Source of the DNA: Thalia democratica
Lineage: Eukaryota
NCBI GenBank assembly: GCA_965202585.1
Contig: OZ241829.1
Span: 29,760,001-29,824,000 of the forward strand
Length of the DNA: 64,000 nt
Direction: 5' to 3'
How positions within the stretch are numbered: position 1 is the stretch's first letter; each line of letters begins with the position of its first letter. A program made the position numbers and the translations under genes. Below are positions 1 to 64,000 of this stretch, piece after piece. The notes beneath the pieces are model-generated. The model did no database searches. It saw nothing but the letters and a program-made list of their open reading frames with translations, and was not told where the DNA came from.

Positions 1-296
1 CAATATTCTAAAGTGCATATTATATTAAGATAGTTTTTTACGGTAAGATGGCGGTACTGATCACATTTATGTAATGAATTATGTAGCTTTAGAAGTTTTC
101 AATATAAAACTTGTGTATTCAAATAAGTTTTAATTACTGTTAGGACTTTAATTACGTTCTGTTCTTTAAGTTACCAAAAGTTACAGCAAAACTTCATTTG
201 AAGTCTAAAAACTTTAGATTTTTAAACTTTGAAAAGCTTAAAATATTAGAAATATGAATTAAAACAAATTCCACTATGTTAGTGTTTTCAACTTAC

Positions 297-3200
297 TTTG
301 GTAACATATGACTTCAGTATCTGGATTGAGCTCGCCGTCATTACAAGTTCTAGTATCGTCCCCGATCAGTGTGTAGTCTTCATCGCATACAAAAGTTACA
401 GTTTCTGAAGAAATATAAACCGTCCTACCGTCTTTAGTATCACCGTTCGCAGGCTTGGTTATTGTGCACTCTGTTTATAACAGTACTTTGGTTTTAAAGT
501 TTGTAGCAAACAATAATGCTAAAAAGCTATAGTTTGTTTATAAGTATTTTATATATTTATTTGATAATTTTACAAGCCATTATTAAATTTTTGAATCTTT
601 AAGGCTTTAACTTTATGTATAACAAAAGATTATGTTTATAAAACTAAAAAAACTATACTAAAATGAAAGTTGTTGCTTGTTGATAATATAGTTCAAAACT
701 TGGGAAACTTGGTAATTTTTACATATTGCAAATCATTTTCGTTATTTTGATTTATATATGTAATGACAATTATAAACAGGTACTCATTAAGAAATTTAAG
801 TTTCCTCTCAAACTTACCTCTTGGACCAATCGTAGGCATTAAGAAAAAGAACGGCAAATAAAAAAACACAAGCACAGATATTGAACTATCCAAGGAAACA
901 GAGATAAACCTCAAACGAACCTGGTATGCACTGCACGGCCGGATGCCATTTGCCGTCCACGCCGCAAGTGGAAGCACTCGAGCTCAGCCTGTGCTTTTCT
1001 TCGCAGGTCACCACAGCTTGGGTGCCGTTGAGGTAGACTCCTTCGCCCCGTTCGTTTTCGATCGCATAAGAAGACGATCTCGAGTTTTCGGGAGGAGAAA
1101 AGTCGTCGCATTCTGTGATAATTACTTGCGCTTTGTACTTTGTTTTCGAGTAGCTAGTTATTTAAAAGTTTCCCTGCTGTTATCTGTACAATTGTGTTTT
1201 GTTCCAAAAAAGGTAGCTCGGTCGAAATGAATAAGGAGTTTGAAAAGTTCAATGAACACACTAATAAAACTATTATTGATTATTTTTTAACTGGTAACAC
1301 AAAATTGTTCTAAACATTCAGACAAAAACTTGTTGACGAAAGCTTCAAACTATGAAACTGTGATCAAAACAATTTTTTTTTACGTTTCAAGCAGATTGGG
1401 AAAGTTGTTGGTTCCCATCTAGCGCCTCTCTCGCACCCGAACTCAACATTGGAAACGTCGTCCAAATGGTAGCCTTCGAAGCAGGCGTAGTTCACTTTTG
1501 AAGATTTAATATCGCCGTTGTCCAGCCTTATTGTCTCTATAGCCGTTACTATCGAATTGTGAACATGTGGGGGATTTTCGCAAACTGAAATAAATTAATT
1601 GTTTAACTTAATCGTGCTTTATGAGTATCTTTACAACTATTTATGATTTATTCAGAAAAGTATATATCCTTTTTTTAAAATAATTCTGATTTATCAAGCA
1701 CAGAATTACAACATAAGCTACGAAAACTCCCCCGACACAGCTGTATAAAATTTTTAACTACAACACCAAATTTAAGCTAGTAAGTTTGGGAACGGGTCAA
1801 AATTGCACGAAGATACTTTTCCACGAAGATAAATTGGCACGAGCAGATAAAATTGCACGATGACAATTTTGCATGGAGGGTCATATTTGCGAGCGAGTGA
1901 AAAAAATATACATATATAAAACAGAAAAATAAAAACTAAAAGATAAATTAATAAAACAATAAAAAAAGTAACATACCTAGGGTAAGGGTTAAGGTTAACT
2001 GTGATAGTAAAAGAAAAAAAAAATATTAAAGTAAAAAGCAATAAATAAAAATAAAATTATTAAAAAGAAAAATAAGTTACCGACCGAGGGTAAGGGTTAG
2101 GGGTACAGTGAATGTAAAAAAAAATAAATAAAAATAAAAATTCAATACTTGCAAAATTGTCTACACGTGCAAAATTTTCTTCGTGCAAAAGTGTCTTCGT
2201 GCAATTTTGTGCCCTCGTGCAATTTTGTACGCTCGCGCAAAATGATGATTATTTACAATAATGATACCACGTACAATTATGACAGCTACCGAGTTAGTTT
2301 TTTATATTATTGAAGTAACAATTAAACACAATCCAACGCCACTTTGTTTTCACTGCGCTCTAAAAACTACTAGTGTTGAAAGATACCGGGCACGCATTTC
2401 GGCGCGGAAGCGAATCCCCAGGTCTCGTCTCTCTCACAGGTGAGCTTCTTTGGCTGGCCATGTACTAAGCTGTAATCAGAAATGCATTGGTAAGTGACTT
2501 CGGTGCCGGTCCACAGTTCACCTTCAACGTAGCTGGATGAAACGCTCCAATCCACATTTTCGTCTTTTGGCGGGCTTTCACACTCTGGCATTGTTATAAC
2601 GTTTGTAAATAGCTGATTGAAAACTCAACAACTATTGAAACTGATTGATAAGCTACATAACAGTTACTTTATTAGTGTCTTAAACCTTTTCATCAAAACT
2701 TTGCTATTATAAACGTAGATTGATATAAAAAATAAAAACTCAATTGGTAATAAGTTTTACTTTTTTTTGATCAGGCAGTGTGCAAAAAACAGATAGTTTG
2801 TAAATCATACCTTTTATGCAAATAGGGTCTTCTGTCATATTCCAATTTCCATCTGAGCACACAAACGCAGCGGTTTCATCACCGCCTTTGACAAAACTAT
2901 AGTCGTCGTCACAAGCGTATTTGATGACATCCCCACTTAAGTAACGTTCTTTTCTTGCTCTCTTCAAGTCAATGGTTGTTGAATTGTATGGCTTCACAGG
3001 ATTCGAACACTCTAAAATAAAAAACTTGGTGAAATAAAATAATCAGTTAAATGAAAGGCCTATATTTAAATCAAACTAGTGAATTAAGTCGTATTTTGGT
3101 ATAAGACATTATAAGAAAGTTTAAGACGTTTTGGGTGTTTTCTAAATAAGCAAAGATTAAGATTGTTTCATCAATAAGCTGTATAAACTTTGTAGACACT

Positions 3201-6200
3201 TTGGTTCAATGTTCTTGGTGTAGTTCCATTCACCATTCGATTGACAAACAAATTTCGAAGTTTCAGTTGAAAGTTCATATTCTCCATTACACGTAAATGA
3301 AATTTCATCCCGATAAAGAAAGTGATCGGGTCTTTTAGTGCGAGAGTCAACATTTCCATTTAGTAAGCTTGGTTGAGGACATTCTAAAAAGTTTTTAGTA
3401 TACTTTTACTGAAATTAGTTTTTGTAATCTAGTTATGATGTAAATGTGAAAAATATTATCTCAAGCCTACATTAGATAAAAAAATTGTACAAAAGTTTTA
3501 AAACTAGCAAAAATGGTTAGGAACTAAAGTTATGTAAGTGTAGTAATTTTATTTATTGTATATAAACTATAAATATATATATACTTGGTAGCAAACAAAT
3601 CAAATATTAAAACATATTAGTTTTAGTAAATATTAGTAAAAATTAGTCTGAATAAAAGTTTTAAGTGTGCTAACAGTTTAAAAAAGCAATCGTCTGTACA
3701 TAAAACGTGTTCTAGTACAAAAAAAGAAAAAACAACGTTTTATTTAAAAAAAAACATGGTTTTAGTGGATACAAAGTACAAATTAATTTAAATAATACAA
3801 CTGAAATTTGTTTAGTCTTTTTCAATAATTTAAGATCATAGGTGGGTCACCTTGCTTTATACAAATCCATCTTAATTTATGGGGTTTTGTCTTAGCTTTT
3901 AGATACTTTTTACCGCATAACAAAACTCAAGTTAACGTTTGAAATGAAACAAATTGACGTCGGTGAATTCAATAGGCTTCTTTATGTAAAGTACAAACTT
4001 AAAAGGTGGAAAAAACTGTTTGACTGAAGTTATACCTTCTTCTTAAATGTGAAACTAATCGTAAACAAGTATAAATAGTTTTTTTTATAGTTATAGATAC
4101 AAATAAATAAACTTTTCAACTTGCTTTATTAAGGTAAACGTTTTATAGACTATCAATAAGTTAAAACGCTCAAAAAATTTTAAGTGACGTTCTACGATAT
4201 AGACTTTATAATACTTAAGTAGTATTTGAATAACTCAATCATTAATTGCTAGTCTCGATCTCGCAGCTTTATTTTTGTAAACTACTATTCTGTATACCAA
4301 TACTTAAAATTAGTAAGCTCTTTATTGTTATACGTTGTTAACTCCGTTTATTGACATGTTTTTATTTATTTATTTATATAATACTTTTAATATAAGATCT
4401 TTTACGTTCATTGATGTTTTTATATTCCAACAAATGTACTTTGTTAAGATTTTTAAAAAGAAAAGATCCTTCTTTACTGTTATTCTAAATTTTATTACCT
4501 CAACATATGATGTAGTTGTTATATTCTACAAAAAAATGAACCATAGTTCAAACTTTAAGCTTATATATAAGAGAAGGTGTTGTTTTCGTAACAACAATGT
4601 CTTTGATTCTGAACGGCCACAACTCCAACAACCAAAAACACTTGAGGACTTTCTAACACGGAAAAATCCGTTAACATCTTTTTATAACAATTCACCTTTG
4701 ACGCATTCTCCAACGGAGTTGTCCAAACCGCTCTCGATGTCACAGTTTATGATCGGGTTTTCCGAATCGTAGGTGAACTCTGGATCGCACTCATACTCCA
4801 CTTGCACGTCGATGGAGTGCGTCGCGTTTATCGGTTTAGAATTTCTCACGATTTTTCTCCCATTTTTAATTTCATCAGGCAGAGCTTCGCAGCCTACGAC
4901 AAAACAGGTCATTTCAGTGTTTACATCATAATAGTACGAAACAAACAGTTACAGTTGTACTAACAGAAACGATAAAAACTGACGGAAATAAAATGTTTTT
5001 TGCTAAAACTAAAAAATAAACTTTCATCAAAGACGGCGGCAGTTTGTGGTTTGAAAGAATTAGTAATTATTTATTTTATTTTATTTGAGGTATAAACAAA
5101 ATAAAGATTACACATGTTTCAGACTTGAAGCTTTTTGTTTCAAGTTTTCGTCAGACTAAGTTTATTATACTTATAAACTCCGTATAAGTAAGACTTGAAG
5201 TATAAAGCTTTAAGTCTGAAACATGTGTAAATTATTGTTTTGTTTATACAAGAAACATATGTTTCTCTATAAAGCGCATAGAGCTACAAACTAAAACAAA
5301 ACAACATGACATATACTTAACCACATTCAAATATACCTTACTTTAGTATTCGGGCACGTTTTAACCCTTTTAGAAAAGTTTACTTTCCAACCGAAAACTT
5401 ACTTCTCGCGCACGATCCGACGGCACCGACCGGATCCGACGTCCACACTCCGGTGTCTCCGCACACTTTGCCAACGAAATTAGCAGGCGTCATGGTCAAG
5501 TTGTCGCGGCAAGTGTAGCTGACTCGGGTGCCGGGGTAGTAGGAGCCCTCGTGCACCCATGTTACCACGCGGTCAGCGTTTTCCACGACTGGAATCGCAT
5601 CGGCCATACACTGGTGAACTGCAAAATTTGGTTTTTGAATAGGGTCGTAGGTGCTGAGAAAAGAATATTAGTGAACAGAACAAAAAAATGTAAATTTGTT
5701 TTTAATCTGTACTGTAGACAACCTGATTAAAAAAATTCTATTCCGTCAGTCATCTTGTAAAATACACAATATTTCTCAAAGTCAAACCACGATTTAGATA
5801 AGTTTTAATTTAATACCAATTTAGGTTCCTTATACTTATTTAACGTTTACAAGCTTGAAAACCAGAGAAGCAGTCTCCAAGATCGCCTTGCCAAGAACCA
5901 TCTTCAGTGCACTGGATCGTGTCATCGCCTTCTGGTTTCATCTCGTACCCGTTATCGCAAAGGTAAGTGGCAACAACACCAACAGTATGTTGAGTGTCTG
6001 ACAGGCTTTCAGATATGGAATAATCTGCATTCGTCCTATTTTCAGGTTTGCCGCAGTCTGAAATTCAGTAACGTAAAACAATATACATCAGGAACATTGT
6101 TTCGTACTATATATTATATAAAGCCGGGTTTAGATATTGGGTAAAAAGTAAAAACTAACGTTTTTTTTTGGACTTCAAAAACATTTTATTACTACAAACA

Positions 6201-9200
6201 AATAGACCTAAATGAAAACAAAACTTACACTGTATAAAACTAAACTAAACTGTTTACTACAACTAATATTGTAGTTTGATAATATGGTCTTGTTTTTTAA
6301 GAGCTTTTAAGATTCTAGTTATAAAATTTTATGATTTAGTTTTAAAATACGTATTTTATCAAAATAAATATACCAAAAAAAAGATTCAACGCTAAAAGGC
6401 CGTTTGTAGGATTATTACGACAAGTAATTACATCATGGCGAAGTGCATGGTGTGTTTATAATCAAAAAACTACCGTGTTTAAACAAAACTACTTTAACTA
6501 ATCAAGTTCCACGGTTTTAAACTAAATGGTAGTAGTTTTAAACTTTAAGTAAAACTGATTGTGTCGTGATGCTTATTATAATAACAGTACATACTATACA
6601 TACAATACATACATTTTTCAAATATTTTAATTATTAAATAGTCTGCGGTCTCACTTACGTTATCAGTTACAATATTTAAAAACTGTTGGTTTTATATAAA
6701 ACTTTTGCATACTTAATTTTCTCGCTTTCCAAACTAGCTATCAATTCACTTACGCCTCACACACTCTGGAAGCGAAGGCTCAAACTGCCCGTTGATGCAG
6801 TTCAACACAGCCGTCGAGTCCGGATGGATCACGAATCTGTTGTTGCACGAATATTCAACCTGGAAAACTGCTTTCGCTGGACCGGTTTCAGTGTCTATCA
6901 TCTCGTACAAAGGAGTGGTGAAGTATCCATTTTTGATTTCTTCCGGATCGCCGCAATCTTAAAGTGAAGCAGTGATGGTTTATATATGAAAATAAAGTTT
7001 AGTTAGCTAAAACGTTTTGAACTTTTTTAGTGTTGTATGAAAACACAGCTTAATAAAACTTAGTTTACCCAACTTTTGTTTGTATCAACAGTAGTAAGTG
7101 TAGGTGGGGAAGTTTTTTAATAGTAAACTAGCTTGAGCTTGTACACAGATACACTTTACCTGTTATTGACGCGTTTGATAGGTTTGCAGTAGGTGAAACG
7201 ATTAAGATGTAGCATTTTAATACTTAAAACTATGACAAACGTTAAAGTTCTATACTACCTTACGATGAGGTTTTATCAAGTAAGTTAACCCAAAAAGTTC
7301 TTAAATGCTTAATATAATATTAAAAAACGTTGAAATTCAGTAAAGTCTTTACGTTTACTTTAGAATAAGCTGGCTTTAAATTTACTTATTTTCAAAACCG
7401 TTATTTATTTGTTTTTGTTGAAAGTCTGGAGTCAGAGAAATTCAGAAAATTAAAAACATTGTGTACTAAATTTTAGCTACATTAATATATTAATGCACTA
7501 TTCGGTATGTCTTTCAATTTTTGCATGACATAAAGTATTTTTTTACTTTTATTCAGTCATCAACAAAAATAAATATAGAATAAAAGAGCTATACTATTAT
7601 TAACAACTATCTTTAATTTTTTGGTAGTTTTTAAGTAGTTGTGTCACAAAAATGTGTATTCCATAAAACTAAAAGCTTTTGATGTTACAACACAAACCTA
7701 AAAACTGACTTTTAGCAATAATGTAACAAGGACTTTTCAAAAGTCCGTTCTTACAGCTCAACTAAGTAAGATGACTTAGGTACCGTAGCTTAAAAGTATT
7801 CATTGTTAAGAAACAAATTCTAACATTTAACACAATGAGGCGGGGTAATGTCCCATTCTCCATTTTGCAAACACTCAGCAGAGTTTTTATTTGAGCTGCT
7901 GATAACATAGTTGTCGCTGCAAGTGAACTTGACAATCGTACCGCTGTACTGGTTGTCGCTTTCCACACCATTTACTTTCATAACTTCGAGACTCAAGCCC
8001 TCAGTAGCAATGATGTTTTTACATTCTGGAACAATTTTTAATATTTATGTTTGTTTTATTGTAAATTTTACTTTGCAGTTTTTTAGGTTGTAAAGAATAC
8101 GCATCTAAAAAAATAAAACAACTTTATAAACAGTTAAGTTTAAATAAATCAATTAAAGGACAGCTACCTATTTTAATTTTTGCCAAATTTAGCAAATTAG
8201 TTGTTGATTTTTATTTGTAGAAATAAGCCTAACTTTATTACTTATATGTCTTCATTGGGTTTGCGCATTGAAACTTCTAAAACATACATTTTTACTAAAA
8301 ATTTTGGGTATAATAAAACAACATAAATGCTTTGAGATCCACAAAGATTCAAATTTCATTTATTAAAACAAGTTTTTATGAAAAATTAATTAGTTACCTT
8401 TTAAGCAATCAAAGCCACTTTTCTTCCAAGACCCTTCGTTCGTGCAGTAATGAGTGTTATCAGCAGACTCGGGTACCAGCGTGTACGGTGCTGCGCAATC
8501 GTAAGACACTTTGATTTCGACCTCCTCATCACTCCCATACACAGTCAGCTTGTCGAGGACAGTTTTCAATGTGTTTGGCACAACCTGGGACGCACCGCAG
8601 TCTGTGAAGGACAGTTAGTTTTAAACCAGAGCTTACTTGAAGACAAGGTCTGCAGTCCGTTTTATAAAGTCTAATTTTTCAATTTAAGTTTAAGTAATGT
8701 AGAAATTAAGATGTAAACATCGGCGAAGTAGCGGCACAAAGTTCACCTGGGTAGCAGACGAATGGACTCCACGAGCCGTCAACGCCACAAGTCGAGCTTG
8801 AAGTGCTGGTGACAAAGTTGTTGGTGCAGGCGTAGCTCACTTCCGTGCCGTTCAGGAAAACGCCCGACCTTTCGTTTTTGTATTCGTACGCGTGAGTTCC
8901 GTCGGAGTTGTTGACACTCGGCACATCATCACATTCTTGGATAACAAAATTTTAATACTATTTTTGATTTTTTAATCAATTTTAATTCTAAATAATTAAT
9001 GAAAAAATCATCACAGCTCAAAGTTAATAACGTTTACTTTCGAGTACCTTTTATGCAGAAAAGTTTTGTCTTGGTCACCCATTTTGCTCCCAACTCACAC
9101 ACATACGTTCCATTAGCAAACTCATCGCTGAAATGGTAACCTTCTGTGCAACTGTACTCAACAACACTGTCGATTACGCTTCCGTTTGCTAGCCTTGTAG

Positions 9201-12200
9201 AACTTATGAGAGTCCAATTCGCGTTTTTTAGGACTGGTGGTACCAGGCAAACTGCAAAGTTTACAAAACTGTGTTGTATGTTTGAAATCATAGATAAGTG
9301 TGTATCCTTTAAAGCGTTTTATGAGTTTTTAAGATGTATACAGTTAGTAAACTACTAACAACTAAAATTTTAAAATTAATGTATAAAAGCTAAGAAAAAT
9401 AACTTATTACTTTTAGATGAATGTAATGAGTTGAATAAGCATACTTCAAGCTTTATTACAACTGACTGAAAAATTATAAATTCATCTTGTACAAAACTGC
9501 GCATTATTTATAAGCAATGCACAAAGCACCATCAAAGAAAACACCAACTTGGAGCACATTGAGGAGCGCGGCCGAAGTCCCAATTTCCGTCACCGCCGCA
9601 AGTCAGTTGCTCGGGTTCGCCCCATTTGAGACTGTGGGAGGGATCGCAAGTGTAGCTCACCGTTGTTCCGCTCCAAAACTCGCCGTTCACGTGGCTGAAG
9701 GTTGTGTGCCAAGTCACCTTGCTTCCGTCGTATGGCTGAGGGCACTCTGTATCGGGCAGCGAGTAATAAGCTAGTGTTTAAAGTAGAAGTAGTACAATTG
9801 TTATGCGTATTTCATATGTAATTATAATATAGTACTATTCTAAACTTAAACTTTATTCAAATGTGAATTATACTTATTATTCTCAAAAAAGAATGCATTC
9901 TAGAAAACGGTTTTCAATTGAAAAGTTTAGTTTTTACAGCTTATTCAATAGTTTATGCTGCTGTAGTTCAAAAACCAAAAATGCAAAAATGTCATTTTAC
10001 TTGTAATGCACGTAGGAGCCACAGAGATGTCCCAGCCACCTTCTGAGCACTCATAAGTGTAGTCGGCCGAGCTACCACCACTGAAAGTGTAGTTCTCGAT
10101 GCAAGAATACCTGTAAGCGTCGCCTTCGAGGTAAATGTCTTCACGAGCCTGACGCTCAGGTACGACGGTTCCGTATGGTATGGTTTCGGGGCTCGGGCAA
10201 GCTTAATTGAAAGCAAGGTTGAAAGAAGTGACATTTTTTACAAGGCTTTTGAAGTAATAAGTAAGTTGTGGTAAAAATATTGATTTTTAAACATTGAAGT
10301 TCTCGAAAATTTTAAGTTTTTTGTTGAACACTTTGTACAAAAGAAACACAATACATACCGTTTTGAAGTAAAATTTAGTACTTTCGTTATAAATAAAAAA
10401 AATTAAATGTATTGAGAATTGTAAAGTAAAGATGTTTATAAAGTTAACTTTTTAATAAATGTGGGCTTTAAGATAAATTCTAATTTTTTCGCAACGTCAT
10501 AAAATTTTTATTCAATTAAACGTGCACAAATGCACTTTCAAGTAATACTGTTACTAAATAAAAACAAGTTAACAACAGTATGACAAAAAAGTTTTATATA
10601 AAACAGTTCCGTAACATTTTAGCTTCATACACAAAATCAGCTCTTTTAAGTTGTACGAGATAATTTGTTGTGAAAACAATTTCATATATGAATCAAAGTT
10701 TTAATTAAAAGCCTGAAATTTAAAAGTTTTAAGATCAGGTTCCGTTTAGCATCTCAATTATATATAAAGATTTAAACCGTTGAGACACGCGGGTACGGAG
10801 GAGTTGGTTATTCCGTTTTCCTTGCACTCAACAATGGAAAGACGAGGATAATTCATGTAATAGCCTTCTTCGCAAGAAAATGTTGACAAAGTCCCGGGTA
10901 CATGGTTTGTTGTGTCATCTACTATTGGGCGAGTGTCTATTATTAGACCAGGCCTCGAGACGATGTTTAGGCATCCTGTAGAAAACATTTTCGGTTTTAT
11001 AAGTTTGATATATGCTTGAAAGTTAACCGTGACTTAAAATAACGCATACTAGTCTTGAAAAGCTTTTGCGAAACCATTTAGTCCCATACGAAACACTTAT
11101 TTTAGTTTTTTTCACCGTAATTGAACTGAAGTTGCAGAAATAGTTGTTTTTTAATTTTATTCAAAGTTGGTAAACTTAGTATTTAAAGTAAACTTCTATA
11201 GAAATGTTTAACTTATAGTTTTTCGTGTATTATTAGTAAACTTCAATGCTTTACCTTCACTCAAAGTTTAACTTTTAAATAAGTTTTAAACATTTTTCTT
11301 TATTTTTAATAAAATAGTAAACAAGTAAAACGTAATTTGAAGTTATTATTTACTAAAAGCCTGTGTACTTACATATAGAAAACATAACTTTTTTACTAAG
11401 ATAAGTTCTTGTATTTATACTGTTGCGAAAAAAAAGTATCCTTAAAAAATTCCAAAACTTTATAATAGGTTTTAAATGTTATGAAATAAAATATACTGTA
11501 AACATTTTTTACTCATCAAAACTTTAAATTTTTTTATAGCTGAATTAATTTTGAAAAGTAATTTTACAAGTGAAAAAGCGCTCATAACTTACGTTTAATG
11601 CATTGAACTTTATCAAAAGTCCACGATGAATTAAAATGGCAAGTAGCTTCTACAGAAGCTTCTTTGGTATGCACATTGTAGTAACCTTCTTCACACCTGA
11701 TTTCAACAGCGGATATGAATCGAGCCGACCAAATACCGTCAAAATATTTAGTTGCTTTTATGATAGAGTTTGGAAAGTATAACGGTCCACAAACTTCAAA
11801 AGTTTAGTAAACAAAGTGAGATTTTATTTTTAACATATTTGTTAGATAGTTGCCTTAAAATATGTTGATTGATGATTGATTTAAACGATTAGTTTATTCT
11901 CTATATATGCATATTAATAGCTTCAAGTTTATTTTTCAGCAAACTTTAAACAAAAAATCTCAAGCTCAGCAAAATTTGCAAACCTGGAAAGCATAAAACT
12001 TTCGGAGACCATTTCCCATTGGTGCCGCATGTGGTCTCGTTGCCTACTTGCTCGTACTTATCATTGCAAACGTACCGAACGACTGACCCAGTTGCCACTC
12101 GCAAGTCAGGACTTGTTGTTACGACGTCCAAAGACACAGGTTGGTAAGGCGCACTGTTTTCTACAGTCGGTATTTCGTCGCATACTGTTGTGCAAAAAAA

Positions 12201-13848
12201 ATATAAGGTTTTGACCTAAAAGGCTTGATATTGAATTTTAGTTATAGACGATTTCAGTTTCGTCTTGTTTCATTAAAAACTGTGTTAATTGTTAGAGCTA
12301 AAAACTTAAGATAAAACGCAGTGACTTACGAATTACACTGCTTATGATAGTTATTAAATAGTGTCTTTAGTTTGGTAGTATGTTTTTTGTTTACAGCTTT
12401 GTAAAAGTTTTATTAAAGAGTATAAAAGCTTCAGTTTTTAATTTTAAGACTATAGTTAGTTGTGAAGGTTTAAAACTGTTAAATTCTGATTACGTAAGCT
12501 ATATAAAAGCTAAAGCAGTTGTGATTTTCACCTTATTGATAAAATGTTTAATTCTAAAAAAAAACAAATAAACTTATCCAACTAAAACCATTCATAGATT
12601 TCTAAAACAGTGAATGGCTGAGCATAAGGAAACTCTATCTTTTTTATTTATCTCTAAAAACATAACTTCTAAATTGACAACTTTGAAAATTGTTTAAACT
12701 ACTTTTTTTCATAGAGCGAAACTTTCAAACTATTATGAAAAGCATCAGTGTTCACAACTGACATTTGAAGCACTCAGGACGAGCTTCCTCGGCCCAGCCT
12801 TCCTCGTATGTGCACGTCAAGGAAGGACTCGCTCCCTCCTTCATCGAGTATCCGCGGTGGCAGAAGTAGTTCACTTGCATCATCAGCACGATCCTGTCGT
12901 CAGACAACGTGTATTCCCCTCTCCGTCCGTCGGCGTTCGGTACATGAGGCGGAACCAAGCAAGCTAGAGATTTGTTTGTTTGAAAATATCACACTCAAAA
13001 CCGCAACAAAACGTGTAAGCAGGGAAAGTTGACGAACTTTGAACGCACCAAGGTGCGGTCTCTATGTTCCACGTTCCGTCTTGCCGACACTTGCGAGTGC
13101 TGACTTCGCCTTTGGCCAGGGAGAACTTGTCGTTGCACGTGTACACCACCCGCATGCCGGTCCAAAAAAAGTATTTTTCAAACAGGTATTCGGTCGTCCA
13201 CGTGGAATAGTCTCCGTCGGGTGGCTTTGTGCATCCTTGCAATTATTATTTTTTTATTAAAAACAGGTAAATACTATAATTTACATACATGCAAATGATA
13301 AGAAAATGGGCTAAAAGTTAACCTCTAATGTTCCCGTCGGGACATATTGGTTTTCTTTTCCAGCCGTCATCTCCACACTCAACAGTACCAATGAAATCAT
13401 AAGGCACTGAATATTTACACTTGTATTTCACAACATCACCGATATCATAGCTTGATTTAATTTGGCCGGTGTAGTTGCCGTTTGTTAGCGGAGGAGGATC
13501 CGTGCAATCTGGTGTGTTTGTGTTAAGCAAGTGAAATCCTTGAACATAACAGCTTTATAGCATGAGCAGAACAATTTTAAATGTTACATCTTAAAATAGA
13601 TAGTGCAAAAGTCAATCAAAAGTATGTTTTTAAAAATCTAAAAGTAAAGAAGTACCGACATGAGATGCATTTCGGGTAACTTTTTCCGGAATCCCAAGTA
13701 AAGTTTCCGTTTTCGTTGCACACGACATACTCGGATGAGTTTGGATGGATCCTAAACCCCTGATCACACTCCAGCATGAATTTAGAGCCGTATATTGGTT
13801 CTGGTGGACCGACAAACAATCCATGTTCCAACTTTGGTGGTTCGCAGA
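297..13848 (-). CDS. Array of 23 single-exon Sushi/CCP (SCR) domains
   Basis: Symmetric phase-1 exons, each encoding a C..C..(W)..C module: 13660-13848, 13323-13508, 13038-13235, 12763-12963, 11984-12184, 11593-11793, 10778-10975, 10001-10201, 9549-9746, 9048-9251, 8747-8935, 8398-8601, 7825-8025, 6754-6957, 5863-6057, 5403-5618, 4696-4893, 3189-3383, 2811-3011, 2387-2584, 1384-1584, 921-1112, 297-470. All lengths are multiples of 3 (174-216 nt). Confidence 0.93.
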
Positions 13849-16800
13849 CTGATGATAAAACAATTTTCAGTAAGAAAAAAATAGTGCTTAATCGACTTTT
13901 TAAAGTGCTGTTTCTTATTAGATGCAAGTAAGAAAGTATGGTTTGTAAATAAAATGTTAAAGATATAGTTCAAAACCTTATTTTTCAAGAAAAAAAACGT
14001 ATCTAATGTTTTACTTATTTTTAAATTGAAGTAACGTTTAAGTTTATAAAATTCATCAGTTTTTATTTTTTACATGTGCGTGAGACTTATTTCTGTTTAA
14101 AAAGTTTAAGTTATTTTTTTCTTAAGATTGCAGATAGGTCAGAATACTTTAGAGAAGTCCTCTGGTGAAAACAATGCTAGAAATGTTTTTATACAAACTG
14201 GATTTTATTCATAAGTTATTATCTGAATTATAAAGCATTTCTTTAAAGTTTTAAACATCTTTAAAATGTTGAATATATGTTTAAAGTTGCACAGATATAT
14301 AGTGGTAAAAAGTACTCTCTTGGAATTTTTTACCATCAAAAAACATTAAAAAAACTATTTTTCAGTATAAAAATTGTTTTTTTAGTACTTAATTTCTGTA
14401 CTTGTAAATATTTTCCATGCAGTTTTTTTTAATTTAAGTTTTGAAGACCTACGATTTTTAATTGAAACTTTTATAAAGAATTTAAAAAAATAATTTAGGA
14501 ATTATTATATAAAATATGTCTAGTATTACTTTTTTTTTTTAAGTAACTTTGCTATTAATTTTAAGTTTTACAGAAGCCATAAAATCTAACATTTTCAAAA
14601 CATCACAGATCAAAATGAAAACAACCTTTTAAAAATAAGCACATTTAGTATGTTTTAACAAAATTAGAAGGAAATAAATACCTTTATGATAATAAGATTG
14701 AAAGTATTTTATAAAAAATTAAAACTATTTTTAAGGTTAATTTTTTTAATTAAACAAATTTTACACAGCTATTCTTTTTACTGCAGTTTTGTCCTGTATA
14801 CAAGTTATATTTAATTCATTGTGACAATAAACATCAAATATCTTAACTTACGCATAATGAACTGCCAGACTATACTGACTACATTGCAAGACGTGCACTG
14901 CATTTTTACTTTTCTTGTTCTGCAAATTATTATTTTTAAGTTTTTGTTTAACCTTTAGAATTTGAATTAAAATAACATTTAATGAAAAAGTTTAGAATTT
15001 TAGTTTTACTGAAAAATAAGTGAGTGAACAAATGGGTTTATTTTTCATAAGCAATCAAATAGTTTCTACTTCTCCTCAAAAAAATCTATACATCTTTATA
15101 TCGATTTAACTAAGATTTAAATGGCTTATAAGCAATATTTTCAAAAAACTTTAAGTTTTTTATTGTTATTTTGTAATTTTACTGAATCATGTGCTTTGTT
15201 AATCTTGTCAACTGATTGTCACACTAAATTTATCAGGTGTAACTAATTTTAAATAACTATTAAACTCTTCTTACATGTAAACTTTGCATAAACATTTTTA
15301 AAGTTGTAAATAAGTCCTATTAATCAAATATTACTCATTATGGTATATCTTAAAAACTTTGGTAAAACTATCTTTGGATTAACTTATCTTTAAAACCGTT
15401 TCATATCATTATACGTAAAACCTTATGCTATTAAGGTGCACAAGTTGTTTTTGTTTAAAAAAGCTATAACTTACTTTTTTGCAGCTTAGAAATTTTTTGA
15501 ATTCACTAACTTTACAACTGCTAACTATTAAAACTTTGAAAATTTGTGTTGTTTACTAAAAGCTTACATCTAGATGCAGTTTTTCTAAAGTTACGTCATA
15601 CAAAAACTAGGAGTACTACACTCGATCTTTTTCAAGTTATTTTAGTTTAAAACTAGCTACACAAAATATTATTATCTTAATTATAATATAAACTCAGGGT
15701 TCAACAGTTTTATTTTGTTTAATGTGCCAATTTTCCGAGAAAAAGTTGCTCGTGGGCCAAAAGCAAAAAGTCTTCTGCAGGCTGCAACTATTTCAATAAA
15801 TGTTGTAGTAATAAAAAAAAGTTATTTTAAACTAAAGATGCTATAAAACTACAATGACAAAGGACCAAGTGCCCAACGAATTATGCAATTAATTTGTAGC
15901 CATTGTAACTTGATTTATTAATTCCTAATTTGTTTTAAAACTGTTATCGAGGGATTACTTTAGTTGGTTAAGTTCTCATTTTAGAAAGACTGATTTATAA
16001 AAAGAAAATGGTTAATTATATGTCTAACAAAAAAATAAATTGCCTGTTTGAAATAATGAAATTAACTTCTTAGTGTTCTTGTGAAAAATAATAAAAATGT
16101 TTGTATCCACCTGCTCTTCAATATAATTAGCATTCAAATAGTTTGAAAATGTAAATAACGTGTTAATAAGGAATTCAAATCCTTCTCTAATGCAGTGCTT
16201 TACTTTCGCTTAGTTTATCTATTAATAAAATAATAAAAAGACTTCAATTATTATGATATGTAAACTAGTCTAGTTTCTAAAATAATTAACAATGATTAGA
16301 ATTAAAAATAGTTTTGCTGAAGTTATATTTTGCACATAACTATATATTATTCATTTTAACAAAATATAGTTCCCACAGAACTTTTTATATAAGTTGAAAT
16401 GACTCTTATTGAATAAAAGCATATGTTTTATTTTGAAAAATAAAACTATCAAAGTATTCAAATTTATACACGCTTTTTTTTTTACAAGTAAAAAGTTTTC
16501 AACAAAGGTCAACACTTTTCAGTCTAACACATTAAATCAACGTAAGCGTTAGGATTCTACTCTTTTAAAAAATATTGTAGGCTAAAACAAATTATAAAAA
16601 TGGTATTAATTTTCTTCCTGAAAAGTAAAGTTTAAAAGATAGTACTTCATAAAAGTTATTGAGTTAAACTGTTTCAAAACTATATAGTTTTGTTCTTAAA
16701 GTCTTGTTGTTAAAGCTTTGTACACAAGTAAAATAAAAACATCTATGTTATTAAGTTTTATCACAGACGGTATATTACTAATATTGATTTTTATTATTTA

Positions 16801-19800
16801 CTTTTTAAACTTTGTAAAAAAAAATTGATTCTTAAACTAAAAACAAAAAGTGGTTTGAATTGTATTTTGTGTAACAAATCTGAGTGTTTATATATTGCTT
16901 GCAATTTGAGTTTGATTGTGATTCTAATTTCTATCAAAAAAAAAAATCCAAGGTTAAAAAAAAAAGAAAAAATAAGTTTTAAAAACAAACTTTTATAAAA
17001 TTTTGTATCTATTTAAGTCAATAACAGTTGTTTCAAATAAATTAATATTAGTTGAAAAAAAAAAACAATACGGAAAAAGCGGCCAATTAGTATTAGAAAA
17101 AGTACATTTTGATAAATTTCATGATTCATTTTTTGTCAATAAAATTCGGTATGTATTAGTTTAAAATACTTAAGGAAGGCTGAAAGCTTTTTTTATGAAA
17201 GGATTGTTTCTGTGTCTTCGCACAAAATCCGGACGTTTTCTTTCTGTGAAAAAATTAAAAAATCGTTATTAACTCACGTCTTTAAACAAGCACAAATTCA
17301 GTCTGACCGTTGTATTCCAGATCACCAGTGAACTGCACGTCGTTTTGGTACTGGTGGTTGAAGTACTCGAATCTTTCGAGCGTGAACTCGTCGGCCGCCA
17401 CAGTTTCCTTCTTGTATTCTTTGAACGACAGCTCGAACTTTGCCTTCACTCCGCTCGGGTTGTAAACTCCTTAAAAATACACGTGAGACGTGGAGGTATA
17501 AAGAAATGCAGTGACGAGCTTTTACAAAGTTCTTAAAATAAAATGCAGCAGGACACCAATAACGTATCTGCTTTAAGAGATATTAATCTAAAAAATGAGT
17601 TGGGTCAAAAAATTATAAAAAAGCTATGATACTGTTTAAACGAACAAAAAACTAATCTTAAAGTTATAAAGATTTTTATTATTGTGTTAGTGTATAATAA
17701 AACTGTAAATTACTTATTAAACACAAAAAACTTGATGTGCGTGGCAAAAATTAGTTCAGTTTAGTTTATTTAGGTTTTATAAATTAATTTTAAATTAGTT
17801 CAAATAAAAAACTACTATTAAAAGAAAAAGTCTAGTAACTCTGAAATTAGCTTGAATAGACAATTTTTTTTAATCAAAAGTAAGTAAATATAAGCTGTTA
17901 TAACTAATATTACTTTTATAATTATAATTAAACTTTTAAGAACTAAAATGTTCTCAAAACTGTAAGGTACGCATTTCACGTAAAGTACGCACTTTTAACT
18001 GGTTTCTTGGTGCGTACCCTACCAATGTCATTATATTTTTATTTTAGATAAATACAACCATGAGCTTTGCGACTAGTTTTTTTTCAAAATTGGTATCAAC
18101 TGTTTCTAGACTTCTCGTGAAACCAACCGAACTTGATGTAAGGAACTCTCCCTTGCGCGTTCGCCCCGATAATAACCGGCAACTGATAATCGAGGTAAGA
18201 AGATTGCAGCTTGCCGTTAACTTTCAACTTCAGTAAACCGTTCCACGTTCGGATACCGGGGTCTCCAGTGCGACCGAGACGCTCCATTTCCTAGTTTAAC
18301 TTTTAGCTATCATCTTAATGGTTGATGATAAACTTTAAACATTTTAATCTTGCTTCTAGCTTAAGCTACTAGTATATAATTTCTCGTTAATTAAAAACTC
18401 TATAGACTTTTATTTTATTTTGTTAAAAAACAGGTCTAAAGTTCTTGTATAACACTTCCAATAATATTTTAATACAATTTATTGCTTGTTTTTCATTTAA
18501 GTGACTGCACCTGAAATATCTAATACTTTTTTATATTTCTAAGCTAAATAAAATAAGTAAAAAAAAATCAAAAAACTTTATCTGTAAGGAGACCGTACTC
18601 GCCCCAATTTATAATCCACTCAAATTCAGTCCATTCCTGCTCTTCGAGAACATCTAGCGGAATTTCGTGAAGAACAATCGCCTAAAAACAGTTAAAAATA
18701 ATAAGAAAATATCTCGTTAGCGTTTTATGTTGAAAATAAAGTTTAAAACTAAGTTGAATTTCTTTTCGTTAGAACTTTTAAAAAAAACTTTACTCTAAAT
18801 GGAAACAAGTCTTTCAATTTTAAATTTGCCCCAGATAACACCATTTTTACACAGCAAACCCTTTTTTTTTGGTAGCAAAATGTTTATGTAAGCTTAATTT
18901 TTAGTATCATATTCAAAAAAAAAAGTAAAAAAAACAACGTGTTGTTCGGCCCGACCGTCTTCAACGCACACAACTTTTTTCATGCCACTCATTCTGCACT
19001 TTCCTTCAGTTTTGAAGTACCTCTCGTCCGATCTTGCTGTCACTGTAAGCTTGCCTGCAAGAGCAGTTTGTTGTAATTTAATTTTTACACGCTAGCCTAA
19101 AACAATAAAAATAAATTGTTTACCAAAAAATTAAGCAGTGGTATGCTGTTCTATATAATTGTACACTTTTAAAAATGTTTCAAAAATCACATTATTACTA
19201 GTTTCAGCATCAAAACATTTTCGTAATTTACCTTTCATTAAGTTGTTTTGTAACAAAATGTATATTCTCTTGTTTTTTAAATGACCGCCTAGGGGCGTTA
19301 GATGATTGTTTATCAAATCACATAATAAAACTTTAATAGTTTTTGTTTTTACGCTCAGTTAGCCATAAGACCGTGCGGAAGGCACACCAAATTTAAGACT
19401 TTGAGACACTAATTGAACTTAAGAACTTTTTAATGATATTCATTTTATAAGAACTTTATATTTAATTGTATTATTTTATTGCATTGTGCTTAGTTTAGTC
19501 ATCGTTGTGCATGAAGTACGACATATATTAAGACTCTGTATTACAAGTAAAACCTATTTTTGTATTTAAGATTGTGACATTCAGACAGTTTTAGAACATT
19601 ATTAAGAACATTTTTAGTTGTAGAATTTTGTGTCTACTTGTTCTTTTTATTTTCCCAGTTGTATTCTACTGATAGAGTAGCTGCTCTATCACTTCTACTT
19701 TCTAGTTTTCATATTAATATTACTTTTTCAATAAACTCACTTCATTAAAGAAACTATACATATTAAGTTTATTACATATTTAATAGTTACTAAGTTAAAC

Positions 19801-22800
19801 CTAATGAGTAAGGTAAATTCAGTAAAAGCCTTAAGAGCTAATCACTCAAAGCGTTCAGCTCAAAAAAGGGGACTTCCCCCAATTAAAAAAAGTTCCTACC
19901 ACTGGCCTAAGGCTACAGTTTTACAAACAGAGTCATAGTTTATTTTGTATATAACTTCGTACACGTAAAAATCTAAAAATTGCAAACTAATTTCTATATT
20001 ACATAAAACTTTAAACAACTAACTCTGGTTCCTGTCGTAATGAACTGAAAGAAGGGGGTGTCCTCCTCTCTGAAAGCTTATTCGCTCCCCTCCCGCTTCG
20101 AAACCTGAACGCGTAAATTAATAATCAAATTAACCTGACTAACTTTTGTAGTTTCCTTAAAAGTTAACGTTTAGTGTTTAATTTAGTATTAAAATTAATA
20201 AACAGTTTTATACACTATAACTAAGATAAATTAAACTTTTGTAAATAGACTTGAACAATAAAGCAATCATCACAACAAAATATCAAAGAAAAAAAATCAC
20301 CAACCGGCCGCGTGCTCGCACGGGAAATGGGAGCAGCCCCTGAACAGCTCCTCGTTGGTCAGCCGTATCGGAACGGGGTCTTCCCCCACGGTGATGACGC
20401 GAGGGTCGGGCGAGTTGTGCCACTGAGTGATCATCACCCGCCGCATGGCCGCTCCGGCTTCACCCGATTGGACGAGGTCTCTCAGTTTCATCTTGTACTT
20501 GTACACGTGGCTGGCGTGCCGCGTCATCGGCTCGTTGGCCGCCGGGCACAGCGTTTGGAGGAGGGGCGGCATGACCGGGCCTGTGTGACGTAATAACGCT
20601 TTGGGTGATAATGTGTGACGTAATAACGCTTGGGGTGATATTGTGTGACGTAAAATTTGTGTTGTAAGAATGGGTGATGTCTGATTAACAAACGAGTTTG
20701 ATAAAATTTTGTTAACTTTAAATGACAGTGAAAATCTATATTGAAGATTGCTAATTTTTTTGTAACTGGTAGCAGGTATGTTAAACATTGATTTTTTCAT
20801 AATATTTATTCAATACTTTTCTTGAAGTTTTGGAACTATTTGTTAGAATTTTAAGCAGTTTATTAAACTTATATCTTTTAATCATTTTTGCAATAAATCC
20901 AGTGAAAAATTTGATGAAATAGTTGTGAATAAAAACGTTTAGAGATGAGATTGTAAAAGTATAACGACATTTTTTTATACAAAAATTTTTCTAAACTTTA
21001 GCTTTTAAAACAGTTACAGCTAATGAAAAGTACATTAAAATAAAACTTAGATAAACACTTTAATATTTAAAATTATTTCTCTATATCAATGGTCTTCAAG
21101 GCGTGCACATTTAGGTTAATTTGCTTTATATAAAAAAGTTACAATGGTTAAAAAAAAATTCAAATGACGTTTTTTGTTTTTTTCTATGGGAAAAAGTTAA
21201 TGATAACACAAACTAACAGTTTTTAGCACGTTATTTATATATTCTATCTCATAAAACCAAAATAAATTCTTGTTCTTGATAGCAACTTACATTTTAATAG
21301 TCTAGTTTGCAAATAATTTATTTTTCAGTAATTTAGTGTGCACAGTGTTTGAAAATATTAAAAACCAATGCTCTAGAGTCATTAAATGTTTACTTGACAA
21401 CAACAAAAATTAAAAAGGTAAAATTGTTTTAAGGTATTAATAATAAATTGAGAAGGTTTATTTAAAAGTTTTTAAACATTCAGTTTATAGTAGACGTTTT
21501 CTGATACTGTCGAAGTATCTGTTGAAAATAAAGTATACAATTTTAAAACAAAAAATACTTTTTATAAGGAAATTGTTGTTTATATCATTGTTAGTGACGT
21601 TTTCTTTGAAATATTTTTCAGTTACAAAACACGTGCTGATCTCTATCCTGGACTTTTCATCTTTTTTATTATTATCCAAGTTGTCGTATACAAACCTAAA
21701 ATAAATATGAAACTTTGCTTTTTTTACTCTAGTCGTTTAGCAGTCAAAAACCGCTTACGTTTTTATTGAATTTTATATATCAACAAAACAAGTTTAAGCA
21801 CAATAACTTTTTAAACAACTTTAAAATATTTGTATGATACCACGTTAGTTAATTTTAAAAAATTTTGGTTCTAAAACCTTTGAACATTTAATAGCTGTAA
21901 AAATGTCTACTCTTTTAAAGAGAAACAACATGAACAGCAACCAGTGAATTAAAGTTTTTACACACTACTACAATAGTTCTAGACATACTAATATAAACTA
22001 AGTTGAAAATAGTTATAATGTTTACAATAAGTTTTTGTTTTTAGTTTTATAGGCTAAAAATGACAAAACTTGCACTTATAATCTATTCAGGTATAAGATA
22101 TTTAAAACTAATGACGAAGTACCTGTACTGATAGGAAGGTTCACTATTTTCATTTTCGGGAAAATACTTTTCAATGTAAAATTTTGTCTTTTTACTGTTT
22201 GAAATTTTCAGTAAAACAAAATTACCTGGAAGAACCTGTTCTGTAAGTACATTAAAATTTTTTTTTTGAAGAAACGTTCTTAGCTTTTTTGTTTTTTACG
22301 CCAAGTAATAAGTACACTTTATTTACAATCAGTAACATAATTTTTGATAAAAGTTTTAAAATGCAAGAATTGTAAAACATTTCTATAACTACATACGAAA
22401 ATCCTACAAAGTTATCTCTTAGTTTCTGATTTACTTCAAACCTTCCCTGACCAGTTTCAAGAACGGTCTCGATTTCGGCCACTTGTTGCAAGTGAAATTC
22501 GATGAGGCCGCCTTGAGACCGGTGCAGTCCCATATTTCACCAGATTTAGTTTTATTTCTCAACAGTTTAATACCTGTTTGCAAGGATTAGTAGATTAACT
22601 TTAAAAGAAAGGTAAAAAAAAACTTAAGTCAAATTAAAAGCGATCCTAGCTGTTTTTGTTTTAGAAAGATGGCTACTGTACGACTGGATAACCGATAACT
22701 GTGGTGTGAAACTCGATAACTAAAAGGTTTCTTCATACACCAGGTGCTTAAACCAGACTTTTTGGACGCTTTTTTTTTATCGTTTTATAACCAATATATA

Positions 22801-24931
22801 CACACTGCCGGAGGGGATGTTCAACATCACTGGTTAAAAATATATACTACGGTCATCTAAAATGAATACTGTAACAAATTAAACCTTATTTATAAATAAA
22901 ATTTTTATATGTAAACAAAGTTGAGAACCTTAACAAAGTATTTAACATTAAAAGAGTTTAGTTTGGGTTTTTGACGTAAAGCAAGTTTTATAAATATTTA
23001 ATTTGTGTTTTACTCGTAAACAAAAGTATTACTTAAGTTTAAAAACCTTTTTATTAAAGTTTGTGATATACTCATACTGTGATTAAGCTACTCTTACTTC
23101 TAAAGTAATATGCAATGGTCTTTTGTACAACTCTCTTCCTGAAACTTTGTTAACAAATGTAAAAAATAGTAACAGTTACCACATAAAATTTTTGCATGCA
23201 AAACAAACAAACTGACTGCAACTCAACCCATCTCCTTGGAAACCAGGGTTGCACTTACACTTGTAATACTCCTTATTCTCGTAGTTGTATTTCAAGCAGT
23301 AAGCATCTGCGTGACAAAACTGACAAACGTCTTTTTCAAATCCTGTATTTTAACAAATTCCTACGTGATGTCATTTTGATTATAACTTATTTTTGTACAG
23401 ACAACAGATGTATTTTATTTCGAAAATAAAGTTAAATTGACAATAGTTGTATTGAAGCATTAATTCTTTTTTTATTGTAACTTACTTTTTTGACAACATG
23501 TTTTACCAAATCTAAAAACAGTAACGAGTATAAATTTCTGGTTTAAGATGTTGACATTTCAGAAAACATGAGTTATAATTTAGTAATTGTTCAGTAGCTT
23601 TGTAAATTTTAACACTAAACACCTGTATAATAATAAATATATAAAAAATACACAATTTGTGTTACATTAATGTGCTACGTAAACAATTATTGTAAAGTTA
23701 TTACAAGTTTAAATTAATTGTTGTGCAAAGTTGTCGTAAACATATTAACTGAACTAACTTAGTTTTTTTAAATTTTATTTCGTAAATGTATGTTGTTTAA
23801 GGTTTATGTAAATTATGCAGTAATACTATAAAACTTATTATGCTTAGATAAATATAATACACAAAAAAACAAAAAAATACTAGTTATTTTAAATCTTTTT
23901 GTTTCGTCATCTAAGCAAAAGCCATCGACTTCATAGGTTTCACACTTGTCTTCCCCACCACCTAAAACATAATTCAAATAAAAACAACAAAAAGAGCAAT
24001 AACAAATGGCTGCTAAAGTAGAGATAAAACTATTTAAAACTCTAAAATGTGATTCTATACTTTTTTACGGTCTTAACTAAAGACTTAAAAAGTTTTTAAA
24101 AACATAAAAAATAATTCTTTCAATATCCCTGGTGGCGTCAAATCTAGTTAAATTAAAAGACTGTCAGTTATTAATCCTATGTGCAGTTTGTTTTTGTTTA
24201 CCATCAAATTAAAAAAATAATTTTATTGTTAGTTTCAATTTTTTTTTCAATACGGTATTAAACTACAAGATAAATAATTGAATTATATTTGTAGTGCGAT
24301 AATAAAGACATTTTTTTAAATTTTGGTACTAAAACAACTAGTTTTGAACATTAAAACTTTTAACAAAAATATAAAAGTCATTGATTTAATATATAATAAA
24401 AAACAATTTATATATTTTCCTAAATAGTATTTTAAATTAATCTTATAAATAAAGAAAGCAGAAAAATATTACAAGTTTATATAATTTATAAATATAATAA
24501 TAAAACATAAATAAACTATTTTTTGTCATTTTTTTAAAAATAAACTGTAAATGTACATATAGCTATGGTTATATAATATTACATCAATTTTAATAAAAAT
24601 GTTGATAAAATATATATTTGAATTTGATTAAAACTTTAATCAACGTTTATTACATTAGCTGACACTGATTCTCCTAAAAAGATTTTCTGAGCCTTTTAAT
24701 TAACTTCTTTAATGTTTGAGTTTTAGTTTTCTGATACCAAAAATACTTTTAAAAGTTTTGATATCAGCAAAGAAACTCTACACTATAATTAAAAGTTTAT
24801 GCTTAAATAAAACTAATCTAAATTCAAAAGGAAAACTTTTCCACTAAAAAAATCTGATGAAAATAAATTCACTCACCATTTGTTTTTGAAAACAATAAAC
24901 ATAAGAACAAAAGTGAAAAGAAAAAATTCAT
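297..24931 (-). CDS. Large secreted/extracellular modular protein: signal peptide - EGF - heparin lyase I (PL13)-like domain - >=23 Sushi/CCP domains (34 exons in window; 3' end lies beyond window start)
   Basis: Hand-spliced GT-AG exons with consistent phases: 24877-24931, 23881-23961, 23217-23306, 22435-22573, 21559-21695, 20305-20580, 20024-20104, 18939-19054, 18577-18681, 18128-18290, 17308-17469, then 23 phase-1/1 CCP exons from 13848 down to 297. Continuous ORF of about 5950 nt. The 17308 to 13848 junction is inferred (phase-compatible, no separate start or signal exon seen in between). Confidence 0.8.
1790..2245. repeat. Intronic element with inverted subterminal arrays (aaaattgcacga / tcgtgcaatttt) around a ggtaagggtt(ag) core
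   Basis: About 5 copies of an (aa)ttgcacga-like unit on the left, about 5 inverted copies on the right; the A-rich centre has two gggtaagggtt(a) motifs. Confidence 0.7.
17308..22573 (-). CDS. Heparin lyase I / polysaccharide lyase family 13-like catalytic domain (8 exons)
   Basis: Spliced translation carries, in the correct order, motifs matching recalled bacterial heparinase I: WDCTG (WVAVG), KSRIEIS (KGRTELS), MITQWHNSPDPRVI (IFAQWHGAPSRTLV), FQRGGHP (VEQGGYP), KLTVTARSD (YFYIKANSD), LHEIPL..EWTEFEWIINWGEYG (AYKMPF..CWITFDVAIDWTKYG), VIIGAN (ILIGRN), PYIKFGVY (YYFKFGIY). The 3' boundary of exon 21559-21695 is uncertain (alternative phase-1 donor right after EIST). Confidence 0.85.
20582..20653. 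repeat. 30-bp minisatellite, about 2.4 copies, at the 3' end of an intron
   Basis: Unit tgtgtgacgtaataacgctt(t/g)gggtgata(a/t) at 20582, 20612 and partially at 20642. Confidence 0.9.
22683..22778 (+). repeat. ~100-bp dispersed repeat, copy 1 of 3
   Basis: Shares gtg..tg..a..cgataac.aaaaggttt..t...caccagg....a.acca.a..ttt.g.gc(g)tttttt with 37101-37202 and 37519-37622. Confidence 0.6.
23217..23961 (-). CDS. Exons 2-3: EGF-like domain
   Basis: Exons 23881-23961 and 23217-23306 translate to GGEDKCETYEVDGFCLDDETKRFKITNAYCLKYNYENKEYYKCKCNPGFQGDGLSC: six Cys with the EGF C-terminal signature CxCxxGFxGDGxxC. Confidence 0.85.
24877..24931 (-). CDS. Exon 1: N-terminal signal peptide (MNFFFSLLFLCLLFSKTN-G)
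   Basis: ATG at 24931 (in-frame upstream ATG at 24943), hydrophobic core, consensus GTGAGT donor in phase 1 matching the next exon. Confidence 0.8.
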
Positions 24932-27900
24932 TTTAATATGCATCCAAGATGCAAAAATTTTATAGAAATGTTAAATTAACTTTATACAATGGTTTGCGTG
25001 TTTAAGTAAAGATAAAAGTTTTTATTAATCATAAACAGTTACTTTTATTAACATACTAAAACTATTTTTTTTAATTTCAACCACGTATTTTATTGCAATG
25101 CACAGATTAAAACTTAATTGTTTTGCAGCTTATGTTATATTTTGAAGCTCTTAGGTAAACAATGAGCATATTTTTAAACATAACATTAATGTATTATGCT
25201 TTACAGAATGAACTAAATTAAAAATTACTACGACTAGTGATGTTTATTAGTCATAGTATAGTAAATACAGTTTGTAGCTTATAAACGTATAATGATAGCG
25301 ATCATTATGCTCCATATAAGTTTTTTTACACTAATGTTAGCTTTAAAAACGATTTACTTTTTTTGACAATTTTTTTTTATTTCTTGTTTAGTGTGTTATT
25401 GTTTGTAAAAAATTATTTCAATAATTAGTTTAACTTTTTTCGTGAATGACTGAAGAGCTCATTTGCGCAAATTTTCAGACTATACTCTTACGACTTTTAC
25501 TATTAAACTAAAAACTTTTGAAACATCTGTATCATCTATAACTATAATATACTTTAACTGATAAAATGTATTGGATTCACTTCACGACCATTAGTAGAAA
25601 GAATTAAAGAACATTAAAAGGCAAAACAGCTGTATCTGACCACATTAGCAATTGTAATGTTTGTAAAAATTAAAAAAATAACTGTTAATAATTTTGGAAT
25701 TTTGAAAGAATGTAGAAGTAAATTTGAGACCCTGATAAGTTAAGCTCTACTAATTAAACGTTATAAAAAATTAAACAATTAACTAAACCGGGTATTACCC
25801 ATACACTAAGAATTTTTGATTAGTTTGATATATATTAGTTTAACAATTTGTAAGTATTTATGTAACATACTATTTTATTGTAGTTTATAATCTTAATTTA
25901 TAAATGTTTATATACTGTATTACTTAAATTTTTTGTATACTTAGTTGTTTATCACTATTTTTTACTTATTTTTGCACAGTATTTTGTTGATAATGACTAA
26001 TGAAAAGTCGAAACGTCGTCATGCGAATAAATTATAAACTTAGAATGTGTTTCTTACTGAATTGTTATTTAAAAACTCCAGTATCCCCACCTGTTTTTTA
26101 CTTATATAAGTAAGCACAACTGGTTCTAAAAAGGTAATACAACTGGTAAAACAAAAGTACAAAAAAAAGATTGTTCATTGTCAACAAAAAGATTTTTTAA
26201 GCACCTATCCTTTAAACCATTATTTTTACAAAACTTGTATGCATGTTTTGCAAACACCCTGTACTTTATAAAATTGGGTTGTAAGTAACTTTTTAAAATT
26301 AAACCTTTTAACTTTGTTGAGGTTATATTTTCATACTTTATTTCTATTCGTGTCGACTGTATAGAACTATTTGTATTAAAATAACATACAAGTCTAAAAA
26401 ATTAACTTTCTAAAAAGTGTTTGCTGTAAAAACTTTATTTGTAAGCGGAGATTCATGAGTTTGAAAACTTACTTTTTCTATCATAACTTAAAATTCAATT
26501 AACGTTTTCGGTTATTTAGGAAAAACGTCTTGCTTAGTATCTATTAAATTATAATAGAAGCACATCAATTCAATGGTTTTTTGTCTGCTTTAAACAATAA
26601 TTCGTTTAAATAGTTTTGTTGTTAAATTTCTTATTGAAGTTTTAAGAAGAAGATTTTCTTTAAACTATCCGATTTTATTCAAATTTAAAAAACTGCTCTA
26701 TGGCTTTTGCTCATTGTACTTTTAATACCAAAAAACTTCTGTTAAAACTCTGGCTTTAGAAAAGTTATGTTTTAAACAAAAAAGTTTATAGGTTATTGCG
26801 TAAAATACCAACAAGTAATTTAATTAACCAAATGTTTACAACAATACAAATTTTATGTTACAATAAGCTTCTGATTAGTTAAGTTTCAATTTTCTCCTTA
26901 ATAAGTATTAAATTGAGATTGTTGAGAAGTTTTGATATATAGTACTAAATGCATACAAAACTCAATATTATAATGAATACGACGCGCGAACATGTTTTTG
27001 CTGAACAGGATACGGCTCACGAAAAATAAAACTGTGGCCCGCAAACATGTAAATTTAGTCCGCTAAACCAGAAATTGTTGAAACTCATATTAGATATTCT
27101 GGGTTTTTTTGATAAAAATAAAAAGGGTCACGTTGTAACTATAACTACAGCCGCGAAGGTTTTTGTGTTTGAAATTATCCCCGCGACTATCAGATTTCTG
27201 CCGAACCCTGTTTTAAACCAAGAAGTAAATATATCTATTTTAAACATTTTGAGTAAAATTGCCGTTTTCAAATATAGCTTTTTGAATTTAAAAACTCGTA
27301 AAGTTTGCAATGCAAACATTGAATGACAAACTTCTAAACAAACAGAACCAATTTAAGCTCATTACAGTAAACGCTGTTGCATGTATTTAAAATATAAATG
27401 CAAAAACTTTGTAACATACTGCGAAAAATTTAAAAGTACTAACAAGTTTTTTCACCATAAACAAAACTGTTTTTTAGAAAAGAAGTTTTAGCTATCATTT
27501 AAAAAAAAGTTTATACTTTATATATATAAAAAAAAAACTTTTTATATAACAAATTGTTGTTAACAAGTTTTGAAATTTATTTTAAGCGAAAAAACAGAAC
27601 TGTTAGGAAGTTTGGTTATTAAAAAGATTGACATTTAGTTATGTTTAGAAAACTACCATAACATAAATGAACGATAAACACTACTAGAATCTATAAAAAA
27701 GAAATTGTATCTTTAACTCAAAATAAATCATGAAAACGTTTTGTAACATATATGTAATGTTTTATTAATTAAAAAAGTCATTGAACTAGTGTAAGCGAAA
27801 CCAATAAATTAAAAAAAAAAATACTAATACAATACTGGAAAAAACTGTAATTCAGATTTATACCCGTAAGTTAAAAATGAAGTAGACCTATGCCGGAAAA

Positions 27901-27988
27901 CCAAAAAAGACTACGCTTAACTGAAACAAAATTAAAAAAAAAACGAATTTCTATGGCTTATAACACTATGGCAGCAACTAAAACAACT

Positions 27989-33613
<5,625 letters not shown>

Positions 33614-36600
33614 TTTTGTACAAGTAAAGTTGTTTTTTCTAAAAATGGTAACAAAGTTTTAGACTATTTTACTAGCTAATTTAAAAAAAATATGCTTAAC
33701 TAAACTTTATAAAACTAGTTGTATGTTATGAATTAAAAATTTATCTGTCAACTTTTGTAAAATGATAACTATCAGATAATTAATATTTATCTTTAAAAAC
33801 AAATTTGCTAAAAAAATTTTTATAAATTACTTTTTACGCTAAACAATAACAAGTTAACAAAAAAAAACTTACTTTTAAAGAAGTGATTTAAAAAATTGTA
33901 TTCAACTTTACAAAAAAAACTGTTTACAACTTCTTTACAAATAAAGTGTTTGTTTTTATAATTACTAACAATATTTTAGACTATTTTACTAGCTGTTTAT
34001 AAAAGATATTTAAATTTACTTACTTAGTTTGACTTTATGTTAATAGCTTATCTTTTATTTAAAGATAAAAAATTTATCGTTTAACTTTATTAAAATTATT
34101 ATACTTTATATATAGATAAACACATTTTTATTAACGAGTATACTTTAAATTATTTTTTTTGTAAATGACTTCTTTTAGTAGAAAACAAAAAAAATACAAC
34201 ACTAATAGTTTACCTTTGAAACACTGGTTTTACAAATTCTATTTGAAATAATCGTTTGAAGCTAACCTTTTACACTTAATAATATAAAAACAATAAGTTG
34301 AACTTAATCAAAGCTTGACAAAATAAATCTCATTTTACTTTGAGGCTAAACAAATAAGTTTACTCATTACAGTTTGCGAAAGTCAATGAAATATACTACG
34401 CGTAAAACTACTTACGTTAAAAAAACGAGAAAAGAATTCTATGATAAGAAAGTATTATGCAACAAAATACTTTACTGTGAATCACTGCTTAAACTTGTTG
34501 TTCGCCTGTACCAAACTAAACGAAACTTGAATATTACTTCGTGAATTTATTTCATATGTTTATCAATGTAATCTTTTATGAGTAAATTTTTAAACAATGT
34601 TTTTGTGGTTGTGTTTATCAGTTAAGTTCTTTGTAAAAGTATAGCAGTCTGTATTCTGTAACATGATACCATACTTTCGACAAACCAATTAAAGCTTAAT
34701 AAATGTGAAGCAACAATACTTTTTATAATTGAACTAACTAAATTGCATAAAAACATTTGTAAAAGACTTTTCTTAGATTTAAATAAAAAATTGGGTTTAG
34801 CGTTAAACTTTAATGTTGTTTAGTTATTGTTTTAACATGTTATTTCTGCTAAAGGTCTAAGAAATTTTTTAACAGTTTTGCTTAAAACTAATAAAATGAA
34901 ATTTTATGGTATTAAACTAGCTAAAGTAATGTGTTATCTTGGTTTTAAAAGTGTTTTGTATTCAAGGTAAAAACAAAACTACATTTGAAATAAAATCCTT
35001 ATTTGTAAACAATTTTTTTTAATTACTACTAAAGAATGTCATTCAAGACTTATTCAAATTTTATAAATAAACAAAAAAAATTGTGATGATTTTAAAACGT
35101 AAATAAACTTCTTTTCTATTATGCTAAACTTGTAGAGTTAAGTAGAAAAAAGTAAGTGCAAAAGAACAAAGTTATTACTTTTCCATTATACATAAATAAG
35201 TTGTCATGATGGATTAATCTTGCTAACTACACCTTTCGCGCAACTAAACTAAGCCTAATACTATTTCATTAGCAGCGGAACAAACCAGTTTCTCCATTAA
35301 TCATTTGCTTAGCGGTAAGCTATGTATTAAACACCATGACTTCAGCATTATGTTAATTTAGTTTCCAGAAATTCTGCATTCAAAATGCATCAATTTTTTT
35401 TTAATTTTTGTTATAAAACTACTTGTTTTGATTAAATATGGTAAGTATTTTTTTTTAAATACTTAAAACAGCTAAACTACAAGAATATCATTAACATTTT
35501 TTATTCTTTTTGTTGGTAACATCGTTAGAACCTAAAGTATACTTTCAACTTAGAGCTTTTTATGATAGGTACATTAAAAATGATATAACTCACCATTAGG
35601 TACTTATTATAACTTTTTTGATGTAGTTAACAGAGATTTACCAGATAGTTTACCTTTATAAATACATTTTTACCTTGTTAATGAAATTAAACTTTTATTG
35701 TAAATTTATACTTAAGTATCTAATTTGTTAACAAGCTTTAAAAAAAATAAGTATGATTTTTGCAAATAAGTGTGTTCATTTTTTTTCTCAGAAAAAAACA
35801 AGGAAAAAGCGTCTGTGTATTATTCTAAAATAAAAAAGTTTTGTTTTTAGCTTATTTATTTTCAGTCACAAAAATATATTATGTTTTATAAGTTCGATTA
35901 TTTAAGTATAAATCTTTCTATATTATAAATATAGACATATGTTAGGGAGAAAAAATATTAGAATTTAAACACTTAAGATAATGATATAAATACTTAGAGT
36001 TATTTCATTACATAAGAATCTTTAACAATTATTTTTGAACTATTGTTTGTTGACTTGAACATTTAACTAAAGTATCTAAGAACTTTGACGAATAAGTTAA
36101 CTTTTTAATTAAAATAATCTTATTTGTAGTTATATTTAATCTAAAAAATAAACATTTTAAAAGTTTTGTTAGGATTTAAAACTCTCAAACTTATTATTTG
36201 TACTGAATATAGACATCAAAAAAAAAACTTTTTTTTTCTATTTAAAGTCAAGCTAAATTTTACATGTTTGTTTTTTATAAAAGAACTTTTGTTTTAAATC
36301 AACCACTTTAAAATTCATTTTATAGTTGAACAACAAGCATCAAATACTTTTAATAATATTAAGTATTTTTGTTTTTTGTATTAAACCTAAGAAGAAAGGC
36401 TGGTATAAAGCATAAAAACACAACAAGTTATAGTGTTAAATAAAATTTATCAACTTAACTAAATGATAAAACGAGTAAGCATTCTATTGTTGTAAAACTT
36501 TTTAAATTTTACAGAAAGCTAGAGAAAAATGATGTAAACAAGTGAAAATACTTCGAGTAATAAAAAACAGTTTTAAATAAAAGTATAACATAGAAAAATT

Positions 36601-37100
36601 TGTTAAATTATAAGTTAGACCAAGTTTTTAGCATGTGCTTTGTAAAAAAAAAATAATCTAAAAGAGACAATGCATAAGTACTGCATAGTGCATAGTATGT
36701 AACAACAACACCATAGTTATCTTTATTCTGTAGAATGCTTTTTATATAAACGTAAGTGTTTTCAGAAATGTCTTACTTTTAAACTAACTGAAAATGTTTA
36801 AAATTTGAAGCTTCTACTGCCGCCTGCGTACTTAATTTGAGTGGTTTTACTTTTTTATTTCCAACTGGTTTGTTACAAGTTGATGCCTACTTAACTTCCT
36901 GTGAAACTTAATAACTGTGCTAGTTTTTCTTTTGAGCTAGCTTTTTTTTTATGTTTTAACTTGGGTTACTTTAGTTTTTTTTGAGATGGCGGGAGATTTT
37001 TGTATTCAAATAAAAGAGCATCTACAAAAAAAGTTCAAATTTTATCCTTTAAATTTAATAAGATACTTTTTGATCAGTTTTTTGAAAAATTAAAAGTAAC

Positions 37101-37622
37101 TGGCCAAGACAATAAAAGGTATCCAAAGGATGTGCGATTCGATAACCGAAAGGTTTTTCGTGCACCAGGTCATAAGACCAAACAATTTGAGCGTTTTTTT
37201 TTCGTTTAATAAACTATAAATAAACTATTATAGTTCATTTGAAACTTTCAAGTATTTAACTTTTAATGTAGCTCCTTTTTAAAATTTACTTTGAATAAAC
37301 TTTTAGCTTTTTTTAATTTATAAAATAATATCCTAAACTCCTAATAAACACTTTTAAACAATACACTAAATAAACAAACGTTAAACGTAAATCCAAATCC
37401 TTCTTAGAATTATTTGAAAACTACAAAATAAAACTGTTGTACGGAAGTAGGAAAAGTACAAGTTACAACTATGACAATATACATTTTAAATTAATTAAAT
37501 TTACATAATTTTAACGTCCTGGACAAGACGTTAAAAGGTAATCGTGGTGTGCGACCCTATAACCAAAAGGTTTTTTTGTGCACCAGGTTTTAGAACCAAA
37601 TATTTTGAGCGCTTTTTTTTTG
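37101..37622 (+). repeat. ~100-bp dispersed repeat, copies 2 and 3 (37101-37202, 37519-37622)
   Basis: tgg(c/a)caagac..taaaaggta.....gtgcga...(g/t)ataacc(g/a)aaaggttttt..gtgcaccagg....agaccaaa...tttgagcg(c)ttttttt repeated in direct orientation about 420 bp apart. Confidence 0.7.
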
Positions 37623-38587
37623 TCGTTTGTTAAACAATATAACTATGATCGACTTTTAAAAAATTCTGTTTAACGATTTTTTATCTTTAAATCTTTTATA
37701 TACTGAAATTTTTTCTTTGCTACTTTTAGCAGCACTTTCCTAAAACATCATTATATGAACAGTTTTAGTATGTTCGATTGTTTTTCCAGAGCATAAAGTT
37801 GAATAAATATATTCTGAAAACAAAAATTAACTAGCATCTTTCGGTTATACCAGGGGCGTCACAAGGCTTTATCATTAGTTTTGTAGTAGTATTTTTACTA
37901 GCTTTTAATAAAATACTACATATAAACAATGAACTTCACCGCACGATCTACAACAACAGCATCCGAGACAATCCTACGACCGGTTTCGTCCTTATCAAAA
38001 CGAAAATAAAATACTACGTAATAATAGATATTTACGGTTTATTTATAACATATTTTTGTTGCATTATTATCGAAATTATGTATTCGAAAAACTAATTTAC
38101 CTATGATGAAGTGAACAACAACGATAAAACAAACAGTACTTGAATATAAACCAATATTTATTGTTTTTATCAACAGCAACGACATAAAGAAAATTTCAGA
38201 AAATAAAAACGTAAAAGCTGTGATAGTAAAAAAGAACTTTTACAAAAACTATTTCATTCTGAAAAAGTTCAAAAGTACAAACTTATTTCAGCGAATAATA
38301 AAATATCATATTGATATAAATGTACAGAAATACAACATTTGATACTTTGGTAAAAACTTCGTAGTAAAGTATAATGTGATAAAAAAATAATCAAATATTT
38401 TAAAACACCTTTTAAACTAAGTAAAATGTAAAACTTATGTTTATCGCTAACTTTGGAGGTTTTTTTAAAGCAAATCTAAATCTTTATACATTTCAAAGTG
38501 TTCACAAAAATCAATACATTGTATTTTGAATAGTTTTACAAGCGCTTGAAAAAATGTTGGTAAATTTTTAACGTTTCAACAAAAAAA

Positions 38588-40903
38588 TCAACAGTTAGTA
38601 GTCGCTGCACCGTCGTTTTTGTAAGTGTTGGATCTACCGCTTTCCGCATCAATCAAGCACGCTTCGCTCTTGAGTTTTTTAATTTTGTACAAGTCGCATG
38701 ACAACGTCAACGCCAAGAAGCTGGCTCCCATAATCATCACCCACTCTGCGATTGTAGTCACGTTGTTGTGTTCGACCCCATCTGCTTTCTGCAAATTGTT
38801 TATTTTATGATTCCCTCAGTTTTAGCTTATTGTGTGTGTAGTTTCAATTTCCGTGTAAAAAAAGTTGGTTTTATTTTGTAACACATTTTTAGCTCTGAAC
38901 ATTAATGCATATAAAATAAAACTGGCAATTTTGTATTTCAAAACATTTTAAACCTGTTTATTAATTATATATAAAACATATAAAAAATTTAGAATACATA
39001 ACTGTTATATTTTAAAGCATATAAAACCAAAGATGTATTTTGTCTTTTAAACTCTCAATAAATAGTAAAAACTATTAATAAATTTTTTAATAATAAAAAA
39101 CAAAAACTTACATCTTTAAACAGAGAACCGAAAACTGTTGTTTGTGATTAGAGTTAAAAAAAAAAAACATTTTCCGTACTTTTGTTTTTTTGTTTAACTG
39201 ACAAATACTTTTTATAGTTGTAATATATAAGTAATGATAAGGTAACTAGCTAAAGAAGACCTATAGAAATAGTTCGACAAATTTTTTTTTTTTTACATTT
39301 GTTAGCTTTTTATAAAAAGAGTATTTCATTATACTAAGCATTAGATAAAAAATAAGTGTAATAAATTTAAGCATTTATTTTACTTTTATACCAAAGTGTA
39401 AAAAATACAGTTTCAACAATAGTCTTTGTAGTTAAACAAACCAATAAAAACCTTTTTTTTCTATACAGTAGAAATATATTTTAAATCTAAGTTGTTTAGT
39501 TTATACTAAAAAATTTTGTACTAAAAACTTTGTAGTTGTGTTTGAATAATAAGTAATAAGCACACGAATCTATAAAATAAAGAAATAACAACAAAAGGAT
39601 ACAGGTCACAAAAGCTCCGAATTCGATTATAAATAAGTAAAATCGAAAGCAGTAAGAATTATCATCGTGTGGTAATCTGCAATCCATGATTAAAACCATC
39701 AGGAAATAAAGCGTGACAAAAACAAATGCTACCCCGGCTCCAACGTAATGTAGATTTGCAATTGCACTAACCTACAAGTAATTGTGTATTTTCACTTTGA
39801 AGTTGTTTTAAAATGTTTTTGAAATAAAAATCCTTTAAACTTTAAAGTTTGAAATTTAAATTGAATGTAAACTTATTTTTTAATTTTTAAAACATCAAAC
39901 TATTAAGTAAAAGAACCGATGCTATAAATGACAAACTTGTTTGATAAGGACACTTTTAATTTTTTTTTTTTTTTTAATTTTTCAAGGCGTTTATATAATT
40001 TTAAACTGTTAAAAACAAAGTATTTTTGCCTGCATTGATCCAACAAAAGTCATTCCAATACAAGCAATAATTCCTACTACGAACGTCGCTTTGTTTAATT
40101 TACAACAGCAAACACAACAACAATTCAAGTCTTCAATACCTTCTTGCTTTATTTTTGCTTCTACGTACCTGCGGAAATAAATTGAGTTTAATAAATTTCT
40201 ATTTATATTTTAAAATCAACTATTTTTTACCAAGAGTGTACATAATTTAATAATATTATTAGTTGTATCTAGTCTAATCATTTGCTTAAAACAATAGTCA
40301 CATTTTTATCTTTTTGTTTTCATCAGTATGATAAAAAAAAATACCTTTAACGTTTTATAAAGTAGGCAGCAGCTTAAATTAACAAATAAAAAATACATTT
40401 TAATCTTAAACTAATGCAAAACAGTCGCTAGAAAAGTCTTTTAACCTGCTCTAAAACAATTATTTCTTTATTAGCACAGTTTACTAGAAGCAACTATCAA
40501 AAGCTTTGTCAGTTATAACTATCAATCAAACGTCTCCACAACAAAATTCTTACTTGTAGAATGCGTACATAGAAATAAGAGCTGAGACAAACGCCCACAT
40601 CAGAAATAAAGTGAACCAGCAGCTAGACGGACATTTGTCCCCTGTAGCACTTACCGTTGGCCAGTCGGGCAGCTCTAAGGTGGTATTGTAAGCCCTTGCT
40701 ATTCCATAACTGTTGAAAAACAATAGAAATGTTTAAAACGTAATTAATTTTTTAGTAAAATTAGGTTCTTAATTTATTTATTTCAACGTCACAAGCTCGA
40801 ATTAAGCTTAGTAACAAACTCACGTGACGAAGAATCCTACAAAAGTGCACAGCCAGTAAGAAATCGGACACAACCACAGTGAGTTTGAGCATTTGCCACC
40901 CAT
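38588..40903 (-). CDS. DRAM/TMEM150 (Frag1/DRAM/Sfk1 family) multi-pass membrane protein, 255 aa, 6 exons
   Basis: Exons 40824-40903, 40554-40709, 40030-40168, 39603-39771, 39112-39134, 38588-38788 (768 nt in frame). Motifs WPTVSATGDKCPSSCWF, LNKATFVVGIIACIGMTFVGSMQVSAIANLHYVGAGVAF and TIAEW match the family pattern (PxISxxG..PES, GxxxVxNFQ...LHYVGA, aEW). Confidence 0.85.
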
Positions 40904-43900
40904 TGTAAAAAGGACCAAATTAAAAAAACTGAAACTTTTTAATGGCTAAGCTTTTTTCTTAATCTAAATTTAAAATTTTTAAGCCATACTGTTTCCAATT
41001 GCTTTTTACCATTTTTAGCTGTTTATGTCGAAGCATTTTTAGTTTACCATTATAAAATAAAATCTAACTTGTTTAAGTCAAGCTTTGTAGTGATTTAATC
41101 AACTTGCCCTGAAACTCAGTAGAAATAGATTTTACATACAAAATGCTTTTACGTGCCTTTAAAATAAAGCTCTGTTTGTAAAACTAACAAAAAAAAAGTT
41201 CAAACTTGATTTATTTTTGGTACAATAATAACTACAAAATTATACAAGAAATACTTTTTGCTTAAAGATTGTTTTTTTTAATTTAAAAAAATCACTTTAG
41301 TCCAATCTAACAGAACTTTATTTAATTTTGTATACATTTTTTTTAATTTTACATACATTACGACTTAATTGTCATTAATTAAGTTTTTTTTTTTTTGAAA
41401 TCATGTATCTAAAAAACGTTATTTACTCTGAATTAGTAAACTTGTAACCACATTCAACAATCGAGTAAATAAATGTAGATGGTTTTGAACCGCAGTTGTA
41501 TTGAACTGACAGATTCACTTTTTTCTCAAACTATTATACAATAACATTTTTTCACAAAAGCTTTATTCAAACGTCGAAAATTCATTGTTCTGCACTATAA
41601 CTTGATACAGGTGTGTCAAGGCGTTTTGGTACGGGTCTATTATTACCTTTGTTAGCTACTTACCATTAACAGTTATAGTATAACAACAACACTTTAGTTG
41701 AGAGTAGAGTTTTGTGTTTCACGCTACCTAAACTACTGTACAGTAATTTACGAGTTTTACGAATATCTAGTCGGTTTTATACGAACATATTAATATAAAA
41801 TAAGTTGAAAAATTTATACAAAAACTCTTTAGTGCGAATAAACAATTTTATAATGTTCAAAATAAAACTATTAAGTAATTTTTTTTAAACTTAACTGGTG
41901 TAATATCAAAATAAAAAATTAAAACAAACATTATTGATTTTTTAGTCTTGATTAAACAAAAGTTTAAGCTTTAATTTTTATCGTTTATTTAAAGATATTA
42001 GTTCAGTTTTACTACTATTAAAAAATTTTTTAGAAGTAAATTTTGTAACGTTACTCGACTCGAAAAAGTAATAAAACACATACAACTGCAGAAAAACCTT
42101 TATTTTACTTACGTAAACTTTTATTTTTCAAAACTAAAACAGTTTTTTATTTTAATAACTTTTTATCAAAGTTTTTGATACTTTAAAGATACTTTTGTAA
42201 TGTACAATTCAATTGCCGGATGGTTCTTTCGTAAACCAGGTCCTTACATCAAACTTTTTACCGTTCAATGGATTACTATGATGAATATATTATTCTTATT
42301 AGAGTTAACGTAATAAGTCACTGATTCTTAAATAATTAAAACTAGTGTTTAGGGTTTCGTAGGACTTTTTATTTTACTGGACGGACAAGACAAGCACTGT
42401 TTTTTTCAAATTGGTTAAGTATTCAAACAAAGTAATATACTCAAGTTAAAACATTTTCGATTACCAAAAAAACAAGTTTGATTTTAAGTTGTTTTGTATA
42501 TTATTCTAAAACGAATAACTTTGTAATTATAGATTTAGAAAAAATATTAATACTTAGAATCAAATAAATTTTAGAATTTAGCTCATTATAATTTTTTTAC
42601 ACACGAAAAAACTAACAACCGGAACAAACCATTTTATCTTAAACATAGCAAGTTTTGCAAACGATGTATATTTTGTATTTTATTTATAGTTTAGTATGAA
42701 TTTATATACCTTTCTAGTTTAATTTAAGTATCTCAATAGCAGTAGAAACACATAAAAAACATTTGATGACAACTTTTTTGAACAAAAATTCAAATTACTA
42801 TATAAAAATGCCTTAACATTTTTAGAAAGTAACATTTAAGGTTGATAAACTAAATTGAGGTTTGTTTTTAAAAATAAATACGTTTTATATATAAAAAAAT
42901 AAAAGTAATTATGCCGTAATCTTTTTTAGTTGTCTGTTTATAATATAAACTACTATATAATTATTCTCGTACTAATATTTATAGAAAACAACAGTTTTTC
43001 CGACAGAAATTAGTTTTTCTAGTGATAAACATCTTTCAGTGTATTTAATTTAAATAACAAGATACCAACCTTCATGTTAATATACTAAAGTGTTATAATC
43101 TAGTTCAAGAATTACAATTTAAAGTAGCTAAAAAGCTTTTAGTAAACAATTTTACTAAATAAAACTTCAAAGCTTTGTGTTTAGCAACCGAAGCGAAAAC
43201 GTTTTAATTTTAACTTGAGCTGTTGAAAGCTTAAACAGTATTAACTAGATTTAAAAACATTGAAATTTTACATCGCATACAATAGTGTTCAATATTTTTC
43301 AAGTTATTAATAAAATCAAGTTAATTACGAGAATTCAAACCTTTAAAACTTACTCAAGCATCAAACAAAACAAAGGAATTTTTAATTGTATTTAAAATAT
43401 GTGTATTTTTATACAAGAAAATTATGCCTACTAATAGTAATACTTCAAAACCATATTTTTAAAGCAAATAACAGACAATCATAACTGTTAACTGAACAAA
43501 GTAAAAATTTTTTGAAACTAATATAACTTAAAACTTATTGCAAATGATTGTATATAACTTAGTTACTTTTATTCAAAAGTGACAATTTTATTCAAGTTTC
43601 TCAAATTACTTATTTGAATATTGTTAAGCTTTCATAGATTTATTCTATTTATAACTGTAATAAATAGTTTTTGCATCTTAGTTACAAATTACGATTACAT
43701 AATAGTTCTATTGTATGCTAGTTAACAGAAACCTACTATTAAAAAAAAAAAATATTCCAAATTGCCTAGAAAACTTTAAAGCATACATCATAAACTTATA
43801 AACCTTTTCTAAAACTTTTAAGCTGCGAAAATTTTGATATTTGGCTAAAATTGATATTGTGCAAACTTTATTTCTTAAACTATTTTTATAAAAACAATCA

Positions 43901-46900
43901 AAACTCATTTTTTTGCAGATTTAATAAAAATCAGAGTAGCTAAAAGAAAAGTACACAACTATAAATGAAGTCAACTTTTCTTAAAAAAACTACAAAATGC
44001 TGTTTTGATTTTAGATCGGGTTTTTCTTACTGCGTTACCTTGTCAGTATGTTAAGGCTTAATAGTTTTCTTAAATAATTATTAAAATAAATTTTTCTCTT
44101 ACTATTTTAAGTTTAAAGCTAAAGCTTTACTGTCTTTGATGTTGGGTAAAATGTACTAAATAACTTAAATATTCTCGAGTGAGAATTGACTCGTTTGCTA
44201 AAATAGTTTATTTTGTTGTTTTTCCTATATTTTTCCCAAATCAGTTCTTTATCATTTCTTGAAATAAAAGAAATTGTTTTATTATCAAGTTCAGTATTTA
44301 AATGCTTATAATGTTTTCAATGTAATTTTTTTATTTTTTTATTAGTTTATAAAAACACGGAAACATTGTATTTAAAAAGAAACACTTATTTGTTTGTAAA
44401 GTAAAAAGTATTTCAAGTAGTTTTATTTAAATTTTTACCTGCGCTAAACTTAAAATTATTAAATATTTTAAAACTATATTTTAAATTAAAAATCTTCGAA
44501 ATTCAGTTTAAACTTTATGAAAGGTTTAACATTAGTAACTTTGCATATTTAAAATATGTTAGTTAACTTACTATTTTATTAAAAGTTTATTGTAGATACT
44601 TATATACTAAATACTTTGATTGTTTATTGCGCCGTTTATCTGTTTACTTTAGTTTATCTTTAAAAATTTAATCAGTAAACTAATTTTCAGTCAAAGACCT
44701 TCGTCAGTAATTACATCAAAATCTAAAATGATATTTTTAACAATAATGTAAAATAGTTTGTAATTTCACAAATTATTCAAAATTAAAAAAAAAAAAACAA
44801 TTATTTAAAATTGTAACGTTTATGTTTTTTAGATAAAAAAATTTAAAGCTTTTACAAGATTTATGTTTTCAGTTTTTATACGAAAAATAAACTCTATTTG
44901 GTAAATATTGTCTCTAATTTATATAAAATTTATTTACATGTCTTAAAAACTTATCAAATATTCATTTAAAAAAACTATATAAATATCAACATTTTTTATT
45001 TTATTTTGGGTTTAATTTTGAAATTAGAAGTTAGACGTTTGAAAAGGTTTAAACACATATGAAATATAAAATACTAAACTGTAGACCCTACAGATGTTGC
45101 TTCAGTTTATAAGACTAATAATTAAGTTTTTACAATTTTAGACGTTAAATCCAAAATATTAATTAAGCCTAATATAAGTTGTACAAATTATTTAAGTTAA
45201 ATTGATAACTTCTTTGGAATTATATTTTAATTATAACTTAAGAGATAGTTTGATAATAAAAAAACAAATAACAATTAAATAGATATAAAACTATTTTGTC
45301 GAAATATTTATTTGTAAGTATGAAGTGGATCAAGTTTAATTCATTTTTAAACTGAATTGTTAAATTTAGGCGTCGAAGTTTGTCAAAAACTTTCTTGACT
45401 TTTTCGGGTACAAATTGCTTATTTAATGCAATAAATTTTTTGTTTAGTTACTCTTCTGTGTTAGAATTTTAAACAAGAAAACAATTTTAATAATGACATG
45501 AAGCACAAAGTTTTAGCTAAAATATTTTCAATGGGTTCTGTAAATTTAGTTTGCTGTTGTTATCACTACAAATTTAATTACAAAGTTAATTTTTAAATCA
45601 TTATTTTAATATATTTAAACAATTAGTTAATATTTATCAAATGATAACTAATTAAGTTGTCATTTCGTTGTATACCGACTTAGCACGAGTTTTACCCGAG
45701 GCTCTTAAAAAAAATATAAAGCTGAAGATAAAAATGTTTTATAAAAAATAAAAAAAAACTCAAAAATTATAATAGAAAAATCAAAATTAACAATATTATA
45801 AATAATTAAAATTACCTCACAATGTTTTATTGGACCATTATCGATAACAAAGTTTCAAGCACTGAACTTGGGATTGCAAACCTAGAAAACATTTGTTGGT
45901 ACATCCTAGAAAATTCTACTAAACCATTTTGAACTTTTCCTCTAAAAACTTAGAGTCATTTATAAGTAAAGTGCCTTAAAACAAACCAACTCTTTAGTTT
46001 CTATAATAGGGGTCGGCAGCCTTTTATAAGTTGTAGGCAAGTTTTCCAGGTAAAACTTCACCCTAGCTGCTCTGTATAGAAAAATTCTTCCGTGAACCGA
46101 ACTTTTTGAAAATTATATCAATAATAAATAAAATAATGGTATTTAAAATTAAATATGTAAAAAAAGCATTGTTTTAAAGCCTAATAGTAAGTTTAACAAA
46201 GCTTTTTTATTGTTTAAAAAAACAATTTTCCGACTTAAAAAGTACTTTTTTGTCGCAGTTTTTCAACTTCTTGTCTAGCTAGACTTTAGAGCAGGGTTTC
46301 CTTAACATTTTTTTATGTTAAAAACTATGGCCCTCTTCAATAAGTTATCCAGAAAAACTAATCTTATGTACGCTTAAAACCTTTTTTTTCTCCATCATCA
46401 TCTTTAGAATATTCTTATGTAAAATTAGAATTATAGCCTCGTTTTACCTCTCTTTTGCAGCTTATGGCCTCCTAACTTCCTAAAGTTGCTTACTTTGAAG
46501 GCCTGGTCTAGTGCGAGTTTTAAGTATTCCCGTAATATTTAGTAAAAGTTTCTAAACAAGCCTTAAACACGTTGAGTTAGACCTTTTTCTGCACTTCACC
46601 ATCAACTCTAGAAAATCTAATGTAAGTTTTAAATTATGGCCCCTTGTCACAACACAATATGATTTAAATATAAGTGTAATATTTGTGAATTAAACAAAAA
46701 AATTAAATTTGGCTCTCCAAGGATTAATTGTTTTTTACACTTTAACCGCTGATTAAATACATTGCCCACCCTAAGTCTCTAGAGTTTATTAGACTATTCA
46801 TATTTAAACTTAAAATATTATTGTTTAATTAAGTTTTTTTTTTTTGTTTAAACAAACGACTATTAAGCAGGTTTACTAAAATTCCTAAATTAAATTATAT

Positions 46901-47326
46901 TGAATAGCGAATTAAATTTCATTTTATAAAACATAGAATGTCCTGCTGGAGTGATAGATTGACGATTTTGTATTAGAAACTTGGAAATTCTTCCATTAAT
47001 AAAATGAAATAATTAAAAGATAATAAAACTTTTTTTTATTATTTATAGCATAAAAAAAAATAATTCTTTTTTTAAATTCTTCATTTACTTTTACGTTCAA
47101 TGATCTAATTCTGACACAAACTTACTAAAGTAAATGTGAAAAACTTACTAAAATCAAAATAAGTTATGCATCAAGTAACTAGCTATTAGTTTGACTCAGT
47201 TTTTAGGGACTTTTATGGATTGCAAGCTTTGAATTTGTTTCATTGAAATAGTATTTGTATCTTGTATTGTAATTATCATTAAATAGTTTAACATTTATAT
47301 AATTTAGAAAAAAACTAATCTGTTAA

Positions 47327-50300
47327 ATGATATCTGGAGCAACCCACTGCTATTTTTGTAGGACAAAGTTTGGATTTTTCAAAAAGCAGGCTAGTTATGT
47401 TTAATGCATTGGTTTTTGTTTATTTTGTGTAAGTCTTTATTTATACAAAGCCAAAAATAAGGTTACATCAGTATAAAATTGATCCAATTAGCAAGAGTCT
47501 CTGTCATATTAGAATATTCGAAATGTTTGTGGTTATTCTTCTTAGTTGAAACTGTTTAGTTAAACTAAAAAATCAAGCAATTGTAGTTATTTTCAAAAAA
47601 AGTTTTGTTATTCAACAGTATAGGATGGCAAGTTGGGTGCTTATGAATACAGCAACATTCGAGTTTTCAGCTAATATTTTTTTACACTTGGCAGGGTTGC
47701 CACACACTCAGGGAACTCAGGGAATTCAGGAATTTTCAAGTTATAGAAAATCTCTGGAAAACTCAGAAAGTTTTGATTCTTTTTTTTTTAACTGATGGAA
47801 ACTCAGGGCAGTTTTGGTTTTTTCTAGAGATTTCAGGGAAATTTTAAGATTTTTTAAAAAATCTCAGGGAAAATTTTTCTTAATCTAGAATGAGATTTAG
47901 TTAATCCAGTTTCAACATTTTGTTAAAAAAAGTTAATTATATATTTTTTTAACTGCTTATTTAGAAATTTTTTAGCCTTGCGGCTAGTTCTTCAATATTC
48001 TCAGAAGTAAAATTGTAATTTTTTAATAAATAATTAAAAATTTAAGGATTTAAAAAAAATTCAGGGAAACTCAGGGAAGTTTAAGGTTACTCAGTGAAGT
48101 TTCTGGTCACTCAGGGAAGATTTTTTGACTCAAAGAGTGGCAACCCTGACTTATTAAATACCACAAAAACACCCTGTGCAAAATTTTAGCTTATTTAATA
48201 AAATTTATATATAGGCTATTTTAAATATTTTGAAAACCACCCAAAAAACTGTATGGGACCCAAAAAACTCACCTTTAAACTTTAGCTGAATTTATTTCTT
48301 ACATGTGGCCAACTATTACAAAAACACATTGTGCACAATGTCAAATGATTTAAAGAAAATTTAATTGTACCATTCTTGTTAAAAAAACAACTGTAAATTC
48401 AAGAAAACTTACAAAAATGGATAAAAAATACACAAAATTAAGAATTGCCTCAAAAAAATTTCTATAAACCGTCTTAAATTGTGCACAATGTGTTTTTGTG
48501 ATAACTGGCTACATAAAAAAAAATTGAGTTGAAAATTCTTAAGTCAAACTTTTTGGGTCCCATACAGTTTGCATTTGGGTGTTGTCAAAAACTCTTAAAT
48601 AACCTCTATAAAAACTTTTTTAAATCATTTTAAAGTTTTGCACAGGGTTTTGTGGTATTTCTTAAGGATAAAAAAAATCCAGCTGAAAACTCAAAGGTTG
48701 CCGTATTTATAAGCACCCTAATGACCAGTGGTTTTTTGAAAGTTTTTTCCAGCTTTTTTAAATTACAAATTTTTTTAAACGCTTTTAAGTTAAAGTTTAA
48801 ACTTTTAAAAAACTTTGAACTACTGAAATACTTTAGATAAGTTTTTTAAAGAAAATTCAGAATAATGTACAAATAGTTTATTGTACATAGTAGTTGTTTG
48901 ATGTCTCATCTTAATTAAAATATTTTAATGAAAAATTATACAAAAACTATTTAAAATTTCAGTTTTTGGTTATCCTTAGTTTTGTGTGCAAACACTTTGA
49001 TTATATTTACAGTAACTTTTTCAGATTTATTTTCAACAATTTTTAGCTCTTTTTTCAAATTAAAAACATTGCTAGCTTTTTGCTCTGCAAATGTACATTC
49101 ATTAACAAAAGTACTTTTGACTGGAGACTTAGGTGTCTCTTTAACTGTTAGTGTCATCTTAAAATTGCATTATTTATACTTTTTTTTTCCTTTAAAGGTT
49201 AGTAATTAAAAATGACATCAAATCAAAATTACACTATGGTTAAAAGCTGAATTATAAACTAACAAAACAAGTTAAGGGCATATGGTCAGACACTTTTTAA
49301 AACTTTAGTCTTTTTACATAATTAAATAAGCTACCAGTTACTTTTTACTGCTTGTTAAAATTAAAAGTAATTTTTGAGATATAAACGATCAAAGTGAACT
49401 CAAAGAAAACGATTACCTACTCAGTTTTGTTGTTAATACAAAAAAAACATACTTTTTAAGCTAAAATTGAAAAGCTTTGTTGATTTAGTTCTAAAAAGAA
49501 AAGCCATCTAACCAACAATCTTGAACTACATGACTGAATGTTATTTTACGTATTTAATAAATTATGTTTATAACTTTTAACGATAAATTAAGTAGTGAGT
49601 TTATAAAAACAATGTAAAATTTGTTATTTGTATTTATTAAAGAAATTAGTCCATCAATATTAATGATAGTACTTTTAAACAAAATTTTTGGCAAAATTTT
49701 GCTAGTTTGCATATATCAAACCAAACTACTGAAAAAATTTTAAAATTTGTCAATCTCTTGTAACTATCTTTTTAATTATTAAGTCTTTTATTTTTCTTGT
49801 TTTTCAATTGAAAGATCAAGTACAAAAGTTTGCAATTTTTTTTAAAACTTACTTAAGCTATTGTTTGCTGCTAAATAGTAGTTTTTAAAATGTTGAAAGC
49901 ACAGTATACCAAAAATCTTTTATGTTTTTAAATTAAAAATTTTGTAAAATTTTTATTGAAACAATGAAAAAATTCTATAAAATGTATTTTACTATATGAA
50001 CAGTATGAATGTTCACTATGCAGTTATGCTGCCTGCGTCCAGTGTGTGCCTCACAAAATAGACAACAAACTTGTTTGCAGAAACTGTTACAAGTTGAAAA
50101 TGAAAGGAGGTGGTCAGTCGTCTTACAGAGATGCTCCTCCTGCTAACTTTACCAGGTAAAATGCATATACTACTTCAAAAAATTTAAATATAAAGAAGTT
50201 AAAAATTACTTTTTCAAAGAATTTCTAAATGTTTTATTATGTTATGTTTAAAAAAGAAAAATATCTATTAGTTATGTTGTATTATTTTCAAGAATATTTT

Positions 50301-53300
50301 TTTTTGTTCAGTGGTTTTAAATGCAGTTTCATTTATTTTAAGTGCTTTTAAAGTTAGTTAGTTTTAATCATGCTTATAAATTTATTAGCTATAAGAAATT
50401 TATATTAAGTTATCCAATTCAAAGTTAATAGAAAATTAGTATACACCTTACAAATTTTATTTTTATATTTTTTTCTTATTGTTTCAAAACAAAATTGTAG
50501 TTATTTAAACATTAAATTAGTATAAATAGTTAGAAAGCATCTAAAGTGTTATTTGTCTGCTTGTTTTGTAAAGTAAACAATGATTTTTCTAAAACATTCT
50601 GATGTAGTAAGTTTTCTGTTAATAAATTGCTTAATTAATATTCTTGAAGTATATTATATATATTTTTGAAACATAGCCTAAAAAAGATTAATAATCTTTG
50701 AAAGTCCAACTACTAAATTAAACAATGTTTAAAAAATAGAGTTTTTATTTTGAAATCACTCGAAGTTAAACCAAATATAATTTTTAGTTTTAGTTTCAGT
50801 ATTAAATTAAATCAGATTCATGTAATTTTTAGAATGGTGTAAACTGATATTGGTATTTTATCATAACTATAACCTGTATTAAAAGTAGTTAATGCTAATT
50901 TTGAAACTACTTTATGTTGTTTAAATAATATAAAGTAAAATTTGTAAGAATTTTCATGAACAACTACATTTGTAAAACTGTTTTTCATTTCTACTATCTC
51001 CAACAAAATAAAGAAATATAAATTATTAAATGTTTTTAATTAAAATGTTGTTAACTTTGTGTTTTTAAATGGTAAGTTATATAGTATTGTAATGTTTTAA
51101 TGTTTTTTTAAGGTAATAATAGTTTTTATAAAACAAGAAATTTTATCTTAATTTTTTGTGTTAAAAAAATCTGTTGTTTAATTACCAATTTCTCTTAAGT
51201 TATATTGTCTGAAAATATCTATGAAAAAATTTAACATGAGAGTACATTAAATTGTGTTTTGATGGTAATTTTTAAATAAATGTATAACACAAAAAATAGT
51301 GAAGTTTTTCTAATAAAATTGTTGTAAGTAATGTAATTCTTTTTAGTATTTTTATGAAGTACCTTAGCGAAACACAACTGTTTTGAAATGTTAGTATATC
51401 TTATTGAAAGCTTTTTTTTTTGTAGTCTTAGTTAAACACATTTTAAAACTCACGGGTAAGCCAAATAAATTGTAAATGTGCGTTTAATGTAAAACATACT
51501 TAAGTAATTTAAATATATACCCTTATTTTATGTACAGTCACTTTATTCTTCCAAAAAAAAAACAGAGAAATTCAAAAGAGGCAAAAAGAAAGCATTGAGA
51601 AAAAAGAGTCGGATGATAGTTTGAAGGAACTAACAATGAGGTTAAATAAAATAAAAGAGCCTATAAAGAACAGACCACCTGTAAGTAAAGGTTTGCTTTT
51701 TGTTTTTTTTTTTTGCTTTGTGTACACACATGTATTATTTTATCTCAAGATAAACAAGTAGGACCTTAAACCCTCTATACTCGCACTTATTTTTAAAAAC
51801 TGTTGTTTCAACGTTATTAACTTTATAAATATGCAATGTTACTCTGTCCAAAATTAGGAATTCTTTAAAACTAATTATTTTTAGATCAAAATTATGTTTT
51901 TAATTATTTAAAATAGATTGATGAATATCTTAAACCTCATAAAAAATAAACTTTTTACTTTTAGATTATATTGTATCAGTTGTTAGGTATTTAGTTGTAC
52001 TTTGATATTAGGTATTTCTTTATAACTTCTTTAAACTTTTTTTTGTAGGTTTTTTTACAGTAATGTTAAGCTTTTAAGTTTTGCTTACTGCATTCAGAAT
52101 AGTTCCTAGGAAAGTTATTATATATGCATTTAAGTGAGTACTTCATGTGGAAGTTATTATTATAGAGTAGTTAAAGTTTGTCAATTAAAATGTAAAAAAA
52201 ACTTTTCTATTATGCATAAAGTTAACTAACAAGTTTACACAAAATTGCGCACAAATTTTGTTTTAAAATATCAATTGATTTAACCTTATAACTGTTTTTT
52301 TTTCATAAGTTTAGTAAGCATCTAATGCAGAAGCATACACATTCAACCTTCCTTTTATTATTAAAGAAGAAAAATGAACATAAGGTATTAGTAATTTGCG
52401 CCAGAAACAAAAAAAAAAGGATTTGAAAAAAACTCAGGGAAGTTTAAGGTTACTCAGGGAAGTTTCTGGTCACTCAGGGAAGATTTTTTGACTCAAAGAG
52501 TGGCAACCCTGAGTTTAATTTATAAAGGTAATTTTTTGACAAATCTTACTTGAAAGAGCTCAAAAAAATTAAAAAAAGGAATTAATTTTTTTATATTCAG
52601 GGTTGCCACAAAATCTGGAATGTTCAACAATTTTTACTTGTTAAGTAGTAAAGTTTAGGTTTAACACAAAAGTATATCATAAAGATAAAACTTTTCTGTC
52701 ATCATCAATTTTTTTTTTTCAAAATCACATTTAAAGTAGCTTTGCAATATTTTTTCAATGTTGTTATACTACCTAACACAGTTTTTAACCTTAAACTTTA
52801 CTTAATATGAAAAATAAAATCAAAAACGTGTACCTTTAAAAACCTAGAAATGTTTCAGAAAACCTGGAAAAACTTTATCAAAAACCAGTGGTAACCCTGT
52901 ATATTTTTTGTATAAGTTAAGCACTATAAATATTTGTAGCCCTATTCGGCAAAGCATTGTTTACAATAAACTTTTATTAAAATAAATCTTGTACAATTAT
53001 CTTCTTTAAAATTTAATTTTGGAAATGTAGCTAATTTATTTAAAACCAAAAGTTAAGTATAAAAATTTAAAACAACCTTCATTTAAAACTTAAAGAGATA
53101 AAGTTATGCATATACACTGTTCTAGACCTTTATATATACTTTATGTTCTAGGCCATCACCGATATCTTATATTTATAGACTAATTTTTGAAAAAGAAAAT
53201 TACATTTTATTATTTGTGAAATTACTTAGTCAGGTTTTTTTTTCTATTTTACTACTACTATTTATTTTTATTGATTAATTTTAAAAAGCCTACTGTATAT

Positions 53301-56300
53301 CAAAGATAACTATTTTTTTAAGACTGTAACATTTGTATCTTTTCAAAAACTAACTTACATTGATTATTACTAATACTACAGTGTTAATATTATTGCAGTC
53401 AAAATATACATGATTTATTTTTAGTTATGTTTAAGTTTTAAAAATATTAGTCGAATTGATTTTTAAAGTTTTTCTTAACTTAAAAATACTTTTAGTATAC
53501 TTATTTTAGATTTTACCATTGAAATTGCCTAACTCATTTTCACCTGTTCTTCAAATTAAAAACACTGTTAGTTATTCAACATTAAAAATTGTTCAAACAA
53601 TTCTCGTTTTCACTATAAAAATTTTAATTCAGAATCTTCCGTGGAAGAGTTGCAAGAGAGACTAGAAAAACTGAAAATGAGAAAAGACAGGGTTGACAAC
53701 GGAGAGGACACCGTGGAAGAGCTGCAGAGAAGGCTGGACAACTTGAAAGAAAAGAAGCCTCCCGCCATCCGGGTCATGAGCTATGTACGTTTTAATTGTT
53801 AATAAATTGTCTAATTAATATTTACTCTTGCTTACAAAGTTAATGTGTCATACGGAGTTTACTGTATGAGTGTCTTATTTTAAATTTACAACTTTGTTTA
53901 TTTTAATTACAGTCTCAAGTAAGCAAATATTTAGGTTGTTTTACTTGTGTAAATAAAGTTATTTTTAAGGCAAAGGACGGTCCACCTTGATTTTTACATG
54001 TTGATCTAATTTTTTATAGTTTTATCTGAAGTAAAAGACATATTTAACCGCTTGAAAAAATTCAAAGTAGCTTTTGAGATATGAGCGATCGAAGTCGGTG
54101 ACCGCAATAGGTTCCTAATGGAATGCGCAAACTAAAACCCCGAAAAAAAAACATATCACTAAAAGTCTATCTTCTCCTTCATTTTTAAGCAATTTTCTTC
54201 AAATTTTCATAGAAAGTCTATTATAAATTCTAAAAGTATTGAATGCAAGAATGTTTTATTTTTGAAAAATAAGGTTCTTATTAACCTTTTTTTTTTTGCT
54301 TTTAATCTAAAATTTTTATTGAACTTTTTTTTTTAATTCAAACATTCAAGATCTTATAAACTATAAAAAGAACGTTTCCTGAAAGTTTGAGGTATCTAGC
54401 TCAAAAAATGAAGGAGAAAATAGGTTTTTAGTGATTATTTAAATTTCCGAGAAAAATGACCCAAAAAAAGTCGCGGTCCATACGTATGTATCGAAAACTT
54501 TTTATAAAAATTATAATATCTCAAAAGTTTGTTTATATATTTTTCTTCTATAAAAACTGGTTTGTATTTCAAGCTTTCATATAAGATCCAATGTTATTTT
54601 TAGTGAAAAAAAAAAAATGTTGGACCCCCCTATGCCCTTTATACTTGTTAAAAATTTTTGTAGTACAAATAATATTTATTAAAAATTTCAAATTATTAGA
54701 TAATAGTTTTTTGTTGGTTTGAAACAACTAAAATTATATGCTTGACAAGAATTGATTACTTTTATGTCTTATGATCAAAAGTAAATATATTTTTGGCAAT
54801 GCGTATATAATAACTCACATTTTTTTCTCTTATTTAATAACTAATGTTGTTTTCTGCTAGTAGATAACTTGTAAACTTCATATGTTTTCTTCTATAAATT
54901 TTTAGCAATTTGATGTGGCTTAAAGATATAAAATAACCTACATATTTCATTATTTTCCAAGTCATAATTAAAAACGTAATAAAAAAAAGTTACAGCTTGC
55001 ACTTATAAGATGATGTTGTTTATTTGTTTGTTGAAATATTTAATAACTTTTAAAAAATAAGGTTAAGCTTTGTTAAAAACTTCAGTTTACCTTGAAAAAA
55101 AAACAGTTTTTACATAACACTACGATAGTTTCTTTTTTATTATGATATTTTCTAATTCTTTTTTTTACTCTATTTATTCTTATTCAACCAACTACTTTTA
55201 CCATCAAAAATTTCATTTATTTGAAATTAAATCCCGTACACTAAAAAGTTGTTTTTTGTAAATCAGGGGTCCGCAAACGGCGGCCCATGAAAAATAAAAA
55301 CACGAACCGCATATTTTACATCGAATTGGATGTGGCCCTTAAACGACCAAGTTTTACTCACAAAATAAAAAACTTGAAAAAACAACTTGACTAGGTACTC
55401 TGAGGTTTGAAATAAAGAAAAATAAAATTAAAAATAGGTCTTTGGTTTAATTTAAGGGAAATTTTAAAGTTAAACCAAACAATCTGAGATTTCAATAAAG
55501 AATAAAAAACTGCATGCGGCCAGCAAAAGATTTTGTCTTGAAATTCAACCACCTAATACCTACCGACCTGTTCTTATGTTTCAATTAATATAAACAGAAA
55601 CGTTTATTCTAAGATTTAAGTTTTGCTTAATAATAATAATAATGTTATTTTGTTTTTCTACCCAGAGGAAGAGGAAAGGGGAGGAGGGGACGTCGTCGGA
55701 CCAAGTCACCGACGCGAAACGGATGATTCGTCAGTACACCGCCGATGACCTCCTCAATGACGTCATAAAGGAAGTGGAACGAGAAAAGGAAGAAAACGAT
55801 GAGAGCGGTTCGCGGGACGCAAGATTTGAAAACGCTTTTGCAGGTGGTTTTTACGATAAGTATAAAAGAACTAATGTGGCAGTAAAAAGTGTCTTTGATT
55901 TCTAATGTTTAAATTATTGTAAAATTATAACAATGTTCTCATTGCAAACATTACTTAACAGAATGCTTTGGAGACAATTTGTTAGCTGTTAACAGTTGAT
56001 TTTGTTTACTTTTTGTTTATTCCAAAGATTTATAACTTAGCTAGCAGTTGCTTTTTGATGTTTTGAATTTAAAATAAGTTTTTGAATGTTCAATGAAGTA
56101 GACTTATAAAATTCACTAGGTTCCGCAAGGAAAAAAAAGTAAGAAGGTAAAAAAATACTGTTTTATTATAAGTTTATCTCCTACAGATTTTAAACGATCG
56201 TTCTCAACTTAAAAATTAATGTGTGAATTTAAAACATTTGATGAAAATTAATCAGCTACTAATAAAAGTTATCCCAAAGATGAAAATCAGCTATATTCTA

Positions 56301-57798
56301 ACTCTTAAAATAATTTGAAAAATTGATAATTAAAGAAAAAGTCCGTTGTACATCACAAAATTAAGTACATGAGAATCACTAAAATATCTTGTTTGTAATG
56401 GTTTAGGATTATGTATAAAAAAAAAACAGTTTCTAACAAGTAAAAAAAATACCCCGAAAGTTTGAAAAAGTAAAAATAATGACTTAAAATATACTTTAGC
56501 AAAAAATTTAACTATTATTAAATAAAACAAATTTTTTCAATTTTAATAGTTTATTAAAAGGAAGAGTAAAAAAGCATTAGCTTTTTATTTACTTATTTTT
56601 ATTAATTGTTGTTTTTCTTTTGTTTTCTTTTGTTTTCTCTCACTATTACCCCTTATCCTTGATCGGGAACTTTTTTTCTTCATATTAGTTATTTTTTAAC
56701 TACCACTGTTACCCCTAGCCCTACTCTTGGTCGTTTTTTTCATCTTTTTATTGTTTTTTTTACCTTGTTACCCATAACCCTTACTTTTCTTTGTTTTTTT
56801 TGTTTGTTTTGTTTTTATTTATAGTTTATTAACTTGATCAAGTAAAATATATGACCCCAGTAAAATTTGGATCAAGTTAAAAAAATAATCCCGGGGTAAT
56901 TTTTTTATTTGATCCCAGGTTCAATAACAAGTTTCGAAAAAAAGAAATTTAAACAAAGAAAAATTGAAATAAAATCAGATGAAAGCATATCGTGAAAAAT
57001 TTCTGGGTCTTCTAGTAGTTAAAAAAATGTGCATCAATTTTTTTTCCAACTCTTGGCTGTTTTTAAAATCTTTAGTTGGAACTCTGAAGGTACTGTTAGA
57101 TAAGGTTATTTATCTAATTTATTTTATTTAATTTTTTTTAATTTTTTTTTTAGGTTTCATTTAATTATTTCTGATCTTTTAACTATTTTCTGCTGCTATT
57201 AGTAAACTTTCTAATAGCCAAATTTTCCACAAAGTTTAATTAAATAGTTAAATTACTTTGTGTTGAATCCTAATATCATTCTGTTGTTTACTGCTTTATG
57301 AAAAAGGAAACAGTCTTTAAAGCAAACTTGCACTGTACATACTACTATATATTTAGTCTTTTAGACAAGAAAAACAGTGGTTTTAACTACATTAAAAATT
57401 AAAAAAACTATTTTAAAGGATTGAGAGTTTAACCAAATAGAGCATAGAAATGTAAAATAAAAAGGGCTGCTTTGTAAAAAACTATTTCTTATTTTTTAAT
57501 CTTTTGTGCCTAGTTTATCATTTGTTGAATAATTTAATATACTAAAGAATAAAAAGGTATAGTACTATATATTAAGCATACAAAAGTAATAATTACTTCA
57601 TGAATTTCTCAAACAACACTTTGTCTGTGACGTCACACAGGAATGGACGACGAGAGCAGCCGACTGATCAGGAAAATCATGGACGAGCAGAGGTTGGAGG
57701 AAATGTGTGGATCCGATGTTTCTCCTCCAGTCAGCAGCTCATCCGAAACTTCTTCTATTGTGACGTCATCATCGGATGAAGATGATGATGATTATTAG
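47327..57798 (+). CDS. ZFYVE19: Abscission/NoCut checkpoint regulator-like FYVE-type zinc finger protein (ZFYVE19/ANCHR-like), 6 exons
   Basis: Exons 47327-47389, 50004-50155, 51566-~51684/51690, 53633-53784, 55666-55843, 57641-57798. Translation: HCYFCRTKFGFFKKQYECSLCSYAACVQC...LVCRNCY (atypical FYVE as in ANCHR), PPANF, repeated xEELQxRLxxLK helices, DLLNDVIKEV, acidic tail. The exon 3 donor is ambiguous. Confidence 0.75.
47692..48148. mobile_element. MITE with 12-bp TIRs CAGGGTTGCCAC...GTGGCAACCCTG and internal (A)CTCAGGGAA repeats
   Basis: Perfect terminal inverted repeats; about 10 internal ctcaggga(a)-type repeats; a near-identical 3' part recurs at 52417-52511. Confidence 0.85.
48156..48660. 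mobile_element. Foldback-type element with long (~185 bp) imperfect inverted arms
   Basis: Nested inverted blocks: aaataccacaaaa..ccctgtgcaaaa / ttttgcacagggttttgtggtattt; aaactgtatgggacccaaaaa / tttttgggtcccatacagttt; caaaaacacattgtgcacaat / attgtgcacaatgtgtttttg; spacer about 140 bp. Confidence 0.75.
52417..52511. mobile_element. 3'-terminal fragment of the same CAGGGTTGCCAC MITE
   Basis: actcagggaagtttaaggttactcag(g/t)gaagtttctggtcactcagggaagattttttgactcaaagagtggcaaccctg is nearly identical to the 3' end of the 47692-48148 copy. Confidence 0.85.
52598..52899. mobile_element. Related MITE (CAGGGTTGCCAC...GTGGTAACCCTG), different internal sequence
   Basis: TIRs match at 11/12 positions; both flanks read TATATT (candidate 6-bp target-site duplication). 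Confidence 0.75.
53969..54637. mobile_element. Non-autonomous TIR element (possibly Kolobok-like), imperfect TIRs
   Basis: Left end ttaa|GGCAAAGGACGGTCCA; right end reverse-complements to GGCATAGGGGGGTCCA. Internal inverted blocks (ctatcttctccttcattttt / aaaaatgaaggagaaaatag; ttttgagatat / atatctcaaaa). Confidence 0.6.
55264..55570. mobile_element. hAT-like MITE remnant
   Basis: Starts CAGGGGTCCGCAAAC...GGCCC, the typical hAT/Charlie-type end, with internal tgtggcccttaa and tgcggccagc; 3' end is decayed. A similar ggc(t/c)ca(c/t)gaaaaataaaa motif occurs near 27014-27032. Confidence 0.45.
56635..56790. repeat. Inverted, degenerate relative of the 1790-2245 core (three cactgttacccctaaccctt-like motifs)
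   Basis: cactgttacccctagccctactcttggtcg resembles the reverse complement of 2077-2111 (cactgtacccctaacccttaccctcggtcgg). Confidence 0.55.
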
Positions 57799-60700
57799 TG
57801 GTGAGAAATTACTTTTTTAATCTCTTTTAACTGTCTTTTTTTTTCACTACAATTGGTTGCTCTTGCTTAATTTATGCAACAGTCTTCTATTATTTAAGAT
57901 GTTAAATTGCATTTCTCAATTTGTATTTTTTTATAAAAAAAGTTAAAATGGAAGAAAAAAACATAAAGCTGTTTTAGACTAAAATTACAATTTTGTTGTT
58001 TATGTATTTTTATTTTCAGATTTGTTTTTATGTTTTCACATTTTTGCACTTATAAGCAACTTTAAATTTAGCTAGAAAATAGTTTGTAATTAATATTTTT
58101 TTCAATTTAAGGTTTTTCAATTTAATTTAATTTTAAGACACAATTGAATTTATAGTAACTTAAGCATTAAGTTTCAATTTTTTAGTTTGTTTCTATCAGC
58201 CTTAACCTAAGTCTTAAAATTTTTTAAATGAGCAATAAAGTAACGATGTGATTGATTTAATTAAACTGATGCGTTTTACTGCCTAATAATTTACAACAGT
58301 CTAATGAAATCGGTAAATATTGTACCATGCCTTTTTAAATATTATAATGGTTGTGTAGAACACAAGTATTATACAAACCATTCTATCTGTGTACTGTACA
58401 TAAAATATAGAAATGACAATATAGATTGTTCACAAAGTATTACTAATTTAATACTAGTTTAAAACGTTGCTATTTCATAGCATTAATGCTGCAATGTTGC
58501 TGTTGTTATCATTTTAAAGAAATATTAGATTATTTAAAAAGCTAACTACTTAACATAAGTCATAGTTAGTGTGTATTACAACAAGCGTTCATTTAATAAT
58601 TCGTATTGTCATTTCCATGTGATCTTTACACAAACAGATTAACTTTATACATTAGTTTATGTTATGCTTAACATTTTTATGAGTTTTTTTATTATAATAT
58701 TTTTTTATAGATATTTCTGAATATGAACACCCCATTAAGCAGTAAAACGCGTCAGTCAAATGAATTGTTTTAACTTATGAAATTTTTAATTGTTTTTAAA
58801 TTATGATGTTTTTTGTCTCTAAGTCCTTAGTTTTCAGGGGATATATAACTTATGTACTTTATAGTTTTTAACAAAAAGTTAATCAGAAGTTATAGAATTT
58901 TTTATAATAAATCAAGAAGCTAGACTACGACTAAAATTATGAAGATAAATCGTAAAAGATCTTAAACTAAAAAAAAAATACTTTTAAGTCCTTTTAAACA
59001 ATAGTGCAATACATAACAGTATAAAGTATTGTAATTCAGTTTATTTTAAAGCAATAACTTCCAGTTTACATTTAAAACAATGGATAATAGTTTGTATAAA
59101 TATATTAACGTATTTCCTTATTATTTTTTTATCAATACACAATTACTCTTTTGTTTGAAAATTCACTTTATTTTACAGCTTTTCTAGCTATTAATATTTT
59201 TTTTTATCTTTTGATAATACTGCTAATAGTATTTTGGTTTGTAGAAATACTTACTAGCTAGGTTGAGTTTTATACAAACCTACCAATAGTACTTTGCTTA
59301 AAAAAAATTGTGTTCTTAAACTAATATAAACTCAATTTTGCAAACAATCCAGTTTTGGGCAATAAATCTTGCATGTGTTAATGATATACTTTGTAAGATT
59401 TTTATGTCTTATTTTATGTAATAATTAAATGGGCAGACAAATATTTTTAGCAACTGACAGCAAAGCTCAGCAACTTTTACTATTAGACTGCATGGCACGC
59501 CCATCAGCAGCAGTTTCCATTCTCCAACTTAGTTTCGTTTTAAATTTTGTTTTTGGGAAAACTGATCAGGCAGACACAGTTAAGGGAACAAATATTCAGG
59601 TTCTAAAGTGTATGGCTATATAACCGTGCTCAAAAATGCATGCTTCAGAAGAAATATCAGGTTTAACGGCTCTCTGTTACCACACTGTTCTGCCTTTTTT
59701 GAAAAGCCAATCAAAATAGAGAAAAGCAAAACTCTTCTGATGCTCACTCCTATCAAGCTTTAAAATGTAAAGACAGACAGTAAAATTGCGCAGCTTTTTA
59801 CTTGTTTGCCCTTAAACTCGCATATCTTCATTAAAGTCATTTCTAGCCAACCTCCTCGAACGCAAGGCGTCTCGAATGATGTTTTGTTAAACTTATTTTT
59901 TCTTGATAATTCAGCACAACAATTTAAATTCAGTAATACTTGCACTCCAGTTTTATTGCTTCACACGAAGAGCTGTCGACCAGTAAACTGCCTGTCTAAT
60001 TTACAATGTCTGGTCTCAAAATTAACTTTTTAAAGAAGCTGTTGCGTACAAAAAACCCGTCGCCAAAAGCAGAAAACAACTTGTCCGGAACTTTTTTCAA
60101 GTTGGTGTTTTTTATTCTTTATTTAATGTCTTTCTTTCAGCTATTGTTTTGACATAGTTGAGAGCCACCTTTGTTTGTATAGTCTGGTGGGTTAAACTGG
60201 TTTATTTAAAGCATTTTAGTGTTAAGATTTGACCCAGAAGATGACACGCTACTAAACAGGGTGTTTTTGAAAAACAACGTTGTAGCAAGCTCTTCAATAA
60301 ACATATTTGGATTAATTTATAATTTAATCATTAATATATAACACCAAACTGTCTGTCTTAGTTCAGAACTTTACGCAATCGTCACTGAAAAGAAAAAAAT
60401 TTAAGTGTTTGTTGAAATTTATGTTTGTTGAGAGGTAAACATAAAAATACTCACTAAGTTTTAGAATCTAACATAAGTTATAGTTGACAAGTTGTTTACC
60501 TTTTTCTTATTACTGTAAAAAGGTAATTTGCTATATTTGCTCAATTTTTTTTTTATAAAGTGAGTTGCGCATAAAATTAATTTTCTGTAAAGTTAACTTT
60601 TAATTGTGTCAAACAGTGCTCATGCACATTTTTTTTTGTTAAATTTAAAGTCGATGCAAACATCATAAAATAAATACGAACTTTTTTAAACGTATTTTTT

Positions 60701-62699
60701 GTAAAAGTTAGGTCATATCATTAAACATAATATTTATGTTGGTTGCTTTATTTAATGTGTAACTGTGTGTCGTATTTTAAAAGTATCAATTACTTTTTAA
60801 ATTTTTTTTATTTTTAATACTTTAAGTATCTCTATGTATAATATTTTCGTTTGGTTTATAGCTATATTTTAAGCTTAACAGTTTTATTTGATAACGTTTT
60901 TTTAGCAGTTTAATTTTATTAAAAGTTGAAGAAAAATTAAATGAATACACTGTATTTAGACCAAAAATAGTTTCTATAAACAAACAATTTTTTTTTGTTG
61001 TAAATTTAAAGATTTGTTTTAAAAGGCTGTCTACTAGTTTCTTCGGCATTTTTTCATTTCTTACGTCTTTATGTATTTTAGTTAATTTATGATTTTTTCA
61101 ATATGATTAAATGCTTGCAAAAAATTATCTATTATTACTATAAAAAAGATTAAATAAGAAGTTTTAGTTAAACTTATAGCCTTTAAAGAGACCAAAATAT
61201 TTAAAATTTAACAATTTTAAACTTTTGAAACTTACACTAGATATTCTTGAGTTGCAGAAAAAAAAAAGTTGTCTTAGGTGTTTTAAATGGTAGTCTTGTT
61301 AGAGGGGGCAATAGCCTTTTTAATTTCTTCAATGGGAGCAATTAAAAAAAAAAAGGGAAACTCTGCTTTAGAGGCTCATTTACACACAGTGAAATTAGAA
61401 AGTTATTTTTACCTGATCTGTAAACTCAAAAGAATCGTGAATAAAACGACAAATAAAATTTAAGCAACTATGTAAGCCTGAAAACCGTTTATAATAAAAA
61501 TACGTTACAGTTAAGCTAATACGACAATTTATATTTAGATTTTTATGTGCTATCAACTTGTCAAGTAAAAGTTAGGTTTTTATTTAAATTTATAGCAGGC
61601 AACAGCATAATAAATATCTTTCCTTATGTTTTCAAAACCGTTTGAAGAAATTTCTCAAAAACAATTGGACACCCTTTGATACAATTCGCTGTTACTTTTT
61701 CGGCTAAATTGAGCAAACAAAGACGCTTGCAAAATTTATCTTTTCTAGCTGCGTCAATTTCATAACTTCAAAACTTTGATTTTTTTTTTCTATTCACTCT
61801 ATATAAACTACCTTGCCGACTGCTGTTTCACGCAATCATAATACCATCAAAGTAGTATAATAAACTATAAAAAATTGTCAAATTGCGGTTTTATTATGAT
61901 AATAAAATTTTAGTTTATATACTGACTTATAATTGATAAGAAAATTTTTTTTTTAAACAAATGTTTTAAGTAAGAAAAATAGATTGCTCGAAACGAATAT
62001 AATTAATTTTACTAAAAGCGTATAAGATTTATTTTTTTAATTGCATGCTTCAAATTAGTACAGACATTTTTTTAAACATTTATGTACTAAATTATAAGTT
62101 ATTAATTTGAATTATTAACTTTTTATCAATAATTCAAATTAAAGTATTTCAAAAAACCTTTATTGCACAGTTTGTACGCTACTTTTTTAGAATTTTCCAA
62201 TGGTAAAAAAGTATTTAAGAACGTCTAAAAAAGGGTATGCATAAGTTGACTTGCAAAGAGTTCTAAAATTGAATTTTTTGTTTAGTGTGTTTCCACGAGT
62301 GTTAACAGTGGTATAACGCAGTGCTTTTTACTATGCACAAATTCAGTAATATTAAATGAATATAATGTTTATATTAGCTTCAATTTCCACCAAGCATAAC
62401 TTTTAATTTTTGAATCAGTTTTATTAAAATTAATTTTCTAGAAAGCTAAAGATTCTAAAACTTACTGTTTTTGGCACACAGTTTGTTAAGTTTAAACTTT
62501 GTAAGTGTAACAAATCAAAAAAAATACAAAAATTTATGCAAAAAAAAAAAACATACGCTAAATATTTAACAACCCGTGAGATACTTTAAAGCAGCGTTCT
62601 TAAGATATGTTCTAATTTTAACATCCTATTTTCCTTTATTGATGCCGTAAAAACCACTTTACACTTGTTTTTATGTTAAACAGTATTTCTTCATCTAGT

Positions 62700-63800
62700 A
62701 AAACAGCTCTAACTTCATCTAAAGCAAAAACAACTGACGGTTTTTTTATCAGTACAAACTTGTTGGAAGAACTAGTAAAGCGTCATAAACGACAAACAGT
62801 TTGTCTGTTACAGCAACTAGACAGTGATCAAAAGTACTTTCTATCATACTTGGCATCTTTGACCATGTATCAGCTGTAGGGTCGTGTACTTCAGCATCAG
62901 TTGAACCAAAATTACCAAGAAGACCCGGACTAACCCATCTGAGACCACCAGGAATTACAGTCTTCATTAATGAATGTACAGACTGCATAAAATTTTGCTG
63001 TATTCATCCTCGAAGTAACTTTACTTTTTTGACTTCTCGTATCATGTTGTATACAAGAATCTAAGAGGCTAACTTCTTCAAAACCACAAATGACATATAT
63101 GCTGTTTGTTAACGTACATACACACAACTGTTCACGTTTGTTAAACGCATTTTCCCACGACTTAGAGTTACAAGAGTAATTTTTCATCGCAATGAAAATT
63201 CTACGATAACTCCACTGACCTATTACGACATAAATTTTACTTTTTGAAATTTTACTTCAGTTTCAAAAAGAGTTTATTTCGGATAAAATGTAAAACAGTC
63301 ACTGTACTACTTAGGTGCTTCCCGTCTGATAAAAGTTACCTGTATAATTTCTATACTTTTCCTCTTCCAAAATACTATATTAAACATTTTTTGACTACAA
63401 TATCTAGTAGTATAAGACGTCGTATCCTTTGTTAATAATTTTTCTTTGTTTAGCAAAACATTTTGTGTTATTTTTGTACATTCTGCATTATTGCAAACAG
63501 ATGAAGTTGTTTCACTCTAACGGTGTTGTCATGCAGATTCAGACAGAAAGTATTACTGTTAGTAATAGACTTTTTGCAAACTTGATTCTTTCTTAAGTGG
63601 CGTAGTTAATCCAGATATCTACTTCATTAATCACTTCTAGTTCCGAAGTAATATGAGTTAAGGTTAATCAAGTTTTTCCTAATTAGATTAAGATCAAATT
63701 CTTTGTAATTTTGAGTTTCCATTACAATGGTAAAACAGTGTTCTATGTAACACAAGCTAACTTCATTAAAATTTGTTATGATTTTATATTACAAGTTTTA
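62700..63800 (-). pseudogene. Degenerate intronless BACK-Kelch (Kelch-like) pseudogene
   Basis: BACK-like fragments YIEHCFTIVMETQNYKEFDL / HITSELEVINEVDIWINY* / ERIKFAKSLLLTV lie in different frames with stops. Kelch fragments NSIYVICGF...RMNTAKFYAVC and VIPGG...AEVHDPTADTWSKMPSMIESTFDHCLVAV are separated by a frameshift. Confidence 0.75.
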
Positions 63801-64000
63801 TGTTAAAGTTGACTACTTTTTATCTTTGTGTTCTCTTTAACGTAATTTAGAATGTTTATCTTTAAAGTCTCATTGAAGTGTGGTTTTCTAGTTATAAGAA
63901 TTTTAATCAAACAATTTTCTTCTGCCTTTTCGTTATCTAGAAAAGTATTTTATAAAATAATTAAAATAAAGGCTTCGTGAAAAAAAAAAATTACTATCTT

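Follow-up and report, generated by a model that had tools for sequence, protein, structure and literature searches.

Does this animal locus, probably from a tunicate, encode a single giant protein, in which a signal peptide, an EGF domain and a heparin lyase are carried on a long stalk of CCP/Sushi modules, as the first-pass annotation proposed, or do a lyase-like gene and a CCP gene lie next to each other? On the minus strand of the window (the whole 64-kb stretch of DNA that was analysed) an 11-exon lyase-like gene precedes a CCP array of the same orientation. Read from its exons and similarities, the locus probably encodes a secreted animal EGF protein containing a distant, probably inactive copy of a bacterial heparin-cutting enzyme, together with at least 23 CCP exons. 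Sequence alone cannot prove one giant lyase–CCP protein, and the balance tilts to two genes.

Structurally, the 11 minus-strand exons have GT-AG borders and join into an uninterrupted ORF of 507 aa that ends at the TAA at 17284–17282, which bears out the proposed intron-bearing animal gene for a signal peptide, an EGF domain and a PL13-type domain. The proposed order holds as well, with a signal-peptide exon (24931–24877) and then an EGF exon (23342–23217) ahead of the lyase exons. With the splice junctions as we infer them, the exons are as follows.

24877–24931, minus strand: exon 1, ATG at 24931 and predicted signal peptide MNFFFSLLFLCLLFSKTN; phase-1 donor GTGAGT
23881–23961, minus strand: exon 2, phase 1-1; 27 aa including a Cys, GGGEDKCETYEVDGFCLDDETKRFKIT; required for ORF continuity, without a family match
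23217–23342, minus strand: exon 3, EGF domain, phase 1-1; Pfam EGF_3, 29.2 bits, E 1.1e-6
22442–22573, minus strand: exon 4, phase 1-1; N-terminal lead-in of the lyase-like domain
22123–22240, minus strand: exon 5, where jelly-roll homology begins (EQVLPGNFVLL...) in the HMM and hhalign alignments
21559–21695, minus strand: exon 6, SRIEIS motif, corresponding to GRAE(F/L)S of PL13, with Arg and Glu retained
20305–20580, minus strand: exon 7, 66% GC; conserved Cys-Pro and QWHNSPDPR (Gln149 and His151 equivalents); the thumb expected after it is absent
18939–19054, minus strand: exon 8, KLTVTARSDERYF, counterpart of PL13 FYIKANSDRKW
18577–18681, minus strand: exon 9, EWTEFEWIINWGEYG, counterpart of CWVTF..IDWT.YG
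18101–18290, minus strand: exon 10, PYIKFGWFH; Lys353 retained, Phe (codon TTT) at the position of the catalytic Tyr357
17282–17469, minus strand: exon 11, where PL13 homology ends (VYNPSG), followed by an unmatched tail and TAA at 17284–17282; donor G/GTCAGA at 17308/17307

By profile comparison, the body of this gene, which is interrupted by introns, is a remote homologue of bacterial heparin lyase I (PL13, Pfam PF14099 superfamily); the lyase identity first given to these exons is upheld as homology and qualified by its distance (~22% identity). Scored with an HMM of 74 Bacteroidota enzymes, the spliced protein reached 22.4 bits, and hhalign returned a global probability of 96% (E 1.7e-9) across the entire 392-aa enzyme and a local alignment of 280 columns (P 2e-4), with shuffles scoring ≤23; the comparator scored 98.8 bits on PF14099. 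The domain is colinear with the whole of heparin lyase I (CAZy PL13; Bacteroides thetaiotaomicron BT4675, PDB 3ikw, 3ilr, 3imn) and has in common with it GRAE.S (here SRIEIS), Cys-Pro, QWHxxPD, ANSDR (here ARSDE), W.F...W..YG and Y.KFG. Similarity is significant across the PL13 catalytic domain, and the relationship is a distant one, since single exons fall below Pfam thresholds and a profile of exon 7 and two Tara metagenome fragments, aligned on QWHxxPD, reached heparin lyase I in all of its top four PDB matches at E 0.08–0.09.

Searched singly, the lyase exons had no matches in Pfam or the PDB, and a homologous-protein search with exon 7 had none either. Among 1.8 billion protein representatives, exon 7 matched no animal protein, no fused protein and no long protein; its only genuine relatives were two exon-sized Tara Oceans ORFs on contigs of ~1 kb or less, without context, and three repetitive bacterial giants were set aside as spurious. 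Scanning bacterial genomes and JGI metagenomes with the exon-7 profile revealed no relatives and hence no close bacterial donor, and an atlas search with exon 7 returned only IBR-type noise (score 0.49) and was uninformative.

Functionally, heparin lyase I uses Gln149 as neutraliser and His151 as base; Han et al. in 2009 are said to have identified Tyr357 as its general acid and a basic thumb extension as the part that grips heparin. Contact of Tyr357 with the substrate has also been described (PMC7575093, PMC10097318). The QWH that holds the Gln149 and His151 equivalents, invariant in the 74 bacterial sequences, is retained at model residues 269–271, and the two Tara fragments retain Q(W/F)H. 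The equivalents of Lys353, Arg88(Bx) and Lys116(Bx) are likewise kept, as are the Tyr-x-Lys of the last strand and the Arg/Glu of the first strand motif. Unlike in the bacterial enzyme, Arg161(Bx) is displaced by one position, the basic thumb of ~50 aa (template 198–247) is missing, with template residues 198–208 and 211–247 opposite gaps, and Tyr357, a Tyr in 74/74 bacterial sequences, aligns gap-free to Phe439 (KFGWF, codon TTT). With the thumb lost and Phe at the general-acid Tyr, a role in binding an anionic uronate polysaccharide, or in weak or different cleavage of it, is more probable than true heparinase activity; an active lyase is no likelier than a domain that binds or has altered activity. 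The same two changes make the ‘GAG-cleaving head’ of the first-pass annotation doubtful.

PL13 enzymes are viewed as tools with which bacteria feed on the glycosaminoglycans of their hosts. Here, a PL13-type domain lies inside a predicted secreted animal protein, and its gene differs from that of heparin lyase I in its 10 spliceosomal introns, its eukaryotic signal peptide, the EGF domain that precedes the PL13-type part and the 51-aa tail that follows it; the domain is apparently remodelled, so that the locus could serve as a clean case for studying the domestication of a foreign enzyme and its possible conversion into a glycan-binding module. Our literature search found no paper describing a PL13 enzyme in an animal, and a 2026 survey of horizontally acquired Ciona genes reported eight groups, with no lyase among them.

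Downstream of the lyase-like gene lies the second component of the locus, in the position and orientation first claimed for it.

297–13848, minus strand: 23 single-exon CCP/Sushi domains, all phase 1-1, 1515 aa; the array continues past the start of the window

The CCP/Sushi module has about 60 aa, with four Cys and a Trp. Its Cys pattern is present in 23/23 exons, each of which is intact and a multiple of 3 in length. In every exon the AG acceptor is phase 1 and closely precedes Cys1, by 2 nt in 22 of them and by 8 nt in CCP16; past Cys4 comes a GT donor, again of phase 1. All three exons that were tested against Pfam Sushi (PF00084) exceeded the gathering score (28.8–30.1 bits, E about 1e-6). 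The 23 phase-1 CCP exons of the first-pass annotation are thereby confirmed, in borders and phases for every one of them and by Sushi match in the 3/3 tested, and their intactness implies that they are translated from some upstream start.

Where that start lies depends on how the interval between 17308 and 13848 is read. The first-pass annotation placed a phase-1 donor at the end of a linker after the lyase, and it is there (GT at 17307–17306), eight codons before the stop; a second (C/GTGAGT at 17278/17277) lies just beyond that stop. Scoring 7.9 and 8.2 bits, the two donors flank the TAA, and only about 3–4% of coding GTs score as high. The interval also contains two further candidate exons.

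17172–17243, minus strand: possible alternative last exon; acceptor cacAG at 17245–17244, reached by a 64-nt intron from 17308; basic 24-aa tail ERKRPDFVRRHRNNPFIKKAFSLP and stop; overlaps a GC island
14852–14903, minus strand: candidate exon that would open the coding sequence of a separate CCP gene; MQCTSCNVVSIVWQFIM, ATG at 14903, phase-1 donor GTAAGT; 44% GC in a gap of 24% GC

If the 17308 donor were spliced to CCP1 at 13848 (junction ...LEYN-V-CEPPKLE), one gene would encode signal peptide–EGF–lyase-like–[CCP]n in >2000 aa; this fusion, which we regard as unlikely, might be what the locus mainly makes, or one isoform beside a stop-containing or basic-tail form. The phases agree and the junction reads through, but phase compatibility is cheap evidence, because every CCP exon is phase 1, as signal exons mostly are, and such a match is expected by chance with CCP arrays. 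The donor exceeds the median of the locus's real donors (6.5 bits) and other introns of the locus also use gtcagt-type donors, yet it has a nearer and better acceptor in that of the basic tail (5.9, versus 4.5 for CCP1). A strong phase-1 GTGAGT follows 30 nt further on, as would suit an exon 11 that is, or once was, internal, and the intact CCP exons need some upstream start; the lyase ORF nevertheless runs into its own stop 8 codons beyond the donor, the gap would have to be an intron of 3459 nt, >2.6x the longest intron of the locus (1312 nt), an independent start exon may lie at 14903, and the search with exon 7 gave neither a fused nor an animal protein. Of the single protein of >2000 aa first proposed, the phase-compatible donor stands, while the junction argued from it meets the stop, the overlong intron, the rival acceptor and the start candidate. 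The linker is also longer than claimed, with about 43 aa, not ~30 aa, separating the 17308 donor from the point where bacterial homology stops. Were the fusion made, which again seems doubtful to us, it would be a secreted chordate protein of >2000 aa (probably >3000 aa) in which an EGF domain is followed by a horizontally acquired PL13-type head that binds or cleaves polysaccharide and then by a rod of dozens of CCPs, and the two competing phase-1 donors around the in-frame stop would switch between a short soluble and a giant form.

The in-frame stop, the overlong gap, the better basic-tail acceptor and the 14903 exon as start candidate lean instead towards two co-oriented neighbours, a 507-aa EGF/PL13-like gene and a giant CCP gene, a reading in which we place about even confidence. 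The first gene, of 11 exons, would encode a secreted signal peptide–EGF–PL13-like protein ending at its own stop (17284–17282) or, alternatively, in the short basic tail reached from the 17308 donor through the 64-nt intron. The second would encode a giant CCP protein, its translation beginning at ATG 14903 in a small signal-type exon that joins CCP1 (13848) in phase 1. Factor H likewise has a short phase-1 signal exon directly before CCP1, as the CCP gene would have here.

Contrary to the earlier statement that the 3.46-kb gap holds no start or signal exon, the candidate at 14903–14852 encodes a hydrophobic stretch of 17 aa on a GC island. A scan of both strands (128 kb, the whole window) for an ATG, a hydrophobic stretch and a phase-1 GTRAGT, with the donor filter tightened after this candidate was known, returned only the lyase signal exon and the 14903 exon. 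The exon is unique sequence, and neither it nor the gap is a repeat or an RNA gene. Two other start-exon candidates, at 17129–17072 (donor score −4.0) and 16133–16067, occur at chance rate and were rejected. As an internal exon of a fusion, the 14903 exon was likewise discarded: counted from the upstream AG, its length would be ~70 nt, not a multiple of 3, and in phase 1 it hits a stop. Other observations count against separate genes. The pair of good phase-1 donors around the stop argues that exon 11 is spliced onward, and the 14903 peptide is weakly designed as a signal peptide (no small residues at −1/−3, Gln and Ser within the hydrophobic core), with a poor exon-side donor context.

Evolutionarily, the 5′ exons might instead be shared, an ancestral signal peptide–EGF–[CCP]n gene having taken the lyase module into an intron, so that transcripts would stop after the lyase or would skip the lyase exons and splice a phase-1 donor of exons 1–4 (for example that of the EGF exon, 23217) to CCP1. 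Exons 1–4 all end in phase 1 and each is in frame with 13848, EGF plus Sushi is a common animal architecture, and the arrangement would account both for the co-orientation and for the fact that no convincing signal peptide lies in the gap. It is, however, purely combinatorial, requires a 9.4-kb intron and is unnecessary given the candidate exon at 14903, and we consider it quite improbable.

The second donor, for its part, could be the relic of a recently broken fusion. In this reading the GTGAGT at 17278/17277 would once have carried the ancestral gene on to the CCPs, and the TAA that lies two codons before it would have arisen lately by nonsense mutation, be polymorphic or reflect an error in the assembly. 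A consensus phase-1 donor six nt past a stop is a rare coincidence: with just 44 GTRAGT sites on this strand of the whole window, the chance of one within 10 nt and in phase is about 1%. The CCP exons, moreover, show no decay. That same intactness across 13.5 kb speaks, however, for ongoing translation, and two sequencing runs contain all sampled words of exon 11, words that may or may not span the stop. The runs are probably DNA runs, as they contain 88% of the mostly non-coding 13500–17500. We judge a recent break very improbable.

If the CCP fusion is true, the domain architecture would be unprecedented; if it is false, a PL13-like gene adjoins an ordinary giant CCP gene. With one CCP per phase 1-1 exon, the array resembles RCA or factor H-type genes (factor H, CR1) and giant Sushi proteins such as SVEP1, and it is unlike factor H-type genes in lying directly downstream of a PL13-like gene. 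It also contains a higher-order repeat, CCP9-10-11 being 42–48% identical to CCP20-21-22.

Joining the 11 GT-AG exons of the lyase-like gene by script, from the sequence read between 17100 and 25100, gave a single unbroken open reading frame of 507 amino acids, in a window that is AT-rich (GC ~22-38%) and contains no N runs. The minus strand carries every feature of the lyase and CCP finding, and both the exon joining and the mapping of the CCP exons showed the anatomy and coordinates of the first-pass annotation to be correct. The exons are:

24931-24877, minus strand: exon 1, ATG, MNFFFSLLFLCLLFSKTN, phase-1 GTGAGT donor
23961-23881, minus strand: exon 2, 27 aa with Cys
23342-23217, minus strand: exon 3, EGF (Pfam EGF_3, 29.2 bits, E 1.1e-6)
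22573-22442, minus strand: exon 4, lead-in to the lyase-like domain
22240-22123, minus strand: exon 5, jelly-roll homology begins
21695-21559, minus strand: exon 6, SRIEIS motif
20580-20305, minus strand: exon 7, QWH motif
19054-18939, minus strand: exon 8, ARSDE motif
18681-18577, minus strand: exon 9, W..F...W..YG motif
18290-18101, minus strand: exon 10, Y.KFG motif
17469-17282, minus strand: exon 11, tail and TAA at 17284-17282

Compositionally, exon 7 (20305-20580, minus strand) reaches 66% GC, and its third codon positions are very rich in GC; the adjoining exons 5 and 6 are only 28-29% GC, and introns are ~25% GC. Several CCP exons are also GC-rich (e.g., 9549-9746 and 12763-13235), possibly through GC-biased gene conversion between tandem paralogues. 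The intron 5' of the exon 7 acceptor holds ~2.3 tandem copies (20581-20685, minus strand) of a ~30-nt unit (ttacgtcacaca.tatcaccc.aagcgtta), the last of which supplies that acceptor, cacacAG.

Evolutionarily, the lyase-like domain is, as judged by profile comparison, a distant homologue of the PL13 family (heparin lyase I). Single lyase exons had no match in Pfam or the PDB, and a phmmer search of exon 7 against 1.8 billion representatives recovered only two true relatives, with neither an annotated animal protein nor the window's own protein among the matches; three long bacterial matches were discarded as repeat noise. Both relatives come from short marine metagenome contigs of Tara Oceans (L001 and L002), as ORFs the size of one exon that keep HVYKY..Q(W/F)HxSPDPR, and thus the gene family is present in other planktonic relatives as well. 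A profile of exon 7 and these two fragments had the heparin lyase I structures 9grw, 3imn, 3ilr, and 3ikw as its top PDB matches, aligned on QWHxxPD with E-values of only 0.08-0.09. Through a 51-aa stretch from this search we retrieved 80 Bacteroidota heparinase I loci as comparators, one of which (L003) encodes an ORF scoring 98.8 bits on PF14099. An HMM from 74 of the Bacteroidota enzymes scored 22.4 bits against the spliced protein, in colinear pieces, and a global hhalign alignment extended over all 392 enzyme residues, against model residues 89-456 (probability 96%, E 1.7e-9, 22% identity), with a local alignment of 280 columns (P 2e-4); controls (the reversed sequence and five shuffles) reached at most 23, over short stretches only. 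Together, these scores show that the homology is real but distant.

Functionally, the protein keeps several residues of bacterial heparin lyase I: the Arg and Glu of GRAE.S, a Cys-Pro pair, Lys116 (B. xylanisolvens numbering), Gln149 and His151 of QWH, and Tyr351 and Lys353 of Y.KFG. Han et al. in 2009 reportedly found Tyr357 to be the general acid of heparin lyase I and its thumb to grip heparin. However, Tyr357, which all 74 bacterial enzymes share, is replaced here by Phe439 (KFGWF, codon TTT) in a gapless alignment, Arg161 (B. xylanisolvens numbering) by Pro with an Arg one position later, and the thumb (template residues 198-247) has no counterpart. Substrate contacts of heparin lyase I include Tyr357, Lys, and His (PMC7575093, PMC10097318). 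With these residue changes and the loss of the thumb, the "GAG-cleaving head" of the first-pass annotation is not secure, and the domain is at least as likely to serve for binding, or to be an enzyme whose chemistry or substrate has changed. In the literature, we found no paper joining heparin lyase with animals or tunicates, and a 2026 Ciona survey of horizontally acquired genes lists eight groups with no lyases. What remains is a rare, remodelled PL13-type domain within an animal secreted EGF protein, adjoining a giant CCP gene.

The CCP exons form one array:

13848 to 297, minus strand: CCP array, 23 CCP exons downstream of the lyase-like gene, 1515 aa in total

All 23 exon lengths are multiples of 3, with phase-1 AG acceptors just 5' of the first Cys codon (2 nt in 22 of 23, 8 nt in CCP16) and phase-1 GT donors 1-7 codons past the fourth Cys (23/23). 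The Pfam Sushi threshold was passed by all three exons tested, and a scan found no additional CCP or lyase exons elsewhere in the window. Array introns range from 74 and 87 nt (the shortest) to 1312 nt. CCP9-10-11 (8747-9746, minus strand) share 43, 42, and 48% pairwise identity with CCP20-21-22 (921-2584, minus strand), reflecting expansion by an old block duplication with a period of 11 CCPs.

At exon 11, bacterial homology stops at VYNPSGVKAK, followed by 51 more amino acids and the TAA. Two phase-1 donors 30 nt apart flank this stop, G/GTCAGA at 17308/17307 (7.9 bits) and C/GTGAGT at 17278/17277 (8.2 bits), scored on a position matrix of the locus's 33 donors (median 6.5 bits, range 2.5-11.2). 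Since only 3.8% and 2.6% of coding-exon GTs score as high as the 17308 and 17278 donors, respectively, exon 11 is probably spliced onward. From 17308, one possible target is the CCP1 acceptor at 13848, which scores 4.5 and would close a 3459-nt intron with the junction LEYN-V-CEPP. The other is the acceptor 17245-17244, which scores 5.9 and would close a 64-nt intron; it opens a 24-codon frame, ERKRPDFVRRHRNNPFIKKAFSLP-stop, spanning a GC island. Splicing to CCP1 would give one fused gene and explain the 17308 donor, but it needs an intron 2.6 times longer than any other and leaves as coincidences the stop that ends the lyase-like ORF, the nearby acceptor and the open basic frame behind it, and a candidate start exon at 14903; we consider it doubtful. 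That the TAA recently interrupted such a fused gene seems very improbable, and it is only slightly less remote that the phase-1 donors of exons 1-4 join CCP1 directly, skipping the lyase exons.

The candidate start exon emerged from a scan for an ATG with 12 or more open codons, 7 or more hydrophobic residues within a 9-aa window, and a GT in phase 1, which gave three matches on the minus strand of the gap, about the chance rate. Adding a GTRAGT donor, a filter introduced only once this candidate had been seen, left only two loci across both strands of the entire window (128 kb), the lyase signal exon and:

14903-14852, minus strand: candidate CCP start exon, ATG, MQCTSCNVVSIVWQFIM, donor GTAAGT

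A candidate thus exists in the 3.46 kb where no start or signal exon had been considered visible. It lies 1003 nt upstream of CCP1 in a 44% GC island within the 24% GC gap, reads ...FIM-L-CEPPKLE when spliced to CCP1, and is unique sequence, with no repeat copies, and not an RNA gene. An acceptor-like AG 19 nt upstream of the ATG could conceivably serve a spliced leader, should the source be a tunicate. Factor H-type genes carry a short phase-1 signal exon immediately 5' of CCP1, a layout that this candidate would share. As a signal peptide, the candidate's product lacks small residues at -1/-3 and has an interrupted hydrophobic core. A second GC island in the gap (15705-15809, minus strand, 47%) contains no ORF and matches neither an RNA family nor a repeat.

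We therefore give roughly even odds to two genes, the lyase-like gene and a separate CCP gene. This arrangement would cover the 17308 donor, the stop of the lyase-like ORF, the nearby acceptor and the basic frame that it opens, the candidate exon at 14903, and the gap length, leaving as coincidences the GTGAGT past the stop and the poor-looking signal peptide. The first-pass annotation, which read signal peptide, EGF, heparin lyase, and at least 23 CCPs as one gene, thus holds largely for its exons and CCP array; its enzyme label needs qualifying, and its single-protein architecture is unproven, with the evidence leaning somewhat against it. Upstream of the lyase-like gene lies a cytochrome P450 gene (~28000-33000, minus strand), with a Pfam p450 match in the ORF 31844-32191 (E 1.5e-7) and what looks like an additional P450 exon in the ORF 29752-30138.

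Follow-up and report, generated by a model that had tools for sequence, protein, structure and literature searches.

In the textbook view, animals degrade heparan sulfate and heparin by hydrolases such as heparanase, and eliminative cleavage is left to the lyases of bacteria and certain fungi. The closest described systems are the heparin lyases I (HepI) of family PL13 from Bacteroides thetaiotaomicron (BtHepI; PDB 3IKW, 3INA), B. eggerthii (BeHepI) and Pedobacter heparinus, and Ca2+ is included in HepI assays and purification buffers. In HepI, H151 is the base, with R83, K353 and R344 close by (bioRxiv 10.1101/2023.02.14.528460); a tyrosine makes a further contact, and Ca2+ is bound by the side chains of E222 and D346 and the carbonyls of W248 and N345, at a site that bridges the thumb and the jelly roll (PMC13714783). 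GAG lyases of the PL8 (Lyase_8) type, thought to be bacterial or fungal, are encoded by holozoans, namely choanoflagellates, sponges and cnidarians (bioRxiv 10.1101/211789), a precedent showing that a rule by which animals use only hydrolases has exceptions. No PL13-type enzyme of any animal was found described in the papers searched. The PL8 lyases are reported in no bilaterian and differ from the gene presented here in family and fold (they combine an alpha/alpha toroid with a beta-sandwich and are no jelly rolls), whereas our gene comes from a chordate.

The window, a 64,000-nucleotide stretch of the tunicate Thalia democratica (contig OZ241829.1, positions 29,760,001 to 29,824,000), carries on its minus strand a lyase gene of eight GT-AG exons running from 22533 to 17282. 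We propose that this is a functional, host-integrated tunicate gene of the PL13 family, whose product would be secreted as signal peptide, EGF module and lyase and is likely an eliminative enzyme; we give this reading a probability of roughly 60%. The features on which the following discussion draws are these:

24877..24943, minus strand: candidate exon for a signal peptide, 22 codons with a hydrophobic core, phase-1 donor ATG/GTGAGT
23217..23342, minus strand: EGF-like exon, phase 1-1 (Pfam EGF_3 29.2 bits, cut-off 28.5)
22442..22533, minus strand: lyase exon 1, ATG at 22533, donor AG/GTTTGA, phase 2; N-terminal strands, compare WVAVG..YRFELK of heparin lyase I
from 22511, minus strand: alternative form of exon 1, phase-1 acceptor CAAG/GC at 22512/22511
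21559..21695, minus strand: lyase exon 2, EKSRIEIS block (BtHepI K81, R83, E85) and start of the omega-loop region
20305..20580, minus strand: lyase exon 3, 66% GC, remaining omega-loop region, QWH (Q149 and the catalytic base H151) and most of a shortened, Cys-containing thumb
20024..20104, minus strand: lyase exon 4, QRGGHP block, E222 to Q and Y226 to H
18939..19054, minus strand: lyase exon 5, TARSD block (HepI: ANSD)
18577..18681, minus strand: lyase exon 6, W..F.W.I.WGEYG strand block
18128..18290, minus strand: lyase exon 7, IIGANAQGRVPYIKFG, R344 to A, N345 kept, D346 to A, K353 kept
17282..17469, minus strand: lyase exon 8, VYNPSG (Y357), a 55-aa tail and the stop TAA (17284-17282)
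13660..13848, minus strand: first downstream Sushi/CCP exon, phase 1-1 (Pfam Sushi 30.9 bits)

Each of the eight lyase exons is flanked by an AG acceptor and a GT donor, the phases agree, and the spliced ORF of 1158 nt encodes 385 amino acids plus the stop, in line with the phase-consistent eight-exon gene of about 390 residues that the preliminary description had proposed. The motifs it had listed, SRIEIS, QWH, RGGHP, ARSD, W..F...I.W..YG, IIG.N and YIKFGVY, are all present and collinear, the last being split by an intron (YIKFG/VY); such a series in one spliced ORF is far beyond chance. Most or all of these blocks recur in the same order in six further loci of the genome. Expression of the window copy and every one of its splice junctions are predicted from genomic sequence, and an exhaustive phmmer search of 1.84 billion proteins with exon 3 returned no predicted product of this copy. 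The same search returned just two short ocean-metagenome fragments as genuine matches, and three giant repeat proteins (DUF11, LTD) that also matched exon 3 were rejected as spurious.

Assignment of the domain to PL13 heparin lyase I is borne out by a profile match specific to genuine PL13. In hhalign, the tunicate family profile aligned with Bacteroides HepI over 256-270 columns (probability 98.8-99.1%, E 5.5e-17 to 9e-19) and the window protein alone did so with a probability of 95.1% (E 3.3e-8), against an E of 0.88 for the reversed control. Other, non-PL13 PF14099 (Polysacc_lyase) proteins reached E values of 2e-4 or worse with the tunicate profile, compared with 1e-15 to 1e-16 for PL13, and the HepI templates were verified as genuine (L133 against PDB 3IKW: 759.6 bits, E 8e-228, alignment nearly identical). 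With a HepI-only HMM, the paralogue at C1:49.16M, 30% identical to the window protein, scored 84.7 bits (E 3e-20, Z=1e8) and the window protein alone just 24.5 bits. Pfam gave no relevant match for the eight window exons taken singly, and six-frame PF14099 matches on paralogue exons stayed at 24 bits against a cut-off of 29.9, a cut-off that a spliced paralogue fragment, P0129, clears with 34.9 bits. In the PDB, neither phmmer with exon 3 nor a 78-position profile of exons 6 and 7 nor P0129 found a lyase match. The AlphaFold2 model of P0129 (pLDDT 51.5) was unusable for the fold, and MAFFT alignments of exon pieces on the HepI scaffold were unstable, with QWH exons misplaced in one of them. 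As a lead only, ESM Atlas features of one exon pointed to jelly-roll lyase clusters at 0.89. On the sequence comparisons, the window gene is supported as an animal gene rich in introns that encodes a domain of the heparin-lyase-I (PL13) type.

Like bacterial HepI, the tunicate protein has its blocks collinear over about 260-270 columns, and K81 and Y357 lie about equally far apart (281 residues in the tunicate protein, 276 in BtHepI). Unlike the bacterial enzymes, to which it is about 20% identical, it is encoded by a eukaryotic gene with seven introns, its omega-loop region is 16 residues longer, its thumb is 22 residues shorter, it ends in the 55-aa tail, and its gene has an EGF module upstream and possibly Sushi repeats downstream. 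The preliminary description had matched the segment between QWH and GGHP to the PL13 thumb; an insertion does lie at this site, but it is shorter, the stretch from H to G counting 51 residues where BtHepI has 73, and its Cys-containing sequence is weakly alignable at the ends. Thumbless lyases of PF14099 (PL20-like, uncharacterised Bacteroidota) belong to the same Pfam family and have C-terminal strand motifs in common with the tunicate protein; without long insertions, they match over about 200-230 residues versus 331.

The window protein keeps K81, R83, E85, Q149, H151, K353 and Y357 (BtHepI numbering). By analogy with BtHepI, His131 of the tunicate protein would act as the base and Tyr326 as its partner, while charge neutralisation and the binding of substrate would fall to Gln129, Lys45, Arg47 and Lys322; the reaction would probably be beta-elimination of a sulfated uronic-acid polysaccharide, e.g. 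heparan sulfate or heparin-like chains. Cleavage would proceed without the Ca2+ bridge by which the bacterial enzymes link their thumb to the jelly roll: both side-chain ligands are replaced in the window copy and most paralogues (E222 by Q, D346 by A), and only the C1:49.16M copy retains E222 and D346 together. This loss, the replacement of the cleft residue R344 by A and of Y226 by H, the shortened thumb and the adjoining adhesion-type modules would also suit a domain that does not catalyse at all and serves an EGF/Sushi matrix protein only by binding glycans through its retained lyase fold. We consider this quite unlikely, since across seven copies compared, at 29-35% identity, the catalytic set is invariant wherever the models cover it, with one conservative exception (K81 to R in paralogue L155), and such retention across diverged copies is not expected of a binding-only module. 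The copies without the Ca2+ site, next to one that retains it, form a natural series for studying the role of the Ca2+ bridge in heparinase I.

The family comprises at least 12 loci on four scaffolds, its paralogues are 29-35% identical, and the window gene is one of three tandem copies. Some intron positions are common to window-type and other copies, the intron preceding exon 5 is found only in window-type copies, and in seven other loci a single exon takes the place of exons 6 and 7. The paralogue at C5:26.36-26.44M, 3.4 Mb from the window and 35% identical, has the same catalytic residues and a shared intron, but it carries a Cys-rich exon upstream instead of EGF and a helical tail exon downstream instead of Sushi, and its exons 6 and 7 are fused. 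The spliced fragment P0129 comes from this paralogue, is probably derived from a transcript and confirms the shared YFKxG/xYNPSG intron.

Comparison with the tandem sister copy indicates how the window copy has evolved. Between the two, identity is 98.2% in the exons, where indels are absent, and 93.1% in the introns, where they are many; exon 1 is identical at 92/92 positions, and the equivalent exon of a paralogue aligns to the HepI N-terminus. The exon changes comprise 15 synonymous and 6 non-synonymous ones (dN/dS 0.105, dS 0.063), and the ORF and all splice sites are undamaged in both copies. The lyase gene is real and under purifying selection. It could be argued that the window copy arose recently by duplication, is silent and is decaying into a pseudogene, with only other family members in use, considering that neither RNA nor a predicted protein of the window type is recorded while a paralogue has its spliced fragment, and that two other family loci carry stops. 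The intact ORF and splice sites in window and sister copy and the low dN/dS since their split at dS 0.063 speak against this, and we regard it as improbable.

Bacterial contamination or an assembly artefact, for which the bacterial look of the protein is the one argument, is refuted and has a vanishingly small probability. The gene has GT-AG introns, one of which holds a host repeat; animal P450, EGF and Sushi genes lie on either side of it on an 85.7-Mb scaffold; and the same exon-intron DNA occurs in runs of two studies, whose contigs, under two organism labels, span the exon-intron borders.

How the family arose is a separate question. It is old and has long been resident in the tunicate lineage, as the preliminary description held in calling it an old bacterium-to-animal transfer. 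A bacterial source, and one among the Bacteroidetes in particular, is a possibility rather than a result: the tunicate sequences form one long branch outside the 16 sampled Bacteroidota enzymes, in a tree with narrow sampling, long-branch outgroups and no signal for a donor, and their composition is host-like (GC3 0.61, against 0.58-0.76 in neighbouring host exons). A recent transfer is rejected, because the GC of the lyase exons (50%), which had seemed foreign, is shared by the neighbouring host exons. We weigh two possibilities. First, in agreement with the preliminary description, a single bacterial PL13 gene may have entered a tunicate ancestor or an earlier one, with introns, EGF or Cys-rich fusions and expansion following; we tentatively give this close to an even chance. 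In an alignment search with HepI and exon pieces, Bacteroides enzymes dominate and all named matches are Bacteroides (best 120 of 710), enzymes with the thumb are themselves uncommon across 301 sampled Bacteroidota genomes, no animal PL13 is on record in the papers found, and the C1:49.16M paralogue looks strongly bacterial, with its Ca2+ site kept. A bacterial origin is plausible, but the tunicate clade is not nested among the sampled bacterial enzymes, the composition is fully host-like, the paralogues have diverged to 29-35% identity, and corals are listed with Pfam Polysacc_lyase domains (PMC6214176).

Second, the family may have come down by vertical descent from an old gene of holozoans or eukaryotes that most animals have lost; we find this conceivable though somewhat short of an even chance. 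Richter et al. (bioRxiv 10.1101/211789) made the same proposal for the PL8 GAG lyases found in choanoflagellates, sponges and cnidarians, the paralogy is deep and spread over four scaffolds, some intron positions are common to window-type and other copies, and intron-bearing relatives are present in ocean metagenomes, where two contigs hold relatives of exon 3. Such inheritance would require very many losses to produce the patchy distribution, and the protein and JGI metagenome searches retrieved no named eukaryotic relative beyond the T. democratica genome: an alignment search of JGI metagenomes found no related loci, and two further searches for homologous proteins recovered only the paralogue's own fragments. 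The family is a clean test case for old transfer versus ancient inheritance with loss.

A chordate relative has at least 12 PL13-type loci, and in the window gene, which is under selection with catalytic residues kept, the domain appears joined to extracellular modules of animal type. Active enzymes would mean that sulfated glycans are remodelled in tunicates by a type of reaction that bilaterians are not known to use, with a possible bearing on the matrix of the tunic or house and on feeding. In Oikopleura, house inflation requires heparan sulfate (PMC3390340).

The position of the domain inside an animal gene, as the preliminary description had placed it, agrees with the phase-compatible exons on either side of it, EGF_3 upstream and Sushi downstream. 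At the 5' end, the true start may lie elsewhere than at ATG 22533, as the acceptor at 22512/22511 suits an upstream phase 1-1 EGF exon; the EGF exon is probably spliced onto the lyase at 22511. It is identical to that of the sister copy at 125/126 positions, and its flanks at 96.5% and 93.6%. The form starting at ATG 22533 has no signal peptide. The most likely product would be secreted through the candidate signal-peptide exon, which lies outside the duplicated block ending at 23967.

At the 3' end, the product may be extended by Sushi repeats if a phase-1 donor within exon 8 is used. The Sushi array spans 277-13969, and no convincing signal-peptide exon of a separate Sushi gene was seen between 17282 and 13969. 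Exon 8 contains phase-1 donors after 17326 (ACTG/GTGATC) and after 17308, to one of which the first Sushi exon could be joined. One could speculate that window-type genes make a soluble EGF-lyase when the stop codon is used and, when a phase-1 donor some codons before it is spliced instead, a lyase tethered to a long Sushi-repeat protein, and that this expanded chordate PL13 family acts on a heparan sulfate or heparin-like matrix of the animal itself or on polyuronides from the diet; we consider this combination unlikely. The donor after 17326 is the site homologous to the one used in the spliced fragment of the paralogue, and a consensus GTGAGT follows 17278, immediately beyond the lyase stop.

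The minus strand of the window carries GC-richer islands within AT-rich surroundings (26-31% GC), and reading this strand around each open segment yields eight exons whose AG acceptors, GT donors and phases agree. They total 1158 nt, encoding 385 amino acids and a stop codon.

Exons of the lyase gene, each placed by splice sites and phase
22533-22442, minus strand, lyase exon 1
21695-21559, minus strand, lyase exon 2
20580-20305, minus strand, lyase exon 3
20104-20024, minus strand, lyase exon 4
19054-18939, minus strand, lyase exon 5
18681-18577, minus strand, lyase exon 6
18290-18128, minus strand, lyase exon 7
17469-17282, minus strand, lyase exon 8

The eight-exon GT-AG gene proposed in the preliminary description is thus borne out, and all the motifs quoted there occur in the spliced protein in the order claimed, the last intron interrupting YIKFG/VY (slash, intron). 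Contigs from three public runs (two studies, two organism labels) span the whole stretch and cross the exon-intron borders; these are DNA, not RNA. RNA runs searched for the stretch and for its largest exon gave no match; the junctions at which this copy is spliced are therefore predicted from its sequence, from conservation and by analogy. Immediately upstream of the exon 3 acceptor lies a 30-bp tandem repeat of 2.4 copies (20582-20677), of which exactly 30 bp are missing in one run of another organism label; the repeat copy number therefore varies beside this splice site. In the intron between exons 4 and 5, the summed contig depth rises from ~150 to 10,000-130,000 at 19191-19914 in all three runs; the segment thus belongs to a repeat present in very many copies in the host genome.

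For comparison with heparin lyase I (HepI), reference enzymes were collected from Bacteroidales genomes found by a 16S pattern, followed by searches with PF14099 (Pfam Polysacc_lyase) there and in 301 Bacteroidota genomes. These yielded four thumb-bearing genes, the thumb being the insertion between the QWH and GG strands, and 12 other Polysacc_lyase genes. One of the four, the Bacteroides template L133, is nearly identical in alignment to B. thetaiotaomicron HepI (BtHepI, PDB 3IKW; 759.6 bits, E 8e-228).

Profile comparisons by hhalign
Tunicate family profile against the four HepI genes: probability 98.8%, E 5.5e-17, 270 columns, window residues 41-342
Tunicate family profile against a 27-sequence non-redundant HepI profile: probability 99.1%, E 9.3e-19
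Family minus its most bacterial-like paralogue: probability 98.0%, E 2.7e-13
Window protein alone: probability 95.1%, E 3.3e-8
Reversed family (control): probability 0%, E 0.88

The family query reached only E 2e-4 or worse against non-PL13 Polysacc_lyase proteins, and 0.03 or worse against unrelated ORFs. With a HepI-only HMM (Z=1e8), scores were 84.7 bits (E 3e-20) for the paralogue at C1:49.16M and 24.5 bits for the window protein, with two other paralogues in between at 34-38 bits. Within its family, the window gene has therefore diverged, and the member that diverged least plainly resembles heparinase I. On homology and on catalytic residues, the assignment of the window gene to the PL13 (heparin lyase I) family, as first suggested, is supported.

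With residue numbers taken from the PDB alignment, K81, R83, E85, Q149, H151, K353 and Y357 of BtHepI recur unchanged in the window protein and, wherever a paralogue model covers the position, in the paralogues, the sole exception being K81 to R in the C1:49.16M copy. H151 is the catalytic base of HepI, with R83, K353 and R344 adjacent (bioRxiv 10.1101/2023.02.14.528460), and the Y357 equivalent contacts the product (PMC13714783). The Ca2+ ligands of HepI are the side chains of E222 and D346 and the carbonyls of W248 and N345 (PMC13714783). In the window protein, E222 is replaced by Q, D346 and R344 by A, and Y226 by H; the PL13 Ca2+ site, one feature of the family, is missing from this copy. 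The C1:49.16M copy retains E, R, N and D, that is, the Ca2+ ligands together with R344. In its motifs AQWHG and GRND, this locus (C1:49155001-49165000, minus strand; exons at about 8539-4242) resembles the bacterial enzymes. The expected thumb between QWH and GGHP is present, though shorter, since 51 residues separate H from GG in the window protein versus 73 in BtHepI; the K81-Y357 span is 281 versus 276 residues.

A genome search with a profile of exons 6 and 7 gave 18 matches. They fall into about a dozen loci, spread over four scaffolds; stop codons occur in two of these loci. The members at C5:17960097-17960305 and C1:36246912-36247112 have in-frame TGA stops and are probably pseudogenes. 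Six further loci could be modelled, with most or all of the same conserved blocks in the same order, at 29-35% identity to the window protein and 32-61% among themselves. Some introns are common to window-type and other copies, for example at YFKxG/xYNPSG, and others are window-type-specific, one before TARSD and one between exons 6 and 7. P0129, a 204-aa protein in a public collection (source 'merc') that is probably transcript-derived, is the spliced product of the C5:26.36M paralogue; it confirms three predicted paralogue junctions, including the shared YFKxG/xYNPSG junction, and exceeds the PF14099 gathering score (34.9 versus 29.9 bits). Two short Tara Oceans contigs contain related exons separated by introns; the family therefore occurs also in other marine eukaryotes. 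In place of EGF and Sushi modules, the lyase exons of the non-window paralogues are preceded by a Cys-rich exon and followed by a short exon for a helical tail. In P0129, this C-terminal tail (about residues 139-203) is predicted with low confidence as two long helices; part of it comes from a small exon that is conserved among the paralogues, and it has no counterpart in the window copy.

The lyase family is old in the tunicate lineage; the preliminary description was right in this respect, and the gene cannot have been transferred recently. Descent from a bacterial gene is plausible, though unproven. The exon composition (GC 50%, GC3 0.61) first suggested a foreign gene, an idea dropped since neighbouring host exons are similar (GC3 0.58-0.76). 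Tree building placed the tunicate sequences together on a single long branch, outside the 16 Bacteroidota enzymes sampled; this gives no information on a donor. We found no description of an animal PL13 in the papers searched; one listing of coral domains includes Pfam Polysacc_lyase (PMC6214176), and PL8 lyases are known in choanoflagellates, sponges and cnidarians (bioRxiv 10.1101/211789).

The 85.7-Mb scaffold that holds the window gene has two more copies of it, at distances of 45 and 98 kb upstream. Compared with the nearer, sister copy, the exons are identical at 1137 of 1158 positions (98.2%) with zero indels, and the seven introns show 93.1% identity with many indels. Fifteen of the 21 coding differences are synonymous and six non-synonymous (Nei-Gojobori dS 0.063, dN 0.0066, dN/dS 0.105). 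The EGF-lyase unit is present in three tandem copies, at window 17000-23967, C5:29732247-29739207 and C5:29679055-29686016. Both out-of-window copies give the same blastn figures against the window (94.302% over 7037 columns), yet differ from one another. At window position 23967 the similarity block stops abruptly, and the candidate first exon upstream of these two copies differs from that of the window.

Modules flanking the lyase exons
24943-24877, minus strand, candidate signal-peptide exon, consensus phase-1 donor
23342-23217, minus strand, EGF exon (Pfam EGF_3, 29.2 bits, cut-off 28.5; phase 1-1)
13969-277, minus strand, Sushi/CCP exon array (Pfam Sushi; >15 exons, mostly phase 1-1, running off the window start)
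13848-13660, minus strand, first Sushi exon (phase 1-1)

Within exon 1 as originally delimited, a phase-1 acceptor at 22511 matches the EGF exon in phase. This exon is identical to the sister copy at 125 of 126 positions, with flanks at 96.5% and 93.6%. The duplicated block stops at 23967, short of the candidate signal-peptide exon. The full model, joining candidate signal peptide, EGF and lyase, would be 442 aa. Since trans-splicing occurs in tunicates, the mRNA may alternatively begin close to the ATG at 22533.

Downstream, exon 8 has phase-1 donors after 17326 and after 17308, the former homologous to the donor used in P0129. A perfect donor consensus, GTGAGT, follows 17278 (17272-17284), 7 nt past the stop codon, and shares phase 1 with the Sushi exons; it could be left over from an ancestor that read through, or mark a 3'-UTR intron. 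It is possible that alternative splicing yields a lyase-Sushi fusion. No convincing signal-peptide exon precedes the Sushi array. A similar array stands behind the sister lyase copy (516-2892 of locus L008). Further upstream of the lyase gene is a multi-exon cytochrome P450 gene (27992-33658, minus strand; Pfam p450 58-87 bits per exon, GC3 0.70-0.76).
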